This document shows positions 1 through 42,082 of a stretch of 42,082 nt of DNA, piece after piece. Within the stretch, counting starts at the first letter, position 1, and every line of letters starts with the position of its first letter. This stretch comes from Chrysochromulina tobinii (lineage: Eukaryota): assembly GCA_001275005.1 (NCBI GenBank), contig JWZX01002880.1:1-42082 (forward strand), in the 5' to 3' direction. Below the pieces are notes generated by a model. That model searched no databases. It saw only the letters and a program-made list of their open reading frames with translations, and was not told the origin of the DNA. Position numbers and translations under genes: made by a program.

Positions 1-451
1 AATGCCATCGAGCGGAACTCCTTGAGGATGGCCATCACCGGCACGTCACAGCACGGCATCTTGACCTTTTTGCCCTCCGTGTCCGTCTGTAGCCCTCTAG
101 CCCATTATGTGCCACAGCATCCGGTTCTTGAGGTTCTGCTGGCCCATCGAGTTCCGCTCGGTAGTCTTGAGGTCGTTCATGAGCGAGAAGATGCGCTCGC
201 ATTCCGATGTGTCAGCGGGGATGAGCAGTGAAATGACAACAAGGCGCAGAACCAGCGCATACTCGTCCGTGTACTGTACGAGCATGTTCGCCCACAGCTG
301 ATGAAAGGTGAGCGTGCGCAGCGTCGGCACGTTGATCGCCGCCTTCAGGTCCTCCCACTGCTCGCGCACCATCTCCTCCGTCTCCTCTTCTGCATAGAAG
401 ATCTTGTAGGTCCCACACAAGCCGCGACATGATCTGCGACGATGCCGACAT
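1..451 (-). pseudogene. hAT transposase (ZNF862-like) C-terminal dimerisation-domain fragment, frameshifted
   Basis: ORF 97..420 contains LVVISLLIPADTSECERIFSLMNDLKTTERNSM, the hAT dimerisation motif. Removing one G near 101 extends the frame as ARGLQTDTEGKKVKMPCCDVPVMAILKEFRSMA to the window edge. An ATG at 451 is out of frame with the domain, and the catalytic core is missing. Confidence 0.8.
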
Positions 452-654
452 CAGAGAGAGGCGGGCAGTCAAAAGACCCGCTTCGTGGGAACTTTGACGC
501 CCAAGACAACTATAAGCGGAACTGAAAAAATGTCCGAGATTGTTGAGGGGATAAAAAGCAACAAAGAATATCCGCACTTGACGACCGTCCGTTATTTTTG
601 GCCCCGATTCGGCGTTTGAACTGTAGATGATGACGGCGGCAACATCTACACCTT

Positions 655-760
655 TCTCAACACCTGTCTCAACACCTGTTTTCCTGTCTCATCACTTGGT
701 GTCTCAACACCTGTTTTGGTGTCTCAACACTTGATACTTAACGCAAAAAAGTGTCTCAAT
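655..760. repeat. Subterminal TGTCTCAACAC repeats of the hAT element
   Basis: Copies at about 655, 665, 685 (variant), 700, 720 and 752 (partial), next to the putative TIR. Confidence 0.8.
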
Positions 761-1002
761 GTTAAACCAACACCCCTGCGTTACTTACGGCTTACCCGGG
801 CGGCCCGGGGGCGCGGGGACTCTCGCTAACCCACTGGATGGGCACAGCATTTGCGGCTGTGCTGCGCGATCACCTAGCCCCATCCGTTTTATCAATAGGA
901 TGTTTAGAAAAAATAGAATCCTTCTAACGCGCGCTTCGACCTCGCCGCCGAGACCCGCTCCGGTGCCTCCTCCGTGACTGTGAACCATATGTAGATGTGT
1001 GG

Positions 1003-1987
1003 CTAGTCGACGTCAGCCATGGCAACGTCCTTCTCGGTGAATTTGCCCTTGCCCTTGTCGGTCTTGGTCTCGCTGTTCTTGCGGTCGAGGATGGCCTTGC
1101 GGTCCTTGTCGAGCTTCAGCTTGGTGATGACGCATTTTGAGGGGTGGATGCCGACCTGCACAGTCGCTCCCGACGCCTTCTCGCGCGTAATCCGCTCAAT
1201 GTGGATGACCCACTTCTTGCGGTAGCACTGGATCACCTGCGGGAGCGAGGAGGACGGGCGAGATGGTGTCAGAAACCACGCAGTCAAAGGGTGCCATGAT
1301 GGCGCCAGCAAGCAATCAGTACCACTCAAGGCGCCGCCGCTTTTCCGTGTCCGCGCAACGCGAGGGCAGCCAGGTCTTCCAACGCTATGGCGTTGGCGCC
1401 CAGAGCCCCGCGTGTGCGAGCACTGCGGCTGCGGGGCGGCGATCGAGGGGCCGAGCTCCGCAAACCGAGTCCCGAAAACCTAAGCCGTCTGAACAACTGC
1501 CGATCAGCCCGCCGCAAGCCAGGGCACGAGCTGCGCGCCGCCGCCACGTTCGGTAAGGGCAGCGAGAGTCACCTTGCCCTCGCGCCCTTTGTACGTTCCC
1601 CGCACAACGTTGACCTCGTCGTCCTTGCGCACCGGCATCGATCGCACATGGTATTTGTTGCGCAGCTCTGATGAGAGCGCAGCACTCATGAGAATGCGGC
1701 GGACAGACGAAGGCGCCTTGAAGTACGCCTTGCGCGACTTGCCGCGGTCCGAAGAGACCGCCTGTGGTGGTCAGGGAAATACACAGCGAGACCCGTGAGC
1801 AAACAGGGAGCTGAAGCCAGGCAGCAGCTAGGCCGCAGCGCCAAGCGAGGGTGCCACGGATGAGGCAGCTAGCGCCGCCTGTGAGGCAGCGCTATCGTGC
1901 GGTCTGCGTTTGCGCCGGCGGCTGCCAGAGTGCGCTCTGAGTCGGTGCGGCGCGGCAGGAGGGAGAGCTCACCGGGTCGAACTTCAT
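1003..1987 (-). CDS. RPL26: 60S ribosomal protein L26 (uL24)
   Basis: Exons 1987-1973 (MKFDP), 1761-1573 ([30 protein letters not shown]...YKGREGK) and 1236-1003 ([34 protein letters not shown]...). Both introns are GT-AG, phase 0. Confidence 0.97.
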
Positions 1988-2408
1988 TCTTCCTGCACGG
2001 ACGAGAGAGAGGCCTCGACCCACGTCGCAGTCCCGAAGGAGTGGGGGGTTGGGGAAAACATCACAAGTCAAGTTCAGACAGACATTCCTCGTTTTCTATA
2101 CCCTTCCCTCAGCCGAGCCCGCCGGTATACATGTATTACACGCTCACGCTCATTGAGGACCGCTGTGAGTGTGCGCCGGCCATCGTCTCGCGCATCGCGG
2201 ACGCGCATGGTCCACATAAGACCACGCAACACGCACGCACGCACACATCAGAATCGTGATGTCATCACACGCGACCCGCCCCACACGACCCCCACACGGC
2301 ACTCGGGCACAAAGGAAACAAGGGGGGCGGATCGCAAGTCTATAAAAGAGAGGCGCAAGCAGCGGCCGACCTTGGGCTCGACACAACCCACCCCAAAACA
2401 AGGGAGGT

Positions 2409-4301
2409 CTACAAGCAGCGAAGCAGCCGTCGCAGCCCGCGCCTCTCCGCGTCAGCGGGCGTGCGCACCGGCGGGATCGAGGGGGGCGGGAGCGGCAGTC
2501 TCAGATGCTGCTCGGGATCCTCCTCGTCGTAGTCCTCCTCCTCGTAGCTGCGCGAGCGCGTGGAGACGGAGGCCTCGCTGCTATTGCTCGGTCTGCAGGA
2601 GCTCAAGCGCGTGCGCGGCTCTGCCTCTGAGCCCTCCGCCTCCACGTCCACGTCCTCGTCCTCGTCCTCGTCCTCGCTCTGGCTGCTACCTGCCTCATCG
2701 TTGGCCACGGCCGGGCTCGCGGCGGGTGACGCCTTCGCGTCGTCGCCCGTCCCGCTGCTTGCCCCTGACGAGGTCACTCGGTGGAAGGCAGCGTAGCCGA
2801 GATGTGGGATGAGGACGTCGACGAGGACATCCTTGGGCACCTTGGCCAGCAGGCTGTCGGGCCGTGCATGCGTCAGAAGCAGCGTCCGCACCGCCGCGCG
2901 GTGCGCCGGAGGGAAGCGATCATGCAGCTCAGGGGCCCAGGTGGGTGCGGGCAAGCTAATCGGAGCTAGCCAGGTGCGTGTTCTCACGCCCCGCGGACTG
3001 GCCGGCTGGAGCGGCGAGGGCGTACCCGCCGGCATGTGGAGCGCCGTCGGCGGCGTCGGACCACGCACAAGCTTGAGCACGAGCTGCTTGCTCGACTCGT
3101 CGGCGACGGGTGTTCCCCAAACCGTATGTGAAGCTCCGAAGCCGTTGGATCGCACGACCATAATGGAAAAGTCGGGTCCGTTAGGCATGGGCGACGGCAT
3201 GCCAGCGAAGGAGCTAGTCGCCGGCAGCAGCGGCGTGAACTGCACATGCATGAGTTCAGTGACGTCGAATTCGGCCTCGTTGACGCGGCGCACGCGCAGC
3301 AGCCGTTGGTTCCCGTCGGCGCCGGCAAACGGGCCAACGAGCACACCACCCATCTCGAGCATCCGGAACAGGATCGCGCCCATCGTCTCGTCCGCGCCGG
3401 CGCCGAGATAGATCCGCTCGAAGCGCATCGACGTATCTGGGCAGAGCGCGAGGCAAGACCCGAGAACGAGCTCGACGTGCGAGCAGTCGACGGCGGCGAG
3501 CTTGGCGCTCGCGTGCTCGATGAGCTCGGGCCGCAGCTCGATCGCGCGGTGAACCGCCTTCTTGCCCAGGATCTGCGACGCGAGCGCGGAGAAGTAGCCC
3601 GTGCCTGAGCACACGTTGAGGAAGCAGTGCCCCTCCCTTAGCTCGAGCGCCTCGAGTGCGCAGCCGTAGATGCCTGGCGCGCTCAGGTGTTGCACGCCGT
3701 TTCGGTACGGATTGTTGCGGAAGCGCGTCTCCTCAGTCTCGTTCGAGGGCAGGTCTATGAAGTGTCCTGAGCGCGCGAGTGGGCCAACGACTCGAGGTGA
3801 GCCGAGGGCTTCGCGTGGCAGCGGCCAGCAACAGACGCGGCGGTGCGAGCGTGGCGCTGACTGACTGAGCGGAGCCGAGGGCGCGCAGCTTACCGCGATC
3901 GACCTGGGAGAAGGCGGCGATGACTTCGGGCGACCAGATGGAGCCGTGGCGCGTCAGGCTGGCGACCATCTCTTCATTGTTGGTCGGCGGACCGTAGTGT
4001 AGCTGCGTGGCACGAGCATCAGAGCGTGGTGTCGTGAGCGTGGTGCTAGCCGCGCGGTCAGCGTGGAGCAGTGAGTTGTCTGGCGAGCGGCTGTCAGGCG
4101 AGCGTGCGAGGCGTACGCAGGCCGCTGAGTCACGCCGGTGAGGCAACCTGGCACGTGGGTGGATGAGGGCTCCAGCCAGCACGCGAACCACACGTCCGTG
4201 GAAGCGGCGCAATGTGCCTCTTCACGGGTCAGGGTATGAGTGCAGCAGCCTTGGCTGGTGCGAGTGCGCGCGCGCACCGTGGCCATCAGTCGTCTCAGCA
4301 T
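2409..4301 (-). CDS. Protein-L-isoaspartate O-methyltransferase domain-containing protein (PCMTD-like)
   Basis: Exons 4301-4278, 4002-3894 and 3766-2409 splice in frame. Motifs: NNEEMVASL..VIAAFSQVDRGHF, HLSAPGIYGCALEALEL, FLNVCSGTGYFS, FERIYLGAG, GGVLVGP. Confidence 0.88.
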
Positions 4302-4517
4302 GCGCGCGGGAGGACGGACGGATACTCCATCGCAATTTCGGCGTCGTCAATTGCATCTCCCGCCAAACAAGCGGCCCGATCGGCGATGTTGACCCCGTAG
4401 TTCCCGGTAAGATGATGTGTTTGTATGCCCCTAACGGTAACGTGTTCCCGTCAGGAACATTCGAGGCCCCAAACCATCGCCTTGAGGAGAGGCAAGGGGC
4501 GGGAGAGACGAGAGCAC

Positions 4518-6590
4518 ATGCAGTCCGCTGCATTGGCCCACCACGCCTCCATCACCACGGCGATCGTGCGCGCGCGCGACCGCGCACTCGCGCTGCACTC
4601 GAAGCGCAAGAAGATCCTCGACGAGGACGAGTATGTCGATGAGTTGGAGCGTATCATCCGCCGCGACTTCTTTCCCGACCTGGAGCGGCTTGACGCGCAG
4701 GCGGCACTGCTCGACGCGCTCGAAGCGGGCGACCAGGCTGCGGCCGGCAGGGCACTGGCCAAGCTCGTACCTGCGGTCGCTGCTTCGGCGCCCAACCGCC
4801 TTGCACGCGGCGTCTCGTCATGGTCGCCAGCCTCATTGGCCACCGGTTGGGAGGCGGCCACTCCCGCACTAGGCGCGGGCCACGGCGCCGCGACACCGCT
4901 GCCGGCCAGCGCCTCGTCGTCGGCGCCGCTTCTGTCTGCCGCCAGCGCGCCGCCCGCCGCCGCCGCCGCAGCAGGCCTCGACGCCTTCCTCGCCAAGCAC
5001 ACAAGCGAGGACAACGCCTCGTTTGCCGTTGTGCTCGCCAAGGACCAAGCGGAGCGTAAGCGCAGGTTCTGGTGGGCGCAGGACGTGGGCGAAGGTGGCC
5101 AGCCTCTGAAGCGCCACGCGTGCCTGCATGGGCCGGCCGAGGAGACCCAGCCGCTCGCGCTGCCCCAGCCGGCGCCGCGCCCTCTCGAGACGCTGTTGCT
5201 CACGATTGCGGACCCCACCGCTGCTTCCAAATCGGGCGCCCGCGTTGCTGCGGCTGCGGGCAGCGGCGGCAGTAGTAGCGGCGGAGCGCTGATGGGGCCT
5301 CCGCGAGACGGGGGCGCCCTGCCCGGGACGCTCGCCACGACGCTCGCCACCCCAGACGCCGTCACCGCGCCACCCGTCGTCTCTTACGAGCCGTGTGCCG
5401 CCAGATCCATGGCCGTCGCCGCCACCACCGGCGCCGCCACCACCGTGGCCGCCGCCACCGCCGCCGCCGCCGCCCCTGCTTCCTCGACGGCGCTGGCCTT
5501 GTGCGACCATGCCGAGGCCCCGCGCCCGTGGCACAAGCAAGGATCGCTTCAGCGTGACGTGCGACCCAGCCGACTGACGTACCACCCGTTCACGAACCAG
5601 AATGGTCTGTTCTTCGAGCCCCAGCCGCCCGCCACACAGGCACCCTTTGCGCCGGGGCCCGCGCCGACGATCGTGCACAGCGCGACGCGCTTCTCAGGCG
5701 TCGAGCCGGCGGCCCTACCGGCCGCGCCGCATGCATTAGACGCAGCCGTTGGCGTCGACCTGATCGCGACGCTCTCATCAGCGGCGGCGGCGGCGGCGGC
5801 CGTTGAGCGCGCCAGTACGGACGGGCTTCGAGGGTATAGCCTGGTGATGACACCCCTCTCGGTCAGCGGCGCGCTCGCGCCAGACGTTTCGCCGAGGATG
5901 AGCTGGGGGCAAATCTTCGGCACCTCCACCGGGCTGCCTCAGGACCCGAACGCGCCAGACGCCCGTGCGACGGGCGTAGCGGCGGCTCTCCCACCGTTCA
6001 AGGTGGCCCCGCTACCCGCTCGCGACGTGAAGCTGCATCAGATGGCCAACGACGCCGGCCGCCGGCTGCGCGCCCGCACGCCCGGGGCGGTGCTACCCGG
6101 GGCGGGAGCCCTCCCTGGCGGTTTGGCAGCTGTCGGCGCCAGCACAAGCAGCCCGGTGCTCAGCGCGGCGCGACGAGCCCGCGGCGGCGCCGGCGGCAGC
6201 ACAAGCAGCATGGGCGGCGCGGCCGGGGCGCGGCCTACTACGGGCCTCTCAGAGGCGGCCCTCAAGATGGCCAAGTCGCTCACGCGTCTCACGGGTACGG
6301 CCGCCGCCGCCGACTCCGCCCTCCGTGCGTCGTACCTCGAGCCCACGCCGCGGCCGACGCCGCGGCCGACGCCGCGGCCGACGCCGCGGCCGACGCCGAG
6401 TGGCACGCTGCAGGGCACGCCAGCGCCACGGGGCGGGACGGGCAGTGCTGGCGCCGCGCCCATACGGCCCTCGCCTCTGCTGCTGCGGGGCACGGTGTCG
6501 GCGCAGTCCGGCGGCGGCGCAAACGGCGCACCGAGTGGGAGCCTTACCGATGACCTGCTGAACTTCCTCAAGGCAGGCTCGCGCTGTTGA
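4518..6590 (+). CDS. ESS2: Splicing factor ESS2/DGCR14 (nuclear protein Es2) homolog
   Basis: KILDEDEYVDELERIIRRDFFPDL, LDAFLAKHTSEDNASF, NGLFF, SPRMSWGQI and ALRASY motifs. First ATG at 4518. PTPR x4 repeat near 6345-6398. Confidence 0.9.
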   Translation: MQSAALAHHASITTAIVRARDRALALHSKRKKILDEDEYVDELERIIRRDFFPDLERLDAQAALLDALEAGDQAAAGRALAKLVPAVAASAPNRLARGVSSWSPASLATGWEAATPALGAGHGAATPLPASASSSAPLLSAASAPPAAAAAAGLDAFLAKHTSEDNASFAVVLAKDQAERKRRFWWAQDVGEGGQPLKRHACLHGPAEETQPLALPQPAPRPLETLLLTIADPTAASKSGARVAAAAGSGGSSSGGALMGPPRDGGALPGTLATTLATPDAVTAPPVVSYEPCAARSMAVAATTGAATTVAAATAAAAAPASSTALALCDHAEAPRPWHKQGSLQRDVRPSRLTYHPFTNQNGLFFEPQPPATQAPFAPGPAPTIVHSATRFSGVEPAALPAAPHALDAAVGVDLIATLSSAAAAAAAVERASTDGLRGYSLVMTPLSVSGALAPDVSPRMSWGQIFGTSTGLPQDPNAPDARATGVAAALPPFKVAPLPARDVKLHQMANDAGRRLRARTPGAVLPGAGALPGGLAAVGASTSSPVLSAARRARGGAGGSTSSMGGAAGARPTTGLSEAALKMAKSLTRLTGTAAAADSALRASYLEPTPRPTPRPTPRPTPRPTPSGTLQGTPAPRGGTGSAGAAPIRPSPLLLRGTVSAQSGGGANGAPSGSLTDDLLNFLKAGSRC

Positions 6591-6774
6591 AGAGTGTGCC
6601 TCAGTCCGCAAGAATTACGGGTTCCGTCAAAAATGCTTCGTTCACGAACTTACGAGAAAGTCAACGGCCAATCTGACGTGAAACTCTGAAAAGTCGAGGC
6701 CGAAAAGCCCGCGCCAAGCAAAAAACATCGGTCCCATCCAGCCATCCGTCCTTCCTTTCACGCGTTTCTCGGCG

Positions 6775-7569
6775 ATGGGCGCGGCGTCATGCGTATTGGC
6801 GGAGCTCGACATGAGCGGGAGCAAGCTGGCGGCCGACGACTGCCTCGCGCTCGCCAATGCCCGGCAACTCCACACCCTCGACCTAAGCGGCACCGCCGTC
6901 GCTGAGTCGGCCGCGTCCCTCGAGGCGAATCAATCGATGTACGAAATCTATCCCGCATTGCCAGACGTCCTCAGACTGTTCCCCGATTGCTGCCCCGATA
7001 GCGACACCTTCGCCGTCGCTCTAGTGAGCCGTGCAAGCCGCAACTCAATCCATGAGCTTCATGGCGTGCGTTTCAAGACTCCACTCTCAGCCTGCGTGGT
7101 CTCTATTCCGCGGCTGGCATGGGCTCGACAATGCGGACTACGGGCCACAGACATTGAGTGCCTCGTAGCCGCTGCACACACGGGGGTCATCAAGGTGTGC
7201 CAAGCCCTGCTCACACCTGAGCTGAAGGAGCGGATCTCGATCCTGTACGCGCAGAGTCGCCCGCCGGCCGAGGTGATCCGTGCTGCTGCGACAGGCGGTC
7301 ACGTGCACGTCATCGAGTGGGCACGTGCCCAAGGGCTAGGATGGGATGCTAGTTGCACCGCGGCAGCGGCCTTTGCGGGCAATCTCGAGATGCTGCAGTG
7401 GCTGCGCGCGCACTGCTGTCCGTGGGACAAGAACTGCACCGCTCGCGCCGCTGTGGAAGGACACACCGCAGTGCTCCGCTGGGCAAAAGACAATGGGTGC
7501 GAATACAGCGAGGAGACCGTACTACGCATGAAGATGGCCAAGGCTGCGGCCATGTGGCGATTCATGTAA
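6775..7569 (+). CDS. Ankyrin-like repeat protein (CPWD/GHLE-type repeats) with a short LRR-like N-terminus
   Basis: Repeats AAATGGHVHVIEWARAQGLGWD, AAAFAGNLEMLQWLRAHCCPWD and AAVEGHTAVLRWAKDNGC; N-terminal LHTLDLSGT. Confidence 0.8.
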   Translation: MGAASCVLAELDMSGSKLAADDCLALANARQLHTLDLSGTAVAESAASLEANQSMYEIYPALPDVLRLFPDCCPDSDTFAVALVSRASRNSIHELHGVRFKTPLSACVVSIPRLAWARQCGLRATDIECLVAAAHTGVIKVCQALLTPELKERISILYAQSRPPAEVIRAAATGGHVHVIEWARAQGLGWDASCTAAAAFAGNLEMLQWLRAHCCPWDKNCTARAAVEGHTAVLRWAKDNGCEYSEETVLRMKMAKAAAMWRFM

Positions 7570-7933
7570 ACTTCTGACTATTGTTTTGGAGACTCCACTG
7601 TGTGAGCTTGTGACGCGTCGGTGGCCGGCTGGGCGTGTGGGCGGAAGGTTGTGATACCTCACGCGCGAGCCTGTATGACTCGGATGTGTGCAGATGGACT
7701 GGTTTCTGGCTCGGCTGGGTGTCGTGTGACCCATAGTATAGCCGCCTGCCTTACACAAACGGCTGCCGATCACGTCACCCGCTTCCCCCCCCCGCCGCGC
7801 CCGCGCCCGCTCCACTACCACTTGATACCGCATGGGGCCTATAAACCGCCCCCATTTGAGCTCTCCGGCTCTCGTCGCATCTCCCCAGAGCCGAGCCCAG
7901 CGCCAGGGCGCCCCCCGACACTTGCAGCGATAT

Positions 7934-8293
7934 CTATACATATGACTTAGCAACCGCGAAAACAATGGGACGGACCCCGGGTTTTCCGGTTCAACCGGAT
8001 GTCGGTTGTCGCCCAGACGAGAGGCGGGTGGGTACGTGGGTTGACGCCCGGATGGGCGGATGGGCCGGGTCAAGTCATCACTTGTCGTTGTGTAAGTTGT
8101 ACTGTATGACCCGGTTTGGCGTGGGATGAGCCGGCCTGCCCGGGACGACCTAGCCACCGGGATAGAACGGCGGGACAACCCACACCCCCACCCGGGTCAA
8201 CCCACCGGACCCGCACCCGGGACCGAACCCGGAAAACCCCAGTCCGTCCCATATGGGTGGTCGTTTCTTGGTTCTGCTAAGTTGTATGTGGAG
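7934..8293. mobile_element. MITE-like non-autonomous element with long imperfect terminal inverted repeats
   Basis: Left CTATACATATGACTTAGCAACC...ATGGGACGGACCCCGGGTTTTCCGGTTC matches the reverse complement of the right end CTCCACATACAACTTAGCAGAACC...ATGGGACGGACTGGGGTTTTCCGGGTTC. The interior is non-coding. Confidence 0.6.
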
Positions 8294-8538
8294 TTCTGGA
8301 CACGCAGCTGTGGAGTTGCAACAACCCAGATAACCCCTTGGCCGCACACCCCTTTGACGGCTGGCGGCCACCGTCGCGTCGCGCGCACTCACACTTTTTC
8401 GTTATGCTGCAGGCGACCTCATGTGTCTTTACCCCGGCGCGCACCGACAAGGACCATCCCGTATCACACTGCCCCCCACGGATGATCCCCCTCCCATGGT
8501 CAAGGGAAGGTGGGGCTCGACCAACCGCACTTAACGCA

Positions 8539-9483
8539 TCACGCCGTGCGGACAAAGCCACCGCCCTTGACGGCCTGCCACTCCTGTGAGCACTCGATGG
8601 GCGTCTGCACATTCGCTTGGTCTGCCGTGCACTCATGCAGGAGGGGTTCAGCCGTGGACTGCAGCACATCGTATAGGTTGGGCGTCACGGACTCGGGAGA
8701 AGCGCGGGTTTTCTTCTTGGCTTTGGCTGCCTCGGGCGCACGCGCGACGCTTCTTGTCCCCGCCGGCGCCTCCTGCTCCGCAGCTGGCTGTGGCACTGAC
8801 GGGTGGGGCTTGGTCGAGCTGGCCACGTGTGGCGCCTGGGCCGGCGCAACAGGGCGCAGAGAGGTGTGCCTCGATGCTACCGGCTGCTCGGCGACCGATG
8901 GCAGGGAGCGCGGCGCTCCAGGGGGCTTTCTCCTGCGTGGGATCGTCATATCCCACGAATTGTCGACCTCCTTCACCGTTGCCTGTCTTGGCAGGGCGTC
9001 CGGTGGCAGTGCGATGTGCTTGCTGAACCTGTGCCCTTGCGCTGGCCTCCCCAAGGACACAATCGCCAGGTTACCGTCGTCGAGGACCCAGGCATCTTCA
9101 CCGTCGTCCTCCAAGGCGATCCATCCGCTGTGCGAAGGTGGCCCGCCTCGAAACACAGTTCCCGCTGGGAGCACTCCAAGGAGGCACCTGCCATGTGGAG
9201 ACCCGTAGACGCGGGCTTGGCATTTTGATACGTATTCGTAGGTGGTAGCCGGCTCGACGAGCGACCCGACGACGACCAGTGAACATTGGTCCAGCGCGCT
9301 GCCTTTGACTTCACCGAGCTCAAAGCCCGACGGTGCGGAGACGGTGATGGTGTAGGAATATTCGTGCGTAAGCACCTTGACGATCGGGTCGATGCGCTCG
9401 GAACGCGTTGCGAGAGGAATCCGCATCGGCTGCGAATACTCGGCGAAGGGGTGCGCGTCCCACGGAGAGGCGAACATGATCAC
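8539..9483 (-). CDS. Small heat-shock (alpha-crystallin-domain-like) protein with an internal SH3b-like insert and a disordered C-terminus
   Basis: PIVKVLTHEYSYTITVSAPSG..LVVVGS and RFSKHIALPPDA..ATVKEVDNSWDMTIPRR match the two halves of the HSP20 pattern. Intronless 314-aa ORF. Confidence 0.6.
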   Translation of the reverse strand: MIMFASPWDAHPFAEYSQPMRIPLATRSERIDPIVKVLTHEYSYTITVSAPSGFELGEVKGSALDQCSLVVVGSLVEPATTYEYVSKCQARVYGSPHGRCLLGVLPAGTVFRGGPPSHSGWIALEDDGEDAWVLDDGNLAIVSLGRPAQGHRFSKHIALPPDALPRQATVKEVDNSWDMTIPRRRKPPGAPRSLPSVAEQPVASRHTSLRPVAPAQAPHVASSTKPHPSVPQPAAEQEAPAGTRSVARAPEAAKAKKKTRASPESVTPNLYDVLQSTAEPLLHECTADQANVQTPIECSQEWQAVKGGGFVRTA

Positions 9484-9827
9484 GATGCTCAGGTGTCGCG
9501 AGTGCGCTTTCTTTTTCGTCGTCTGGACGTCTCAATCGCCGAAGCGGCGCTCGCGTTTCCACGAAATCTTGGATCGCTCGCGCGGAGTTAATTAAATACG
9601 CCACGAAAGTGATGCGGCCCCCGACCCCCCCCACAAGATGGCCCCGCGAGCCGCGACCCCCGGAGTTGCATGCGTTTCACGCCAAGAGGCCAAGTTCACT
9701 TTCAAACAGTACATGTAAGACAGCAGGAATTCAGTTGGTGATGGGTACATGTACTGGTAAGCAGACTCACAGACAACCATGGGCCCGAGCCTGTTCACGT
9801 CAAGGCAAGTCTGTTCACGGCTTCGCG

Positions 9828-10221
9828 ATGGCGAGCTTCGGCGGCGCTTTGCCTCTTCGAGGCGAGCCGTCTTCGGGCATGCCAGGGGGCGTGCCAGTGT
9901 TCAATCCAACAGACAGTGCGCACGCTCTCCTTTCGTCCGCCCATAACGACTACCTTGCCCCGCACGCCTGCTCCCACTCAACACTCGGGGCTTGCATGTG
10001 CCCGTGAATGCGAGCAGTGGACATCGATGTCGAAGACGGCATCATCGAGCACGATGCGCCGCAGGAGAGGACCGATGCAGACTTTTTCAACGGTGGGCTA
10101 ACTGCCCACACCGAGCACCGAACGCCTCAGCAACCGCGGCGACCTCCTCTTGATCCCGCTCATCCCCTCAATCCTGCACGCAGATTTTGGTGACGATTTT
10201 GATGACGAGGACCTCGACTGA
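9828..10221 (+). CDS. COPS9: COP9 signalosome subunit 9 (CSNAP/MYEOV2)-like acidic microprotein, 66 aa
   Basis: Exons 9828-9915, 10018-10092 and 10184-10221 (GT-AG) give MASFGG...PTDMDIDVEDGIIEHDAPQERTDADFFNDFGDDFDDEDLD*. The C-terminus matches the CSNAP ADFFNDFxDxFDDxD tail. Confidence 0.85.
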
Positions 10222-10682
10222 GCGCACGTATGTGCTCGACGACCTGGCCCGCTGAATAAGATAGACTACGCATCAGGCCGGCGCAACCATGCCTTGGGCG
10301 TCACGTTGCGCTGCGCCTGAGTCCTGTGCGGCACCCCGGTAGCCTGTGTGAGACAGCGCCATTGCGGTCGAGACGCGTCGTATTCCCTGAGCGAAAAAGC
10401 AGACCCTTTGAGCTATTTGAGCCCTAATTTTCACCATCCAAGCCACACCCCGTCCACGGTCCACGCGCGCGCGGACTGTATGGCGGAGTCCGGAGTCTGC
10501 TGTCTGGTGTCTCGCGATGATCTGGCATCTCGTCCGCGAGACCCGCGAGCCTGAGCGCGACACCCGGCGGTGGACATCGCGAGCTGTGAGACGTGCGGGC
10601 GCGGCCTGTGCACCTCTCTCGCTCCTCTCGCGTTTCGCGTCTCGTCGTGCCCGGCACCATGTGCCCTATGATTCATCAGATA

Positions 10683-12524
10683 TCAAGAGATCTCGCCGGC
10701 CTCCATGCGCCTCTTCCGCTCGGCTTGCATGCGTGCCACATTGAGGCCGGCGGCCGCCTCCTTATTGCCCGGCTCGAGAGCGAGCGCCTTGGTGAAGGCG
10801 GCACACGCGCCGGCGGGGTCCTCCTCGGCCTGGAGCGCGAGCGCCAGCCGGAAGTGCCCCTTTGCAAATTTGGGTTCGAGTTTGACGCACTCGAGCGCGT
10901 CCTCCCGGGCTTGGGCGTACCTGATGAGGGAGGCAATCAGCGGTGCACTCAGCGATGCACTCAGCGATGCACTCGAGCGCGTCCACGTGGGCTCGGGCGG
11001 ACCGTCCAAGCTTGAGAAAGCACGCGGCGCGGTTAGAGTAGAGTGTGTGCTGGCTCCCATCGAGGGTAAGGGCCTCGGTGTAGAAGACGGCAGCCTGCTG
11101 GTACTCATTCGCTTTGAAGGCCTCGTTCCCCTGTGCAGGAGGCAAGCCCATCAGAGGCGATCAGAGGCGATCAGAGGCGATCAGAGGCCTTCCGAGGCGA
11201 GGCCATCCGTGGCCATCCGAGCAAACGCCGTCCACGCAGGACACCTGCTTCTTCTTGTACTCGATCCGCGCCGCCATACGACCCTCTTCCGTCTGCTCTG
11301 CCTGCACTGTGGCCACGCTCGCCTGCTCTGCCTGCTCCTTGAGCATCGTCTTCATCTGCTCGCGCTCGGCTTGCGTGAGCTTCTTGCCTAATCCGGAGCC
11401 GAGCATGCCGTCGACGACCTCGTCGAGCTTGTCCGAATGCATGCGCGTGCGCCTCTCGAATTCGCGCACCTGAGGAGGGAGGCTATCATGGGTCAAGAGC
11501 GTTGTCCGAATGCATGCGCGTGTAATTCGCGCACCTCGCGCTCGGTCGTAGGGAACTCATTGCACAGTCGGATGACCAGCTCAGTCTCGAGCGGACCCGT
11601 CGCCGACAGCCGGCGTGTGATGAACTGGTCGATATCCTCCGAGAGCGCCATCTGCGGCCTCTCCTGTTGGAGCGAGTCAAAGTCGATCGTGGTGCCCAAC
11701 GCGGTGTCGTCTTCAAAAGCGACACTGGTGCTACGTGCTCCGGTGCTCATGAGACGGTCGAAGAAGTCGGCCTGCGCGAAAGTGAGCGCGAGGCCCGTGC
11801 ACTTGTCCACCTGTAGCGTCGCCGCCTTCGCGCCCAGCCGCACCGCCGCGCGCTCGCATCTCCACACCTCGACAATCTCCGTGAGCACCCGCGCCTGCAC
11901 ATCGATGCGAGTGTCGGTGCAGTGCTCGATCTGCACCTTGATCACGGAGAGCTCGGGCGCGAGCGTGAGCTTGCAGCCCTTGCATCCGCTGATGATCAGC
12001 ACGGGCAGCTCCGGCATCCCCTCCTCAGTCGGCGTGATCGTTCGCTCCACGTCTCTCAAGTCGCACAGCTTGAACGGCTTCGCGCGGCTCGGCCCCTCGA
12101 GCTCTCCGGCGAGGCGTGCCTTGGCCTCCTTGAGCAGCTCCTGCTTGCTCTTGGGTTCCGCGCGCTTGAAGCCGTCGAGGAGCGCGGGCGCCACCTCGGG
12201 CGCCGGGTCGGAGGCAAGGAGCCGATCCCACACGCCGGGCACTGCCTTGTGCAGCGTGATCACGAGCGTTGCGGCACCGCCATCCTTGTCGACGACCCAC
12301 AGCGACTCGCCGGTCACGATCACGGCCGAGAGCTCCTCCGAAGCCGGGAGTGGCGACGTGCCTGCCTCGTCCAGCGCGAGCTTTATTGTGCGCGCCGAGA
12401 AGGAGCACTTCACTGACGCCGAGGACGCCCCGAGCGGAACCTTGATGGTGACATCTTGCAGCGTCCGGTCCCAGGTATAGCCCGTGCCACTTCCGCCGCT
12501 GTATTGACCCGGTACGTGCATCAT
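10683..12524 (-). CDS. CS (p23/NudC-like) + C-CAP/cofactor-C-like beta-helix + TPR co-chaperone-like protein
   Basis: Exons 12524-11535, 11469-11245, 11130-11003 and 10920-10683 join in frame (526 aa). CS: YTWDRTLQDVTIKVP..ESLWVVD..LVITLHK..WDRLL. CAP-C: LIISGCKGCKL..LQVDKC. TPR: GNEAFK..AAVFYTEAL..LYSNRAACFLKLGRY..KGHFR. Confidence 0.85.
10921..11002 (-). other. Intron made of an exon duplication + 12-nt repeats + acceptor cassette
   Basis: The first 37 nt match the downstream exon start at 31/37. Then (TGAGTGCAYCGC) repeats, then TGATTGCCTCCCTCATCAG. Confidence 0.85.
11131..11244 (-). other. Intron with (TGATCGCCTC)n filler repeats
   Basis: GT-AG, phase 0, restores KKKQ|GNEAFK. Contains GGATGGCCAC, GGATGGCCTC and three TGATCGCCTC units. 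Confidence 0.85.
11470..11534 (-). other. 65-nt intron made of an exon duplication + acceptor cassette
   Basis: Starts GTGCGCGAATT and CACGCGCATGCATTCGGACAA, both identical to the downstream exon (8-nt gap between them). Ends TGATAGCCTCCCTCCTCAG. Confidence 0.85.
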
Positions 12525-13103
12525 CGTGCTGGTGCTATATCAAGCGAGTTACAGGCTGATCGGCACGAGGCCGTCCGCGGCGGCGAGCTCGGGCGTGGTA
12601 GCCCTATGAAGCGTTTGTGAAGCCAGAAGATTTCTAACGAGTCGATTCCTGAAGCGTGAAAGGACTCATCAGAGAAACCGGGGCGGCAAGTCAGTCATTC
12701 ACAGTTAGTCTTGTCGCGAGTCCCCCGCGCTCACCACACTCCGTCTCAAAGGACGGCTCCGCTGCCCTCGGTCAACACAAGTACTGAGTACTCGGGCCAA
12801 ACTCAAATCTCAATTGAGAATTGTTGGCTTGTGTGGTCGTGCTCTCCCCAAGTTGGGCGTCCGACCGCTGCCGCACGGTCGCCTGCAGTCGACCAGAGTC
12901 AGTCGGTCAGTCAGTCAGTACTCTGTGGAAGTTTTTTTTTTCAACTGACTCAAGTACACGTAAATTTTCGTTTTCTGTGAGGTCTGGGTCGTCCATGGGG
13001 TCGTCTGAGCTCGCCGATTCATATCATATCCACAAGCAAGCAAGCTAGTTAGTCGAAACACATATTCTCAGCGAGAATATGATCCCCATGCCCAGCCCCA
13101 CAT

Positions 13104-13883
13104 TCACTGCCACGGCCAGCGTGCCGCAACGAGCAGCGCAGAGAGGTCGGTCGTTGGCTCGCCTTTGCCAATGCATATGTCGAAGCGCAGCCCCGAGGCC
13201 CTCTCGGCCACCGCCTCCGCCATGACACGGGCGACATCCAGCCTCGAGATGGCGCCGTAATGAGGCAAAGTGTCATCATGTCCCACGATGAGTTCCTTCT
13301 CGCCCGGCCCGTACTTGCCCTCGATGCCGCACGGTTTCACGATCACGTTGCCAATGCCCGAGCTCATCAGGAAGGCCTCGGCGTTCAGTTTCCAAAACAA
13401 GATGGGGCCACCCATGAACGGTTTTGGATTCGGATCGGTGGTGCCCATGGATGAGCAGAGCACGACACGTTTCTCGCTCATTGGCGAAGACCCAGAAGCC
13501 ACCAGTGCCTTCACCTGGTTCTCGACTCCGATAAATTCGATCGCCTTTTGCTCGTCCTCGTCGGAACCACCAGGCGCCCCCACCGCAATGGCCACTGTGT
13601 CGACCCCGGCGAAGGCAGGCGTGAGGGTGGCGGGTACCGTGACATCGCCATAATAGATGCCCTCGGACGCGTCGCAAATCGTGCAGTTGAGGATCTTTTG
13701 GGCATCCTCATGAGCCGTCGATGTGTTGTAGATGAATGCACGAACCATGCCAACACGTGGATCAGCCTTGAGCTGTTTGTAAAGCAGGCTGCCGGTGCCT
13801 CCCGTCGCTCCTGTCACGATGACAGAGGGTGGTGTGAGCGGAAGCTGACCGAGAAAGCCGAATAAGTGCATGACACTGAGCAT
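13104..13883 (-). CDS. NAD(P)-binding Rossmann-fold protein (atypical SDR / NAD_binding_10-like), possible signal peptide
   Basis: VIVTGATGGTGS, GDVT..LTPAFAGVDTVAI, VVLCSSMGTT, WKLNAEAFLMSSG..VIVKPCG, ISRLDVARV. Start ATG inferred at 13883. Confidence 0.88.
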   Translation of the reverse strand: MLSVMHLFGFLGQLPLTPPSVIVTGATGGTGSLLYKQLKADPRVGMVRAFIYNTSTAHEDAQKILNCTICDASEGIYYGDVTVPATLTPAFAGVDTVAIAVGAPGGSDEDEQKAIEFIGVENQVKALVASGSSPMSEKRVVLCSSMGTTDPNPKPFMGGPILFWKLNAEAFLMSSGIGNVIVKPCGIEGKYGPGEKELIVGHDDTLPHYGAISRLDVARVMAEAVAERASGLRFDICIGKGEPTTDLSALLVAARWPWQ

Positions 13884-14789
13884 GAGAAAAAGAAGTGAAG
13901 TCGGTTTAGTCAAGTCGGTTAAGTCAAGTCCGTAAGGCGGTTCTGGTTGACCCCACCGTGGAGGCGCGTACGCGTCGTCTAACGGCCTCGTGCCCTCGTC
14001 TCGAGCATGGTTTGTTGGTTTCGAGAGGTTAAAGGGGTGGGTGGCCGTGTCGCCAAGATGCGTAACGCGTTTTCGCGTGACGCTATGCTGCCATGCCGTG
14101 TGCCGCATTGAAACGAGAGATGAGAGAGATTCATTTCAGATTTTGATTCCCATTGTCGACAATGATTGTCGAGGTTGCCGTGTGACGCCCAAAGTTACAC
14201 GGCTATGAACGAATGAACCCAACGTGAACGAGGGCCAGATTACAGGGGGGACGGTATCCATCATGGAACCAGACAAGGGGGATGCGGGAGAACCCAAATG
14301 GGGGGTCTCTCCGCCGTTAGTAGGGTTTTGGAGGGTGAAGGGGATTCCCAGGGGAAAGCCTTACAGGCAGCGGTTCGTATGCCGCCTGCGCCGCTGCGCG
14401 CGGGCTGATACTGCTCTCTTAATACTCACACGCCGACGGCTCCGCCTCGAGAGAAATTCCGCTGGCGGCTGACGGTCGGACGTTCGAATATCGAAGCGCG
14501 AACTTGAACTTGAACTTGAACGAAGCGCCGACGGTCGGACTTTCGAATATCTTAAATATCAACTTTTACCGGCCCGCCCAAACCGGGCGGCCGGCGGGTA
14601 AAATTTCGCGATCGACATTCATTCTTCAAAGCCAAATGTTCTCATTCGACAACTTAGACAACGGACCGGCGCGCACTTACGGAATTGCTGCCAAAAGCTC
14701 GGGGACCCTGGACCGTTCACAGTGCATCCCCACAGATCTCCTCCGCTCGCGGGAGACCTGTTTGAGTTCCATGTTGCCGAATCTTTCAC

Positions 14790-16307
14790 ATGTCCGCCGG
14801 CGATCCGCTCGCCTCAGAGCAAGACGCGCTCCTTCGTCAGTACTACCTTAGCCGGGGAACCCGCGACACGACGAGCCGGTGGTCGGCCGACGGCCCGAAG
14901 TCCATCTCGCCATTCGTGCCGTGCTGCGCCTCCCGCATCCCGACCGTGCTGCGCGCGGCGCGCTTGATGCCCGACGACGTGCTGTGGGACCTTGGGTGCG
15001 GCGACGGCCGACTGCTGCACCATGCGGCGGGTCAGTATGGCTGCCGATGTGTTGGCGTCGATATCGACGCGCCGTGCATCGCCGAGGCCAAGCAACGCGC
15101 AGTCGAGCAGCGCGTGGCGCATCTGTGCGAGTTTGCCACATGCGACCTGACGGCGCTAGAGCCCGGTGCGCTGCGGCCATCGCCCTCCGCCGCCGACGGA
15201 TGCGTCACACTCGGTGCGGCGGCCCTCGGTGACGACGATTCCTCCGACGGCGACGCTGTGCGGCAGCGGCTGCCGGCGCCGACGTGCGTGCTCATCTTCA
15301 TCACCTCGCATGGTCTGACTCGGCTAGAGCAGTTCCTGCACCGTGAATGGGCCGCGGGCGGGCTGCGCATCGTCACGTGCGTCGAGTCGCTCGCAAGCTG
15401 CTTCGACTTTGAGAGCGAAGACCCCTTATTTGCTGCCGACGAGGGACGTCATGAGTGGCCCATTTATGAGGCGCATGCGCAGCACGGCGTGTACGTTACT
15501 CCGCCGTGCGGCACGAGGGTCGAAGCTTGGGCGGAGCTCGAGCCGCTGCACCTGCCACGCATGCCCCCCACCCCCGCCGAGCTTGATGCGATCGAGGACG
15601 TGCATGCCAACTTTGCCCTCATCGACCAATTGCTCTCCTCGGCTGAGAGGCGCGCCATTGACGAGATCGGCGCGCGCTGTGCGGCAGCGGAGGAGGGGGC
15701 GGAGGGCGGGGGCGTGCCGGTGGCGGCGGCGGCGGGCGACGACGACGGTGGCGCGCTGAGCAGCTTCCTATTCGCGAGCGAGACGGCGGGCGCGAGCGAT
15801 CTCGACGTGATCTCGCGCGTCGAAGATTGCATGCATGCGGCCAAGGAGCACCGCGTTGTGCACCTGCATCGACACGGCGCCTTCCAGGCGGAGCTGCCGA
15901 GGCTGCTCGAGACTGTGCTGGCGCGCGTGCGGGCCGTCGACGCGGGCCGGTGGCGGCTGCTGGTAGGTCGCGCCGTCCACATACGCTCGATCGAGTGGCA
16001 TGTCTACCATCCCGGGGGCGCCGTATCGGCCACCGACCATCGCGATACCGGTAGCCTGTTGACCCTCTCGGCGCTCCTGACGAAACCAGACGAGTACGAG
16101 GGAGCGCGCTTTCAGTTCCCGATCGCTCCACGGGGCATCGCCGGCGCGGCTGCCGCAGCAGTGAGCCCAGCGCTCGCGTGCGGCGACGCGGTCCTGTTCC
16201 CGTCGGAGACACGTCATAGCGTGAGCACACTGCTGAAAGGAGAGCGACGATCCTTCGTCATCGAGCTCTGGGAGGGGCCACCCAATCAGCACAACCGCCA
16301 TCGATGA
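14790..16307 (+). CDS. Class I SAM methyltransferase (FAM173-like) fused to a 2OG-Fe(II) oxygenase
   Basis: N-terminal SPFVP..DVLWDLGCGDGRLL..CVGVDID. C-terminal YHPGG..DHRDTGSLLTL..YEGARFQF..GDAVLFPSETRHSVSTLLKGERRSFVIELW (HxD..H..R). Confidence 0.85.
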   Translation: MSAGDPLASEQDALLRQYYLSRGTRDTTSRWSADGPKSISPFVPCCASRIPTVLRAARLMPDDVLWDLGCGDGRLLHHAAGQYGCRCVGVDIDAPCIAEAKQRAVEQRVAHLCEFATCDLTALEPGALRPSPSAADGCVTLGAAALGDDDSSDGDAVRQRLPAPTCVLIFITSHGLTRLEQFLHREWAAGGLRIVTCVESLASCFDFESEDPLFAADEGRHEWPIYEAHAQHGVYVTPPCGTRVEAWAELEPLHLPRMPPTPAELDAIEDVHANFALIDQLLSSAERRAIDEIGARCAAAEEGAEGGGVPVAAAAGDDDGGALSSFLFASETAGASDLDVISRVEDCMHAAKEHRVVHLHRHGAFQAELPRLLETVLARVRAVDAGRWRLLVGRAVHIRSIEWHVYHPGGAVSATDHRDTGSLLTLSALLTKPDEYEGARFQFPIAPRGIAGAAAAAVSPALACGDAVLFPSETRHSVSTLLKGERRSFVIELWEGPPNQHNRHR

Positions 16308-16759
16308 CGTTGGGTGCACGAGGGGACGAAACACGAGGTGTTTCGCGAAGCTTCAGCGCGACCAGTTTCGAGATGGACGCGAGCGAGCGTTTCGCAAGCG
16401 GCAAGGTGTGCACCCGGACTGGCAGTCTCTTTACGTGTGCAAACTCATATCTGGGCATCAGAATGAGTGGTACACACGGGCGTGTGCATTGGTTATTCGG
16501 GCGGAGCCAGGATCTTTACGCTTTCAGCTCATGTACACCCGCGGACTGTAAATGACCTTTCGTGAAATTCGTCAACACAACTATTACCTCTGGGCTATCA
16601 GTGTATGATTCCTCCACCCCCATGGGCGCGCCCTATGTCACCCGCACCATGCCTCTCGCCACCCTCCAAGCCACGGACTCCTGACGAATGTGTCGCTCCC
16701 TGCCCTTGACCTGTAGGGTCGGACACGTACGGCGATGATGGCATCAATGCCAGCCACGC

Positions 16760-17089
16760 TCATGCGGCATCTTCCTCGAGCAGCACGTCAACAATCTTTG
16801 CAATGTCCTTCTCGCGCTCCATTAGGTCGCCCTGAACGTTCAGCTCGCTGAGCGCCTTCTGCGCCATCTTGATGAGCTCAGGATTCGTCGGGATGCTCCC
16901 ATAGTGCTTGGTATAAAAGTCTAGCACGCTTGCCACCAGCTCACCAAGTTGGTCGTCGTCCAAATCTTTGACAGTCTTTGGCAGCAACTTTGCGGCGTCC
17001 GCCGATTTCTGCGCGTACTTGTGCGCTCCACCTTCTATCGCGCGCTGCGTGTCCGGCGCTGCCCCCTCCGTGCTTTGCTCCGCTCCCAT
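16760..17089 (-). CDS. Small hypothetical protein (109 aa) with a predicted N-myristoylation start
   Basis: MGAEQS start (MGxxxS), normal coding-like composition, helical body. Confidence 0.65.
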   Translation of the reverse strand: MGAEQSTEGAAPDTQRAIEGGAHKYAQKSADAAKLLPKTVKDLDDDQLGELVASVLDFYTKHYGSIPTNPELIKMAQKALSELNVQGDLMEREKDIAKIVDVLLEEDAA

Positions 17090-17394
17090 CGCGTTCCCCT
17101 CGTTCGCGCGTCTAAGCCGCGACGAAAAGACAGAACAACTTTGAAACTTCCCTCGGCGATTCCGCGTTTGGGTTGTGCTGCACTCGAGGGACCCTGAGCC
17201 AAACCGAACCCGCACGCACATGCTGCAATGTACGCGTCAGTACACTACATGTACTCCTTACCGCTGAAAACAGTGAGGCGACGTGATCGTAAATGCGGCT
17301 CGACGCGGGTGCGCAATGTCCAATGATGTGCGCAGTGCGGCCCGGCGCCCGCACACTTAGGATGCCCAAGTACATACACTTAGGATGGATCTCG

Positions 17395-17455
17395 GGAGAT
17401 CTCGAGCTGGAGATATCGAGCTGGAGATCTCGAGCTGGAGATCTCGAGCTGGAGA
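17395..17455. repeat. Tandem 14-nt minisatellite GGAGATCTCGAGCT (~4.5 copies)
   Basis: Directly visible downstream of the ZIP gene stop; the unit contains AGATCT, CTCGAG and AGCT palindromes. Confidence 0.9.
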
Positions 17456-17545
17456 ACTATGCTCGTCCTCGGATTGCATGCACCGCCCGTACGTTCGCGC
17501 GCCGCGGCTGCGCACGCCTCAGCGCACCGGCTCGGGCTGTGGCGC

Positions 17546-18667
17546 TCATAGGCTGGGGTTCGCGGGCGTCTCCCAATCCTGGAAGAGCACGAGCGAGATC
17601 GCCATGATCACCATGCCGAAGATGAGGCACGCGGTCGCTTTCGCCTGGTTGCCCATGTACCGTTGGGCCGCGGGCAGCAGCTCGTGGCACACGATGAAGA
17701 CCATCATGCCGCCCACCATCGAGAAGACGATGCCAAAGACCAGGTCTGTGAAGACGGGCTGCAGCACGGCAAAGCCCGCGATGCCGCCGATCGGCTCCGT
17801 CAGTCCGGAGAGGAACGACCAAAAGAAGGCCTTGGTCGGGCTGCCGGACGCATAGTAGATGGGCATCGCGACGCACACGCCCTCGGGGATGTTGTGCACC
17901 GCGATTGCCACGCCGAGGCTCGCGCCGACCCGGGCGTCATTGACAGTCGCCAAGAAGGTCGCGAGTCCCTCTGGGAAGTTGTGGATCCCGATGGCGAGTG
18001 CGGTCATGATGCCCATGCGTCCGAGGCGCTTCTTCTCTTCGGCATCGGCCATGTCGGCTGCTGTTATCGCCGCATCGTGTGTGTGCGCTACCACCATGGC
18101 GTCGTGCGATCGCACCACCACCTTGACCTGCGCTACCTCTGCCGCTGCCGTCCCTGTGGAGCTGCCTGCACCACTTGCCTCGTCCGAACAGGTCGACGTC
18201 GCCGCCTCTTCTTCGGCCGTCGAGCATTCGTGCTTCTCATGCGAGTTGCCACCGGGGAACCCATGCGCGGGGCACACATCCGCGTGTGTACCGCCGCCAC
18301 ATCTGCTCAACCAGTCGACGAGCACCTCGAGCAGCGCGCAGAAAAGCATACCGCAGAAGAAGCAGGTGGTCGTCACCGCGACGGCGCCGCCCTGGCTGAA
18401 GCCAGCATCCGACGCGGATATGGCTGCGAGCGACTTGACGAAGATCTCGATGAACGAGACGTACAGCATCACGCCTCCGGAGAGTGCAAGCGCGACGGCA
18501 AGCACGATCTGTTGCGGCATGCTCTTGAAACAATAGGGAAAGAAGACGAGCGCACCGCCGACCGAGGTGGCGAGGCCGGCACCGATGCTCACGCCGATTG
18601 CAGGGAGTATCCTCTCCGTGCATGCCCACGCAATCGGGGCGTCACATGGACCGCTCGAGTTCGACAT
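17546..18667 (-). CDS. zupT: ZIP-family (ZupT/GufA-type) zinc/metal transporter
   Basis: AGLATSVGG, LSGGVMLYVSFIEIF, ALAIGIHNFPEGLATF, AIAVHNIPEGVCVAMPIY, SGLTEPIG, GMMVFIVCHELLP. Confidence 0.95.
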   Translation of the reverse strand: MSNSSGPCDAPIAWACTERILPAIGVSIGAGLATSVGGALVFFPYCFKSMPQQIVLAVALALSGGVMLYVSFIEIFVKSLAAISASDAGFSQGGAVAVTTTCFFCGMLFCALLEVLVDWLSRCGGGTHADVCPAHGFPGGNSHEKHECSTAEEEAATSTCSDEASGAGSSTGTAAAEVAQVKVVVRSHDAMVVAHTHDAAITAADMADAEEKKRLGRMGIMTALAIGIHNFPEGLATFLATVNDARVGASLGVAIAVHNIPEGVCVAMPIYYASGSPTKAFFWSFLSGLTEPIGGIAGFAVLQPVFTDLVFGIVFSMVGGMMVFIVCHELLPAAQRYMGNQAKATACLIFGMVIMAISLVLFQDWETPANPSL

Positions 18668-18970
18668 AAACACCTTTTTAGGTGCGTTGGATGCAATCTT
18701 TGGAAATCTTGCAAAAAACCGCGCCAAAAAAGGCTCGCCTGATTTCGTCTGACGTTTTGCTTTTCAGTCGTGAGAACATGACACAATTCCTACAAGTACA
18801 CGCACCGTAGGGACCCTACAGCAGTTGGCGCAGCTCAACCGCACGTGATCTGAGCCGCGCGGGGGGACAGCTTGTGTGTAGCCGGGTCTGGCCACCCTCC
18901 TGCACCGTGCCGTGCATGGGTGGTCGTCGGCTGACCCGTCAGCTCCGGCGGAGGCAGCCACGGCATGCGC

Positions 18971-19923
18971 TCAAACGTAGGGGAACGTCGGGTGCCCGAG
19001 GGCGCTCTGCGTGACGACCGCGCTGAAGGCGAGCATGGCCAGCCGGCCGTGAGTGAGCTCAGCGAGCTTGTATTTCTCCTCGGTCGCGGGCGTGAGCAGT
19101 TTTAGCGGATCGAAGCCGAAGTCGCCCGGCTTGCGGGAGGGGTTCTCGCCGTAGATCTGAGAAAACTTAATCGTCTCGAACGTGCCAACAAACAGCAGCA
19201 GCAGGAAAAGCTCGTACTTAGCGGTCGTCTCGTGCGCAGTGAACGAGGTCAGGCCAGCGTACTTGGCGCCCGGGAACTTGAGGCCCAGGTCCACCGAGAC
19301 ATACCCAGTCCACGCGAGCATGCACAGGCGGCCGTGCTCCAGCTCCGCCTCGCGCATCCACTTGATGTTGCTCGGTGAGGAGAGGCCCATTGGGTCGAAG
19401 CCAGCGTTGCCGACCATGCCCTCCAGGTGCTGCGAGCGCATGGCAGTGGCGGCGGCAGCGCGCGTGAGCCGTGGAGCGGAGATCGGGCTGGTGTGCAGAG
19501 AGGCTGCCGCGTGAGGCTGCTTGCTGCTGCTGCCGCTGCGAAGGTTGCTGCTGCTGCTGCTGCTAACAACGTTCATTCAGCCTTGGCTGCAGCTGCTGCG
19601 GCAGCTGCTGCGGCTTGCAGGAGCCCCACACGCGCTAGTCGCGCTGCATGAATCGCCGACTGTAGTCACAGAAGCAACTCCGAAGGCTGTCGAGGTGGGT
19701 GCGATGGGGCGTGACGCACCGCGGGGCACTCTTGCCACGGCAGCGCCTTGGACTTGGCCATCATCGAGACCGAGGCACGCGGCGCCACCGGCGCCGGCGC
19801 ATGGAAGGCGCACGCAGATGAAGCAATCGAGAGCTGCGGCAGGCCACACGCGGCGACCGGTCAGGCAAATGCGTAGCATTGGAGCACCAGCACATGAAGC
19901 GTGAAAGCGAACGAGCGCACCAT
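18971..19923 (-). CDS. Fucoxanthin-chlorophyll a/c light-harvesting protein (Lhcr-like)
   Basis: Exons 19923-19921 (ATG only), 19833-19720 (LSIASSACAFHAP..AKSKALPWQECPA) and 19429-18971 (HLEGMVGNAGFDPMGL..REAELEHGRLCMLA..PGDFGFDPL..ELTHGRLAMLA). Intron 2 carries CAG-type repeats. Confidence 0.93.
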
Positions 19924-20184
19924 TTCGCGAGATTCGATCACCGCCTCTTTCATTTAAGCGCCGGAAAAGGAATGTTCACACAGGCTTGGGGTCTGGTGAG
20001 GTCGTCGAAAGGGAGGTGCAGTCGAATGTAAGGTGCAGTGAAGATGGATACAAAGACTCCTTATTTTGGTAACCTGCGCAGGGCGTCGGCATTCTTGTTG
20101 ATGCTTGTAGTACGAGCTGCAGGACGAGGAACAGCTCTCCTCGACCGACGTTGCTAGTGCCGCTTGCGGTGGCGACGTGCCCTC

Positions 20185-22203
20185 ATGGAGCAAATGAAGA
20201 ATGGCGTCGCTGTCATATACTATTGCCCTGATGACGAGCCGGCGCAGGAAGCGCCGTCCGTCATCAAGTACCGCTACACCGGGCAGACCGAATTCTTCGA
20301 TCTGCTGCGCGAGTCCAGCTTCTTCTTTGGCAAGAACATTCAAAAAATGGTGCTCAAAGATAGCCAGGGGTCGCAGTGGCCGCTCAATCGTCCGGTCTGG
20401 AAAGAGCTTGCCCAGAGCAACCGCGACATCCGGCTGTGTCCGGTCATGGACTTGGAGGAGGAGGAGGAGGTGAAGGCGGCCGCGGTGGAGGCGGCCGAGG
20501 AGGTCATCGAGGATGAGCACAAGCTGCCCATAGCGCGCCCGCCGCTATGGAGCGAGCTCGTCATCCACCTCGTCTTCCTCACCGTCATCATCCTGCACAG
20601 CGTCCTCGGCAACACGGAAGAGACCATCTATGACTTCAACACGGCGATGAACAACGCCTTCTTCGACAAGCAGTACGATAAGACGTGGCAGACGGCCAGT
20701 GGCGCCAACGCCCAGTCGCAGCTGACGAGCAACTTTGGTGCCTTCACCAGCCAGTCGGTCATCGACGTCGCGGACACGCGCACCACTCTGGAGCCGCGCG
20801 ACCTTTTCAAGTTCCGAGACATGGCAGACATCTGTGGCTGGGTGCAAGGCAACCTGGCGCGCGGCATCTTCCACACGGGCGTGAACCAGAACGACGCGAC
20901 CGGCGCCCTGATGACCTACAACCGCATCATCGGCGGCGTGCGCTTTGAAGTCACCACGCAGCCATGGATGACCGACCAGCAGGCCTACTCTCTCCACTGG
21001 CCGTACTTTTTCTGGTGGTTCGGCGGACGACCGCCCACGAGCACGACGGTGAGCTACCTGCGGCCGGCGGCGAACTGGACGCAGGGATTCCTCGCTGGGC
21101 AGCAGCTCCTCTTCGAGGACGACCTCCAGGCCATCACCGGCGACTGGTGTCCTACGGAGGGGAACGGGACTGGCAGCACGATCGACCACGGGACGCAGGT
21201 GATGCGTGAGATGGTGATCCAGATCCTCGCGTATAACCACAACGTGGACATGTACGCGGTACTCAACTTCAAATTCGTGCTCGACTATGGGGGCAAATAT
21301 CTCACGACGGCACGCTTCATGTTTCAGCGCTACACCAACGAAATCAGCATGATGGTGTACAATGTCGGATGGCTCCACCTGCTGCGCAACTTCAAATTCT
21401 GGCTCACACTCATCAACTGGACGCTCGTGCTCACGCGCTCGACGAACGAGTTCAGGGCCGCGCGCACCATCAAGCGCAAAGGCAGGCCCCTCTTCTGGGA
21501 CTATTTTGGAGGCATCTTCACGCAGCTCGAGCTCTTCAACCTCTGCTGCAACTACGTGGGCATTGGCATTCGCATCTACTTGTCTCTCTCGGCCGGCGAC
21601 AGGCTCTTTCTGACCGAGGTGCTCCCCGCGGCGAACAACAGCGACGTATCCGAGATGGTGAGTGTCGTCGAGCGCTCGGCGTACCTCGGCACGACTTTTC
21701 GCGTGTTTCGCGCCTTCTCAGTCATGTCGGGTTGCTTACTCCTCTTCAAGTACCTCGAGCTCTTTCCTCGGGCGCGGTTCGCGAGCTTTTACCTCACCGG
21801 CTCCACCCTCAGCCGCGCGGGCCGCAACCTCAAGTTCGTCTTCACCTTCTTTCTCCTCTTCCTCGGCGCCTTCGCCATTGCCTTCGAGCACGTCTTCGGC
21901 ACCCAGCTTGAGGAGTTCTCGTCGATTTGGCATGCCTTCTTCACGCTCATCGTGTGCGTCTCCGGCTTCGGCGGCGTCTATTGGGACCTGGCGCGCGTCG
22001 AGCCCGTACTCGGGCCGCTCTTCTTCATCGCGTTCCAGCTTTGCGTCCTCATCTTCATCATCCCCTTCTTCCTCGCGATCATCAACGACGCGTACGCGAT
22101 GCGCGCCGCGGCGCTCGATTCCCTCAAGGAGAAGGTGCGCAAGGCGCTCGAGGACAAGAAGCGGGCAGAGTCCAGCCACGCGAGCTCGAAGAAGAAGTGG
22201 TGA
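20185..22203 (+). CDS. Polycystin-2 (PKD2/TRPP)-like cation channel
   Basis: TM1 ELVIHLVFL, large extracellular domain (YNRIIGGVRF, AYNHNVDMYAV), then LLFKYL..TLSRAG..FAIAFEHVFGTQLEEFSS..LGPLFFIAF..FFLAIINDAY. The 5' end is uncertain. Confidence 0.88.
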   Translation: MEQMKNGVAVIYYCPDDEPAQEAPSVIKYRYTGQTEFFDLLRESSFFFGKNIQKMVLKDSQGSQWPLNRPVWKELAQSNRDIRLCPVMDLEEEEEVKAAAVEAAEEVIEDEHKLPIARPPLWSELVIHLVFLTVIILHSVLGNTEETIYDFNTAMNNAFFDKQYDKTWQTASGANAQSQLTSNFGAFTSQSVIDVADTRTTLEPRDLFKFRDMADICGWVQGNLARGIFHTGVNQNDATGALMTYNRIIGGVRFEVTTQPWMTDQQAYSLHWPYFFWWFGGRPPTSTTVSYLRPAANWTQGFLAGQQLLFEDDLQAITGDWCPTEGNGTGSTIDHGTQVMREMVIQILAYNHNVDMYAVLNFKFVLDYGGKYLTTARFMFQRYTNEISMMVYNVGWLHLLRNFKFWLTLINWTLVLTRSTNEFRAARTIKRKGRPLFWDYFGGIFTQLELFNLCCNYVGIGIRIYLSLSAGDRLFLTEVLPAANNSDVSEMVSVVERSAYLGTTFRVFRAFSVMSGCLLLFKYLELFPRARFASFYLTGSTLSRAGRNLKFVFTFFLLFLGAFAIAFEHVFGTQLEEFSSIWHAFFTLIVCVSGFGGVYWDLARVEPVLGPLFFIAFQLCVLIFIIPFFLAIINDAYAMRAAALDSLKEKVRKALEDKKRAESSHASSKKKW

Positions 22204-22516
22204 TGCTCGTTCGCATTTTTAGGAGGTGTCCACTCTACATACTACAACCGTCGACGTCAAGTTAGTATCAAGGTGTCCCGTTACAAACCGGCTTCAACCG
22301 TATCAAGGTCACCCGTTACAAACCGGCACACGCCTCGCGATGTCGCGCGTCTGATTATCCTCGGACTCAACACGAGCGATCGGATTATCCGCGGCGTCGA
22401 TCCGATCGGCATGACGGATGTCGCCATGCTTGATGGGATTGGGAATGTTTGGCGCCCCGGGCCCCAGGCGGCTCTCTCTCTCTCGTCTACTGCACTGTCG
22501 TAGGCTACTGCTCGTG

Positions 22517-23869
22517 TTACAGCGGCGCGGCGCAATTGTAGCAGAAATTGGCTTCGGGGCTGTGGCCGGTCGCACCACACAGCCCGCATGTTGCGGAGCT
22601 CGCGTAGCCCTGCAACGGCTTGGCACCTGCCGTGGCGCCGCTGCTGCCTCGGTTGACGATGGCCTCAGCAAGGCTCGAGAGCTGCACGGGGATGATGGCG
22701 ATGCCTGCAAGAATGGAGACGCTCACGACGAGCCGCCCCTCGGCTGTCACAGGCACGATGTCGCCGAAGCCGACGGTGGTGAGCGTCGTCAGCCCAAAGT
22801 AGAGGGCGGTGAAAAAGTCGGGCAATTTTTCGTTCTGCAGGTGCTCGACCTTGTAGATCAGGCCGCTCGACACGAAGAGCAGGGTGAAGATTGAGGAGAC
22901 CACACGCGCCACCTCGAGTTGATAGGGCTGGACGTCGAGCGGGTTGAAGCCCAGCGCCGCCTCAAAACGTCGGAACGAGCGAATGTCCTGTACGTATCGC
23001 TGGAGTCGGAGCACACGAGCGAGTCGCAGAAAGGCGAAGCCGTCATCCTGCAGGTCAGGCAGCGGCACGAATCCGTCGTAACCCTCGAGCAGCATCGGGT
23101 CGTACATCGGCCCGACTGTCGTGGTGGTCACTAAGACGGACAGCAAGGTCGGTGCGAATGAGAGGAGGTCGATCAAACTGGTGGGCTCGAGCAGATACTT
23201 CAATGAAAAGGAACGGCTCCACCAGCGCAGCACGTACTCGACCAAGAAGACCACTGTGAACACGGCCTCGACGTTATTGAGCCAGAAGCGCGGCTCGTTG
23301 CCCAGCTCAGGAAGCGTGCCCACCGCGTAGCACAGAGCGGTCACGAGCACAGCCACCAGCGAGATGAGCTCAAAGCGAGGCGCGTTGATGGCGCGGAGCA
23401 CGGTGCGACTGCCCCAAACGGAGCCGCCGGAAAGCAGCTCTTGGAGCCGCTGGAGCTCCTTCTGGTTCCACATCGACGACGCTCTGTCGGCCGAGTACAG
23501 CTCCATCAGGCTCTCAACAAACTCGTCGCGTGAGAGCTTCCCGTCGCGGTTGACATCCAGCCAAGTTAGGAGTAGCTCGGGGTCGAAACCCGCTCGGGCC
23601 AGCTCTTCGGAGTCGAGTGCCGCGTTGGCATCGCCGTCAATCGCGGTGAAGGCCGACTCGAGCGCAGCGCGCAACGTCTGCTCATCTGGAAGGCCGTTCT
23701 CGGAGACGGCGGCCTTCGTGTGTGTCTCCATGCACGCCACTCGCCCAGAGCGGCTGGTGGTGAATGTCTGCTGCGCTTGCACTCTCTGATGAAAGAGCTG
23801 CGGTTGGGGTTGAATGAATGTCGATCGTATTGGAGCGAAGCCGATGGCGGCAAGCAAAACCGCGTACAT
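22517..23869 (-). CDS. 6-TM voltage-gated K+ channel with an EF-hand pair and a C-terminal Zn-ribbon, possible plastid presequence
   Basis: EF loops DGDANAALDSEE and DVNRDGKLSRDEF; S4 FLRLARVLRLQR; pore TTLTTVGFGDIVP; CGLCG..H..ANFCYNC. Start MYAVLLAAIGFAP inferred. Confidence 0.9.
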   Translation of the reverse strand: MYAVLLAAIGFAPIRSTFIQPQPQLFHQRVQAQQTFTTSRSGRVACMETHTKAAVSENGLPDEQTLRAALESAFTAIDGDANAALDSEELARAGFDPELLLTWLDVNRDGKLSRDEFVESLMELYSADRASSMWNQKELQRLQELLSGGSVWGSRTVLRAINAPRFELISLVAVLVTALCYAVGTLPELGNEPRFWLNNVEAVFTVVFLVEYVLRWWSRSFSLKYLLEPTSLIDLLSFAPTLLSVLVTTTTVGPMYDPMLLEGYDGFVPLPDLQDDGFAFLRLARVLRLQRYVQDIRSFRRFEAALGFNPLDVQPYQLEVARVVSSIFTLLFVSSGLIYKVEHLQNEKLPDFFTALYFGLTTLTTVGFGDIVPVTAEGRLVVSVSILAGIAIIPVQLSSLAEAIVNRGSSGATAGAKPLQGYASSATCGLCGATGHSPEANFCYNCAAPL

Positions 23870-24075
23870 GAGGCTTCTTCCGGCCGCGGCCCACGACCTT
23901 CGCTCCAGATGCAAGAAAGATGCCTTCGACGGAAAAAGTAAAAAAGGCAAGCACACAAAAATCCTTGCGAGTCCACGTCAAAGATCGTCGGACACACCTG
24001 AAGCATTTTCAGTAAACCTCATGAACAGTAAACCTCATGAATTCACAGCTTACATTCGTCTGAAATTGAAGCCCG

Positions 24076-25293
24076 ATGGCGACCCCGGTGCGCCAGCAGA
24101 CGCTTGACGCCGGCCCGCGAGGCGGCGCCAACCTCGAGGCGATGTCGGCGCTCTCAACCGGCACAAAGGGCAAGATCCAGTTCTACAAGGGTGATGCGGA
24201 CGGCACGCCCATTGGCAGCCACAATGTGTACGACATCAAGGGCAACAAACAGAGCGTGGGCATGGTGCAGACGTGGAATCAGTGCACGAACATGATCATG
24301 ACTTCGCTCGACAAGCCTGAGAGCCTTCTCGTGATGGACACGGAAAAGGGCGCGGTGCATGCGGAGCTCGACATCAAGCGGCAGCAGAGGAACTGGAAGA
24401 TGTCGATCGACTCGGTCACGCCGATGCAGAAGTTTGAGCAGTACCGGCCGACGCAGGAGATCATGCTCTTCGGCCTGGGCGACGGCGGCCAGACCGTGTT
24501 CCAGCTGCACCACGACGCGCGCGCGGGGGAGAATATCGAGGAGCACGTGATTCGTGCCGACTCACACCGCAAGTACAAGTCGTACACCTTCTCATGCCAC
24601 GCGCAGACGCGTGGCGGCAACCTCGTGCTCGGGCGCACCGACGGCGCCGTCGCGCTCTACGACGCCATCATGCAGTCGGAGACGGCCTCGTGCGTGCTCG
24701 ATGGCATGCCCGGCCCGGTGACCTCGATCGACGTGTCAGCGGACGGGTCGATGGTCTGCTGGACCACTCCGGAGTTCGTCTTCTTCACGAGCCCGTCGGC
24801 TGAGCACTGGACGAAGGAGTGGAAAAAGTCGATGGGCAAGCCCGTCGTGCTGCAGCTCGCCCCCACCCCGGAGGACAAGGGACGAATGCTCCTCGGCAGC
24901 AGCGACAGCCGGAGCGGCGGCAGCGGCGCCACCTCGGCAGCAGCGGAGCCCGAGGAGGCAGCGGCGGAGGCGGGGCCCGATTGGCGCTCAGTCAAGTTTG
25001 ACGCGGGCACAGCGAAGGAGGACTCGGGAAAGGCTGAGCGCGAGATTGTCACGTACTGCGGCAACTGGCAGATGCGCTGGTCTGTCACGCAGGCCCTGAA
25101 GGCCTGGGATGCCCTCGCTGCTGCCAAGGAGGGGGACGCGCCGCCGCCCGGGATCTTGTATGGCACGGCGACCAGCATGGCAGGCATGGGCGCGGCCGTC
25201 TCGCGCCACATGACTGTGCAGAGCGGTGCGAATGGAGAGGACCTCGATATCGTCGCTCTCGAAGGCGAGATCGTGCGCAGCCTCCGGTTCTGA
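24076..25293 (+). CDS. VID27: VID27/CYPRO4-like WD40-type beta-propeller protein
   Basis: FSCHAQTRGGNLVLGRTDGAVALYD..LDGMPGPVTSIDVSADGSMVCWTT..KFD..EREIVT resembles the VID27 C-terminal domain. Confidence 0.7.
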   Translation: MATPVRQQTLDAGPRGGANLEAMSALSTGTKGKIQFYKGDADGTPIGSHNVYDIKGNKQSVGMVQTWNQCTNMIMTSLDKPESLLVMDTEKGAVHAELDIKRQQRNWKMSIDSVTPMQKFEQYRPTQEIMLFGLGDGGQTVFQLHHDARAGENIEEHVIRADSHRKYKSYTFSCHAQTRGGNLVLGRTDGAVALYDAIMQSETASCVLDGMPGPVTSIDVSADGSMVCWTTPEFVFFTSPSAEHWTKEWKKSMGKPVVLQLAPTPEDKGRMLLGSSDSRSGGSGATSAAAEPEEAAAEAGPDWRSVKFDAGTAKEDSGKAEREIVTYCGNWQMRWSVTQALKAWDALAAAKEGDAPPPGILYGTATSMAGMGAAVSRHMTVQSGANGEDLDIVALEGEIVRSLRF

Positions 25294-25369
25294 GCCTGCC
25301 CAGGGGGCTCTCTACCAAGGACGACGGCCGCGACGAGGAACGAGGAACGAGCTGTGCCTGAGGGTGCGA

Positions 25370-25480
25370 GCGAGAGGGAGATCACCCTGTGACGAATTCT
25401 GAGCAAGTTGCGCGTGATCTCCCTCTCCGAGAGCGAGGGAGATCACCCCGAGAGCGAGAGGGAGATCACCCATGTCACAG
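25370..25480. repeat. GAGAGGGAGATCAC direct and inverted repeat cluster
   Basis: Three direct copies, one inverted copy (GTGATCTCCCTCTC), and a CCCTGTGAC...GTCACAGGG inverted pair. Confidence 0.7.
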
Positions 25481-25855
25481 GGCCACCGGCGCATGCCTGT
25501 GTAATGCACGACTTCTGAGCTGCCGGTACTGCGCAAGAAGAACATCCGCCGCAAGTTTACGCCGAGCCCGTGGTGTCAATGCGTTCTTGTGGCTCGGCTG
25601 ATATCCGAGATATCCTGGCTCGTGCGGCCGCTGTCGTGAGTCGTGGTGTCGTGCGCATCTAAAATCTTCGTTGTGAACATGCTTTAGCGCTAATTATAAT
25701 ACTCATCCCGACTTCCGTTTTGTGTACTTGAACAATAACGTTCCAGAGTTAAGGAATCGCCCGGTCGGGTGGGCGTCCGCACGCTCCTCGATGCTCGGAC
25801 GAATCTCCGGCTTGCCTCCCTCCCTTGCCCCTTGCACGTGAGAGACTGTTTGCTC

Positions 25856-27418
25856 TCACTTCTTCTTCTTGCCCTTGCCTCCTTTCTTGGGCTTGTCGGG
25901 AAGGCGCAGCGTGAGCAGCTTCTTGGGCAAGACTGGTGAGAGGAACTCGAGCGTGACGGTGTCGTCGGTGCGCACACCGACTGCGTGCAGTACGAAGTCG
26001 TCCCCAAGCGTGCGCCCGCCCCAGTTGATCCACATCGTCGTCTCAACCGTCTCTCCTTTGAGTACCTTCGTCTCGGGCACCATGACCTCCTCCGAAAGAG
26101 CCACCACCTGGCTCTCGACCACAGTCAGGCGTCGGCAGGCATCATCAGGCGTCATCAGAGGCGTCATCAGAGGCTAATCAGTGGCCATCAGAGGCCATCA
26201 GCGCACCTGACTCTCGACCACGGTCACAGGCGATCCGTTGGTGATCCGGTACGCGAGGGCTGCGCCCTTGCCGCCCGCGAGCGCGCCCATCCCTCCCTCG
26301 ATCAGGAGCTCGTCGGCCACCACGAGCGCCGAAGTCCCCGCCTTCGGGTCTGCCTTGGCCTTCGCGAGAGTGAGAACGGTCATCCCCGCGCGACGCACGC
26401 ACACGCCGTCTGCGGTGAACCATGTGTGCTCGCCCTGCTGGAGTGACGCGCAATACGCACGCTTCAGGTCGAGGACCGTTGTGGTCTCGTCCACGGGGAA
26501 CGCGCGCGTGTGCAGCAGCGGGCAGTTGACGCGGACGCGCCCTAGCCCGCGCGAGAGCAGCAGCCACGGAGCGACGCGCGTCAGCTTCATATCGAACGTC
26601 GTGTCCTTGGCGAGGCGTAGCTCGTCCATGAGGCTCAGGTGGTCGTTCAACGGTAGCCCGTGCAAGTAGAGTTCGATTCGGAACGAGGGCGAGAGTCGTA
26701 CGCGCTCGTAGATGAGTCGCTTCACGTCGGCGATGCGCAGCCTGAAGTTGCTGGCGCTCGCCGTGGCGCGCGCGACTTGGTCGTCGTCGGCGGCGGCGGC
26801 GTCGACGGTTTGTGGCGCGGGCGGTGGGGGAGCCCGGTAGCCTAATAATGTGGGGATGTAAAAGGCCATCCGGCCGTAGAGTAACGAGACGACATGCACC
26901 GTGCATCCCTCCTTGGGCACCACGTTTGGCTTTGTCGGTGCGGTGGAGGGGCGAGCTCGAGGCGTCACGTCGTCGTCGTCGTCGTCCGTTGGCGGCGGCT
27001 TGACAGTCACACCGACGCCGATCATCGAAGGGATGCGGTCGAGGAAATCCTCGCGGTCGAGGACGGCGCGCAGCTTTGGTTGCGAGTCTTCGAGCTTTGT
27101 TTGGTATTGGCTCTCGTGACGGCTGTTGGCGTAGCTGCTGAGGAAGAGCGGGTCAGATTGAAGCAGGGAGAGGCGGTGCAAGGGCTCGCTCGCTGATCTC
27201 GATACGCGGGGCGGCTCCCTCGAAGTAAGCGGCGTGAAGCAGGTGATCTGGCTGCTCGTCAAGCTCGCGTGCACGCTGCGACGTGTGTCGTACCCAGTGT
27301 AGTTGCTATCATAGCGTGGTCGTGCGACCGTGGATTTGCCGCCAAGATCGGCGATGGTCCAGCAAGAATGCCTTGCTGCGACGGCGCTGGTGGGGCGTAG
27401 AGTGCTCTCAGGACGCAT
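25856..27418 (-). CDS. Protein with two ubiquitin-like domains and a basic C-terminal tail
   Basis: Exons 27418-26207 and 26107-25856. UBL1: LRIADVKRLIYERV..IELYLHGLPLNDHLSL. UBL2: VDETTTVLDLKRAY...INWGGRTLGDDFVLHAVGVRTDDTVTL. Confidence 0.7.
26108..26206 (-). other. Intron made of TGATGGCCTC-type repeats + a copy of the upstream exon end that supplies the AG
   Basis: The last 20 nt TGACTGTGGTCGAGAGCCAG match the upstream exon end TGACCGTGGTCGAGAGTCAG at 18/20. Confidence 0.85.
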
Positions 27419-27574
27419 TTTGCGCTGGATTTTACCAACTGACAACTAAGTGCGTGTGGTGCATGCATCTGTTTGGAACACATCCAAAACGCGCTTTCTG
27501 CAGGCTTGACGTCAGCGTCCTTCAGCGCCGGCCGCTTTGTCGCGCGCTGCTGACCAAAGCAACGCAGTATCGCC

Positions 27575-30500
27575 ATGCCTGCGGTCAGCGCCAAGGAGAA
27601 CAGGCTGGTTGCCGAAGCCCAGAAAATCCTCTGTTCCGGAGCCCCGTCGTCAGCGCAGGAGATCTTTGACGCCATCAAGGGGGCCGGGCTGCGCTGGTCA
27701 CGCGGCCTATCCATAGCCGACGTGCGGAAGGCAAGAATAACAGTGCAGACGAGCATGCAAGAACAAATGCGTGTCGACGAGGCTATCGGACGCTTCCAGG
27801 AACAGGCGGCCAAGCTACTTCGCAGCGACCAAGAGGCTGCCGGAGTGGAGGTTGGTGAGGAAGAGCAGGACGCACCTGATGCGATTGAAGGCTTCGTTCG
27901 TTTCGACAACAGCCCGAAGGTTGAATCGAGCGCCACGCTGAGCCACGTGGTCGGCGACGGCCTGCGCGAGGCAACCGTCCGCCAGCTCGCATACTTTCTG
28001 ATCCAGGCAGTCACGACCGAGGGCAAGCGCAGCACGAGCGGCGGCGAGAGGTTCAACGTGTCCGTCAGAGGGCCTTCGAAGACGCGCGCAAAAGTGACCG
28101 ACAATAGCAACGGCACGTACCTCGTCGCATGGCGCCCGCACTGCTCGGGCCCCTACTCAATCACCGTGACGCTCGGTGGCGAGCTGCTCCCGGGCTCGCC
28201 TCACCTGGTGCATGTGACAAACTCGTTGCCCTGCGCCTCCAAGTGCGAGGTGAGCGGCAAGGCGCTGGCTGAGGCAGTCTCACGCGTGCCGCAGACGTTC
28301 GAGATCCGCTTCCGCGACCGGTTCGGTCAGACCGCGAGTGCCGTCGAGCTCGATCTCTTTGTGGAGGCAGTGCCGCCGAACAGCCCACGCGGGCGGGAGG
28401 TGCCGCTAACGGCCGCGCAACGATTGCTCATCGAGCAAAAGGAGGCGGCCGAGGCGGCGGCGGCGGCGGCGGCGGCCAAGGGCAAGAAAGGAGATGGCAA
28501 GGGGGGGCAGCTCAAGGGACGAGCTAGGCTAGCAAGCAAGGAGGTAGGGACGACGACGACGACGACGCTAGTAGTGGTACCGCCGCCGAAGGCCGGAGTA
28601 TACGGAGCTTCAGTGCCACCGACAAGGCGCGAGAAGCGCGTGAGCAATGAGAGTGGGACGACGCCGCCAGTGGCGCCGCAGCCGCTGCCGTCCTCTCCCG
28701 GGCGGACCTCGCCCGTGATCTCGCCCGTGACGGCCTCAGCGGCGCGTGTGGAGCAGCAGCAGTTGCAAGCGAGAGCAGCAGGGCCCATGGGCAAGTGGCT
28801 CGCCGGTCCTCTGAGCGAGTGGGCCTATGCGATCGACCAAGGGCCAGGCAGCGCCGATGAGGCTCGGGACGCCGCTGTCGAGAACGAGCCAGGAGAGATT
28901 CGGTACCGTACAATCCGCGTCCGGGTGGGTGAGAAGCCGCTCATCCTGCGCACCGCGCCTGCCAAGGGAAGTGCTCCGATCGGTCGCCTGCTGCCTGGTC
29001 AGGTGGTGACCGTCCTCGAGGAGCACATCTCAGCGGACGGCGAGGTGCGTGCATGCGTCTCATGATCGCCACGTTGATTGCCACGGATGACCCGCCTTGC
29101 ATGCAAGTGCTCACCACAGTGCGCGTCCCCACAGGTGCGTGCATGCGTCTCGCTCGATTCGGTCGAATGGTCGATAGACGGCCACGAGGAGCCATTCATC
29201 CCTCCATTCATCCCTCCACTCTCGGCACGCTCGAGCTCACGCATGAGCAGCGACGGCAGCGGCGCGCTGAGCGGCCGTTCTGGTCAGCTCTCGAGTCGCT
29301 CCTCAGGCCAGCTCTCGAGTCGCTCGTGCAGCTCCTCTGGGGGAGGAGCCCTCAGCAGCCGTGTCGGCGGCGGCGAGGGCGGCGGCACGCGCCACAACCG
29401 CGCGCGACACCCCTTCGGCTCGCCTCGAGCCTCGAGCCGCAGTGGGGCGCTCACGGCACGCCAAGCCGCCGCAGCGTCACCTCAAGCTGCTCTCATCGAC
29501 CAGCCTCTGCAGGCGCCCACAGCCGCCGCCGCCGAGATGACGGCGACGAGCGAGGTCAGCCGCTCGTCGTCTGGCGCCAAGTATGGCGCGTTCAGCGCCA
29601 AGGACGCCAAGTATGGCACGTTCAGCGCCAAGACGGCCGAGGGGGGTACCGGTACGGCGAGGGCCTCCGGCGAAGGCGCCTCGCGTGAGAGAGCCTCGTG
29701 CAAGATAGGCTGGGTGACGCTGATGAAGGAGGGGCGCGTGAAGCTCGTCTCATCACGTGTGCAGCTGGGTCCAGGGTCGCGCCGACAGTACTCAAGCCAA
29801 TGGGAGCGACAGAGGCATACGAAGCAGGCGCTCGCGGACCCGAAGCCATCGGTGGACGCGGGGGTGCTCATCGAACGAGAAGTCGGCGCCGATCCGAGCG
29901 GCATTGGATTCGGCTTCGGCGGGGTCGAGCCTGGCACCTTGCATGCGCATGGCGAGCTGCATGAGGTCCATCGGGTCTCGTATGCCCTCTCGCTCGCCGG
30001 CACCTACTTTCTGCACGTGCGGCTCAGGCATCAAGCGTTGCCTTTGCCAGGCTCTCCATTCAAGCTCGTTGTGCGACCGGGCGCCGCGTGCGCACGCACG
30101 TCGCGCCTGCTACCTGGCGTGCTACGCGGGAAGGTGGGCGGCGATGCCGACTCGGGCTGTCAACAGACTCTGCAATGCGCCGACCAAGTGGGCAATGAGT
30201 GCATCGCGGGTGGCGCACCTGTAGAGGTCAGATGTTTCACGGAGGACGGCCTGGTGGCCGCGCCCGGCATGGAAACGACCGTGACCGACCTCAAGGACGG
30301 CACGTACACTATCCGCTGGCGCTCCAAGTTTTCGGGCAAGTTCCGCGCGAGTGTCCAAATCGGCGACGAGGACGTGCGCGGCTCGCCCGTCCAGATTGCG
30401 CTCGTGTCGTCCACACCAGAGCTCAACAAGTCAGAGCTCTCGGGCGGCGGGCTCACGGGCGCCGTCGCGGGCGAACGCTCGCACTTTCGCATCAAGTTCG

Positions 30501-32185
30501 TTGATGCCTTTGGCAACATCGCGCTCCCCGGCCCCTCGCTCAAATTTGGTCTCGTGCTCGAAAAGGAGCGCCAAAAGCTGACTGCGGCGACCGAGTCGAT
30601 GCAATTTGAGGGCGTGTGGGAAAAGGGCGATACAGGCGTGTACAAGATCCAGTTTGTGGCCAAGGCGGCGGGCTCGTGCTCGCTGCACGTGTGGTGCGAC
30701 CTCGAGCCCCATCCAGGCGAGCGCACGCGCACCGCGTTCCCCGGCTCGCCATTTAGCTTTGTTGTGGTGGCGGGGCCCGCGAGCGCAGCGGTGTCGAGAG
30801 TGGATGGGTGGTCGAAGGTCTCCAAAGAAGAGCGGTCCGTTGGCGGGAAGAAGTCTGTCGACATGGCGGCCCTGGACAACGCGACGATCGTTGCGGGCGA
30901 TTCGCTCTCGATCCGGCCTCAGATCTACGACTCGTGGGGCAACCCAACCGTGCTTCCGGCGCAGCTCAAGGTGGAGGGGAAGGGGAAAGGAGAGGCCAAG
31001 GGGGAGGCCGACGGCAAGGGCGACGTCAAGGGCAACGGCAAGGGCAAGGGCGAGGGCGAGGGCAAGGGCGAGGGCAAAGGAGGCGAAGGCAAGGGAGGCG
31101 AAGGCAAGCTCAAAGTGTTCCATGAGGCTCCTGGCAAGCTTCAGCCTGACGGGACCTTGAAACGTGCAGAGCGCGTCGAGATGACTTTCACTTCGCAGTC
31201 GCGCGGTGGGCAGACCACATACGACATCAGGTACGATGCGCACCTGGCCGGTACTCATCAGATGTACATCAAGCTCGACGGGCAGCACATTATCGGCTCG
31301 CCCCTCTCGTTTTACGTGCAGCCCGACCGGCCTGAGCCCACTCTGTGCAAGCTGCATCCGCCACCCGACCCGCTCTATCCCGACCTGCCGCACGTGTTCA
31401 CTCTCGTGACCTTCGATCGGTTCCACAACAAGTGCGTCACTGGCGGGCTTATTCTCACGAACCGGCTGCAGATCATCAAGCAGAATGTGCACGACCAGAC
31501 GGCCCTCATGCCCAATAACCATTCGTTCGTGACGGTGGACCAGGGGGACGGAACGTATCATCTCATCCTGCAGACGATTATGCCGTGCTCGCTGCGTCTG
31601 ATGGTCAACCTCGACAAGAATCTTGGCAACAATAGCGGCGAGCTGCCCGGGCTGATGGTGCAAGTCGTTCCCGACCTAGAGCGGCCCGACAGTGGGCGTG
31701 GCAGCGACGGCTCCGGGTCGCCGCTCACGTCGAACCAAAAGAACGCTGCCTCTTTCTCCAAGGGAATTCGATCCAGACAGAGCACCGGGGAGCTGAGCAA
31801 GCTGACGCCCGTGAAGCAGGCCGACGACAGCGGCAGCTCCAGCAACGAAAGCTCCAGCAAGGGCGACGACAGTGCCGGAGATAGTGGCGGCACCATCTCC
31901 GCTTTCGGCAGCGGCATCATCTCCGCCTTCGGCAGCGGCGCCAGCTCGATAAAGGGAAGTGGCACCGAGCGGCTGCAGAAAGGGGTGAAGGCGGTGATGC
32001 TTGGCTTTGGCGGATCAGAGCAGCGCCGTAAGAAGGATGCCCTCCTCATGGCAGTTGAAGTCTTTGTGGACGGCCATGGTGCCATCGACTCAGACCACTC
32101 GAAGACGGCTCCCAACCCTGATCTCTTCGAGCGCGCCACCAGCAGCGCGTCTTCGGAAAGACGCGTACGAATAGAGAGCCGCTAG
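27575..32185 (+). CDS. Large filamin/ABP280 Ig-repeat protein
   Basis: Exons 27575-29044 and 29135-32185. Repeated VTDNSNGTYLVAW..GSP, VTDLKDGTYTIRW..GSPV, PGSPF and IIGSPL filamin motifs. GKGE low-complexity tract at about 30975-31110. Confidence 0.87.
29045..29134 (+). other. Intron whose first 17 nt duplicate the downstream exon start
   Basis: AG|GTGCGTGCATGCGTCTC occurs at both splice junctions (29043-29061 and 29133-29151). Filler TGATCGCCACG/TGATTGCCACG; end ATGCAAGTGCTCACCACAGTGCGCGTCCCCACAG. Confidence 0.85.
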
Positions 32186-32596
32186 CGTAGAAAGAGATAG
32201 ACCGGACAGGGCGTTGTTTACGATAGTTTGCGTGCGTGCTATGCAGTACAGTTATCCTATCCTATTACAGGTAATACGTAAAGCCGAACTCCACACCGCA
32301 TGGTGGCTGCGGGTGCGGCGGAGCGACCTGAACCCTCGACTGCTGCCACCTTCGAGCTTCGTGACAGCTAGCTCTCGCAAGCTTGATCAGCACCGAACGT
32401 CTATTATCCTGCTCGAAGACGTACACACGCAGGGTACGGAACAGGGGATGTTGTTGCGTGAGGGCCGAGGGCGAGGCAGGGCCAGGGGGATGCAATCGGA
32501 TATTTGCGCCCTCGCCCGGCGGCGGTCAGAACCGTAGTAATTCGATAAGGAGGGTTCGTCAGTCAATCTGTCAGGACCTTCCCCTGTGTGTGGTCA

Positions 32597-33631
32597 TCAT
32601 TCCAAGAGGCGCAGAGCCAAGGAGGGTGTCAAGAGGGACAGGGGACACGACAGCAGCACACCGTTCGTCTCGGAGCATCGCATCAGAGCGCGCCCAAACT
32701 GGCTCAAGCGCACGAGGAGCTCGGACTCGACTAGATCGTCACCTGGCTGAGGGCCCGCCGGCTCGCCAGCTCGGAAGTACGGGCGTGGCATCACGTGCTC
32801 ACAGAGCGCGCCATCCTGCGCACCATCCTCCGTCCACCGGGTGCCTTGCGCATCGAGCAGTCCAAGAGCGGCTTCGACGGCATCCTGACTGCGCTCCAGC
32901 CTGCAGTGGCTCACGAGCGCGGCGGCCTCGGAGTCGGCACGTGCAAACAAGGCCGGGGCGATTCCCTCCGCCGCACGTTCTCGCAGCGTCGGAGAGAGCA
33001 GCTGGCCAGCGGCGGCCGGCACCAGACCCGAGGTGCATCGCACGGCTGCTGTCGATCCAAATTGCGCTACGGAGAGGTCGAGGAGGTACTGCGTGCCGTC
33101 CTCGGTCACAATGGTGACGAGCTGATGCGCGTGCGCCTGGTGCTTGACGCGCTCCGTGCCGACCTGAGCCAGTGTTAGGCTCAAGCCGTCTGGCGCATTG
33201 CCCCAGCGCCACCCAATTGCGTTCACAGGCAGACCCGCGATCGTCCAACGCTCACGACGCATGGCGGCATGGCGCACGAGCGCCATGGCCGCCGCACCGT
33301 TGAGCACGTGGCACGAGTTCATGTATTGCACCCGAACGAGTAGTGGCAGCGGCCCGAGCAAGCTTCGCATCGATGTCGGCAGGCAGTTGAAGGAGCCTTC
33401 GTCCGCATACGGCTGGTCCAGTCGCTCATTGCTGACTTCGAGGACGACTGGAATGTAACTTTGTCCAGCGGCGCCTCGGTCCGGCCAGCGCGCGCTTGCC
33501 GGCGAAAGCAGGTGCGCATCCACAACCTGGTAATGCCAGAGCATGGGTGGCTCTGGTGAAACTCCGTCACTGCGCCGAAGATCATATGCTGCGATGGTTG
33601 CAAGGTGCTCGATGGCCGTCTCTAGAGCCAT
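32597..33631 (-). CDS. Hypothetical protein with a possible transglutaminase/papain-like Cys-His-Asp triad
   Basis: MNSCHVLN ... HAHQLVTIV ... YLLDLSVAQFG pattern. ATG inferred at 33631. Confidence 0.55.
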   Translation of the reverse strand: MALETAIEHLATIAAYDLRRSDGVSPEPPMLWHYQVVDAHLLSPASARWPDRGAAGQSYIPVVLEVSNERLDQPYADEGSFNCLPTSMRSLLGPLPLLVRVQYMNSCHVLNGAAAMALVRHAAMRRERWTIAGLPVNAIGWRWGNAPDGLSLTLAQVGTERVKHQAHAHQLVTIVTEDGTQYLLDLSVAQFGSTAAVRCTSGLVPAAAGQLLSPTLRERAAEGIAPALFARADSEAAALVSHCRLERSQDAVEAALGLLDAQGTRWTEDGAQDGALCEHVMPRPYFRAGEPAGPQPGDDLVESELLVRLSQFGRALMRCSETNGVLLSCPLSLLTPSLALRLLE

Positions 33632-34016
33632 GTGCGAGGATGCAGGAAGTGCTCGAGGCGAGGTGCACGGGCGGGCCGTGTCGTGGCGACGTCGCACTCG
33701 CCAAGAGGGGCGCGCGAGCCGCGGGCGGTGGCATGAGATCGGCGACGTCATCCAATGAGTCGAATTCGCACGAGGACCTTTGGCTGTGAAAATCGGTATC
33801 GAAATAACCATCAGCTGGAAAAAGAACTCCGTTTTCTGCGTTCTGCGAGGGCGGCCTGGGGCGCTGATTTGTGTTCCTCGGATCCCAAACATCTGGCAAA
33901 CTTGAGCTGAAACTTTCCTATTCGTCGGGGCAGCCACTCTTTTGCCAGACTCGAGTCCCGACAACACGTCCAGAGGCGCCGACTCTTCTTCACCCGCTTC
34001 CAGTCGGGCGAGCATC

Positions 34017-35201
34017 ATGCCGGCCAAGGCGCAAGTGGAGGATAAGATCCGCTCCATGCTCATCGCGAACTATGAAGCCTGCGGGTTGAAGAAGAACAAG
34101 CCTATTGCGCTGTACACTGACGCCGTATCGTTGCAGCTACCAAAGCTCCCCAAGGCTCACAACTTGGTTGAGCTGCTCGTCATTGATGACAAGACGGGCG
34201 TGCCGAGCGGAAAAGGGAAAAGGCAGATTCCCAAGAAGATCAACGGCATCAAGTGGGGCGATGGCGGCGCCGAGTTCAAGGACCGGATCGCCTTTGCCCG
34301 CCAGGACCATGTGCTGACAGTGTATGACTGCGCAAAGAAGACCATGGTGGCCGCCGCGAAGGCTCCGTGGACCCAGTGCATGGCCATGCACAAGAATAAG
34401 GTCGTATCCGGCGGGATGGACAACGCGGTGACGGTCTGGGACGTTCAGTCCGGCAAGCTGGCAGAGAAGAAGAAGATCGTCGAACACGATGGATACATCT
34501 CCTCGCTCGTGATGTCCAAGGACGGTACAAAGTATTTCAGCTCCGCCGGCGACGGCGACTCGCGCCTTGTTGACCTCGCCAAGAGTACGACGATCACCCG
34601 CTTCTGTGGCCACACCAAAGACGCGCTGAGCCTGAACTTTGCCCGCGACGATGAGGGCCAGAAGCTCTTCGCGACTTGTTCGAGTGACTTGACCGTGAAG
34701 CTCTGGGACGTGGTCTCGGGCAAGTGCGTCGCTGATCTCAAGGGCAAGCCGGGTGTAGGCATGTTCCCGTCATACTGCCGCAGGGGGCTGGACGCCCCCG
34801 TTGCCGCGTACAACACGTGCGCCATGTTCCCCATGGAGAAGATGTACGTCGCGGCGGGTGGGGTCGGCGACTTTGTCTACCTGTTCGACATCCGTACCCA
34901 GACAATGGTGACCGCGTACCGTCGCGACAACCAGGACGTTACATCACTCGCCTGGTCGTCGTCGGGCCGCGTGTTATACGCTGGCGAGGATGATGGCTCC
35001 ATCATCGTGTGGGACATTTACACCAACGATGGCGAGAACCGCTCCTACTCGGAGAAGAAGCAGGCGCACGTGGCTTATGACCACGCGAATAACATCGACA
35101 AGACGCAGTCGGTCGTGCAGTCCCTTGCGGTGAGTGAGGACGGCATCCTTGCCAGCGGCGGCTTCGACTCCAAGGTCATACTGTGGCAGAGGGGCGCGTA
35201 A
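34017..35201 (+). CDS. Heterotrimeric G-protein beta-subunit-like WD40 protein (divergent)
   Basis: KINGIKW..ARQD..WTQCMA..SGGMDN..HDGYISS..SSAGDGD..FCGHTKDALSL..DLTVKLWD..LASGGFDSKVILW follows the G-beta blade order. Confidence 0.8.
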   Translation: MPAKAQVEDKIRSMLIANYEACGLKKNKPIALYTDAVSLQLPKLPKAHNLVELLVIDDKTGVPSGKGKRQIPKKINGIKWGDGGAEFKDRIAFARQDHVLTVYDCAKKTMVAAAKAPWTQCMAMHKNKVVSGGMDNAVTVWDVQSGKLAEKKKIVEHDGYISSLVMSKDGTKYFSSAGDGDSRLVDLAKSTTITRFCGHTKDALSLNFARDDEGQKLFATCSSDLTVKLWDVVSGKCVADLKGKPGVGMFPSYCRRGLDAPVAAYNTCAMFPMEKMYVAAGGVGDFVYLFDIRTQTMVTAYRRDNQDVTSLAWSSSGRVLYAGEDDGSIIVWDIYTNDGENRSYSEKKQAHVAYDHANNIDKTQSVVQSLAVSEDGILASGGFDSKVILWQRGA

Positions 35202-35767
35202 TCTTGCAAGGCTCTGAGGGATGATTGTGGTGCTCCCTGGTGCTGGTAGTGTACTGGTGCGTGGCCTCGCCGGGGCCGAGCCGCTGCGCCACAGCGCACA
35301 GGCCGAGCAACAGGGTGGCCGCCGTCGACGCAATTCATAAATGAGCGGCTCGATGAGCGGTTTACTGGCCCATCCGCGCGCCCAGTCAGTCATGTACTTC
35401 ACCCATGTGATGCGTGCGTAGGCATGCTGATTCCCATGGAACCCGTCGCTTCGACTCACGAACGTCCAAGTTTTGCTCACCAAAAGATCGGGGATTATAC
35501 GGAGCGGCGAGCGCCGTGACGGAGCTGGCGAGTAGGCCGTGACGCGTATTATGTGCGAGCTGCTCTGCGTTCCTCTTTACTCTTCAAAAACAACGTCCGT
35601 CCCCAGGTTTCACACAACACGTAAGCAGCACAACCGTGGTTTCACAATCACATGATTTTCTGATTCAATCATTACCAGTGTGAGATAACAGGAAAAATAC
35701 CCGGCACGCCCAATTCGGCGCACTTTTTTGCTCGTGCGGTGTGATCAGGCGGCGCGGCGCGGCGCGT

Positions 35768-37957
35768 ATGCTCGGTCGGCGGACCAATGGTGGCTCCAGC
35801 TGTCGCGCGTTCATTCACGCAGCGCTCCTACACATAGTCTCGGCGCATGCACCTTGGCGCGACGATCACCGATGTGGAAACGGCGTTGTAGCTCCCGACG
35901 GGACCAACCCGGCGCAGTGCAATCCTTGGGACACGCAACACTCGTGCTGCTCCGAAGGGAAGTGCACGATGAGCTGTGGTGGAGATGAAAAGTGCGTAGA
36001 CTACCGCCTGAGGACTGCCTGGCGCGATGACGGACGATGTGGCGAATTGCGAAAGGGTGAGGATGGCCTGTCGCCGGCCATATGTGACCCAATGCATCCA
36101 CAGAACCTGACTTGTTGTTCCGATGAGGGCTGGTGTGGCGCGTGGCCATCGGATGCGCATTGTCGCTGCGAGGGCTGCGTAAACTACTACCGAGCGTGTA
36201 CGTGCTTGACACCATCAGCCCCATGCCAGGATCCTTCGAGCGGACGCTGCTACGCACGAACCGAATCCGTTGCGCAGGGGTCGAGGAGCCACGTGCGGCA
36301 ACCCGCCGTCCCTCATGACCGGCACCCAGAACTCGACAAGCGGATACGGATGTCAACAGCAGCGATCAGCGAGCACTTCGAAAAGAAAAAGTACACGACG
36401 GTACCGATACAGCGCCCAGTGATCGACGGCTGGCAATGCGCTGCACCACTGGTCGACTGCAGGGGGGTGGAGAAATTCAAGCATACGGGTGGAGCAAGCC
36501 GAGGCGAGCATGCGGGTGCCATCGCCGCACCTTCAAGCACCACAGATGCGAACGGCACGGCCAAACCAGCCAATGTAGCCGACAACCGAAGCGCCCATGC
36601 CACGCAACCAGGTAAGCCGATTGTGTTGCCGCTTCGGCTCGCGGCGGGACACAGAGCCAAAGAAGGCAGGCTCGAGGTGTTGTTCCAGGGCATCTGGGGC
36701 ACCGTGTGCAGCGAGGGATGGGATTGGCCAGCAGCACATGTGGCTTGTCGGACGCTTGGCTTCGGAGGAGTCGACGCGCTGTCCATGACGGCCGATTACG
36801 GCCTTGGACGAAATCAGATCTGGCTGAGCCACGTCAGGTGCAATGGAGACGAGCCCGGCTTAGGCCACTGCAAATTCTATGGCCTCAACAGGTCAACTAT
36901 TCCTCCGAAGTGCAGCCATGAGTACGACGTCGGCCTTGTGTGCTCGACGGAGAAGCGGTCCATACCTGCGTCCATGTTCGCGTCAGAGGAACCGCCGTTG
37001 CGTACGCCGAGGACGGCGGGGCTTGATTTCGGTGCTCGTGATGAGAGGGAGGGGAGTGGGCCTGATGCGATTCATAGTGAGACGACCTCCGCGGCCGAAG
37101 CGGTAACGAGCAGTACGGTGCGTTCGAATGGAGACTTATGCAACTGTCCGGATGCCGATCGATGCTTCCCACCGCCCACCGACCTCGGGTCGGCGCTTGA
37201 CATGCTTGAGGAGGTTACCGTCCGGCTGGAGCAGCGCCGGCCGGTGATTGATGACATTGACCTGGCTCGGCTCACCAGGCTGCGGCTGCGGCTGCGCCGC
37301 CTTGCTGGCAAGCCGGAGGACTCTGCGGATGCGTGCGCGCGTGCGGCTGGCCCAGCCGGCGAAGACGCGATTGCGAATTCTTCTGTGCCTCGGCAAGGAA
37401 CCATGAAGATGAACGACCCCACTTCAGTCGAGGCCGCCTCGAGCGCTGAAATTGATGAAGAGGACTACGGCATCTCCCGAGAGCTCGCATCGCGCCTGCC
37501 GACCGAGATGCTCGAAGAGCTCAAGCGGACACCACGCAAGCGGAAGAGCCTCGCCGAGTCGAAGGCGGAGTTTGAGGAGCGGCGACGACAAGAAGCATTT
37601 GACCCGCTAGCGAATGACCCGGTCGAGCAGGCCCTCCGAGACAAGGCGGACCACTACGTGCCGCCCGACATGCGATCGAAGCCCCTGCGCGAGCGGGGCT
37701 CGCATGAGACCCTTCGGAAGCCTCCGATTCAGAACCTTGTCAACCGTCGGCCGCCCAGCTGGGAGGAGTCGTACAAGTGGCGCTACGAGCACACCATGGA
37801 GCAGATTCGGCTCGGCCTGGCGCCTGAGGGAATCATGCGCACCCTTGGGCCTGGCCCGTGGGACAACGACGCCGGCTTCTGGAGAGATTCAGGCGATCCC
37901 GATGTCATCCTCGATCACGAAATGGATGAGGACATCCACTTTGATCGGCTGTCATAG
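35768..37957 (+). CDS. Probably secreted protein with two hevein/chitin-binding-like Cys-rich repeats and an SRCR domain
   Basis: WRDDHRCG..CCSEGKC and WRDDGRCG..CCSDEGWCG..HCRC repeats. SRCR: LRLAAG..EGRLEV..WGTVC..AAHVACRTLGF..IWLSHVRCNGDE..CSHEYDVGLVC. Hydrophobic FIHAALLHIVSA signal. Confidence 0.85.
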   Translation: MLGRRTNGGSSCRAFIHAALLHIVSAHAPWRDDHRCGNGVVAPDGTNPAQCNPWDTQHSCCSEGKCTMSCGGDEKCVDYRLRTAWRDDGRCGELRKGEDGLSPAICDPMHPQNLTCCSDEGWCGAWPSDAHCRCEGCVNYYRACTCLTPSAPCQDPSSGRCYARTESVAQGSRSHVRQPAVPHDRHPELDKRIRMSTAAISEHFEKKKYTTVPIQRPVIDGWQCAAPLVDCRGVEKFKHTGGASRGEHAGAIAAPSSTTDANGTAKPANVADNRSAHATQPGKPIVLPLRLAAGHRAKEGRLEVLFQGIWGTVCSEGWDWPAAHVACRTLGFGGVDALSMTADYGLGRNQIWLSHVRCNGDEPGLGHCKFYGLNRSTIPPKCSHEYDVGLVCSTEKRSIPASMFASEEPPLRTPRTAGLDFGARDEREGSGPDAIHSETTSAAEAVTSSTVRSNGDLCNCPDADRCFPPPTDLGSALDMLEEVTVRLEQRRPVIDDIDLARLTRLRLRLRRLAGKPEDSADACARAAGPAGEDAIANSSVPRQGTMKMNDPTSVEAASSAEIDEEDYGISRELASRLPTEMLEELKRTPRKRKSLAESKAEFEERRRQEAFDPLANDPVEQALRDKADHYVPPDMRSKPLRERGSHETLRKPPIQNLVNRRPPSWEESYKWRYEHTMEQIRLGLAPEGIMRTLGPGPWDNDAGFWRDSGDPDVILDHEMDEDIHFDRLS

Positions 37958-38314
37958 GGACATTCTGCACAAGCAACAAGTAGCAACAAGGTAGTACTCG
38001 ACTGTAGTCGTCTATCCTAGATCGGATTCTTACTGCGGTAGAGCCGAGCCGAAGCATCTACCTCTAGTGACTAGTGCACTTGTCCCGCGCGGCCGGTTAT
38101 CAATTGTCGAACCCCCAAGCGAACCCCACGCGCGCGCCCGGACCGTTCTCGCTTGTATGAGGATGATAGTCCAGGAAATAGGGTGTTTATGAATAGTTCC
38201 TTGGCATTAGAGCTCTTTGTCCCGAGCAATGTGTCGACATAATTTTGCGCCGTTTTGGGCGATGACGTGGAGCTTTTGGGGCTTCAGGCTGTGTTTCCCA
38301 CGTGATATCTATGA

Positions 38315-40383
38315 ATGGCGACGCAACTTGGCGAGTCCGACGACATGGACTACGCGGCGCTCGTCGGCGCTGTCCACGCGGCAGACTCACCCCGGCAGCC
38401 GGCGCAGCTCCGCGAGGCCTACAATAATCTGCTGCGTGCATGGCCTCTTTGCTACGGCTACTGGAAGCGATTTGCAGATTTTGAGGTCGAACAAGGGTGC
38501 GTTGAGCGAGCCAGCGAGGTCTACGAGCGTGCGCTCGTGCTCGGCAGCTACTGCGTGGAGATATGGGCGCACTACGGTGCGCACGCTACGGCATACTGGC
38601 AGCGGCCGGAGGACGTTCGTGCCCTTTTTGAGCGTGGTGCCAGCTTGGTCGGCTCCGACTATGGCGCAGACGTCTTCTGGGATCGTTACATTGCCTTCGA
38701 GACAGCGCGCGCCGGCGCGGACCACTCGCGCGTCTCGCAGGTGTTTCGGCGCGCGCTGCAGCATCCCTTGCGCTCACTCGACGCGCTCTGGCTCCGCTTC
38801 CAGCAGCTCGCCGTCGAGCGCTCATGTGCCGAGGTGCTCGATGCGAGGGAGGAGGCGGTACTGCAGCAGATGTTGGAGGCGGCGGGGCTGGCGCCGCACC
38901 GGCCGTGCTCGTCGGAGACGGAGGATGACGGCGCGCGCAAGCTGCGGCTGCTCCCGCTCCTCGAGGCCCATTTTCGACGCGCCAAGGCCGATCACGCCGA
39001 AAGGCTTCGTTGGGAATCGGGGGTGCGGCGACGCCACTTCCATTTAAGGCCGATGGATGCAGCGGAGCTCGAGCATTGGAACTCGTATCTGGATTGGGAG
39101 GAGCGGCGTGGCAATGTGCCACGCCTCATCCTCACCTATGAGCGATGCCTCGTGCCGTGCTGCCTCGAGCCCGCAATGTGGCGACGGTCAGCTGATTGCA
39201 CCCGGATCACCACTTCGGTCTCTGATCAGCACCTCGGATGACCCTCTGAGGACCATCGATTGATTCCATCGGATGGCCCTCTTCTTAGTTCCCCATGTTC
39301 GTTGCATGCTGATGGCCGCTGATGGCGTCCCTTTTTAGGTATGTGAGCGCTCTCGAGGTTCGTCAGATGCTACCTGAGGCACGCCACGCCTTCGCTCGCG
39401 CGAGCGGGCATTTCCTCAAGGCGCGTTGCTCGTTCGTGCTCGAGCACGCGGCCTTCGAAGAGGCCCACGGGTTCTATGACGAAGCCCGCAACCTCTACGC
39501 CGCCGCTTCGGCGCTCCGACCGCCAGTGCTTGGTGCAGCGCTAGCACAGGCAAGCTTAGAGCGACGTCTTGGTGATGTGGCGCGGATGCATGCAGCTTTC
39601 GAGGCTGGCGCGACGGCCTTCTCGGGCGAGGAGCTCACTTACCTAATCAGGCACGCCGTGCGACTTGAGCGTCAGCTGCGCGGGAGCTATGCGTGGGCCG
39701 TTGAGTTGCTCGAGACAGCGCTTCGACGCGAGCCGTCCTCTGAGTTGCTATGGGACCTTCGAATAGATTTCGAGCTTGATTGCATCGAGGTCGAGCCGGC
39801 GACGCCGATGGGCACCGCTCCCACGACTGCGGGCGCCGCGCCCACGACTGCGGGCGCCGCGCCTGCTGCGGGCGCCGCGCCTGCTGCGGGCGCCACGCCC
39901 GCTGCGGGCGCCGCGCCTGCAGCCGTCCGACATCGCGCGAGTGGTGCGGCCATGGCGCGGGTAACGGCCCTGTTCGAGCGGGCAATCTCGAGTGTATCTC
40001 CGCTCTCAGACGAAGCGCAGCAAGCGATGTGGCGCCGTTACGAGCAGTGCCTCCTCGACTACAGCGAGAGCATTGAGCGAGTGCGGCAGCTGCGCACCCG
40101 CTCCCGCAAAGAAGCTCCCAGCTCCAAGCGGCAGAAGACGTTGCCAGCGCCGCCCGACACGCCCGGCGCAGCGCCCACGCAGCCCTTAGCCTCGCCACTT
40201 GCGTCCGCTGGCGCGCCGCCCTCATACCACTACCCGCCACCATACGCATCTACCAGTGGCGAGTATGCGCACCCAGCCGCCGCGGCGGTGGTCGGCGGCT
40301 ATCCTCCCTACTATGCGTACCCGCCCTACTTCCAGCAGCAGCAGGCCTTCACCTTCAACGGAAGCTTCCCGTACTGTGGCTGA
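38315..40383 (+). CDS. PRPF39: Pre-mRNA-processing factor 39 (HAT repeats)
   Basis: Exons 38315-39186 and 39339-40383. Motifs WPLCYGYWKRFADFE, VRALFERGASLVGSDY..FWDRYIAFE, RRRHFHLRPM..WNSYLDWE, TYERCLVPC. Confidence 0.92.
39187..39338 (+). other. Intron with degenerate GATGGCC-type repeats (possibly an older member of the repeat-filled intron class)
   Basis: Contains CTGATTGCAC, CTGATCAGCACCTC, GGATGACCCTC and GGATGGCCCTC, and ends CTGATGGCCGCTGATGGCGTCCCTTTTTAG. No exon duplication is visible. Confidence 0.75.
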
Positions 40384-41169
40384 GGGCCTCGCGTCAAGGA
40401 ACCACGAATCAAACGGAAGAGCGGCGGCGCGGGCGCGTAAGGGAAGAGGATCAAGAGGTCCCGCTGCTCATATTTGAGGTCCCCCCATACTCTACGTGTT
40501 CAGGCTAAAGTGAACGCTGTACTGAGAATTAACCAAAGGCAATAGGTGGCTTTCGTGTTTCGTATAGGTCCACGACTAAAAATACGCTGTTTACGAGCGA
40601 GGACCGTCTTTCCACCCTGTGGACCGGCGCCCAGTCCCCAAACTGGGATACTCGGCCGCGCGGCCCAACCGAACCGGTGCGCCCGCCGCCCGCGCCGCGT
40701 TGCCGGCGTTGGCGTCGTCGCCCGGTTGCCGTGCGCGGACGCAGCCACGCCTAGCCACGCCTAGACTTCCATAGACTCCCACACTCCGGGGGGTAGGAGG
40801 AGCATTAGTTGTAGTCCCCCCCGGCTTTGAACACTGCTCCCTCACGCGTGTCAGGGCCCTCTCGGCCAGAACACACCCGAATCACGGTGGAGGCTGGAGG
40901 GTGGTTGACTGGAGGAATGAACGCAGCCCATCATATTCAGATATTCCGTAAGCGCAAAGCGGAGAGCCGTGGCGCCTGCACATGTGCCCCCAGTGGTGCC
41001 CATCGAGAATACTCTCGACCCCAAGCACACTCGCGCTCACCTCCACACCGCTCGCGCCTGCCAGGTTGCTCGCGATCGTCGTGTCCGTGCAGCTCGTCGA
41101 AGGCCGCACTGGGCTTGTCGCGCTCTCGTGAGTGCGAGCGTTCGCGCGCTCTCGGTGGACAGGAGGCGC

Positions 41170-41794
41170 TCAGCGCTGCATCTCCACGCTCGAGACGCCA
41201 CCGGCGACGCCGACGACGCCCCCTCCGCCCGCACGAATGATCGTCTTCGGCACTGCCATGCGTGGTGGTGCACAGCAACGGCAGCACTCGCAGCGCATAA
41301 ATCCTTCGTCCTCGAGGCAGCTGAGGCAGCAAACCTGCAACGGCACACAGGCGAGGCGGGCATACTATGAATGAGTCGGCGCGTCTCACGGCGAGATGAA
41401 GAAAGCGGAGGGACGAGGGAGGCTGTGGGGACGAGGCTGTTCATACAGTGCAGTGGCACTTGGACAGATACATGTTCTCGCCGTAGGGGAACGAGTACGC
41501 GTCGAAGCAGCACAGGCAGCGCGACCAGCCGTTGCAGACACTGTTGGGCATCTTGAAGCCAAACGAGCAGCAGAAGCATCCAATCTTGCAGCACTCGCCC
41601 TTTGATAGATCGGTGATCATGCCGGGCCCTAGCATCCGCTCATCCTTTGCGAGGCAGGCCTCGCCGCTAAGACAGCACATCTCACCTTGGCCCTTGTAGC
41701 AGATCGACAAATTTGAGTCGCAACCATAAATGCAGCAGACGCAACCACCAGCAACGCACGATGTCGTGTCGTCATCCAACTCTTCTGGCGGCAT
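41170..41794 (-). CDS. Cysteine-rich hypothetical protein (170 aa)
   Basis: Exons 41794-41447 and 41334-41170 join in phase 0: ...SKCHCT|VCCLSCLEDEGFMRCECCRCC...SSVEMQR*. Many CC/CxCC motifs. Confidence 0.75.
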
Positions 41795-42082
41795 TTTGAG
41801 AGGGAGAGGAGGGGGTGGACAACCTGGTGCAAACGGCGAGGACGAGAACGCGAACGACAACTGAGAGCCAGATTTGTAACTGAATAAGTACCAAATGCAT
41901 GCTAGTTGCAGTGACATCTCCGATCCATCCCCACCTTGTGGACTCGCTTTCACGTTTTTGCCGAGTTCTGGAACACCCCTCCTTTTTTTCTCTTTAAGGG
42001 GCGGAACGCATTTGAGCGCGTCGCTGCCGGGCTCGCTGGCGGCTTCAGACGCGCTCGGGTCGGCCCGTTCGGGCTTCGAGGC

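Follow-up and report, generated by a model that had tools for sequence, protein, structure and literature searches.

Exon duplicates joined to pieces of other introns mark likely scars of copy-and-patch repair in Chrysochromulina tobinii

Many short introns of the alga Chrysochromulina tobinii are likely the scars of copy-and-patch repair that makes new introns. In the window, by which we mean the whole analyzed stretch of 42,082 nt, four introns (A to D) in three host genes each carry a copy of flanking exon sequence, with the matches listed below, exactly as given in the first-pass annotation of this DNA.

10683..12524, minus strand: host gene 1, CS and TPR protein of 526 aa, with introns A, 11131-11244 and B
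10921..11002, minus strand: intron A, 82 nt, GT..AG; exon copy, TGAG/TGAT 12-mers and acceptor module
10966..11002, minus strand: exon copy of A, source the next exon (10884-10920), 31/37; provides the GT donor
10921..10939, minus strand: acceptor module of A, TGATTGCCTCCCTCATCAG, 19 nt, shared; predicted branch point and 3' splice site
11131..11244, minus strand: filler-type intron, 114 nt, without a long exon copy; spliced in 3/3 RNA runs
11470..11534, minus strand: intron B, 65 nt; exon copy, short filler and a variant of the acceptor module; spliced in 3/3 RNA runs
11502..11534, minus strand: exon copy of B, source the next exon (11429-11469); 11 + 21 identical, net 8-nt gap
25856..27418, minus strand: host gene 2, unnamed protein with a weak ubiquitin-like match; carries D
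26108..26206, minus strand: intron D, 99 nt (predicted); GT, TGAT 10-12-mers and upstream-exon copy
26108..26127, minus strand: exon copy of D, source the upstream exon end (26207-26226), 18/20; provides the AG acceptor
27575..32185, plus strand: host gene 3, filamin-repeat protein; carries C
29045..29134, plus strand: intron C, 90 nt (predicted); 17-nt exon copy, family body and C-rich acceptor
29045..29061, plus strand: exon copy of C, source the next exon (29135-29151), 17/17 (19 with the AG); provides the GT donor
29071..29119, plus strand: body of C, about 49 nt, common to a multi-locus intron family; includes the core GCATGCAAGTGCTCACCAC at 29099-29117
39187..39338, plus strand: filler-type intron, 152 nt (predicted), without a long copy, in a PRP39-like gene (Pfam); removal restores a 638-aa frame

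The assignment of the donor to the copy in A, B and C and of the acceptor to the copy in D was also correct, yet both copies have AG|GT in B, C and D. The 19-nt acceptor module presumably supplies the branch point of A, and removal of each of the four introns restores a single reading frame. In local alignments compared with 1000 random window segments each, the copies gave p values of 0.003 (A), 0.001 (B), 0.001 (C) and 0.004 (D), and six other introns of the window (two filler-type and four conventional, the ends of some placed 1 nt off) gave 0.05-0.98 in the same test. The window contains 32,355 GT..AG pairs with lengths of 60-180 nt, of which only C and D reach 15/17 in-register matches, the cut-off being an ungapped one of which A and B fall short. 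RNA contigs, whose support is confined to the introns of host gene 1 (C and D lie outside the RNA cover of the three runs), skip B and the intron at 11131-11244 exactly in 3/3 RNA runs; the DNA run shows no such skipping. The junction check by RNA that had been called for is exact for B. For A, splicing is implied: one RNA contig departs from the genome at 11001 and continues for another 508 letters, and the A-spliced protein is also encoded by transcript-sized contigs (P0038, P0039). For C and D, one more run, a metagenome, yielded no contig bridging the junctions, which speaks neither for nor against their splicing. The product of the spliced TPR gene (526 aa) has the length of the annotated C. 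tobinii protein KOO26227.1 and agrees with it in the first 330 residues, and its alignment with homologs contains no gap traceable to its three junctions.

An excess of exon-intron direct repeats, which the first-pass annotation had predicted, was found in a wider set of 134 loci (among the matches listed), picked by one motif and not from the whole genome. A next-exon copy is present in 59/129 introns ending in the same 19-nt motif, against 0.12% in a permuted-pair control, and GT or GC begins 54 of these 59 copies (background 4% and 13%). A further 59 of the 129 have no long copy, and GT/GC still follows 48 of them. A direct repeat flanks 161/394 filler blocks versus 0.8% in the control, nested and multimer cases included. 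The clean events, 93 in 53 loci, have duplications of continuous lengths between 13 and 51 nt (median 25), the lower bound being the score cut-off below which shorter ones escape detection; the description of the duplications as long and variable is thus well founded. In register, 66 of the 93 are spliceable, with the junction at the start of the duplicate in 43, in its middle in 11 and at its end in 12; 64 of these 66 are at least 65 nt long, and their total lengths cluster at 65-95 nt. The longer the duplicate, the shorter the insert tends to be (rho -0.57, p 7e-7). Of the 12 short events that are not spliceable, 9 have a length divisible by 3 (p 0.004). The products had been taken to be precisely spliceable, which applies to the in-register events and not to the short in-frame inserts. 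Because such inserts survive without in-register splice sites, precise spliceability looks like a filtered outcome.

Of the 93 events, 53 could be scored for microhomology at the left joint, where the mean is 2.5 nt and simulation of blunt joins gives 1.3 (p 2e-4); 15 of the 53 have none. At the right joints the mean is 3.0 versus 1.3 (n=56, partly splice-site driven), and 2.4 in the 30 right joints not ending in the acceptor (p 0.03). The copies diverge from their exons by about 5%, which is no clock, since unequal exchange can refresh copies (P0055). Donor-site improvement was not detected in the copies, as mismatches occur at 15/220 positions in +2..+6 and at 40/762 further in (p 0.40), and no paralog empty sites were found among the loci, where the 5 non-self matches are module matches.

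The inserts between the repeats are pieces of a few common intron modules, with several unrelated modules mixed. Modules of 19-50 nt recur in nearly identical form at dozens of unrelated loci and do not resemble the exons around them; end-to-end identity of introns is low (best match at another locus: median 0.72, at least 0.8 in 4/72). The core module has a sharp left edge, and one intron family has a constant body of about 50 nt. The interiors had been described as TGAT-rich filler without TIRs, derived from a recurring template. The absence of TIRs was confirmed (mean 4.3/10 matches versus 4.15 when shuffled; at least 8 in 1/70 introns), and the interiors are indeed stereotyped and widespread; the description as filler fails for C, with its family body, and the single template is replaced by several modules with either end fixed. 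Three end patterns were seen, namely a fixed 3' end, a fixed 5' end and both ends variable, the second forming a mirror class with a variable 3' end and a 6-32-nt upstream-exon copy.

In 647 kb, intron modules occupy 188/202 repeat-flanked unique spacers, the other 14 being non-module spacers. Oriented modules are sense in 191 cases versus antisense in 3, the orientation being undecidable for 144/338. A few antisense cases were found by eye, among them an insert of core and duplicate in locus L026; the "antisense" calls of the codon model at L070 proved wrong on inspection. Loci L038, L071 and L009 carry 51-63-nt inserts of core and duplicate in frame, with open frames and without GT-AG in register, and these exonic inserts are apparently unspliced, judging from sequence. 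In L002 an exon piece from further downstream is embedded within the filler, and filler copy number differs between assemblies. Copying from neighbouring introns was rejected as a source, since beyond 300 nt their filler likeness is only slightly above the between-locus level, as were telomere repeats, since the modules are unlike TTAGGG by eye. Nothing like a longer element body was found next to the modules, and Rfam returned nothing at gathering score in L009 and L064, with three weak matches below it. Three motifs had 0, 1 and 1 matches in viral contigs, of which one is the end of a GC-rich contig and has the core, and the other, in AT-rich DNA, is a chance hit. Bacterial genome contigs gave 14 single motif matches, which were taken as chance.

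The introns had been expected to be young rather than ancient, and comparison with relatives, whose empty sites are inferred from proteins and not from DNA, agrees. D is missing in sister-lineage sequences of 93-95% identity, one of which lies on a 10.7-kb contig, and in an outgroup (45%, 12-kb contig), which points to at least one recent gain, at a site that the sister lineage has empty. Similarly, the sites of A, B and 11131-11244 are read through in 45-52%-identical relatives (9-97-kb contigs). The positions of B and C are common to the sister lineage (for B, in a 97%-identical sister), so that B and C are older than the split and not all four introns are very young. A sister lineage has a fuller copy of B, so the 8-nt gap most probably reflects a deletion that came afterwards. 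Among the few orthologs examined, no copy-free intron was seen at the same position. Short-read assembly can be confused by direct repeats and low-complexity filler; yet the chance that an assembly artefact or chance repeats lie behind the exon copies is negligible, as independent assemblies show the same structures, the sister lineage has them in common, the copies have diverged from their source exons, B is spliced exactly in RNA and the exon-copy controls are close to zero.

Of the marks of introners of the DNA-transposon or MITE type, a short fixed TSD (3-9 bp), TIRs and end-to-end identity are all missing here. Two marks of introners in the broad sense are present, namely splice sites carried or co-opted (66/93) and a lineage-specific gain (D). 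C. tobinii is among the species surveyed in a 2025 table, which enters 0 introner families for it (PMC12130899, supplement file 7), and the footprint is not described in the available parts of PMC12480563, PMC6759080 and PMC13685798. The systems below are likewise compared as described in the accessible parts of each source. Introners from marine Chrysochromulina MAGs, of the same genus, form short introns of about 70-110 nt with a strong gene bias, and the figured family resembles C. tobinii in lacking a TIR and in bringing one splice site with the insert while the duplication provides the other (Gozashti 2022; PMC9860276). However, its duplication is 4 bp, whereas that of C. tobinii is 13-51 nt and variable, either or both splice sites are co-opted and the introns are mosaics. 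Introner-like elements of Polarella glacialis and Symbiodinium likewise recruit splice sites from the duplication, in several frames and with GT, GC and GA donors, but each of their classes has a defined element and a duplication whose length is fixed (3-8 nt), in contrast to the long variable duplication of C. tobinii, where both insert ends can vary (bioRxiv 10.1101/2020.10.14.339549). New introns of Daphnia pulex, which include polymorphic gains and were ascribed to staggered double-strand break repair, likewise have direct repeats at their ends and nested events, and direct repeats above background flank the introns of C. tobinii too; the Daphnia repeats are 4-17 nt (90 introns), whereas those of C. 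tobinii are longer and far commoner, with inserts from a few shared modules (PMC4202315). For an origin in C. tobinii by end joining at a double-strand break, the excess of joint microhomology is only an indirect sign. In tandem genomic duplication, the duplicated AG|GT gives both splice sites, as here, but the foreign insert is absent, unlike the foreign shared modules between the copies in C. tobinii; template switching onto another intron was proposed as a route in the same work, without such a footprint (PMC3443670). For sister stwintrons of Hypoxylaceae, excised intron RNA was proposed as break-repair filler that gives rise to related new introns, but these are seamless, with TIRs, blunt breaks and no long duplication, unlike C. 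tobinii (PMC8469720).

The architecture, the abundance, the shared modules, the joint microhomology, the sense bias and one empty-site gain are shown by the data. To account for them we lean, at somewhat better than even confidence, toward a mechanism in which microhomology guides the copying of intron fragments into staggered breaks and splicing then filters the products. After a staggered break, repair synthesis would use short microhomology to switch to an intron already present (probably to its RNA), copy part of this donor and rejoin the gene upstream of the exit point, leaving a 13-51-nt duplicate. Most donor introns have AG|GT at their end, so a return to the gene at a G|GT would set the donor site at the start of the duplicate, and splicing would therefore restore the mRNA exactly. 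Copying of the donor's 5' end would yield the mirror class, as in D, and copying of its middle only would place the junction within the duplicate. Selection would retain either inserts of spliceable length (from about 65 nt) or short ones that keep the frame, and later slippage and unequal exchange between direct repeats may expand the filler, form multimers and refresh the copy. As every new intron would be a possible donor, the process would be self-feeding; end joining of the Pol-theta type and a reverse transcriptase borrowed for the purpose are the candidates for its enzyme. Against the copying reading, the joint microhomology could partly be a product of later slippage and is absent from some left joints, about half of the motif-ended introns have no long copy, filler is barely more alike between neighbouring introns than between loci, and neither an enzyme nor a pair of donor and target nor a new event was observed.

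Exact register, sense bias and gene restriction fit equally well with the overwriting of pre-existing introns, for which they need no extra assumption: an introner-like intron would insert with a short duplication, and a template switch to an intron-less copy (cDNA or allele) would then replace its 5' or 3' part by exon, as an aborted intron loss. Such a history, which we regard as unlikely, is favored by the copy-free filler introns (11131-11244, 39187-39338 and 59/129 of those ending in the motif), the family with a constant body and the clustering of total lengths. However, the in-frame exonic and antisense inserts of core and duplicate have no GT-AG in register, the 11/66 middle-junction cases would need the interior to be retained through two switches, D and its copy were gained in the short time since the split from a 93-95%-identical sister, and the copy-free precursor was not seen at the same position in the few orthologs. 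Non-LTR insertion yields variable target duplications and joint microhomology, and both are found in C. tobinii. It is nevertheless rather doubtful that a non-LTR retrotransposon, through its target-primed reverse transcription, mobilized a dedicated non-autonomous element (or several), SINE-like or introner-like, a process that would leave variable duplications, truncated inserts and repeat tails. The acceptor modules, whose 3' end is fixed while the 5' end varies, and the sharp left edge of the core agree with such an origin, but the mirror class, the mixing of unrelated modules, the lack of a longer element body or of an Rfam match at gathering score in two loci, and the near-complete sense and gene bias speak against it; selection may hide further antisense or intergenic insertions.

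Plain tandem duplication of an exon piece with a proto-splice site, with filler grown by local slippage toward branch-point-like repeats, is the sole intron-gain route shown in vivo according to the available text of PMC3443670. The variation of filler copy number between assemblies and the AG that precedes the donor in 23/45 single-unit cases are consistent with this route. However, it has only a slight chance of being the explanation here, weakened by near-identical modules at dozens of loci that do not resemble the local exons and by the rarity of non-module spacers. In addition, AG is missing before the donor in 22/45, which argues that the acceptor came with the insert.

What appears to be new, relative to the accessible parts of the published mobile-intron scans, is a footprint that unites target duplication with pieces of other introns. 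It is frequent and readable in a cultured alga with a public genome, and break-repair and template-switching models of intron birth become directly testable. If four per 42 kb, extrapolated from one window, held over 59 Mb, the genome would contain roughly 1,500-14,000 such introns, much of a total that is near one intron per gene. The footprint is also a warning that gene models mis-splice such junctions. More tentatively, thousands of introns may have been gained without a transposon, with the alga's own intron-RNA fragments serving via microhomology as repair templates at transcribed genes, in a self-feeding process that multiplies introns as recombining pieces and is invisible to similarity-based introner scans, of which a telomere-filler variant may operate in other haptophytes or protists.

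As the first-pass annotation had claimed, four introns of the window carry copies of the adjoining exon:

Intron A, 10921-11002, minus strand, in the gene for a CS and TPR protein (10683-12524, minus strand); copy matching at 31/37 nt
Intron B, 11470-11534, minus strand, in the same gene; 11 + 21 nt with a net 8-nt gap
Intron C, 29045-29134, plus strand, in a filamin-repeat protein gene; 17/17 nt
Intron D, 26108-26206, minus strand, in a gene with a weak ubiquitin-like match; 18/20 nt

Removal of each intron restores the reading frame, and the spliced TPR product has 526 residues, the same as the annotated C. tobinii TPR protein. Compared with 1000 random window segments, the exon-copy matches of A to D gave p 0.001-0.004, and those of six other window introns p 0.05-0.98. 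RNA contigs skipped intron B exactly in 3/3 runs, as they did the filler intron at 11131-11244, and neither was skipped in the DNA run; splicing of intron A is implied by the RNA contigs, and C and D, which no contig covered in the 3 RNA runs, are predicted introns, supported by the restored frame. Elsewhere in the window, a conventional-looking 290-nt intron (19430-19719) in a putative light-harvesting-type gene was spliced in 3/3 RNA runs. Contigs over two genes (17600-18600 and 22550-23710) carry many substitutions, in DNA and RNA runs alike, and are divergent alleles or paralogs. Upstream of the TPR gene lies a short, very high-copy repeat (12738-12790; summed contig depth ~48,000 vs ~40, DNA run), two relatives of which were observed in other loci, again within non-coding-looking DNA.

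The excess of exon-intron direct repeats expected from these four cases was borne out in related loci. Metagenome contigs scanned for the 19-nt motif that ends A and B yielded at least 134 loci and at least 245 motif matches (189 with enough flank); among the matches listed, 59 of 129 distinct motif-ended introns contain sequence copied in register from the next exon, vs 0.12% of permuted pairs. A motif-independent survey found 394 filler blocks, vs 7 in reversed sequence, and a direct repeat flanks 161 of them, nested and multimer cases included, vs 0.8% of controls. Removal of nested events, and of 20/113 in which the repeat is itself filler, left 93 clean events at 53 loci, with duplications of 13-51 nt (median 25). 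GT, GC or GA plus AG stand in register in 66 of the 93; the junction falls at the start of the duplicate in 43, in its middle in 11 and at its end in 12. Fractions from these loci are skewed to intron-rich regions. GA donors made by duplication were predicted in 6/76 events (loci L127, L045, L032 and others).

The inserts are fragments of a few modules:

TGAT/TGAG repeats, unit 10-12 nt
Acceptor module, 19-21 nt
24-nt core preceding a C-rich acceptor
Family whose ~50-nt body is constant, beginning at GT and closing with 6-32 nt copied from the upstream exon

The TGAT-rich filler first ascribed to all four introns is represented among the modules, but intron C consists of its 17-nt exon copy and the body of the last-named family; the reported absence of terminal inverted repeats (TIRs) held in the introns tested. 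The core is duplication-flanked in 59/94 copies (control 4/436), and 188 of 202 repeat-flanked unique spacers (647 kb) come with intron modules. Whole introns are mosaics. Copy-plus-filler multimers are frequent (14/59), filler copy number varies from assembly to assembly, and at one metagenome locus (L002) a fragment of an exon from further downstream sits inside the filler. CTGAT and GCTCAC in the modules resemble the branch-point consensus and are putative branch points. The acceptor module at 10921-10940 forms a small inverted repeat (CTGAT...ATCAG), with its AG end the reverse complement of a filler unit, hinting at a fold-back origin. Individual loci showed further features: a degenerate region (L006:14300-15700) is dense with core-plus-duplicate insertions among fragments similar to a PRP6-like gene; the last exons of an intron-dense gene (L064, minus strand) have an antisense core at the stop codon, and its translation resembles a family A DNA polymerase, with no Pfam match for a 42-aa piece; and a GC-rich contig from a viral collection (L135:4300-4554), which possibly derives from the host or from an endogenous element, ends in the core with a duplication-flanked repeat.

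Joint microhomology averages 2.5 nt on the left (p 2e-4) and 3.0 nt on the right, vs 1.3 in simulated blunt joins; part could have been added by later slippage, and 15/53 left joints have none. On balance, we favor a process in which fragments of introns are copied into staggered breaks under the guidance of microhomology, and the inserts would then be selected for splicing or preserved frame. Duplicate and insert length trade off (rho -0.57), and 64/66 spliceable events reach at least 65 nt. Of the short events that lack in-register splice sites, 9/12 have a length divisible by three; three short non-spliceable events sit in long open frames and others are antisense, and these look like raw insertions that may have survived without becoming introns. 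In 54/59 cases the copy begins with GT or GC, which suggests more exactness than expected of random cutting with tolerated small in-frame shifts. Among modules with an assigned orientation, 191 lie sense to the gene and 3 antisense (144 more have no assigned orientation); this strand bias, together with gene bias, would point to RNA as the copying template, but could also come from selection.

The main rival, in which an intron-less template overwrites introns already in place, accounts for splice register and strand without extra assumptions but leaves exonic and antisense inserts unexplained, and we regard it as unlikely. A LINE-driven element, which would suit the variable duplications and leave the mirror classes unaccounted for, is somewhat less probable again, and duplication alone, which offers no account of the shared modules, is hardly credible.

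Ages were compared using proteins called directly from DNA, with protein records as the basis. The sister lineage (93-97% identical) shares B and C but, like an outgroup at 45%, reads through D, so that D would most simply be a recent gain and B and C older; as the sister carries a fuller copy of B, the gap in B is most simply a later deletion. Conservation in distant relatives, as of ancient introns, was not seen: all three TPR-gene intron positions are apparently read through at 45-52% identity on 9-97-kb contigs. One allele (protein record P0055) has a second unit carrying a refreshed copy, and the copy-exon divergence of ~5% is therefore no clock. Intron A is present in C. parva, whose public model (P0036) retains ten residues of the exon copy, likely a mis-splice caused by the duplication. 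Protein P0017, a 50%-identical homolog, continues at its C terminus into TLTLALTLTPTL, which would be compatible with another haptophyte having an intron that contains CCCTAA telomere-type repeats.

Full-text literature searches yielded no description of the copy-plus-module footprint, although subscription papers or supplements may hold one. A 2025 survey gives 0 introner families for C. tobinii (PMC12130899). Duplication and template-switching models are reviewed in PMC3443670; further sources are PMC11282704, PMC8469720 and, for genome size, PMC4580454. Introners are reported from marine Chrysochromulina MAGs, and the one figured lacks a TIR and duplicates 4 bp of target (PMC9860276); each Polarella class has a duplication of fixed length, 3-8 nt (bioRxiv 10.1101/2020.10.14.339549), and Daphnia gains show 4-17-nt repeats (PMC4202315), in contrast to the variable 13-51 nt of the events described here. 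The copy-bearing introns behave like an introner yet lack three of its defining properties, namely end-to-end similarity, short fixed-length duplication and TIRs, and are therefore classed as a variant mode of intron gain.

What the first reader, a model, noticed from the sequence alone, without database searches (positions are those of the whole stretch)
10921..11534. Two independent introns share a 19-nt 3' acceptor cassette
Intron 10921-11002 ends TGATTGCCTCCCTCATCAG and intron 11470-11534 ends TGATAGCCTCCCTCCTCAG (17/19 identical), while their 5' parts copy different exons. The PRP39 intron ends similarly (TGATGGCGTCCCTTTTTAG). This exceeds a normal branch/polypyrimidine consensus and implies a common donor (master element or small RNA template). 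The filamin intron uses a second cassette, GTGCTCACCACAGTGCGCGTCCCCACAG.
Basis: partly seen in the sequence, partly recalled or inferred. Interest (0 to 1): 0.75.

Follow-up and report, generated by a model that had tools for sequence, protein, structure and literature searches.

The report
Introns copied from other introns
In the alga Chrysochromulina tobinii these two short introns belong to a large family whose front part repeats the start of the gene's own next exon and whose back part is shared with introns of other genes, and they likely arise when a copying enzyme jumps onto an existing intron at a short matching sequence, which would let introns multiply without a transposon.

Summary
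Observation confirmed. Both introns are spliced in RNA contigs and the 19-nt 3' cassette is absent from six ordinary introns of the window. It marks a family with over 130 loci in C. tobinii-like algae. Typical anatomy: a 12-56-nt copy of the adjacent exon supplies the GT donor; about 10-nt repeats plus one of two cassettes supply branch site and AG. No master element, reverse transcriptase or small RNA was found nearby. Instead, three donor-recipient pairs show introns copied from other introns at short matches; one pair involves intron 10921-11002 itself. An intron's closest look-alike lies in the same locus about 14 times more often than chance (first cassette only). Copies sit almost only in sense-strand coding DNA. 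Best reading: template switching onto existing introns, probably on RNA (0.45); DNA repair synthesis is the main rival (0.3). A published introner survey lists this species with 0 families. The scan found this family before in another piece of this genome (e1-2577349); the donor evidence is added here.

The parts
10683..12524 (-). Host gene: CS-domain + TPR protein, 4 exons, 526 aa (C. tobinii KOO26227.1)
10921..11002 (-). 82-nt family intron: exon-like 5' part, repeats, cassette 1
   Evidence: RNA joint in 2 of 4 runs
10966..11002 (-). 5' part of that intron: 31/37 like its own next exon and 18/20 like the exon-copy unit of locus L045
10884..10920 (-). Start of the downstream exon that the 82-nt intron repeats
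10933..10979 (-). 12-nt tandem repeats, 3.8 copies, running into the cassette
10921..10939 (-). Cassette 1, exact (likely branch site TGAT, pyrimidine tract, AG)
   Evidence: branch-site role inferred
11131..11244 (-). 114-nt intron with family-type 10-nt repeats, decayed end (9/19), no exon copy seen
   Evidence: RNA joint in 3 of 4 runs
11470..11534 (-). 65-nt family intron
   Evidence: RNA joint in 2 of 4 runs
11502..11534 (-). Copy of the start of its own next exon with an internal deletion; read-through proteins of related strains keep a longer copy
   Evidence: P0037, P0040
11429..11469 (-). Start of the downstream exon that the 65-nt intron repeats
11470..11488 (-). Cassette 1 with 2 changes; other strains encode the exact form (HDCLPHQ read-through)
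   Evidence: P0055, P0061
26108..26206 (-). Mirror-class candidate intron: shared 5' start and repeats, 3' end a 20-nt copy of the upstream exon end
   Evidence: not tested with RNA
29045..29134 (+). Filamin-gene candidate intron: 17-nt copy of next exon plus cassette 2 (core 29099-29117)
   Evidence: not tested with RNA
39187..39338 (+). PRP39-gene candidate intron, decayed family member (14/19), no exon copy
   Evidence: not tested with RNA

Best explanation
The two introns are members of a family in which a 12-56-nt copy of the adjacent exon is joined to a piece shared with other introns, and they likely formed when a reverse transcriptase copying the gene's RNA jumped, at a short matching sequence, onto an existing intron and then landed back a little downstream, with the product recombining into the gene. 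Shown: splicing, the exon copy, the shared ends, pairs of introns at unrelated sites that share private sequence with short matches at the junctions, a same-locus bias, and a sense/coding bias. Inferred: that the positions are gains in the C. tobinii/parva lineage, the direction of copying in each pair, that one event makes both copy and insert, that the template is RNA, and the enzyme (none identified). An insert survives when the duplicated stretch offers GT/GC and the copied piece offers branch site and AG (or the reverse, the mirror class); each new intron can then be a donor. The core (copying from existing introns at short matches, with a long duplication) I put near 0.8; the RNA step brings the whole chain to 0.45.
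For: Exon copy upstream of 79 of 173 unique cassette-1 acceptors against 7 of 865 shuffled pairs; flanking direct repeat at 53 of 121 and 25 of 38 isolated cassette-1 and -2 sites against 10 of 150 control sites. Acceptors not selected for GT are followed by GT/GC in 28 of 33 and 27 of 33 cases against 48 of 231 background CAG. Donor pairs: L028:348-448 is 97/101 identical to L028:3216-3316 of the same gene, and the shared 5' part matches only the second site's exon; the L125 intron carries 9 nt of L068's exon-derived sequence after a 7-nt match, with no homology outside the introns; the window's 82-nt intron matches L045's unit (score 31-33 against mean 12.2, sd 3.3, over 274 exon starts). 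Nearest look-alike in the same locus 25.7 of 113 against 1.75 in 500 permutations, maximum 7.8. Sequence after the cassettes classifies like coding DNA (139 sense, 31 noncoding, 17 antisense of 187; held-out CDS 247/65/18 of 330; random pieces 284/270/246 of 800). Five orthologs on 5-19-kb contigs read through all three intron sites. A one-step insert without an intron exists: L056, 51 nt in frame with a 37-nt duplication.
Against: A few inserts are antisense to the host gene (L019:270-365, L049, L001/L101), and L101 holds an inverted copy of a nearby exon, which fits DNA repair better. 23 pure tandem duplications and 58 with other spacers among 191 direct repeats show that this genome duplicates short DNA without these cassettes. 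Cassette 2 shows no same-locus bias (3.3 and 1.9 of 33 against 2.0). 94 of 173 acceptors have no exon copy above the threshold. Junction matches were measurable in only 8 of 33 cassette-2 introns (5 of 8 had 2 nt or more). Neighbouring introns 100-200 nt apart survive, so cDNA tracts would have to be short. No reverse transcriptase was identified, and no presence/absence polymorphism was seen in 5 strain pairs. The strand classifier is crude (75% correct on CDS).
Confidence: 0.45

Rival explanations
1. Same outcome, DNA template: repair of a staggered break makes a short tandem duplication and a polymerase (theta-like, recalled) inserts a patch copied from a nearby or distant intron at a short match; selection keeps the patches that splice.
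For: Antisense and inverted local inserts, in-frame exonic insert L056, many cassette-free duplications, same-locus bias. Small tandem duplications arise at breaks with 3' overhangs (PMC8355091, abstract only).
Against: Blind DNA insertion should leave many neutral copies between genes and antisense inside introns; sequence after cassettes is as sense-coding as real CDS and only about five antisense cases were seen.
Confidence: 0.3
2. A non-autonomous mobile element (SINE-like or introner) from one or two master copies inserts with a long target-site duplication and variable 5' truncation.
For: Fixed 3' cassettes in many loci, variable 5' ends, duplications. This is the reading of earlier finding e1-2577349 (an unchecked note).
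Against: Recipients carry private sequence of specific donor introns; same-locus bias; 5'-intact mirror class in 9 of 39 candidates and both-ends-cut pieces (L056); no significant fold in 4 introns tested (z -1.8 to 1.7); no RT, transposase, tRNA or Rfam hit in the window; published introner duplications are 3-9 bp.
Confidence: 0.12
3. Two steps: whole introns are copied first, then a local duplication of the intron end plus exon start followed by loss of the original part leaves the exon copy at the 5' end.
For: Whole-intron copy L028; tandem repeats of [exon start + cassette] are common (L045, P0055).
Against: Needs an exact deletion each time; L056 and L019:270-365 show insert plus long duplication where no earlier intron is evident; L125 switches directly from its own exon copy into another gene's intron.
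Confidence: 0.1
4. The cassette is only an extended acceptor consensus or local gene conversion within this gene.
For: It contains a branch-like TGAT, pyrimidines and CAG.
Against: Six ordinary spliced introns match at 5-9 of 19 and 1 of 6 is followed by GT; 134 stretches elsewhere; the exon copies are left unexplained.
Confidence: 0.02

Closest known systems
Introners that co-opt one splice site from the target duplication (Symbiodinium, Polarella classes 4/5 and 6/8/10; Chrysochromulina sp. TARA family 5; Emiliania fam24) - PMC9860276 passages, bioRxiv 10.1101/2020.10.14.339549 parts 1-2 of 4, PMC12130899 supplement rows
   Same: Many related introns; one splice site from duplicated host sequence, the other carried by the insert; both the carry-3' and carry-5' forms occur here.
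   Different: Duplications here are 12-56 nt and variable against fixed 3-9 bp; no fixed element ends or end-to-end identity; donors are other introns; C. tobinii is listed with 0 introner families.
Intron gain by tandem genomic duplication of an AGGT-containing segment - PMC3443670 passages
   Same: The intron contains a copy of adjacent exon and takes its donor from it.
   Different: Branch site and acceptor come from a foreign intron-derived piece, so AG before the donor is not needed (38 of 79 first copies follow AG).
Intron transposition and the Roy-Irimia models (reverse-transcription template switching, spliceosomal retrohoming) - as summarised in PMC3443670 section 6 and PMC3609843 passages; the original paper was not seen
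   Same: New introns derive from existing introns, also within one gene.
   Different: Those summaries describe whole-intron moves with few cases (14 in the review's table); here most copies are partial and come with a long exon duplication. Reverse splicing would not duplicate exon (inference).
[quoted passage not shown]
   Same: Insert flanked by direct repeats.
   Different: Filler here is recurrently the same two cassettes, traceable to donor introns.

Membership tests
Spliceosomal intron | Removed from RNA at GT..AG, restoring the frame | tested here: met
   (82-, 114- and 65-nt introns)
Introner (transposon-derived intron family) | Related intron sequence at many unrelated sites | tested here: met
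Introner (transposon-derived intron family) | Similarity over nearly the whole intron, with fixed element ends | tested here: not met
   5' parts are locus-specific exon copies of variable length; whole-intron copy seen once
Introner (transposon-derived intron family) | Intron absent at the site in relatives | tested here: met
MITE / DNA-transposon introner | Short fixed target duplication of 3-9 bp | tested here: not met
   12-56 nt, variable
MITE / DNA-transposon introner | Terminal inverted repeats | tested here: not met
   Ends differ per locus; only a 5-bp stem inside cassette 1; folds not significant in 4 of 4 introns
SINE / non-LTR retro-insertion | Master copy with Pol III or tRNA-derived head, or partner LINE | tested here: inconclusive
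   None in the window (36 of 61 long ORFs scanned); whole genome not available
SINE / non-LTR retro-insertion | Intact 3' end with 5' truncation in nearly all copies | tested here: inconclusive
   Common, but the search selected for the 3' end; mirror class 9 of 39 and both-ends-cut L056 depart from it
Pure tandem-duplication intron | Whole intron is duplicated exon, both sites from AGGT | tested here: not met
   Shared foreign cassette forms the 3' part
Reverse-transcription template switching model | RNA template and reverse transcriptase | not testable with these tools
   Only indirect: sense/coding bias, same-locus bias

The most novel reading that the evidence does not exclude
Thousands of C. 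tobinii introns propagate as a chain reaction with no transposon at all: any family intron serves as donor, reverse transcription switches onto it at a short match, and a long exon duplication supplies the missing splice site. This would be genome-scale, traceable evidence for the template-switching model of intron gain, invisible to introner screens that need end-to-end similarity, and possibly general in haptophytes.
Probability: 0.4. Interest if true: 0.85.

Novelty: new variant of a known kind. Interest (0 to 1): 0.68.

Why it matters
How new spliceosomal introns arise is a long-open question; introners (transposons) are the only route shown to act in bursts according to the surveys read. 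Here many young introns keep a readable record of target, donor and junction, in a cultured alga with a 59-Mb genome. Donor-recipient networks, empty alleles and intergenic counts can be computed from existing assemblies, which makes competing models of intron gain directly testable. It also shows a class that a survey of 8716 genomes scored as zero in this species. Extrapolating 3-6 family introns per 42 kb gives roughly 4,000-8,000 in the genome (rough inference from one window).

Tried and rejected
No whole genome or record handles, so all counts rest on 133 scan-selected loci (392 kb) plus the window. Viral master: 0 hits for cassette 1; 1 hit for cassette 2 at the very end of a phage-like contig, most likely a chimeric join. 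No Rfam, tRNA, RT or transposase hit in the window. The high-copy repeat near 12.7 kb is not the master: it shares only a 9-nt word and its two look-alikes lie outside introns. Five strain pairs showed no intron presence/absence. A first strand classifier was too weak (88 of 112) and was replaced. Cassette density against GC was uninformative (2 of 42 low-GC windows, 46 of 413 high-GC). Of the opposite-strand hits, the L049 cassette-1 hit is real coding sequence and L030 may be an intron of a divergent gene; both were dropped as evidence. Intron lengths show no 3n preference (21 of 55); 23 of 78 repeats got no junction and a few automatic junctions there are wrong. No sign that donor positions +3 to +6 were improved after duplication. 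Folding was not significant (the 99-nt mirror intron was folded one base out of register). The notebook gives 271 as background count; the correct sum is 231.

Full report
Source and observation. The window is a Chrysochromulina tobinii contig: the gene at 10683-12524 (-) clusters with KOO26227.1, seen on a 42082-nt contig, and its four exons translate to that 526-aa CS/TPR protein. RNA contigs skip the 82-nt and 65-nt introns, each in 2 of 4 runs, and a 114-nt intron between them in 3 of 4; some RNA-run contigs still contain the introns, and a DNA-run contig runs through the 65-nt one. Six other RNA-supported introns in window 1000-20900 (from the 15 of 46 joints shown) match the cassette at only 5-9 of 19 and show no exon copy by eye, so it is not the generic acceptor.

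The family. After removing duplicates, 79 of 173 cassette-1 acceptors have an upstream copy of the downstream exon start, against 7 of 865 shuffled pairs. A second cassette (core GCATGCAAGTGCTCACCAC, then GGCGC, a C-rich tract and CACAG) is common in the same loci although not selected for. Flanking direct repeats occur at 53 of 121 and 25 of 38 isolated sites against 10 of 150 controls. For the 55 of 78 with an assigned junction the duplication is 12-56 nt and the intron 50-163 nt; copy and exon are 95.5% identical over 1066 nt in 38 introns. Acceptors not selected for GT are followed by GT/GC in 28 of 33 and 27 of 33 cases against 48 of 231 background CAG, which suggests that introns whose copy has decayed arose the same way (inference). 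A mirror class has a shared 5' start and a 3' end that copies the upstream exon (9 of 39 candidates, one at window 26108-26206).

Age. Orthologs at 57-60% identity on 5-19-kb contigs (P0013, P0015, P0065, P0071, P0073) read through all three sites; I infer from contig length that these are genomic and that the introns were gained in the C. tobinii/parva line. Five strain pairs gave no presence/absence case.

Donors. L028:348-448 is 97/101 identical to L028:3216-3316 in the same gene; the shared 5' part matches only the second site's exon, and both junctions share a few bases. The L125 intron copies 25 nt of its own exon, then after a 7-nt match continues with 9 nt of L068's exon-derived sequence, its repeats and cassette; the loci share nothing else. 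The window's 82-nt intron aligns along its length with the 69-nt unit of L045; an 18/20 match occurs nowhere else in 869 kb, and the score of 31-33 compares with 12.2 +/- 3.3 over 274 exon starts and 35 for its own exon. Its 5' part is thus a mosaic; direction is not settled, though R at that codon in three distant orthologs favours L045 as donor. For cassette 1 the nearest look-alike is in the same locus for 25.7 of 113 introns against 1.75 in permutations (24.2 of 91 against 2.19 in a subset); cassette 2 shows no such bias.

Where inserts lie. Sequence after the cassettes classifies like coding DNA on the same strand (139 of 187 sense; CDS 247 of 330; random 284 of 800). Exceptions exist: an in-frame 51-nt exonic insert with a 37-nt duplication (L056), a 30-nt duplication that does not start at GT (L061), and antisense inserts (L019:270-365 with a 34-nt duplication, L049, L001/L101). 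Of 191 short direct repeats in 370 kb, 110 flank family sequence (lenient motif, enriched loci), 23 are pure tandem and 58 have other spacers.

Mechanism. Shown are the anatomy, the donor pairs and the two biases. One synthesis event that leaves the target, copies part of an existing intron and returns downstream explains all classes, including whole-intron copies. Because most exon inserts should be harmful while intergenic ones are neutral, the scarcity of intergenic and antisense copies argues for a transcript-bound process; I therefore favour reverse-transcription template switching (0.45) over DNA repair synthesis (0.3), a master element (0.12) and a two-step route (0.1). No enzyme was identified; the window holds no RT, transposase, tRNA or Rfam hit, and viral contigs gave nothing credible.

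Comparison with what is known. Introners with one co-opted splice site are known, with 3-9-bp duplications (PMC9860276, passages and supplement search; bioRxiv 10.1101/2020.10.14.339549, parts 1-2 of 4; PMC11282704, passages). C. tobinii appears once in the stored 2022 supplement, in the list of genomes surveyed (file cut when stored), and with 0 families in the 2025 dataset (PMC12130899, 12 of 14 supplements searched; its preprint, term search and part 1 of 4). The C. tobin genome paper mentions introns once (PMC4580454, passages). Tandem-duplication gain, break-repair gain and the template-switching proposal are in PMC3443670 (passages and section 6), PMC3609843 and PMC3488318 (passages); PMC8355091 was seen as abstract. 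Ten searches of the held library listed no title or abstract describing this family; subscription papers, bioRxiv supplements and the unsearched supplement files may bear on that. That Emiliania introns are rich in 10-11-bp repeats is recalled (paper not held).

Verdict. A real, lineage-wide intron family that works like an introner but fails the tests for fixed ends and short duplications; a new variant of known intron-gain routes, with donor evidence that makes the mechanism testable. Interest 0.68.

Noticed in passing
window 12690-12795: High-copy intergenic repeat upstream of the TPR gene (summed DNA contig depth near 49,000 at 12764 against about 40), next to (AGTC)n runs; look-alikes in L056 and L005; no Rfam hit. 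Unrelated to the cassettes; identity unexplained.
   Followed up: partly
L134:4350-4554: Phage-like viral contig whose last 200 nt look like an algal family intron with cassette 2; probably a chimeric assembly end.
   Followed up: partly
P0017 (ortholog, C-terminal tail): Read-through ends in alternating T/L residues at a different position, as expected from an intron made of telomere-like hexamer repeats in another haptophyte (inference).
   Followed up: no
P0036 (C. parva model): The model keeps 10 residues of the 82-nt intron's exon copy, likely a mis-called donor caused by the duplication.
   Followed up: no
L019:1-5000; L028:200-3400; L001: Single genes with 10 or more family inserts, while most genes of the window have none.
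   Followed up: partly
L049 (- strand gene): Gene with a family-A DNA polymerase-like C-terminus (motif recalled, not tested) whose stop codon appears to be supplied by an antisense cassette-2 insert.
   Followed up: no
window 17395-17455; L021:4251; L033:1879-1987: Other short repeat arrays (GAGATC-type units) between direct repeats, possibly a third cassette family.
   Followed up: no
L094, L099, L117: The same 33-nt GT..AG unit sits inside compound introns of three loci.
   Followed up: no

What the first reader, a model, noticed from the sequence alone, without database searches (positions are those of the whole stretch)
11131..39338. Intron filler repeats are always sense-oriented and each unit carries a branch-point-like CTGAY and a TGA stop
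Units TGATCGCCTC (11131-11244, minus), TGATGGCCTC/TGATGACGCCTC (26108-26206, minus), TGATTGCCACG (29045-29134, plus) and TGATGGCCGC (39187-39338, plus) all read TGAT on the transcribed strand whatever the genomic strand. Imperfect 10-12 nt units shift TGA across frames, and the two introns of 3n length (99 and 90 nt) contain in-frame stops. In intron 10921-11002 the duplicated exon text ends in GAGTGC, which overlaps the repeat unit TGAGTGCATCGC, as expected for microhomology priming. Inference: iterative, telomerase-like or slippage-type synthesis from a short template, or strong selection for branch sites and NMD.
Basis: partly seen in the sequence, partly recalled or inferred. Interest (0 to 1): 0.7.

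Follow-up and report, generated by a model that had tools for sequence, protein, structure and literature searches.

The report
Self-copying repeat filler seeds new introns
In a freshwater alga, a short repeated DNA filler sits in genes between two copies of 14-39 bases of the gene's own text; it reads as a splice signal in one direction only, so forward copies likely became new introns while backward copies survive only as small in-frame protein insertions.

Summary
Real, but not as absolute as stated. The window is Chrysochromulina tobinii (haptophyte). Six short introns carry 10-nt TGAT(GG/GA/TG)CCTC-type filler, all sense; four are bracketed by 17-41-nt exon copies. In 132 further loci the sense bias holds (75:1 in gaps between same-strand coding segments; 12:1 by Pfam). 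It is not 'always': 8 antisense inserts with 18-29-nt duplications are all 3n and lie in open frames, one a 19-aa insertion absent from 6 of 6 homologues. Only 76% of units carry CTGAY; two window introns have none; 9 of 13 related 3n introns lack an in-frame stop, so NMD selection is unsupported. Fillers share longer donor and acceptor modules across unrelated genes, which a 10-nt telomerase-like template cannot give. Intron 26108 appears absent in a 95%-identical relative. Best reading: pieces of existing introns are copied into staggered breaks in either orientation, and splicing filters the strand. It resembles Daphnia repair-born introns and introners but fits neither fully. The scan noted the same footprint before on another contig of this genome (e1-2577349) and similar scars in other protists. 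Template (DNA or RNA) and enzyme are unknown.

The parts
10411..12555 (-). CS-domain/TPR gene with three filler introns; spliced product 526 aa
   Evidence: RNA contig arithmetic
10921..11002 (-). 82-nt intron: 34-nt diverged copy of the downstream exon start (11002-10969 vs 10920-10887) supplies the GT; 12-nt units; ends in the shared acceptor module
10921..10940 (-). acceptor module (branch-like CTGAT, pyrimidines, CATCAG); its CYTCATCAG end found 142 times on the repeat strand, 7 times opposite, 9 times away from arrays
11131..11244 (-). 114-nt (3n) filler intron with GGATGGCC and TGATCGCCTC units, in-frame stop, no junction duplication
11470..11534 (-). 65-nt intron not listed in the finding: copy of the first ~41 nt of the downstream exon with a net 8-nt deletion, one unit, pyrimidine end; related strains keep a fuller copy
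26108..26206 (-). 99-nt intron: filler plus a copy of the last 20 nt of the upstream exon (26108-26127 vs 26207-26226), AG|GT inside the duplication; apparently absent in a 95%-identical relative
29045..29134 (+). 90-nt likely intron in a filamin-repeat gene: 17-nt copy of the downstream exon start (29045-29061 vs 29135-29151), three units, second acceptor module; splicing inferred from frame only
29099..29134 (+). second shared module: conserved ~24-nt core around TGCTCACCAC, C-rich tract, CCCCACAG; 62 core matches in window plus loci
39187..39338 (+). 152-nt degenerate filler intron in a PRP39 gene, no junction duplication; splits the HAT_PRP39_C profile (2-62 / 65-139)

Best explanation
These are short introns of Chrysochromulina tobinii that were likely gained recently, when a piece of an existing filler-type intron was likely copied into a staggered break in an exon, leaving the 14-39-base duplication seen around many of them. 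Steps. (1) Inferred: a staggered break or paired nicks expose two ends 14-39 nt apart. (2) Inferred: a repair polymerase or reverse transcriptase copies 26-500 nt from another intron (DNA or intron RNA) and rejoins through a few matching bases. (3) Shown: inserts occur in both orientations. (4) Shown: the TGAT strand is rich in CTRAY and stops and nearly free of AG, while the other strand has AG about every 7 nt and few stops. (5) Inferred: sense inserts survive when GT/GC and AG fall so that splicing restores the exon, with one site from the duplication and the other from a shared module; antisense inserts survive only when 3n and tolerated by the protein. (6) Shown: arrays then grow and shrink, and exon-end-plus-filler blocks re-duplicate between strains. 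Each new intron would be a further template, so the family would spread without transposon ends.
For: Flanking duplication at 35 of 170 array events vs 39 of 1,500 control sites; lengths 14-39 nt, 46 of 1,060 bases mismatched, 18 of 43 perfect. 84 of 240 acceptor modules have an upstream GT/GC-starting copy of the next exon's start vs 2.3 expected (includes nested copies; with a stricter module set 26 have exon-like sequence upstream). Exact GT/GC-AG removal possible in 22 of 35 non-antisense events vs 20% null. Antisense inserts: 8 of 8 are 3n in open frames; L014 is a 19-aa insertion absent from 6 of 6 homologues; both junctions show ~4.3-nt microhomology vs ~2.3 null, p<0.002. Empty site: P0093 (95% identical, 10.7-kb contig), P0100 and outgroup P0094 read through position 26108, while same-lineage calls stop at VR*. 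CS-TPR relatives (clusters at ~60% identity) are whole ORFs on 5-19-kb contigs, while close-lineage ENA calls stop at 347-350 aa. Shared modules.
Against: Arrays are almost absent between genes and almost never antisense inside introns (1 of 76); random repair would leave neutral intergenic copies. None of the 8 antisense inserts ends in an acceptor module, yet module-ended inserts dominate the sense class. About six inserts sit exactly at the acceptor of an older intron with a different tail (by eye), more than random breaks suggest. No empty/filled pair was seen in 13 locus pairs, though all were picked by the repeat. Empty sites rest on protein calls; the relatives' DNA was not seen. About 80% of array events show no detectable duplication. 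No enzyme or donor copy was identified.
Confidence: 0.58

Rival explanations
1. Scars on older introns: a break inside an existing intron is patched with the gene's own spliced mRNA or cDNA, which copies 14-39 nt across the exon junction and replaces one end of the intron. The duplication then marks a partial intron loss, not a birth.
For: Gives two mirror classes with one native end, as seen. Explains sense-only module ends, the lack of intergenic copies and inserts exactly at older acceptors.
Against: Cannot make antisense in-frame inserts, which have the same duplication lengths. Intron 26108 seems absent in both a 95% relative and an outgroup. None of 5 RNA-confirmed conventional window introns shows such a copy. 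It still needs another origin for the filler.
Confidence: 0.15
2. A non-autonomous mobile element (introner, or a SINE-like element with a tandem-repeat tail) moved by a transposase or LINE/Penelope enzyme; the modules are its ends and the repeats its interior or tail.
For: Conserved modules at dozens of loci; one splice site carried and one co-opted; Chrysochromulina introners are reported (PMC9860276, passages); the duplicate starts within 4 nt of the module end in 37 of 79 cases.
Against: Duplications vary from 14 to 39 nt, against 3-9 bp for DNA-type introners. Only 4 of 144 modules fit a 4-nt duplication plus CTGA...CATCAG ends vs 1.6 null. Copies are cut at either end and mix modules. 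No Rfam match at gathering level in 65 kb.
Confidence: 0.17
3. One reading: iterative, telomerase-like synthesis of a 10-12-nt unit from a short template, primed by microhomology at the exon end.
For: Runs of identical units; variation concentrated at unit positions 5-6 (32% each); microhomology at antisense inserts; telomere-repeat fillers noted by this scan in other protists (e1-7377310, unchecked).
Against: Long non-repeat modules shared across genes; three unit types at near-equal frequency (323, 282, 253 of 1,925) mixed within perfect-duplication inserts; exon-to-filler microhomology not above null overall; the telomere repeat of the haptophyte Phaeocystis globosa is CCCTAA (PMC11347835, passage).
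Confidence: 0.07
4. Ordinary minisatellites that arose inside introns by slippage, with no link to intron origin.
For: Array length varies between strains; most arrays lack a visible duplication; a chance array of the same unit occurs in a bacterial-looking contig (L074).
Against: 75:1 strand bias, eight-fold excess of flanking duplications, shared modules, antisense 3n inserts, apparent empty site.
Confidence: 0.03

Closest known systems
Daphnia pulex neointrons from repair of staggered double-strand breaks (PMC4202315, passages)
   Same: New intron flanked by a direct repeat of the adjacent exon end; internal direct repeats; repeated events at one site.
   Different: There the exon repeats are 4-12 bp and the inserts AT-rich and mostly of unknown source. 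Here they are 14-39 nt, the filler is one genome-wide family with ready-made splice modules, and antisense copies persist as coding insertions.
Introners / introner-like elements (PMC9860276 passages; bioRxiv 10.1101/2020.10.14.339549 passages; PMC11282704 passages)
   Same: Many related introns; one splice site carried, the other co-opted from the duplicated target; orientation bias.
   Different: No fixed short duplication, no end-to-end similarity, no clear terminal inverted repeats. The Chrysochromulina sp. introner shown in PMC9860276 has a 4-bp duplication, and that survey filtered out microsatellite-type similarity.
Intronic 10-11-bp tandem repeats of Emiliania huxleyi with strand and positional bias (Read et al. 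2013 Nature; recalled, paper not held)
   Same: Haptophyte introns filled with sense-biased ~10-nt repeats, suggested there to act in intron processing.
   Different: As recalled, no link was drawn to exon duplications, intron gain or antisense coding inserts. Sequence identity of the units was not tested. Its supplement could not be seen and may cover part of this.
Tandem duplications with templated inserts from end-joining at breaks with long overhangs (PMC5730883, passages)
   Same: Duplication of tens of bases, microhomology at the joint, occasional templated insert, repeated rounds.
   Different: Shown in mouse cells with inserts templated in cis; here the insert comes from a dispersed intron family and becomes an intron.

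Membership tests
Introner (DNA transposon type) | Short fixed-length target duplication (3-9 bp) | tested here: not met
   14-39 nt, continuous spread, 43 events
Introner (DNA transposon type) | Terminal inverted repeats or two fixed ends | tested here: not met
   4 of 144 vs 1.6 null; cuts at either end
Introner (DNA transposon type) | End-to-end similarity among copies | tested here: not met
   Only modules and units are shared; lengths 48-556 nt; judged from printed sequences, no all-against-all alignment run
Introner (DNA transposon type) | One splice site carried, one co-opted from the target | tested here: met
Introner (DNA transposon type) | Intron absent from close relatives | tested here: inconclusive
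   Read-through ORFs in a 95% relative and an outgroup for 26108; DNA not seen
Introner (DNA transposon type) | Autonomous partner with the same ends | not testable with these tools
   No whole genome held
Break-repair neointron (Daphnia type) | Direct repeat of the adjacent exon at the far end of the intron | tested here: met
   4 of 6 window filler introns; 35 of 170 vs 39 of 1,500
Break-repair neointron (Daphnia type) | Insert of unique, AT-rich sequence | tested here: not met
   Shared repeat family and modules
Break-repair neointron (Daphnia type) | Presence/absence polymorphism within a species | tested here: inconclusive
   None in 13 locus pairs, all selected by the repeat
Target-primed retro-insertion (LINE/SINE/Penelope-driven) | Variable-length duplication with one fixed and one variable end | tested here: inconclusive
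   Met by module-ended sense inserts; not met by 8 antisense inserts and by copies cut after the core
Target-primed retro-insertion (LINE/SINE/Penelope-driven) | Reverse transcriptase partner and RNA intermediate | not testable with these tools
   No genome; only contigs, no raw reads
Telomerase-healed insertion | Filler is a uniform telomere repeat | tested here: not met
   Three main unit types plus modules; differs from CCCTAA of P. globosa; the telomere of C. tobinii itself was not examined
E. huxleyi-type intronic 10-11-bp repeats (recalled) | 10-11-nt unit, intron-enriched, strand-biased | tested here: met
E. huxleyi-type intronic 10-11-bp repeats (recalled) | Homologous unit sequence | not tested
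   No E. huxleyi sequence was fetched

The most novel reading that the evidence does not exclude
Introns that breed introns without a transposon: excised intron RNA is reverse-transcribed into nicks in transcribed genes, so the new copy arrives with the parent's exact 3' splice end and a long target duplication that supplies the donor. This would explain the fixed AG end, the variable 5' cut, the lack of intergenic copies and hits at existing splice junctions, and would be a visible case of the long-proposed RNA-mediated intron transposition.
Probability: 0.22. Interest if true: 0.85.

Novelty: new variant of a known kind. Interest (0 to 1): 0.6.

Why it matters
Where the sequence of new introns comes from is an open question: repair-born introns usually have untraceable filler, and introners are transposons. 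Here the filler is a traceable family that is a ready-made 3' splice signal on one strand and a stop-poor reading frame on the other, so both fates of an insertion can be counted in one genome. It offers an origin for the sense-biased 10-nt intron repeats of haptophytes, a test bed for DNA- versus RNA-templated intron gain in a cultured alga with close relatives, and a warning for gene models: the duplicated exon text misleads predictors (P0038), and EAIRGNQRQS-like peptides in haptophyte proteins can be real inserts.

Tried and rejected
These loci are enriched for GG/TG/CG units and mostly come from the same or close lineages. Viral contigs: 0 matches. RNA contigs showed no joint at 26108, 29045 or 39187; the joints of the three CS-TPR introns were not among the rows shown (23 rows hidden), so support there is contig length and protein identity. 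Run X21 gave only short scattered pieces. Rfam: four weak matches, all below gathering score, none on the filler; a hammerhead- or C/D-box-like reading of the units was dropped. A first microhomology test with a naive null made both junctions look significant; the blunt-join simulation removed the exon-to-filler signal. A 4-nt-duplication/inverted-end introner model failed. The acceptor module folds back on a neighbouring unit (-1.3 to -7.0 kcal/mol), not tested against shuffles and not used. L074 looks bacterial and was left out; it remains as one row. Five events whose duplicate contains filler or is only 11 nt were dropped and six added by hand. Of 13 antisense-only calls among arrays of 3 or more units, 5 held on inspection; 8 were re-read by eye as sense introns, a pattern artefact or unclear, which is not independent of the hypothesis. 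Literature: ten searches found no description of these repeats or of this duplication pattern in Chrysochromulina; the genome paper mentions introns once (PMC4580454, passages). No supplements were read; those of PMC9860276 and of Read 2013 may bear on novelty.
Full report
Setting. The window is eukaryotic, about 62% GC and gene-dense. Removing three introns from the gene at 10411-12555 (minus) gives a 526-aa CS/TPR protein that clusters with KOO26227.1 of Chrysochromulina tobinii, recorded on a contig of 42,082 bases, the window's length.

Checking the observation. The four arrays are where stated and read TGAT on the coding strand; so do 10921-11002 and a sixth filler intron at 11470-11534. 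Tandem unit pairs occur 8 times against 0.09 in shuffles; with a looser pattern all 9 hits lie in four filler introns and none in about 7.8 kb of non-genic DNA. Five other introns seen as RNA joints (1237-1572, 3767-3893, 9916-10017, 10093-10183, 32409-32661) have no array and no junction copy (one holds a single unit). 'Each unit carries CTGAY' is wrong: 11470 and 29045 have none; over 893 units CTGAY is 76% and a stop 82%. Three window introns are 3n (114, 99, 90 nt) and each has an in-frame stop.

Are they spliced? The CS/TPR product is identical to P0001 over 196 aa across two junctions and aligns without gaps to homologues at all three. RNA contig 20 of run X18 has 852 letters left of position 11524, which equals 214+128+510 only if all three introns are out. 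Intron 26108 is crossed cleanly by P0091-P0094. Intron 39187 splits one Pfam profile at 62/65. Intron 29045 rests on frame alone; RNA cover there was too thin. In DNA run X1 summed depth over 11144-11537 is 4,396 against about 48 elsewhere: many other contigs carry the repeat.

A wider sample. One exact pattern on metagenome contigs gave 132 loci, 447 kb. A codon model trained on window and locus ORFs called the right strand in 92-94 of 104 window test segments of 200 nt, and in 68-73 of 70-76 confident ones. Of 184 arrays with three or more units, 130 were sense-only, 13 antisense-only, 6 mixed and 35 uncalled. In 46 long sequences, gaps between same-strand coding segments held 75 sense arrays and 1 antisense; 9 fell in gaps between opposite-strand segments, and by eye these have splice-like ends. 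Independently, 13 of 60 loci had a Pfam hit beside the array: 12 sense, 1 antisense.

The exceptions are informative. Eight antisense inserts are flanked by 18-29-nt duplications; all eight have a period divisible by three (48, 48, 57, 60, 63, 69, 75, 84) and lie in open frames of 162-662 aa; chance is about 1 in 6,500. Pfam supports the strand for two of them (L092, L100) and for two more antisense arrays without a clear duplication. In L014 the insert adds 19 residues absent from 6 of 6 aligned homologues (6 of 12 found). The reason is compositional: per 100 nt the TGAT strand has 1.65 AG and 8.8 stops, the other strand 14.7 AG and 1.1 stops. Insertion therefore works both ways, and the strand bias is at least partly a filter.

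Duplications. 35 of 170 array events have a flanking direct repeat scoring 14 or more, against 39 of 1,500 control sites. In 43 curated events they are 14-39 nt long with 46 mismatches in 1,060 bases; 18 are perfect. In 22 of 35 non-antisense events one GT/GC-AG cut restores the exon exactly, against 20% in a null; several of the rest lie inside larger nested introns. Two mirror builds occur: copy of the downstream exon start + filler + acceptor (window 10921, 11470, 29045) and donor + filler + copy of the upstream exon end (window 26108).

The filler is more than a 10-mer. Three units dominate (323, 282, 253 of 1,925). Non-repeat modules recur in unrelated genes: a donor module (8 hits beside arrays on the same strand, 0 opposite, 2 elsewhere), a CYTCATCAG acceptor (142, 7, 9), a CCTCATTGCATGC end (32, 0, 0) and a ~24-nt core followed by CCCCACAG, the last one present in window intron 29045. 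Of 240 acceptor modules, 84 have an upstream copy of the next exon's start beginning GT/GC, against 2.3 expected; with a stricter set, 26 have exon-like and 27 intron-like sequence upstream, 60 have no copy and 43 were skipped. Such modules cannot come from a 10-nt template; they point to copying from existing introns.

Microhomology and NMD. Against simulated blunt joins, the filler-to-exon junction is enriched (2.98 vs 2.22 nt, n=42, p=0.0009), the exon-to-filler junction is not (2.52 vs 2.38, n=40, p=0.27), and both are in antisense inserts (4.43 and 4.25, p<0.002), where splicing cannot have shaped the ends. In sense events part of the signal may be selection for AG|G. Among 28 duplication-type introns picked are 3n and 9 of those have no in-frame stop; all nine belong to the repeat-poor module family, and five have no stop in any frame (splicing of these is inferred). 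Stops in the repeat-rich introns need no NMD explanation.

Age. ORFs called on genomic contigs of the window's lineage stop at VR* in intron 26108 or start inside it, so those calls ignore splicing. P0093 (95.4% identical, 10,716-nt contig), P0100 (4,046 nt) and P0094 (58%, contigs to 12,021 nt) read straight through. The simplest reading is gain in the C. tobinii line after that split; the DNA was not seen. CS/TPR relatives in clusters at about 60% identity likewise appear whole on 5-19-kb contigs. Strains about 3% diverged keep intron 11470 with a fuller exon copy, so the copy decays neutrally. Thirteen locus pairs show array length changes and extra exon-end-plus-filler blocks of 56 and 63 nt but no empty site.

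Mechanism. Best supported: templated insertion at staggered breaks, from existing introns, in either orientation, filtered by splicing (0.58). Unexplained by it: scarcity between genes, module ends only in sense inserts, and about six inserts exactly at an older intron's acceptor. These favour an RNA step and keep alive mRNA-templated scars (0.15) and a retro-type or other mobile element (0.17). The short-template model gets 0.07.

What is known. Seen as passages only: PMC4202315 (Daphnia, 4-12-bp exon repeats), PMC9860276 and bioRxiv 10.1101/2020.10.14.339549 (introners, short fixed duplications), PMC11282704, PMC5730883 (duplications with templated inserts), PMC3296678, PMC4028052 (65% GC donors in E. 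huxleyi), PMC4580454 (C. tobinii genome, one intron per gene on average, nothing on these repeats), PMC11347835, PMC8379373, PMC2784329, PMC12480563; PMC12130899 held none of the search terms. Recalled, not seen: Read et al. 2013 on strand-biased 10-11-bp intron repeats in E. huxleyi, which makes the strand bias itself probably known for haptophytes; Huff et al. 2016 on introners. Ten searches found no account of this system. The scan's note e1-2577349 reports the same footprint on another contig of this genome; it is a lead, not support.

Verdict. Observation partly confirmed, interpretation partly supported. A new variant of repair-type intron gain with a shared, splice-ready filler; interest 0.6.

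Noticed in passing
window 10899-11082: DNA run X1 holds a second version of this stretch (9 other letters, 3 added) at the same depth as the window's, including intron 10921-11002: a paralogue or second allele.
   Followed up: no
window 9820-10200 (+): Small three-exon gene with two conventional introns (9916-10017, 10093-10183) seen as RNA joints in two runs.
   Followed up: partly
window 25370-25470: A GAGAGGGAGATCACCC-type repeat in both orientations in the transcribed 3' region of the VID27-like gene; differs from the intron filler.
   Followed up: no
window 17395-17455: 14-nt near-palindromic tandem repeat (4.4 copies) downstream of the ZIP transporter gene.
   Followed up: no
window 97-450 (-), 648-733: hAT transposase C-terminal fragment (PF05699, E 8e-05) with short direct repeats nearby; its link to the filler was not examined.
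   Followed up: partly
window ~4005-4280 (-): Probable first intron of the PCMT gene is retained in both RNA contigs, while the next intron is spliced.
   Followed up: no
L042 ~2620-2700 (+): The ~24-nt module core inserted in sense, cut short, flanked by a duplication and read in frame inside a long ORF.
   Followed up: partly
L006 4126(-), L022 2237(-), L027 4197(-), L046 1472(-), L061 942(-), L011 4237(-) (positions on the repeat strand): A new exon-copy-plus-acceptor block sits exactly at the acceptor of an older intron with a different tail, giving back-to-back AG|GT units that could splice recursively.
   Followed up: partly
L074 4001-4081: Eight perfect copies of the same 10-mer start at a stop codon in a 72%-GC, bacterial-looking contig; probably chance.
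   Followed up: partly
P0038: The C. parva gene model includes ten residues read from the duplicated exon text of the intron matching 10921-11002, so that species shares the intron and the model is likely mis-spliced.
   Followed up: partly
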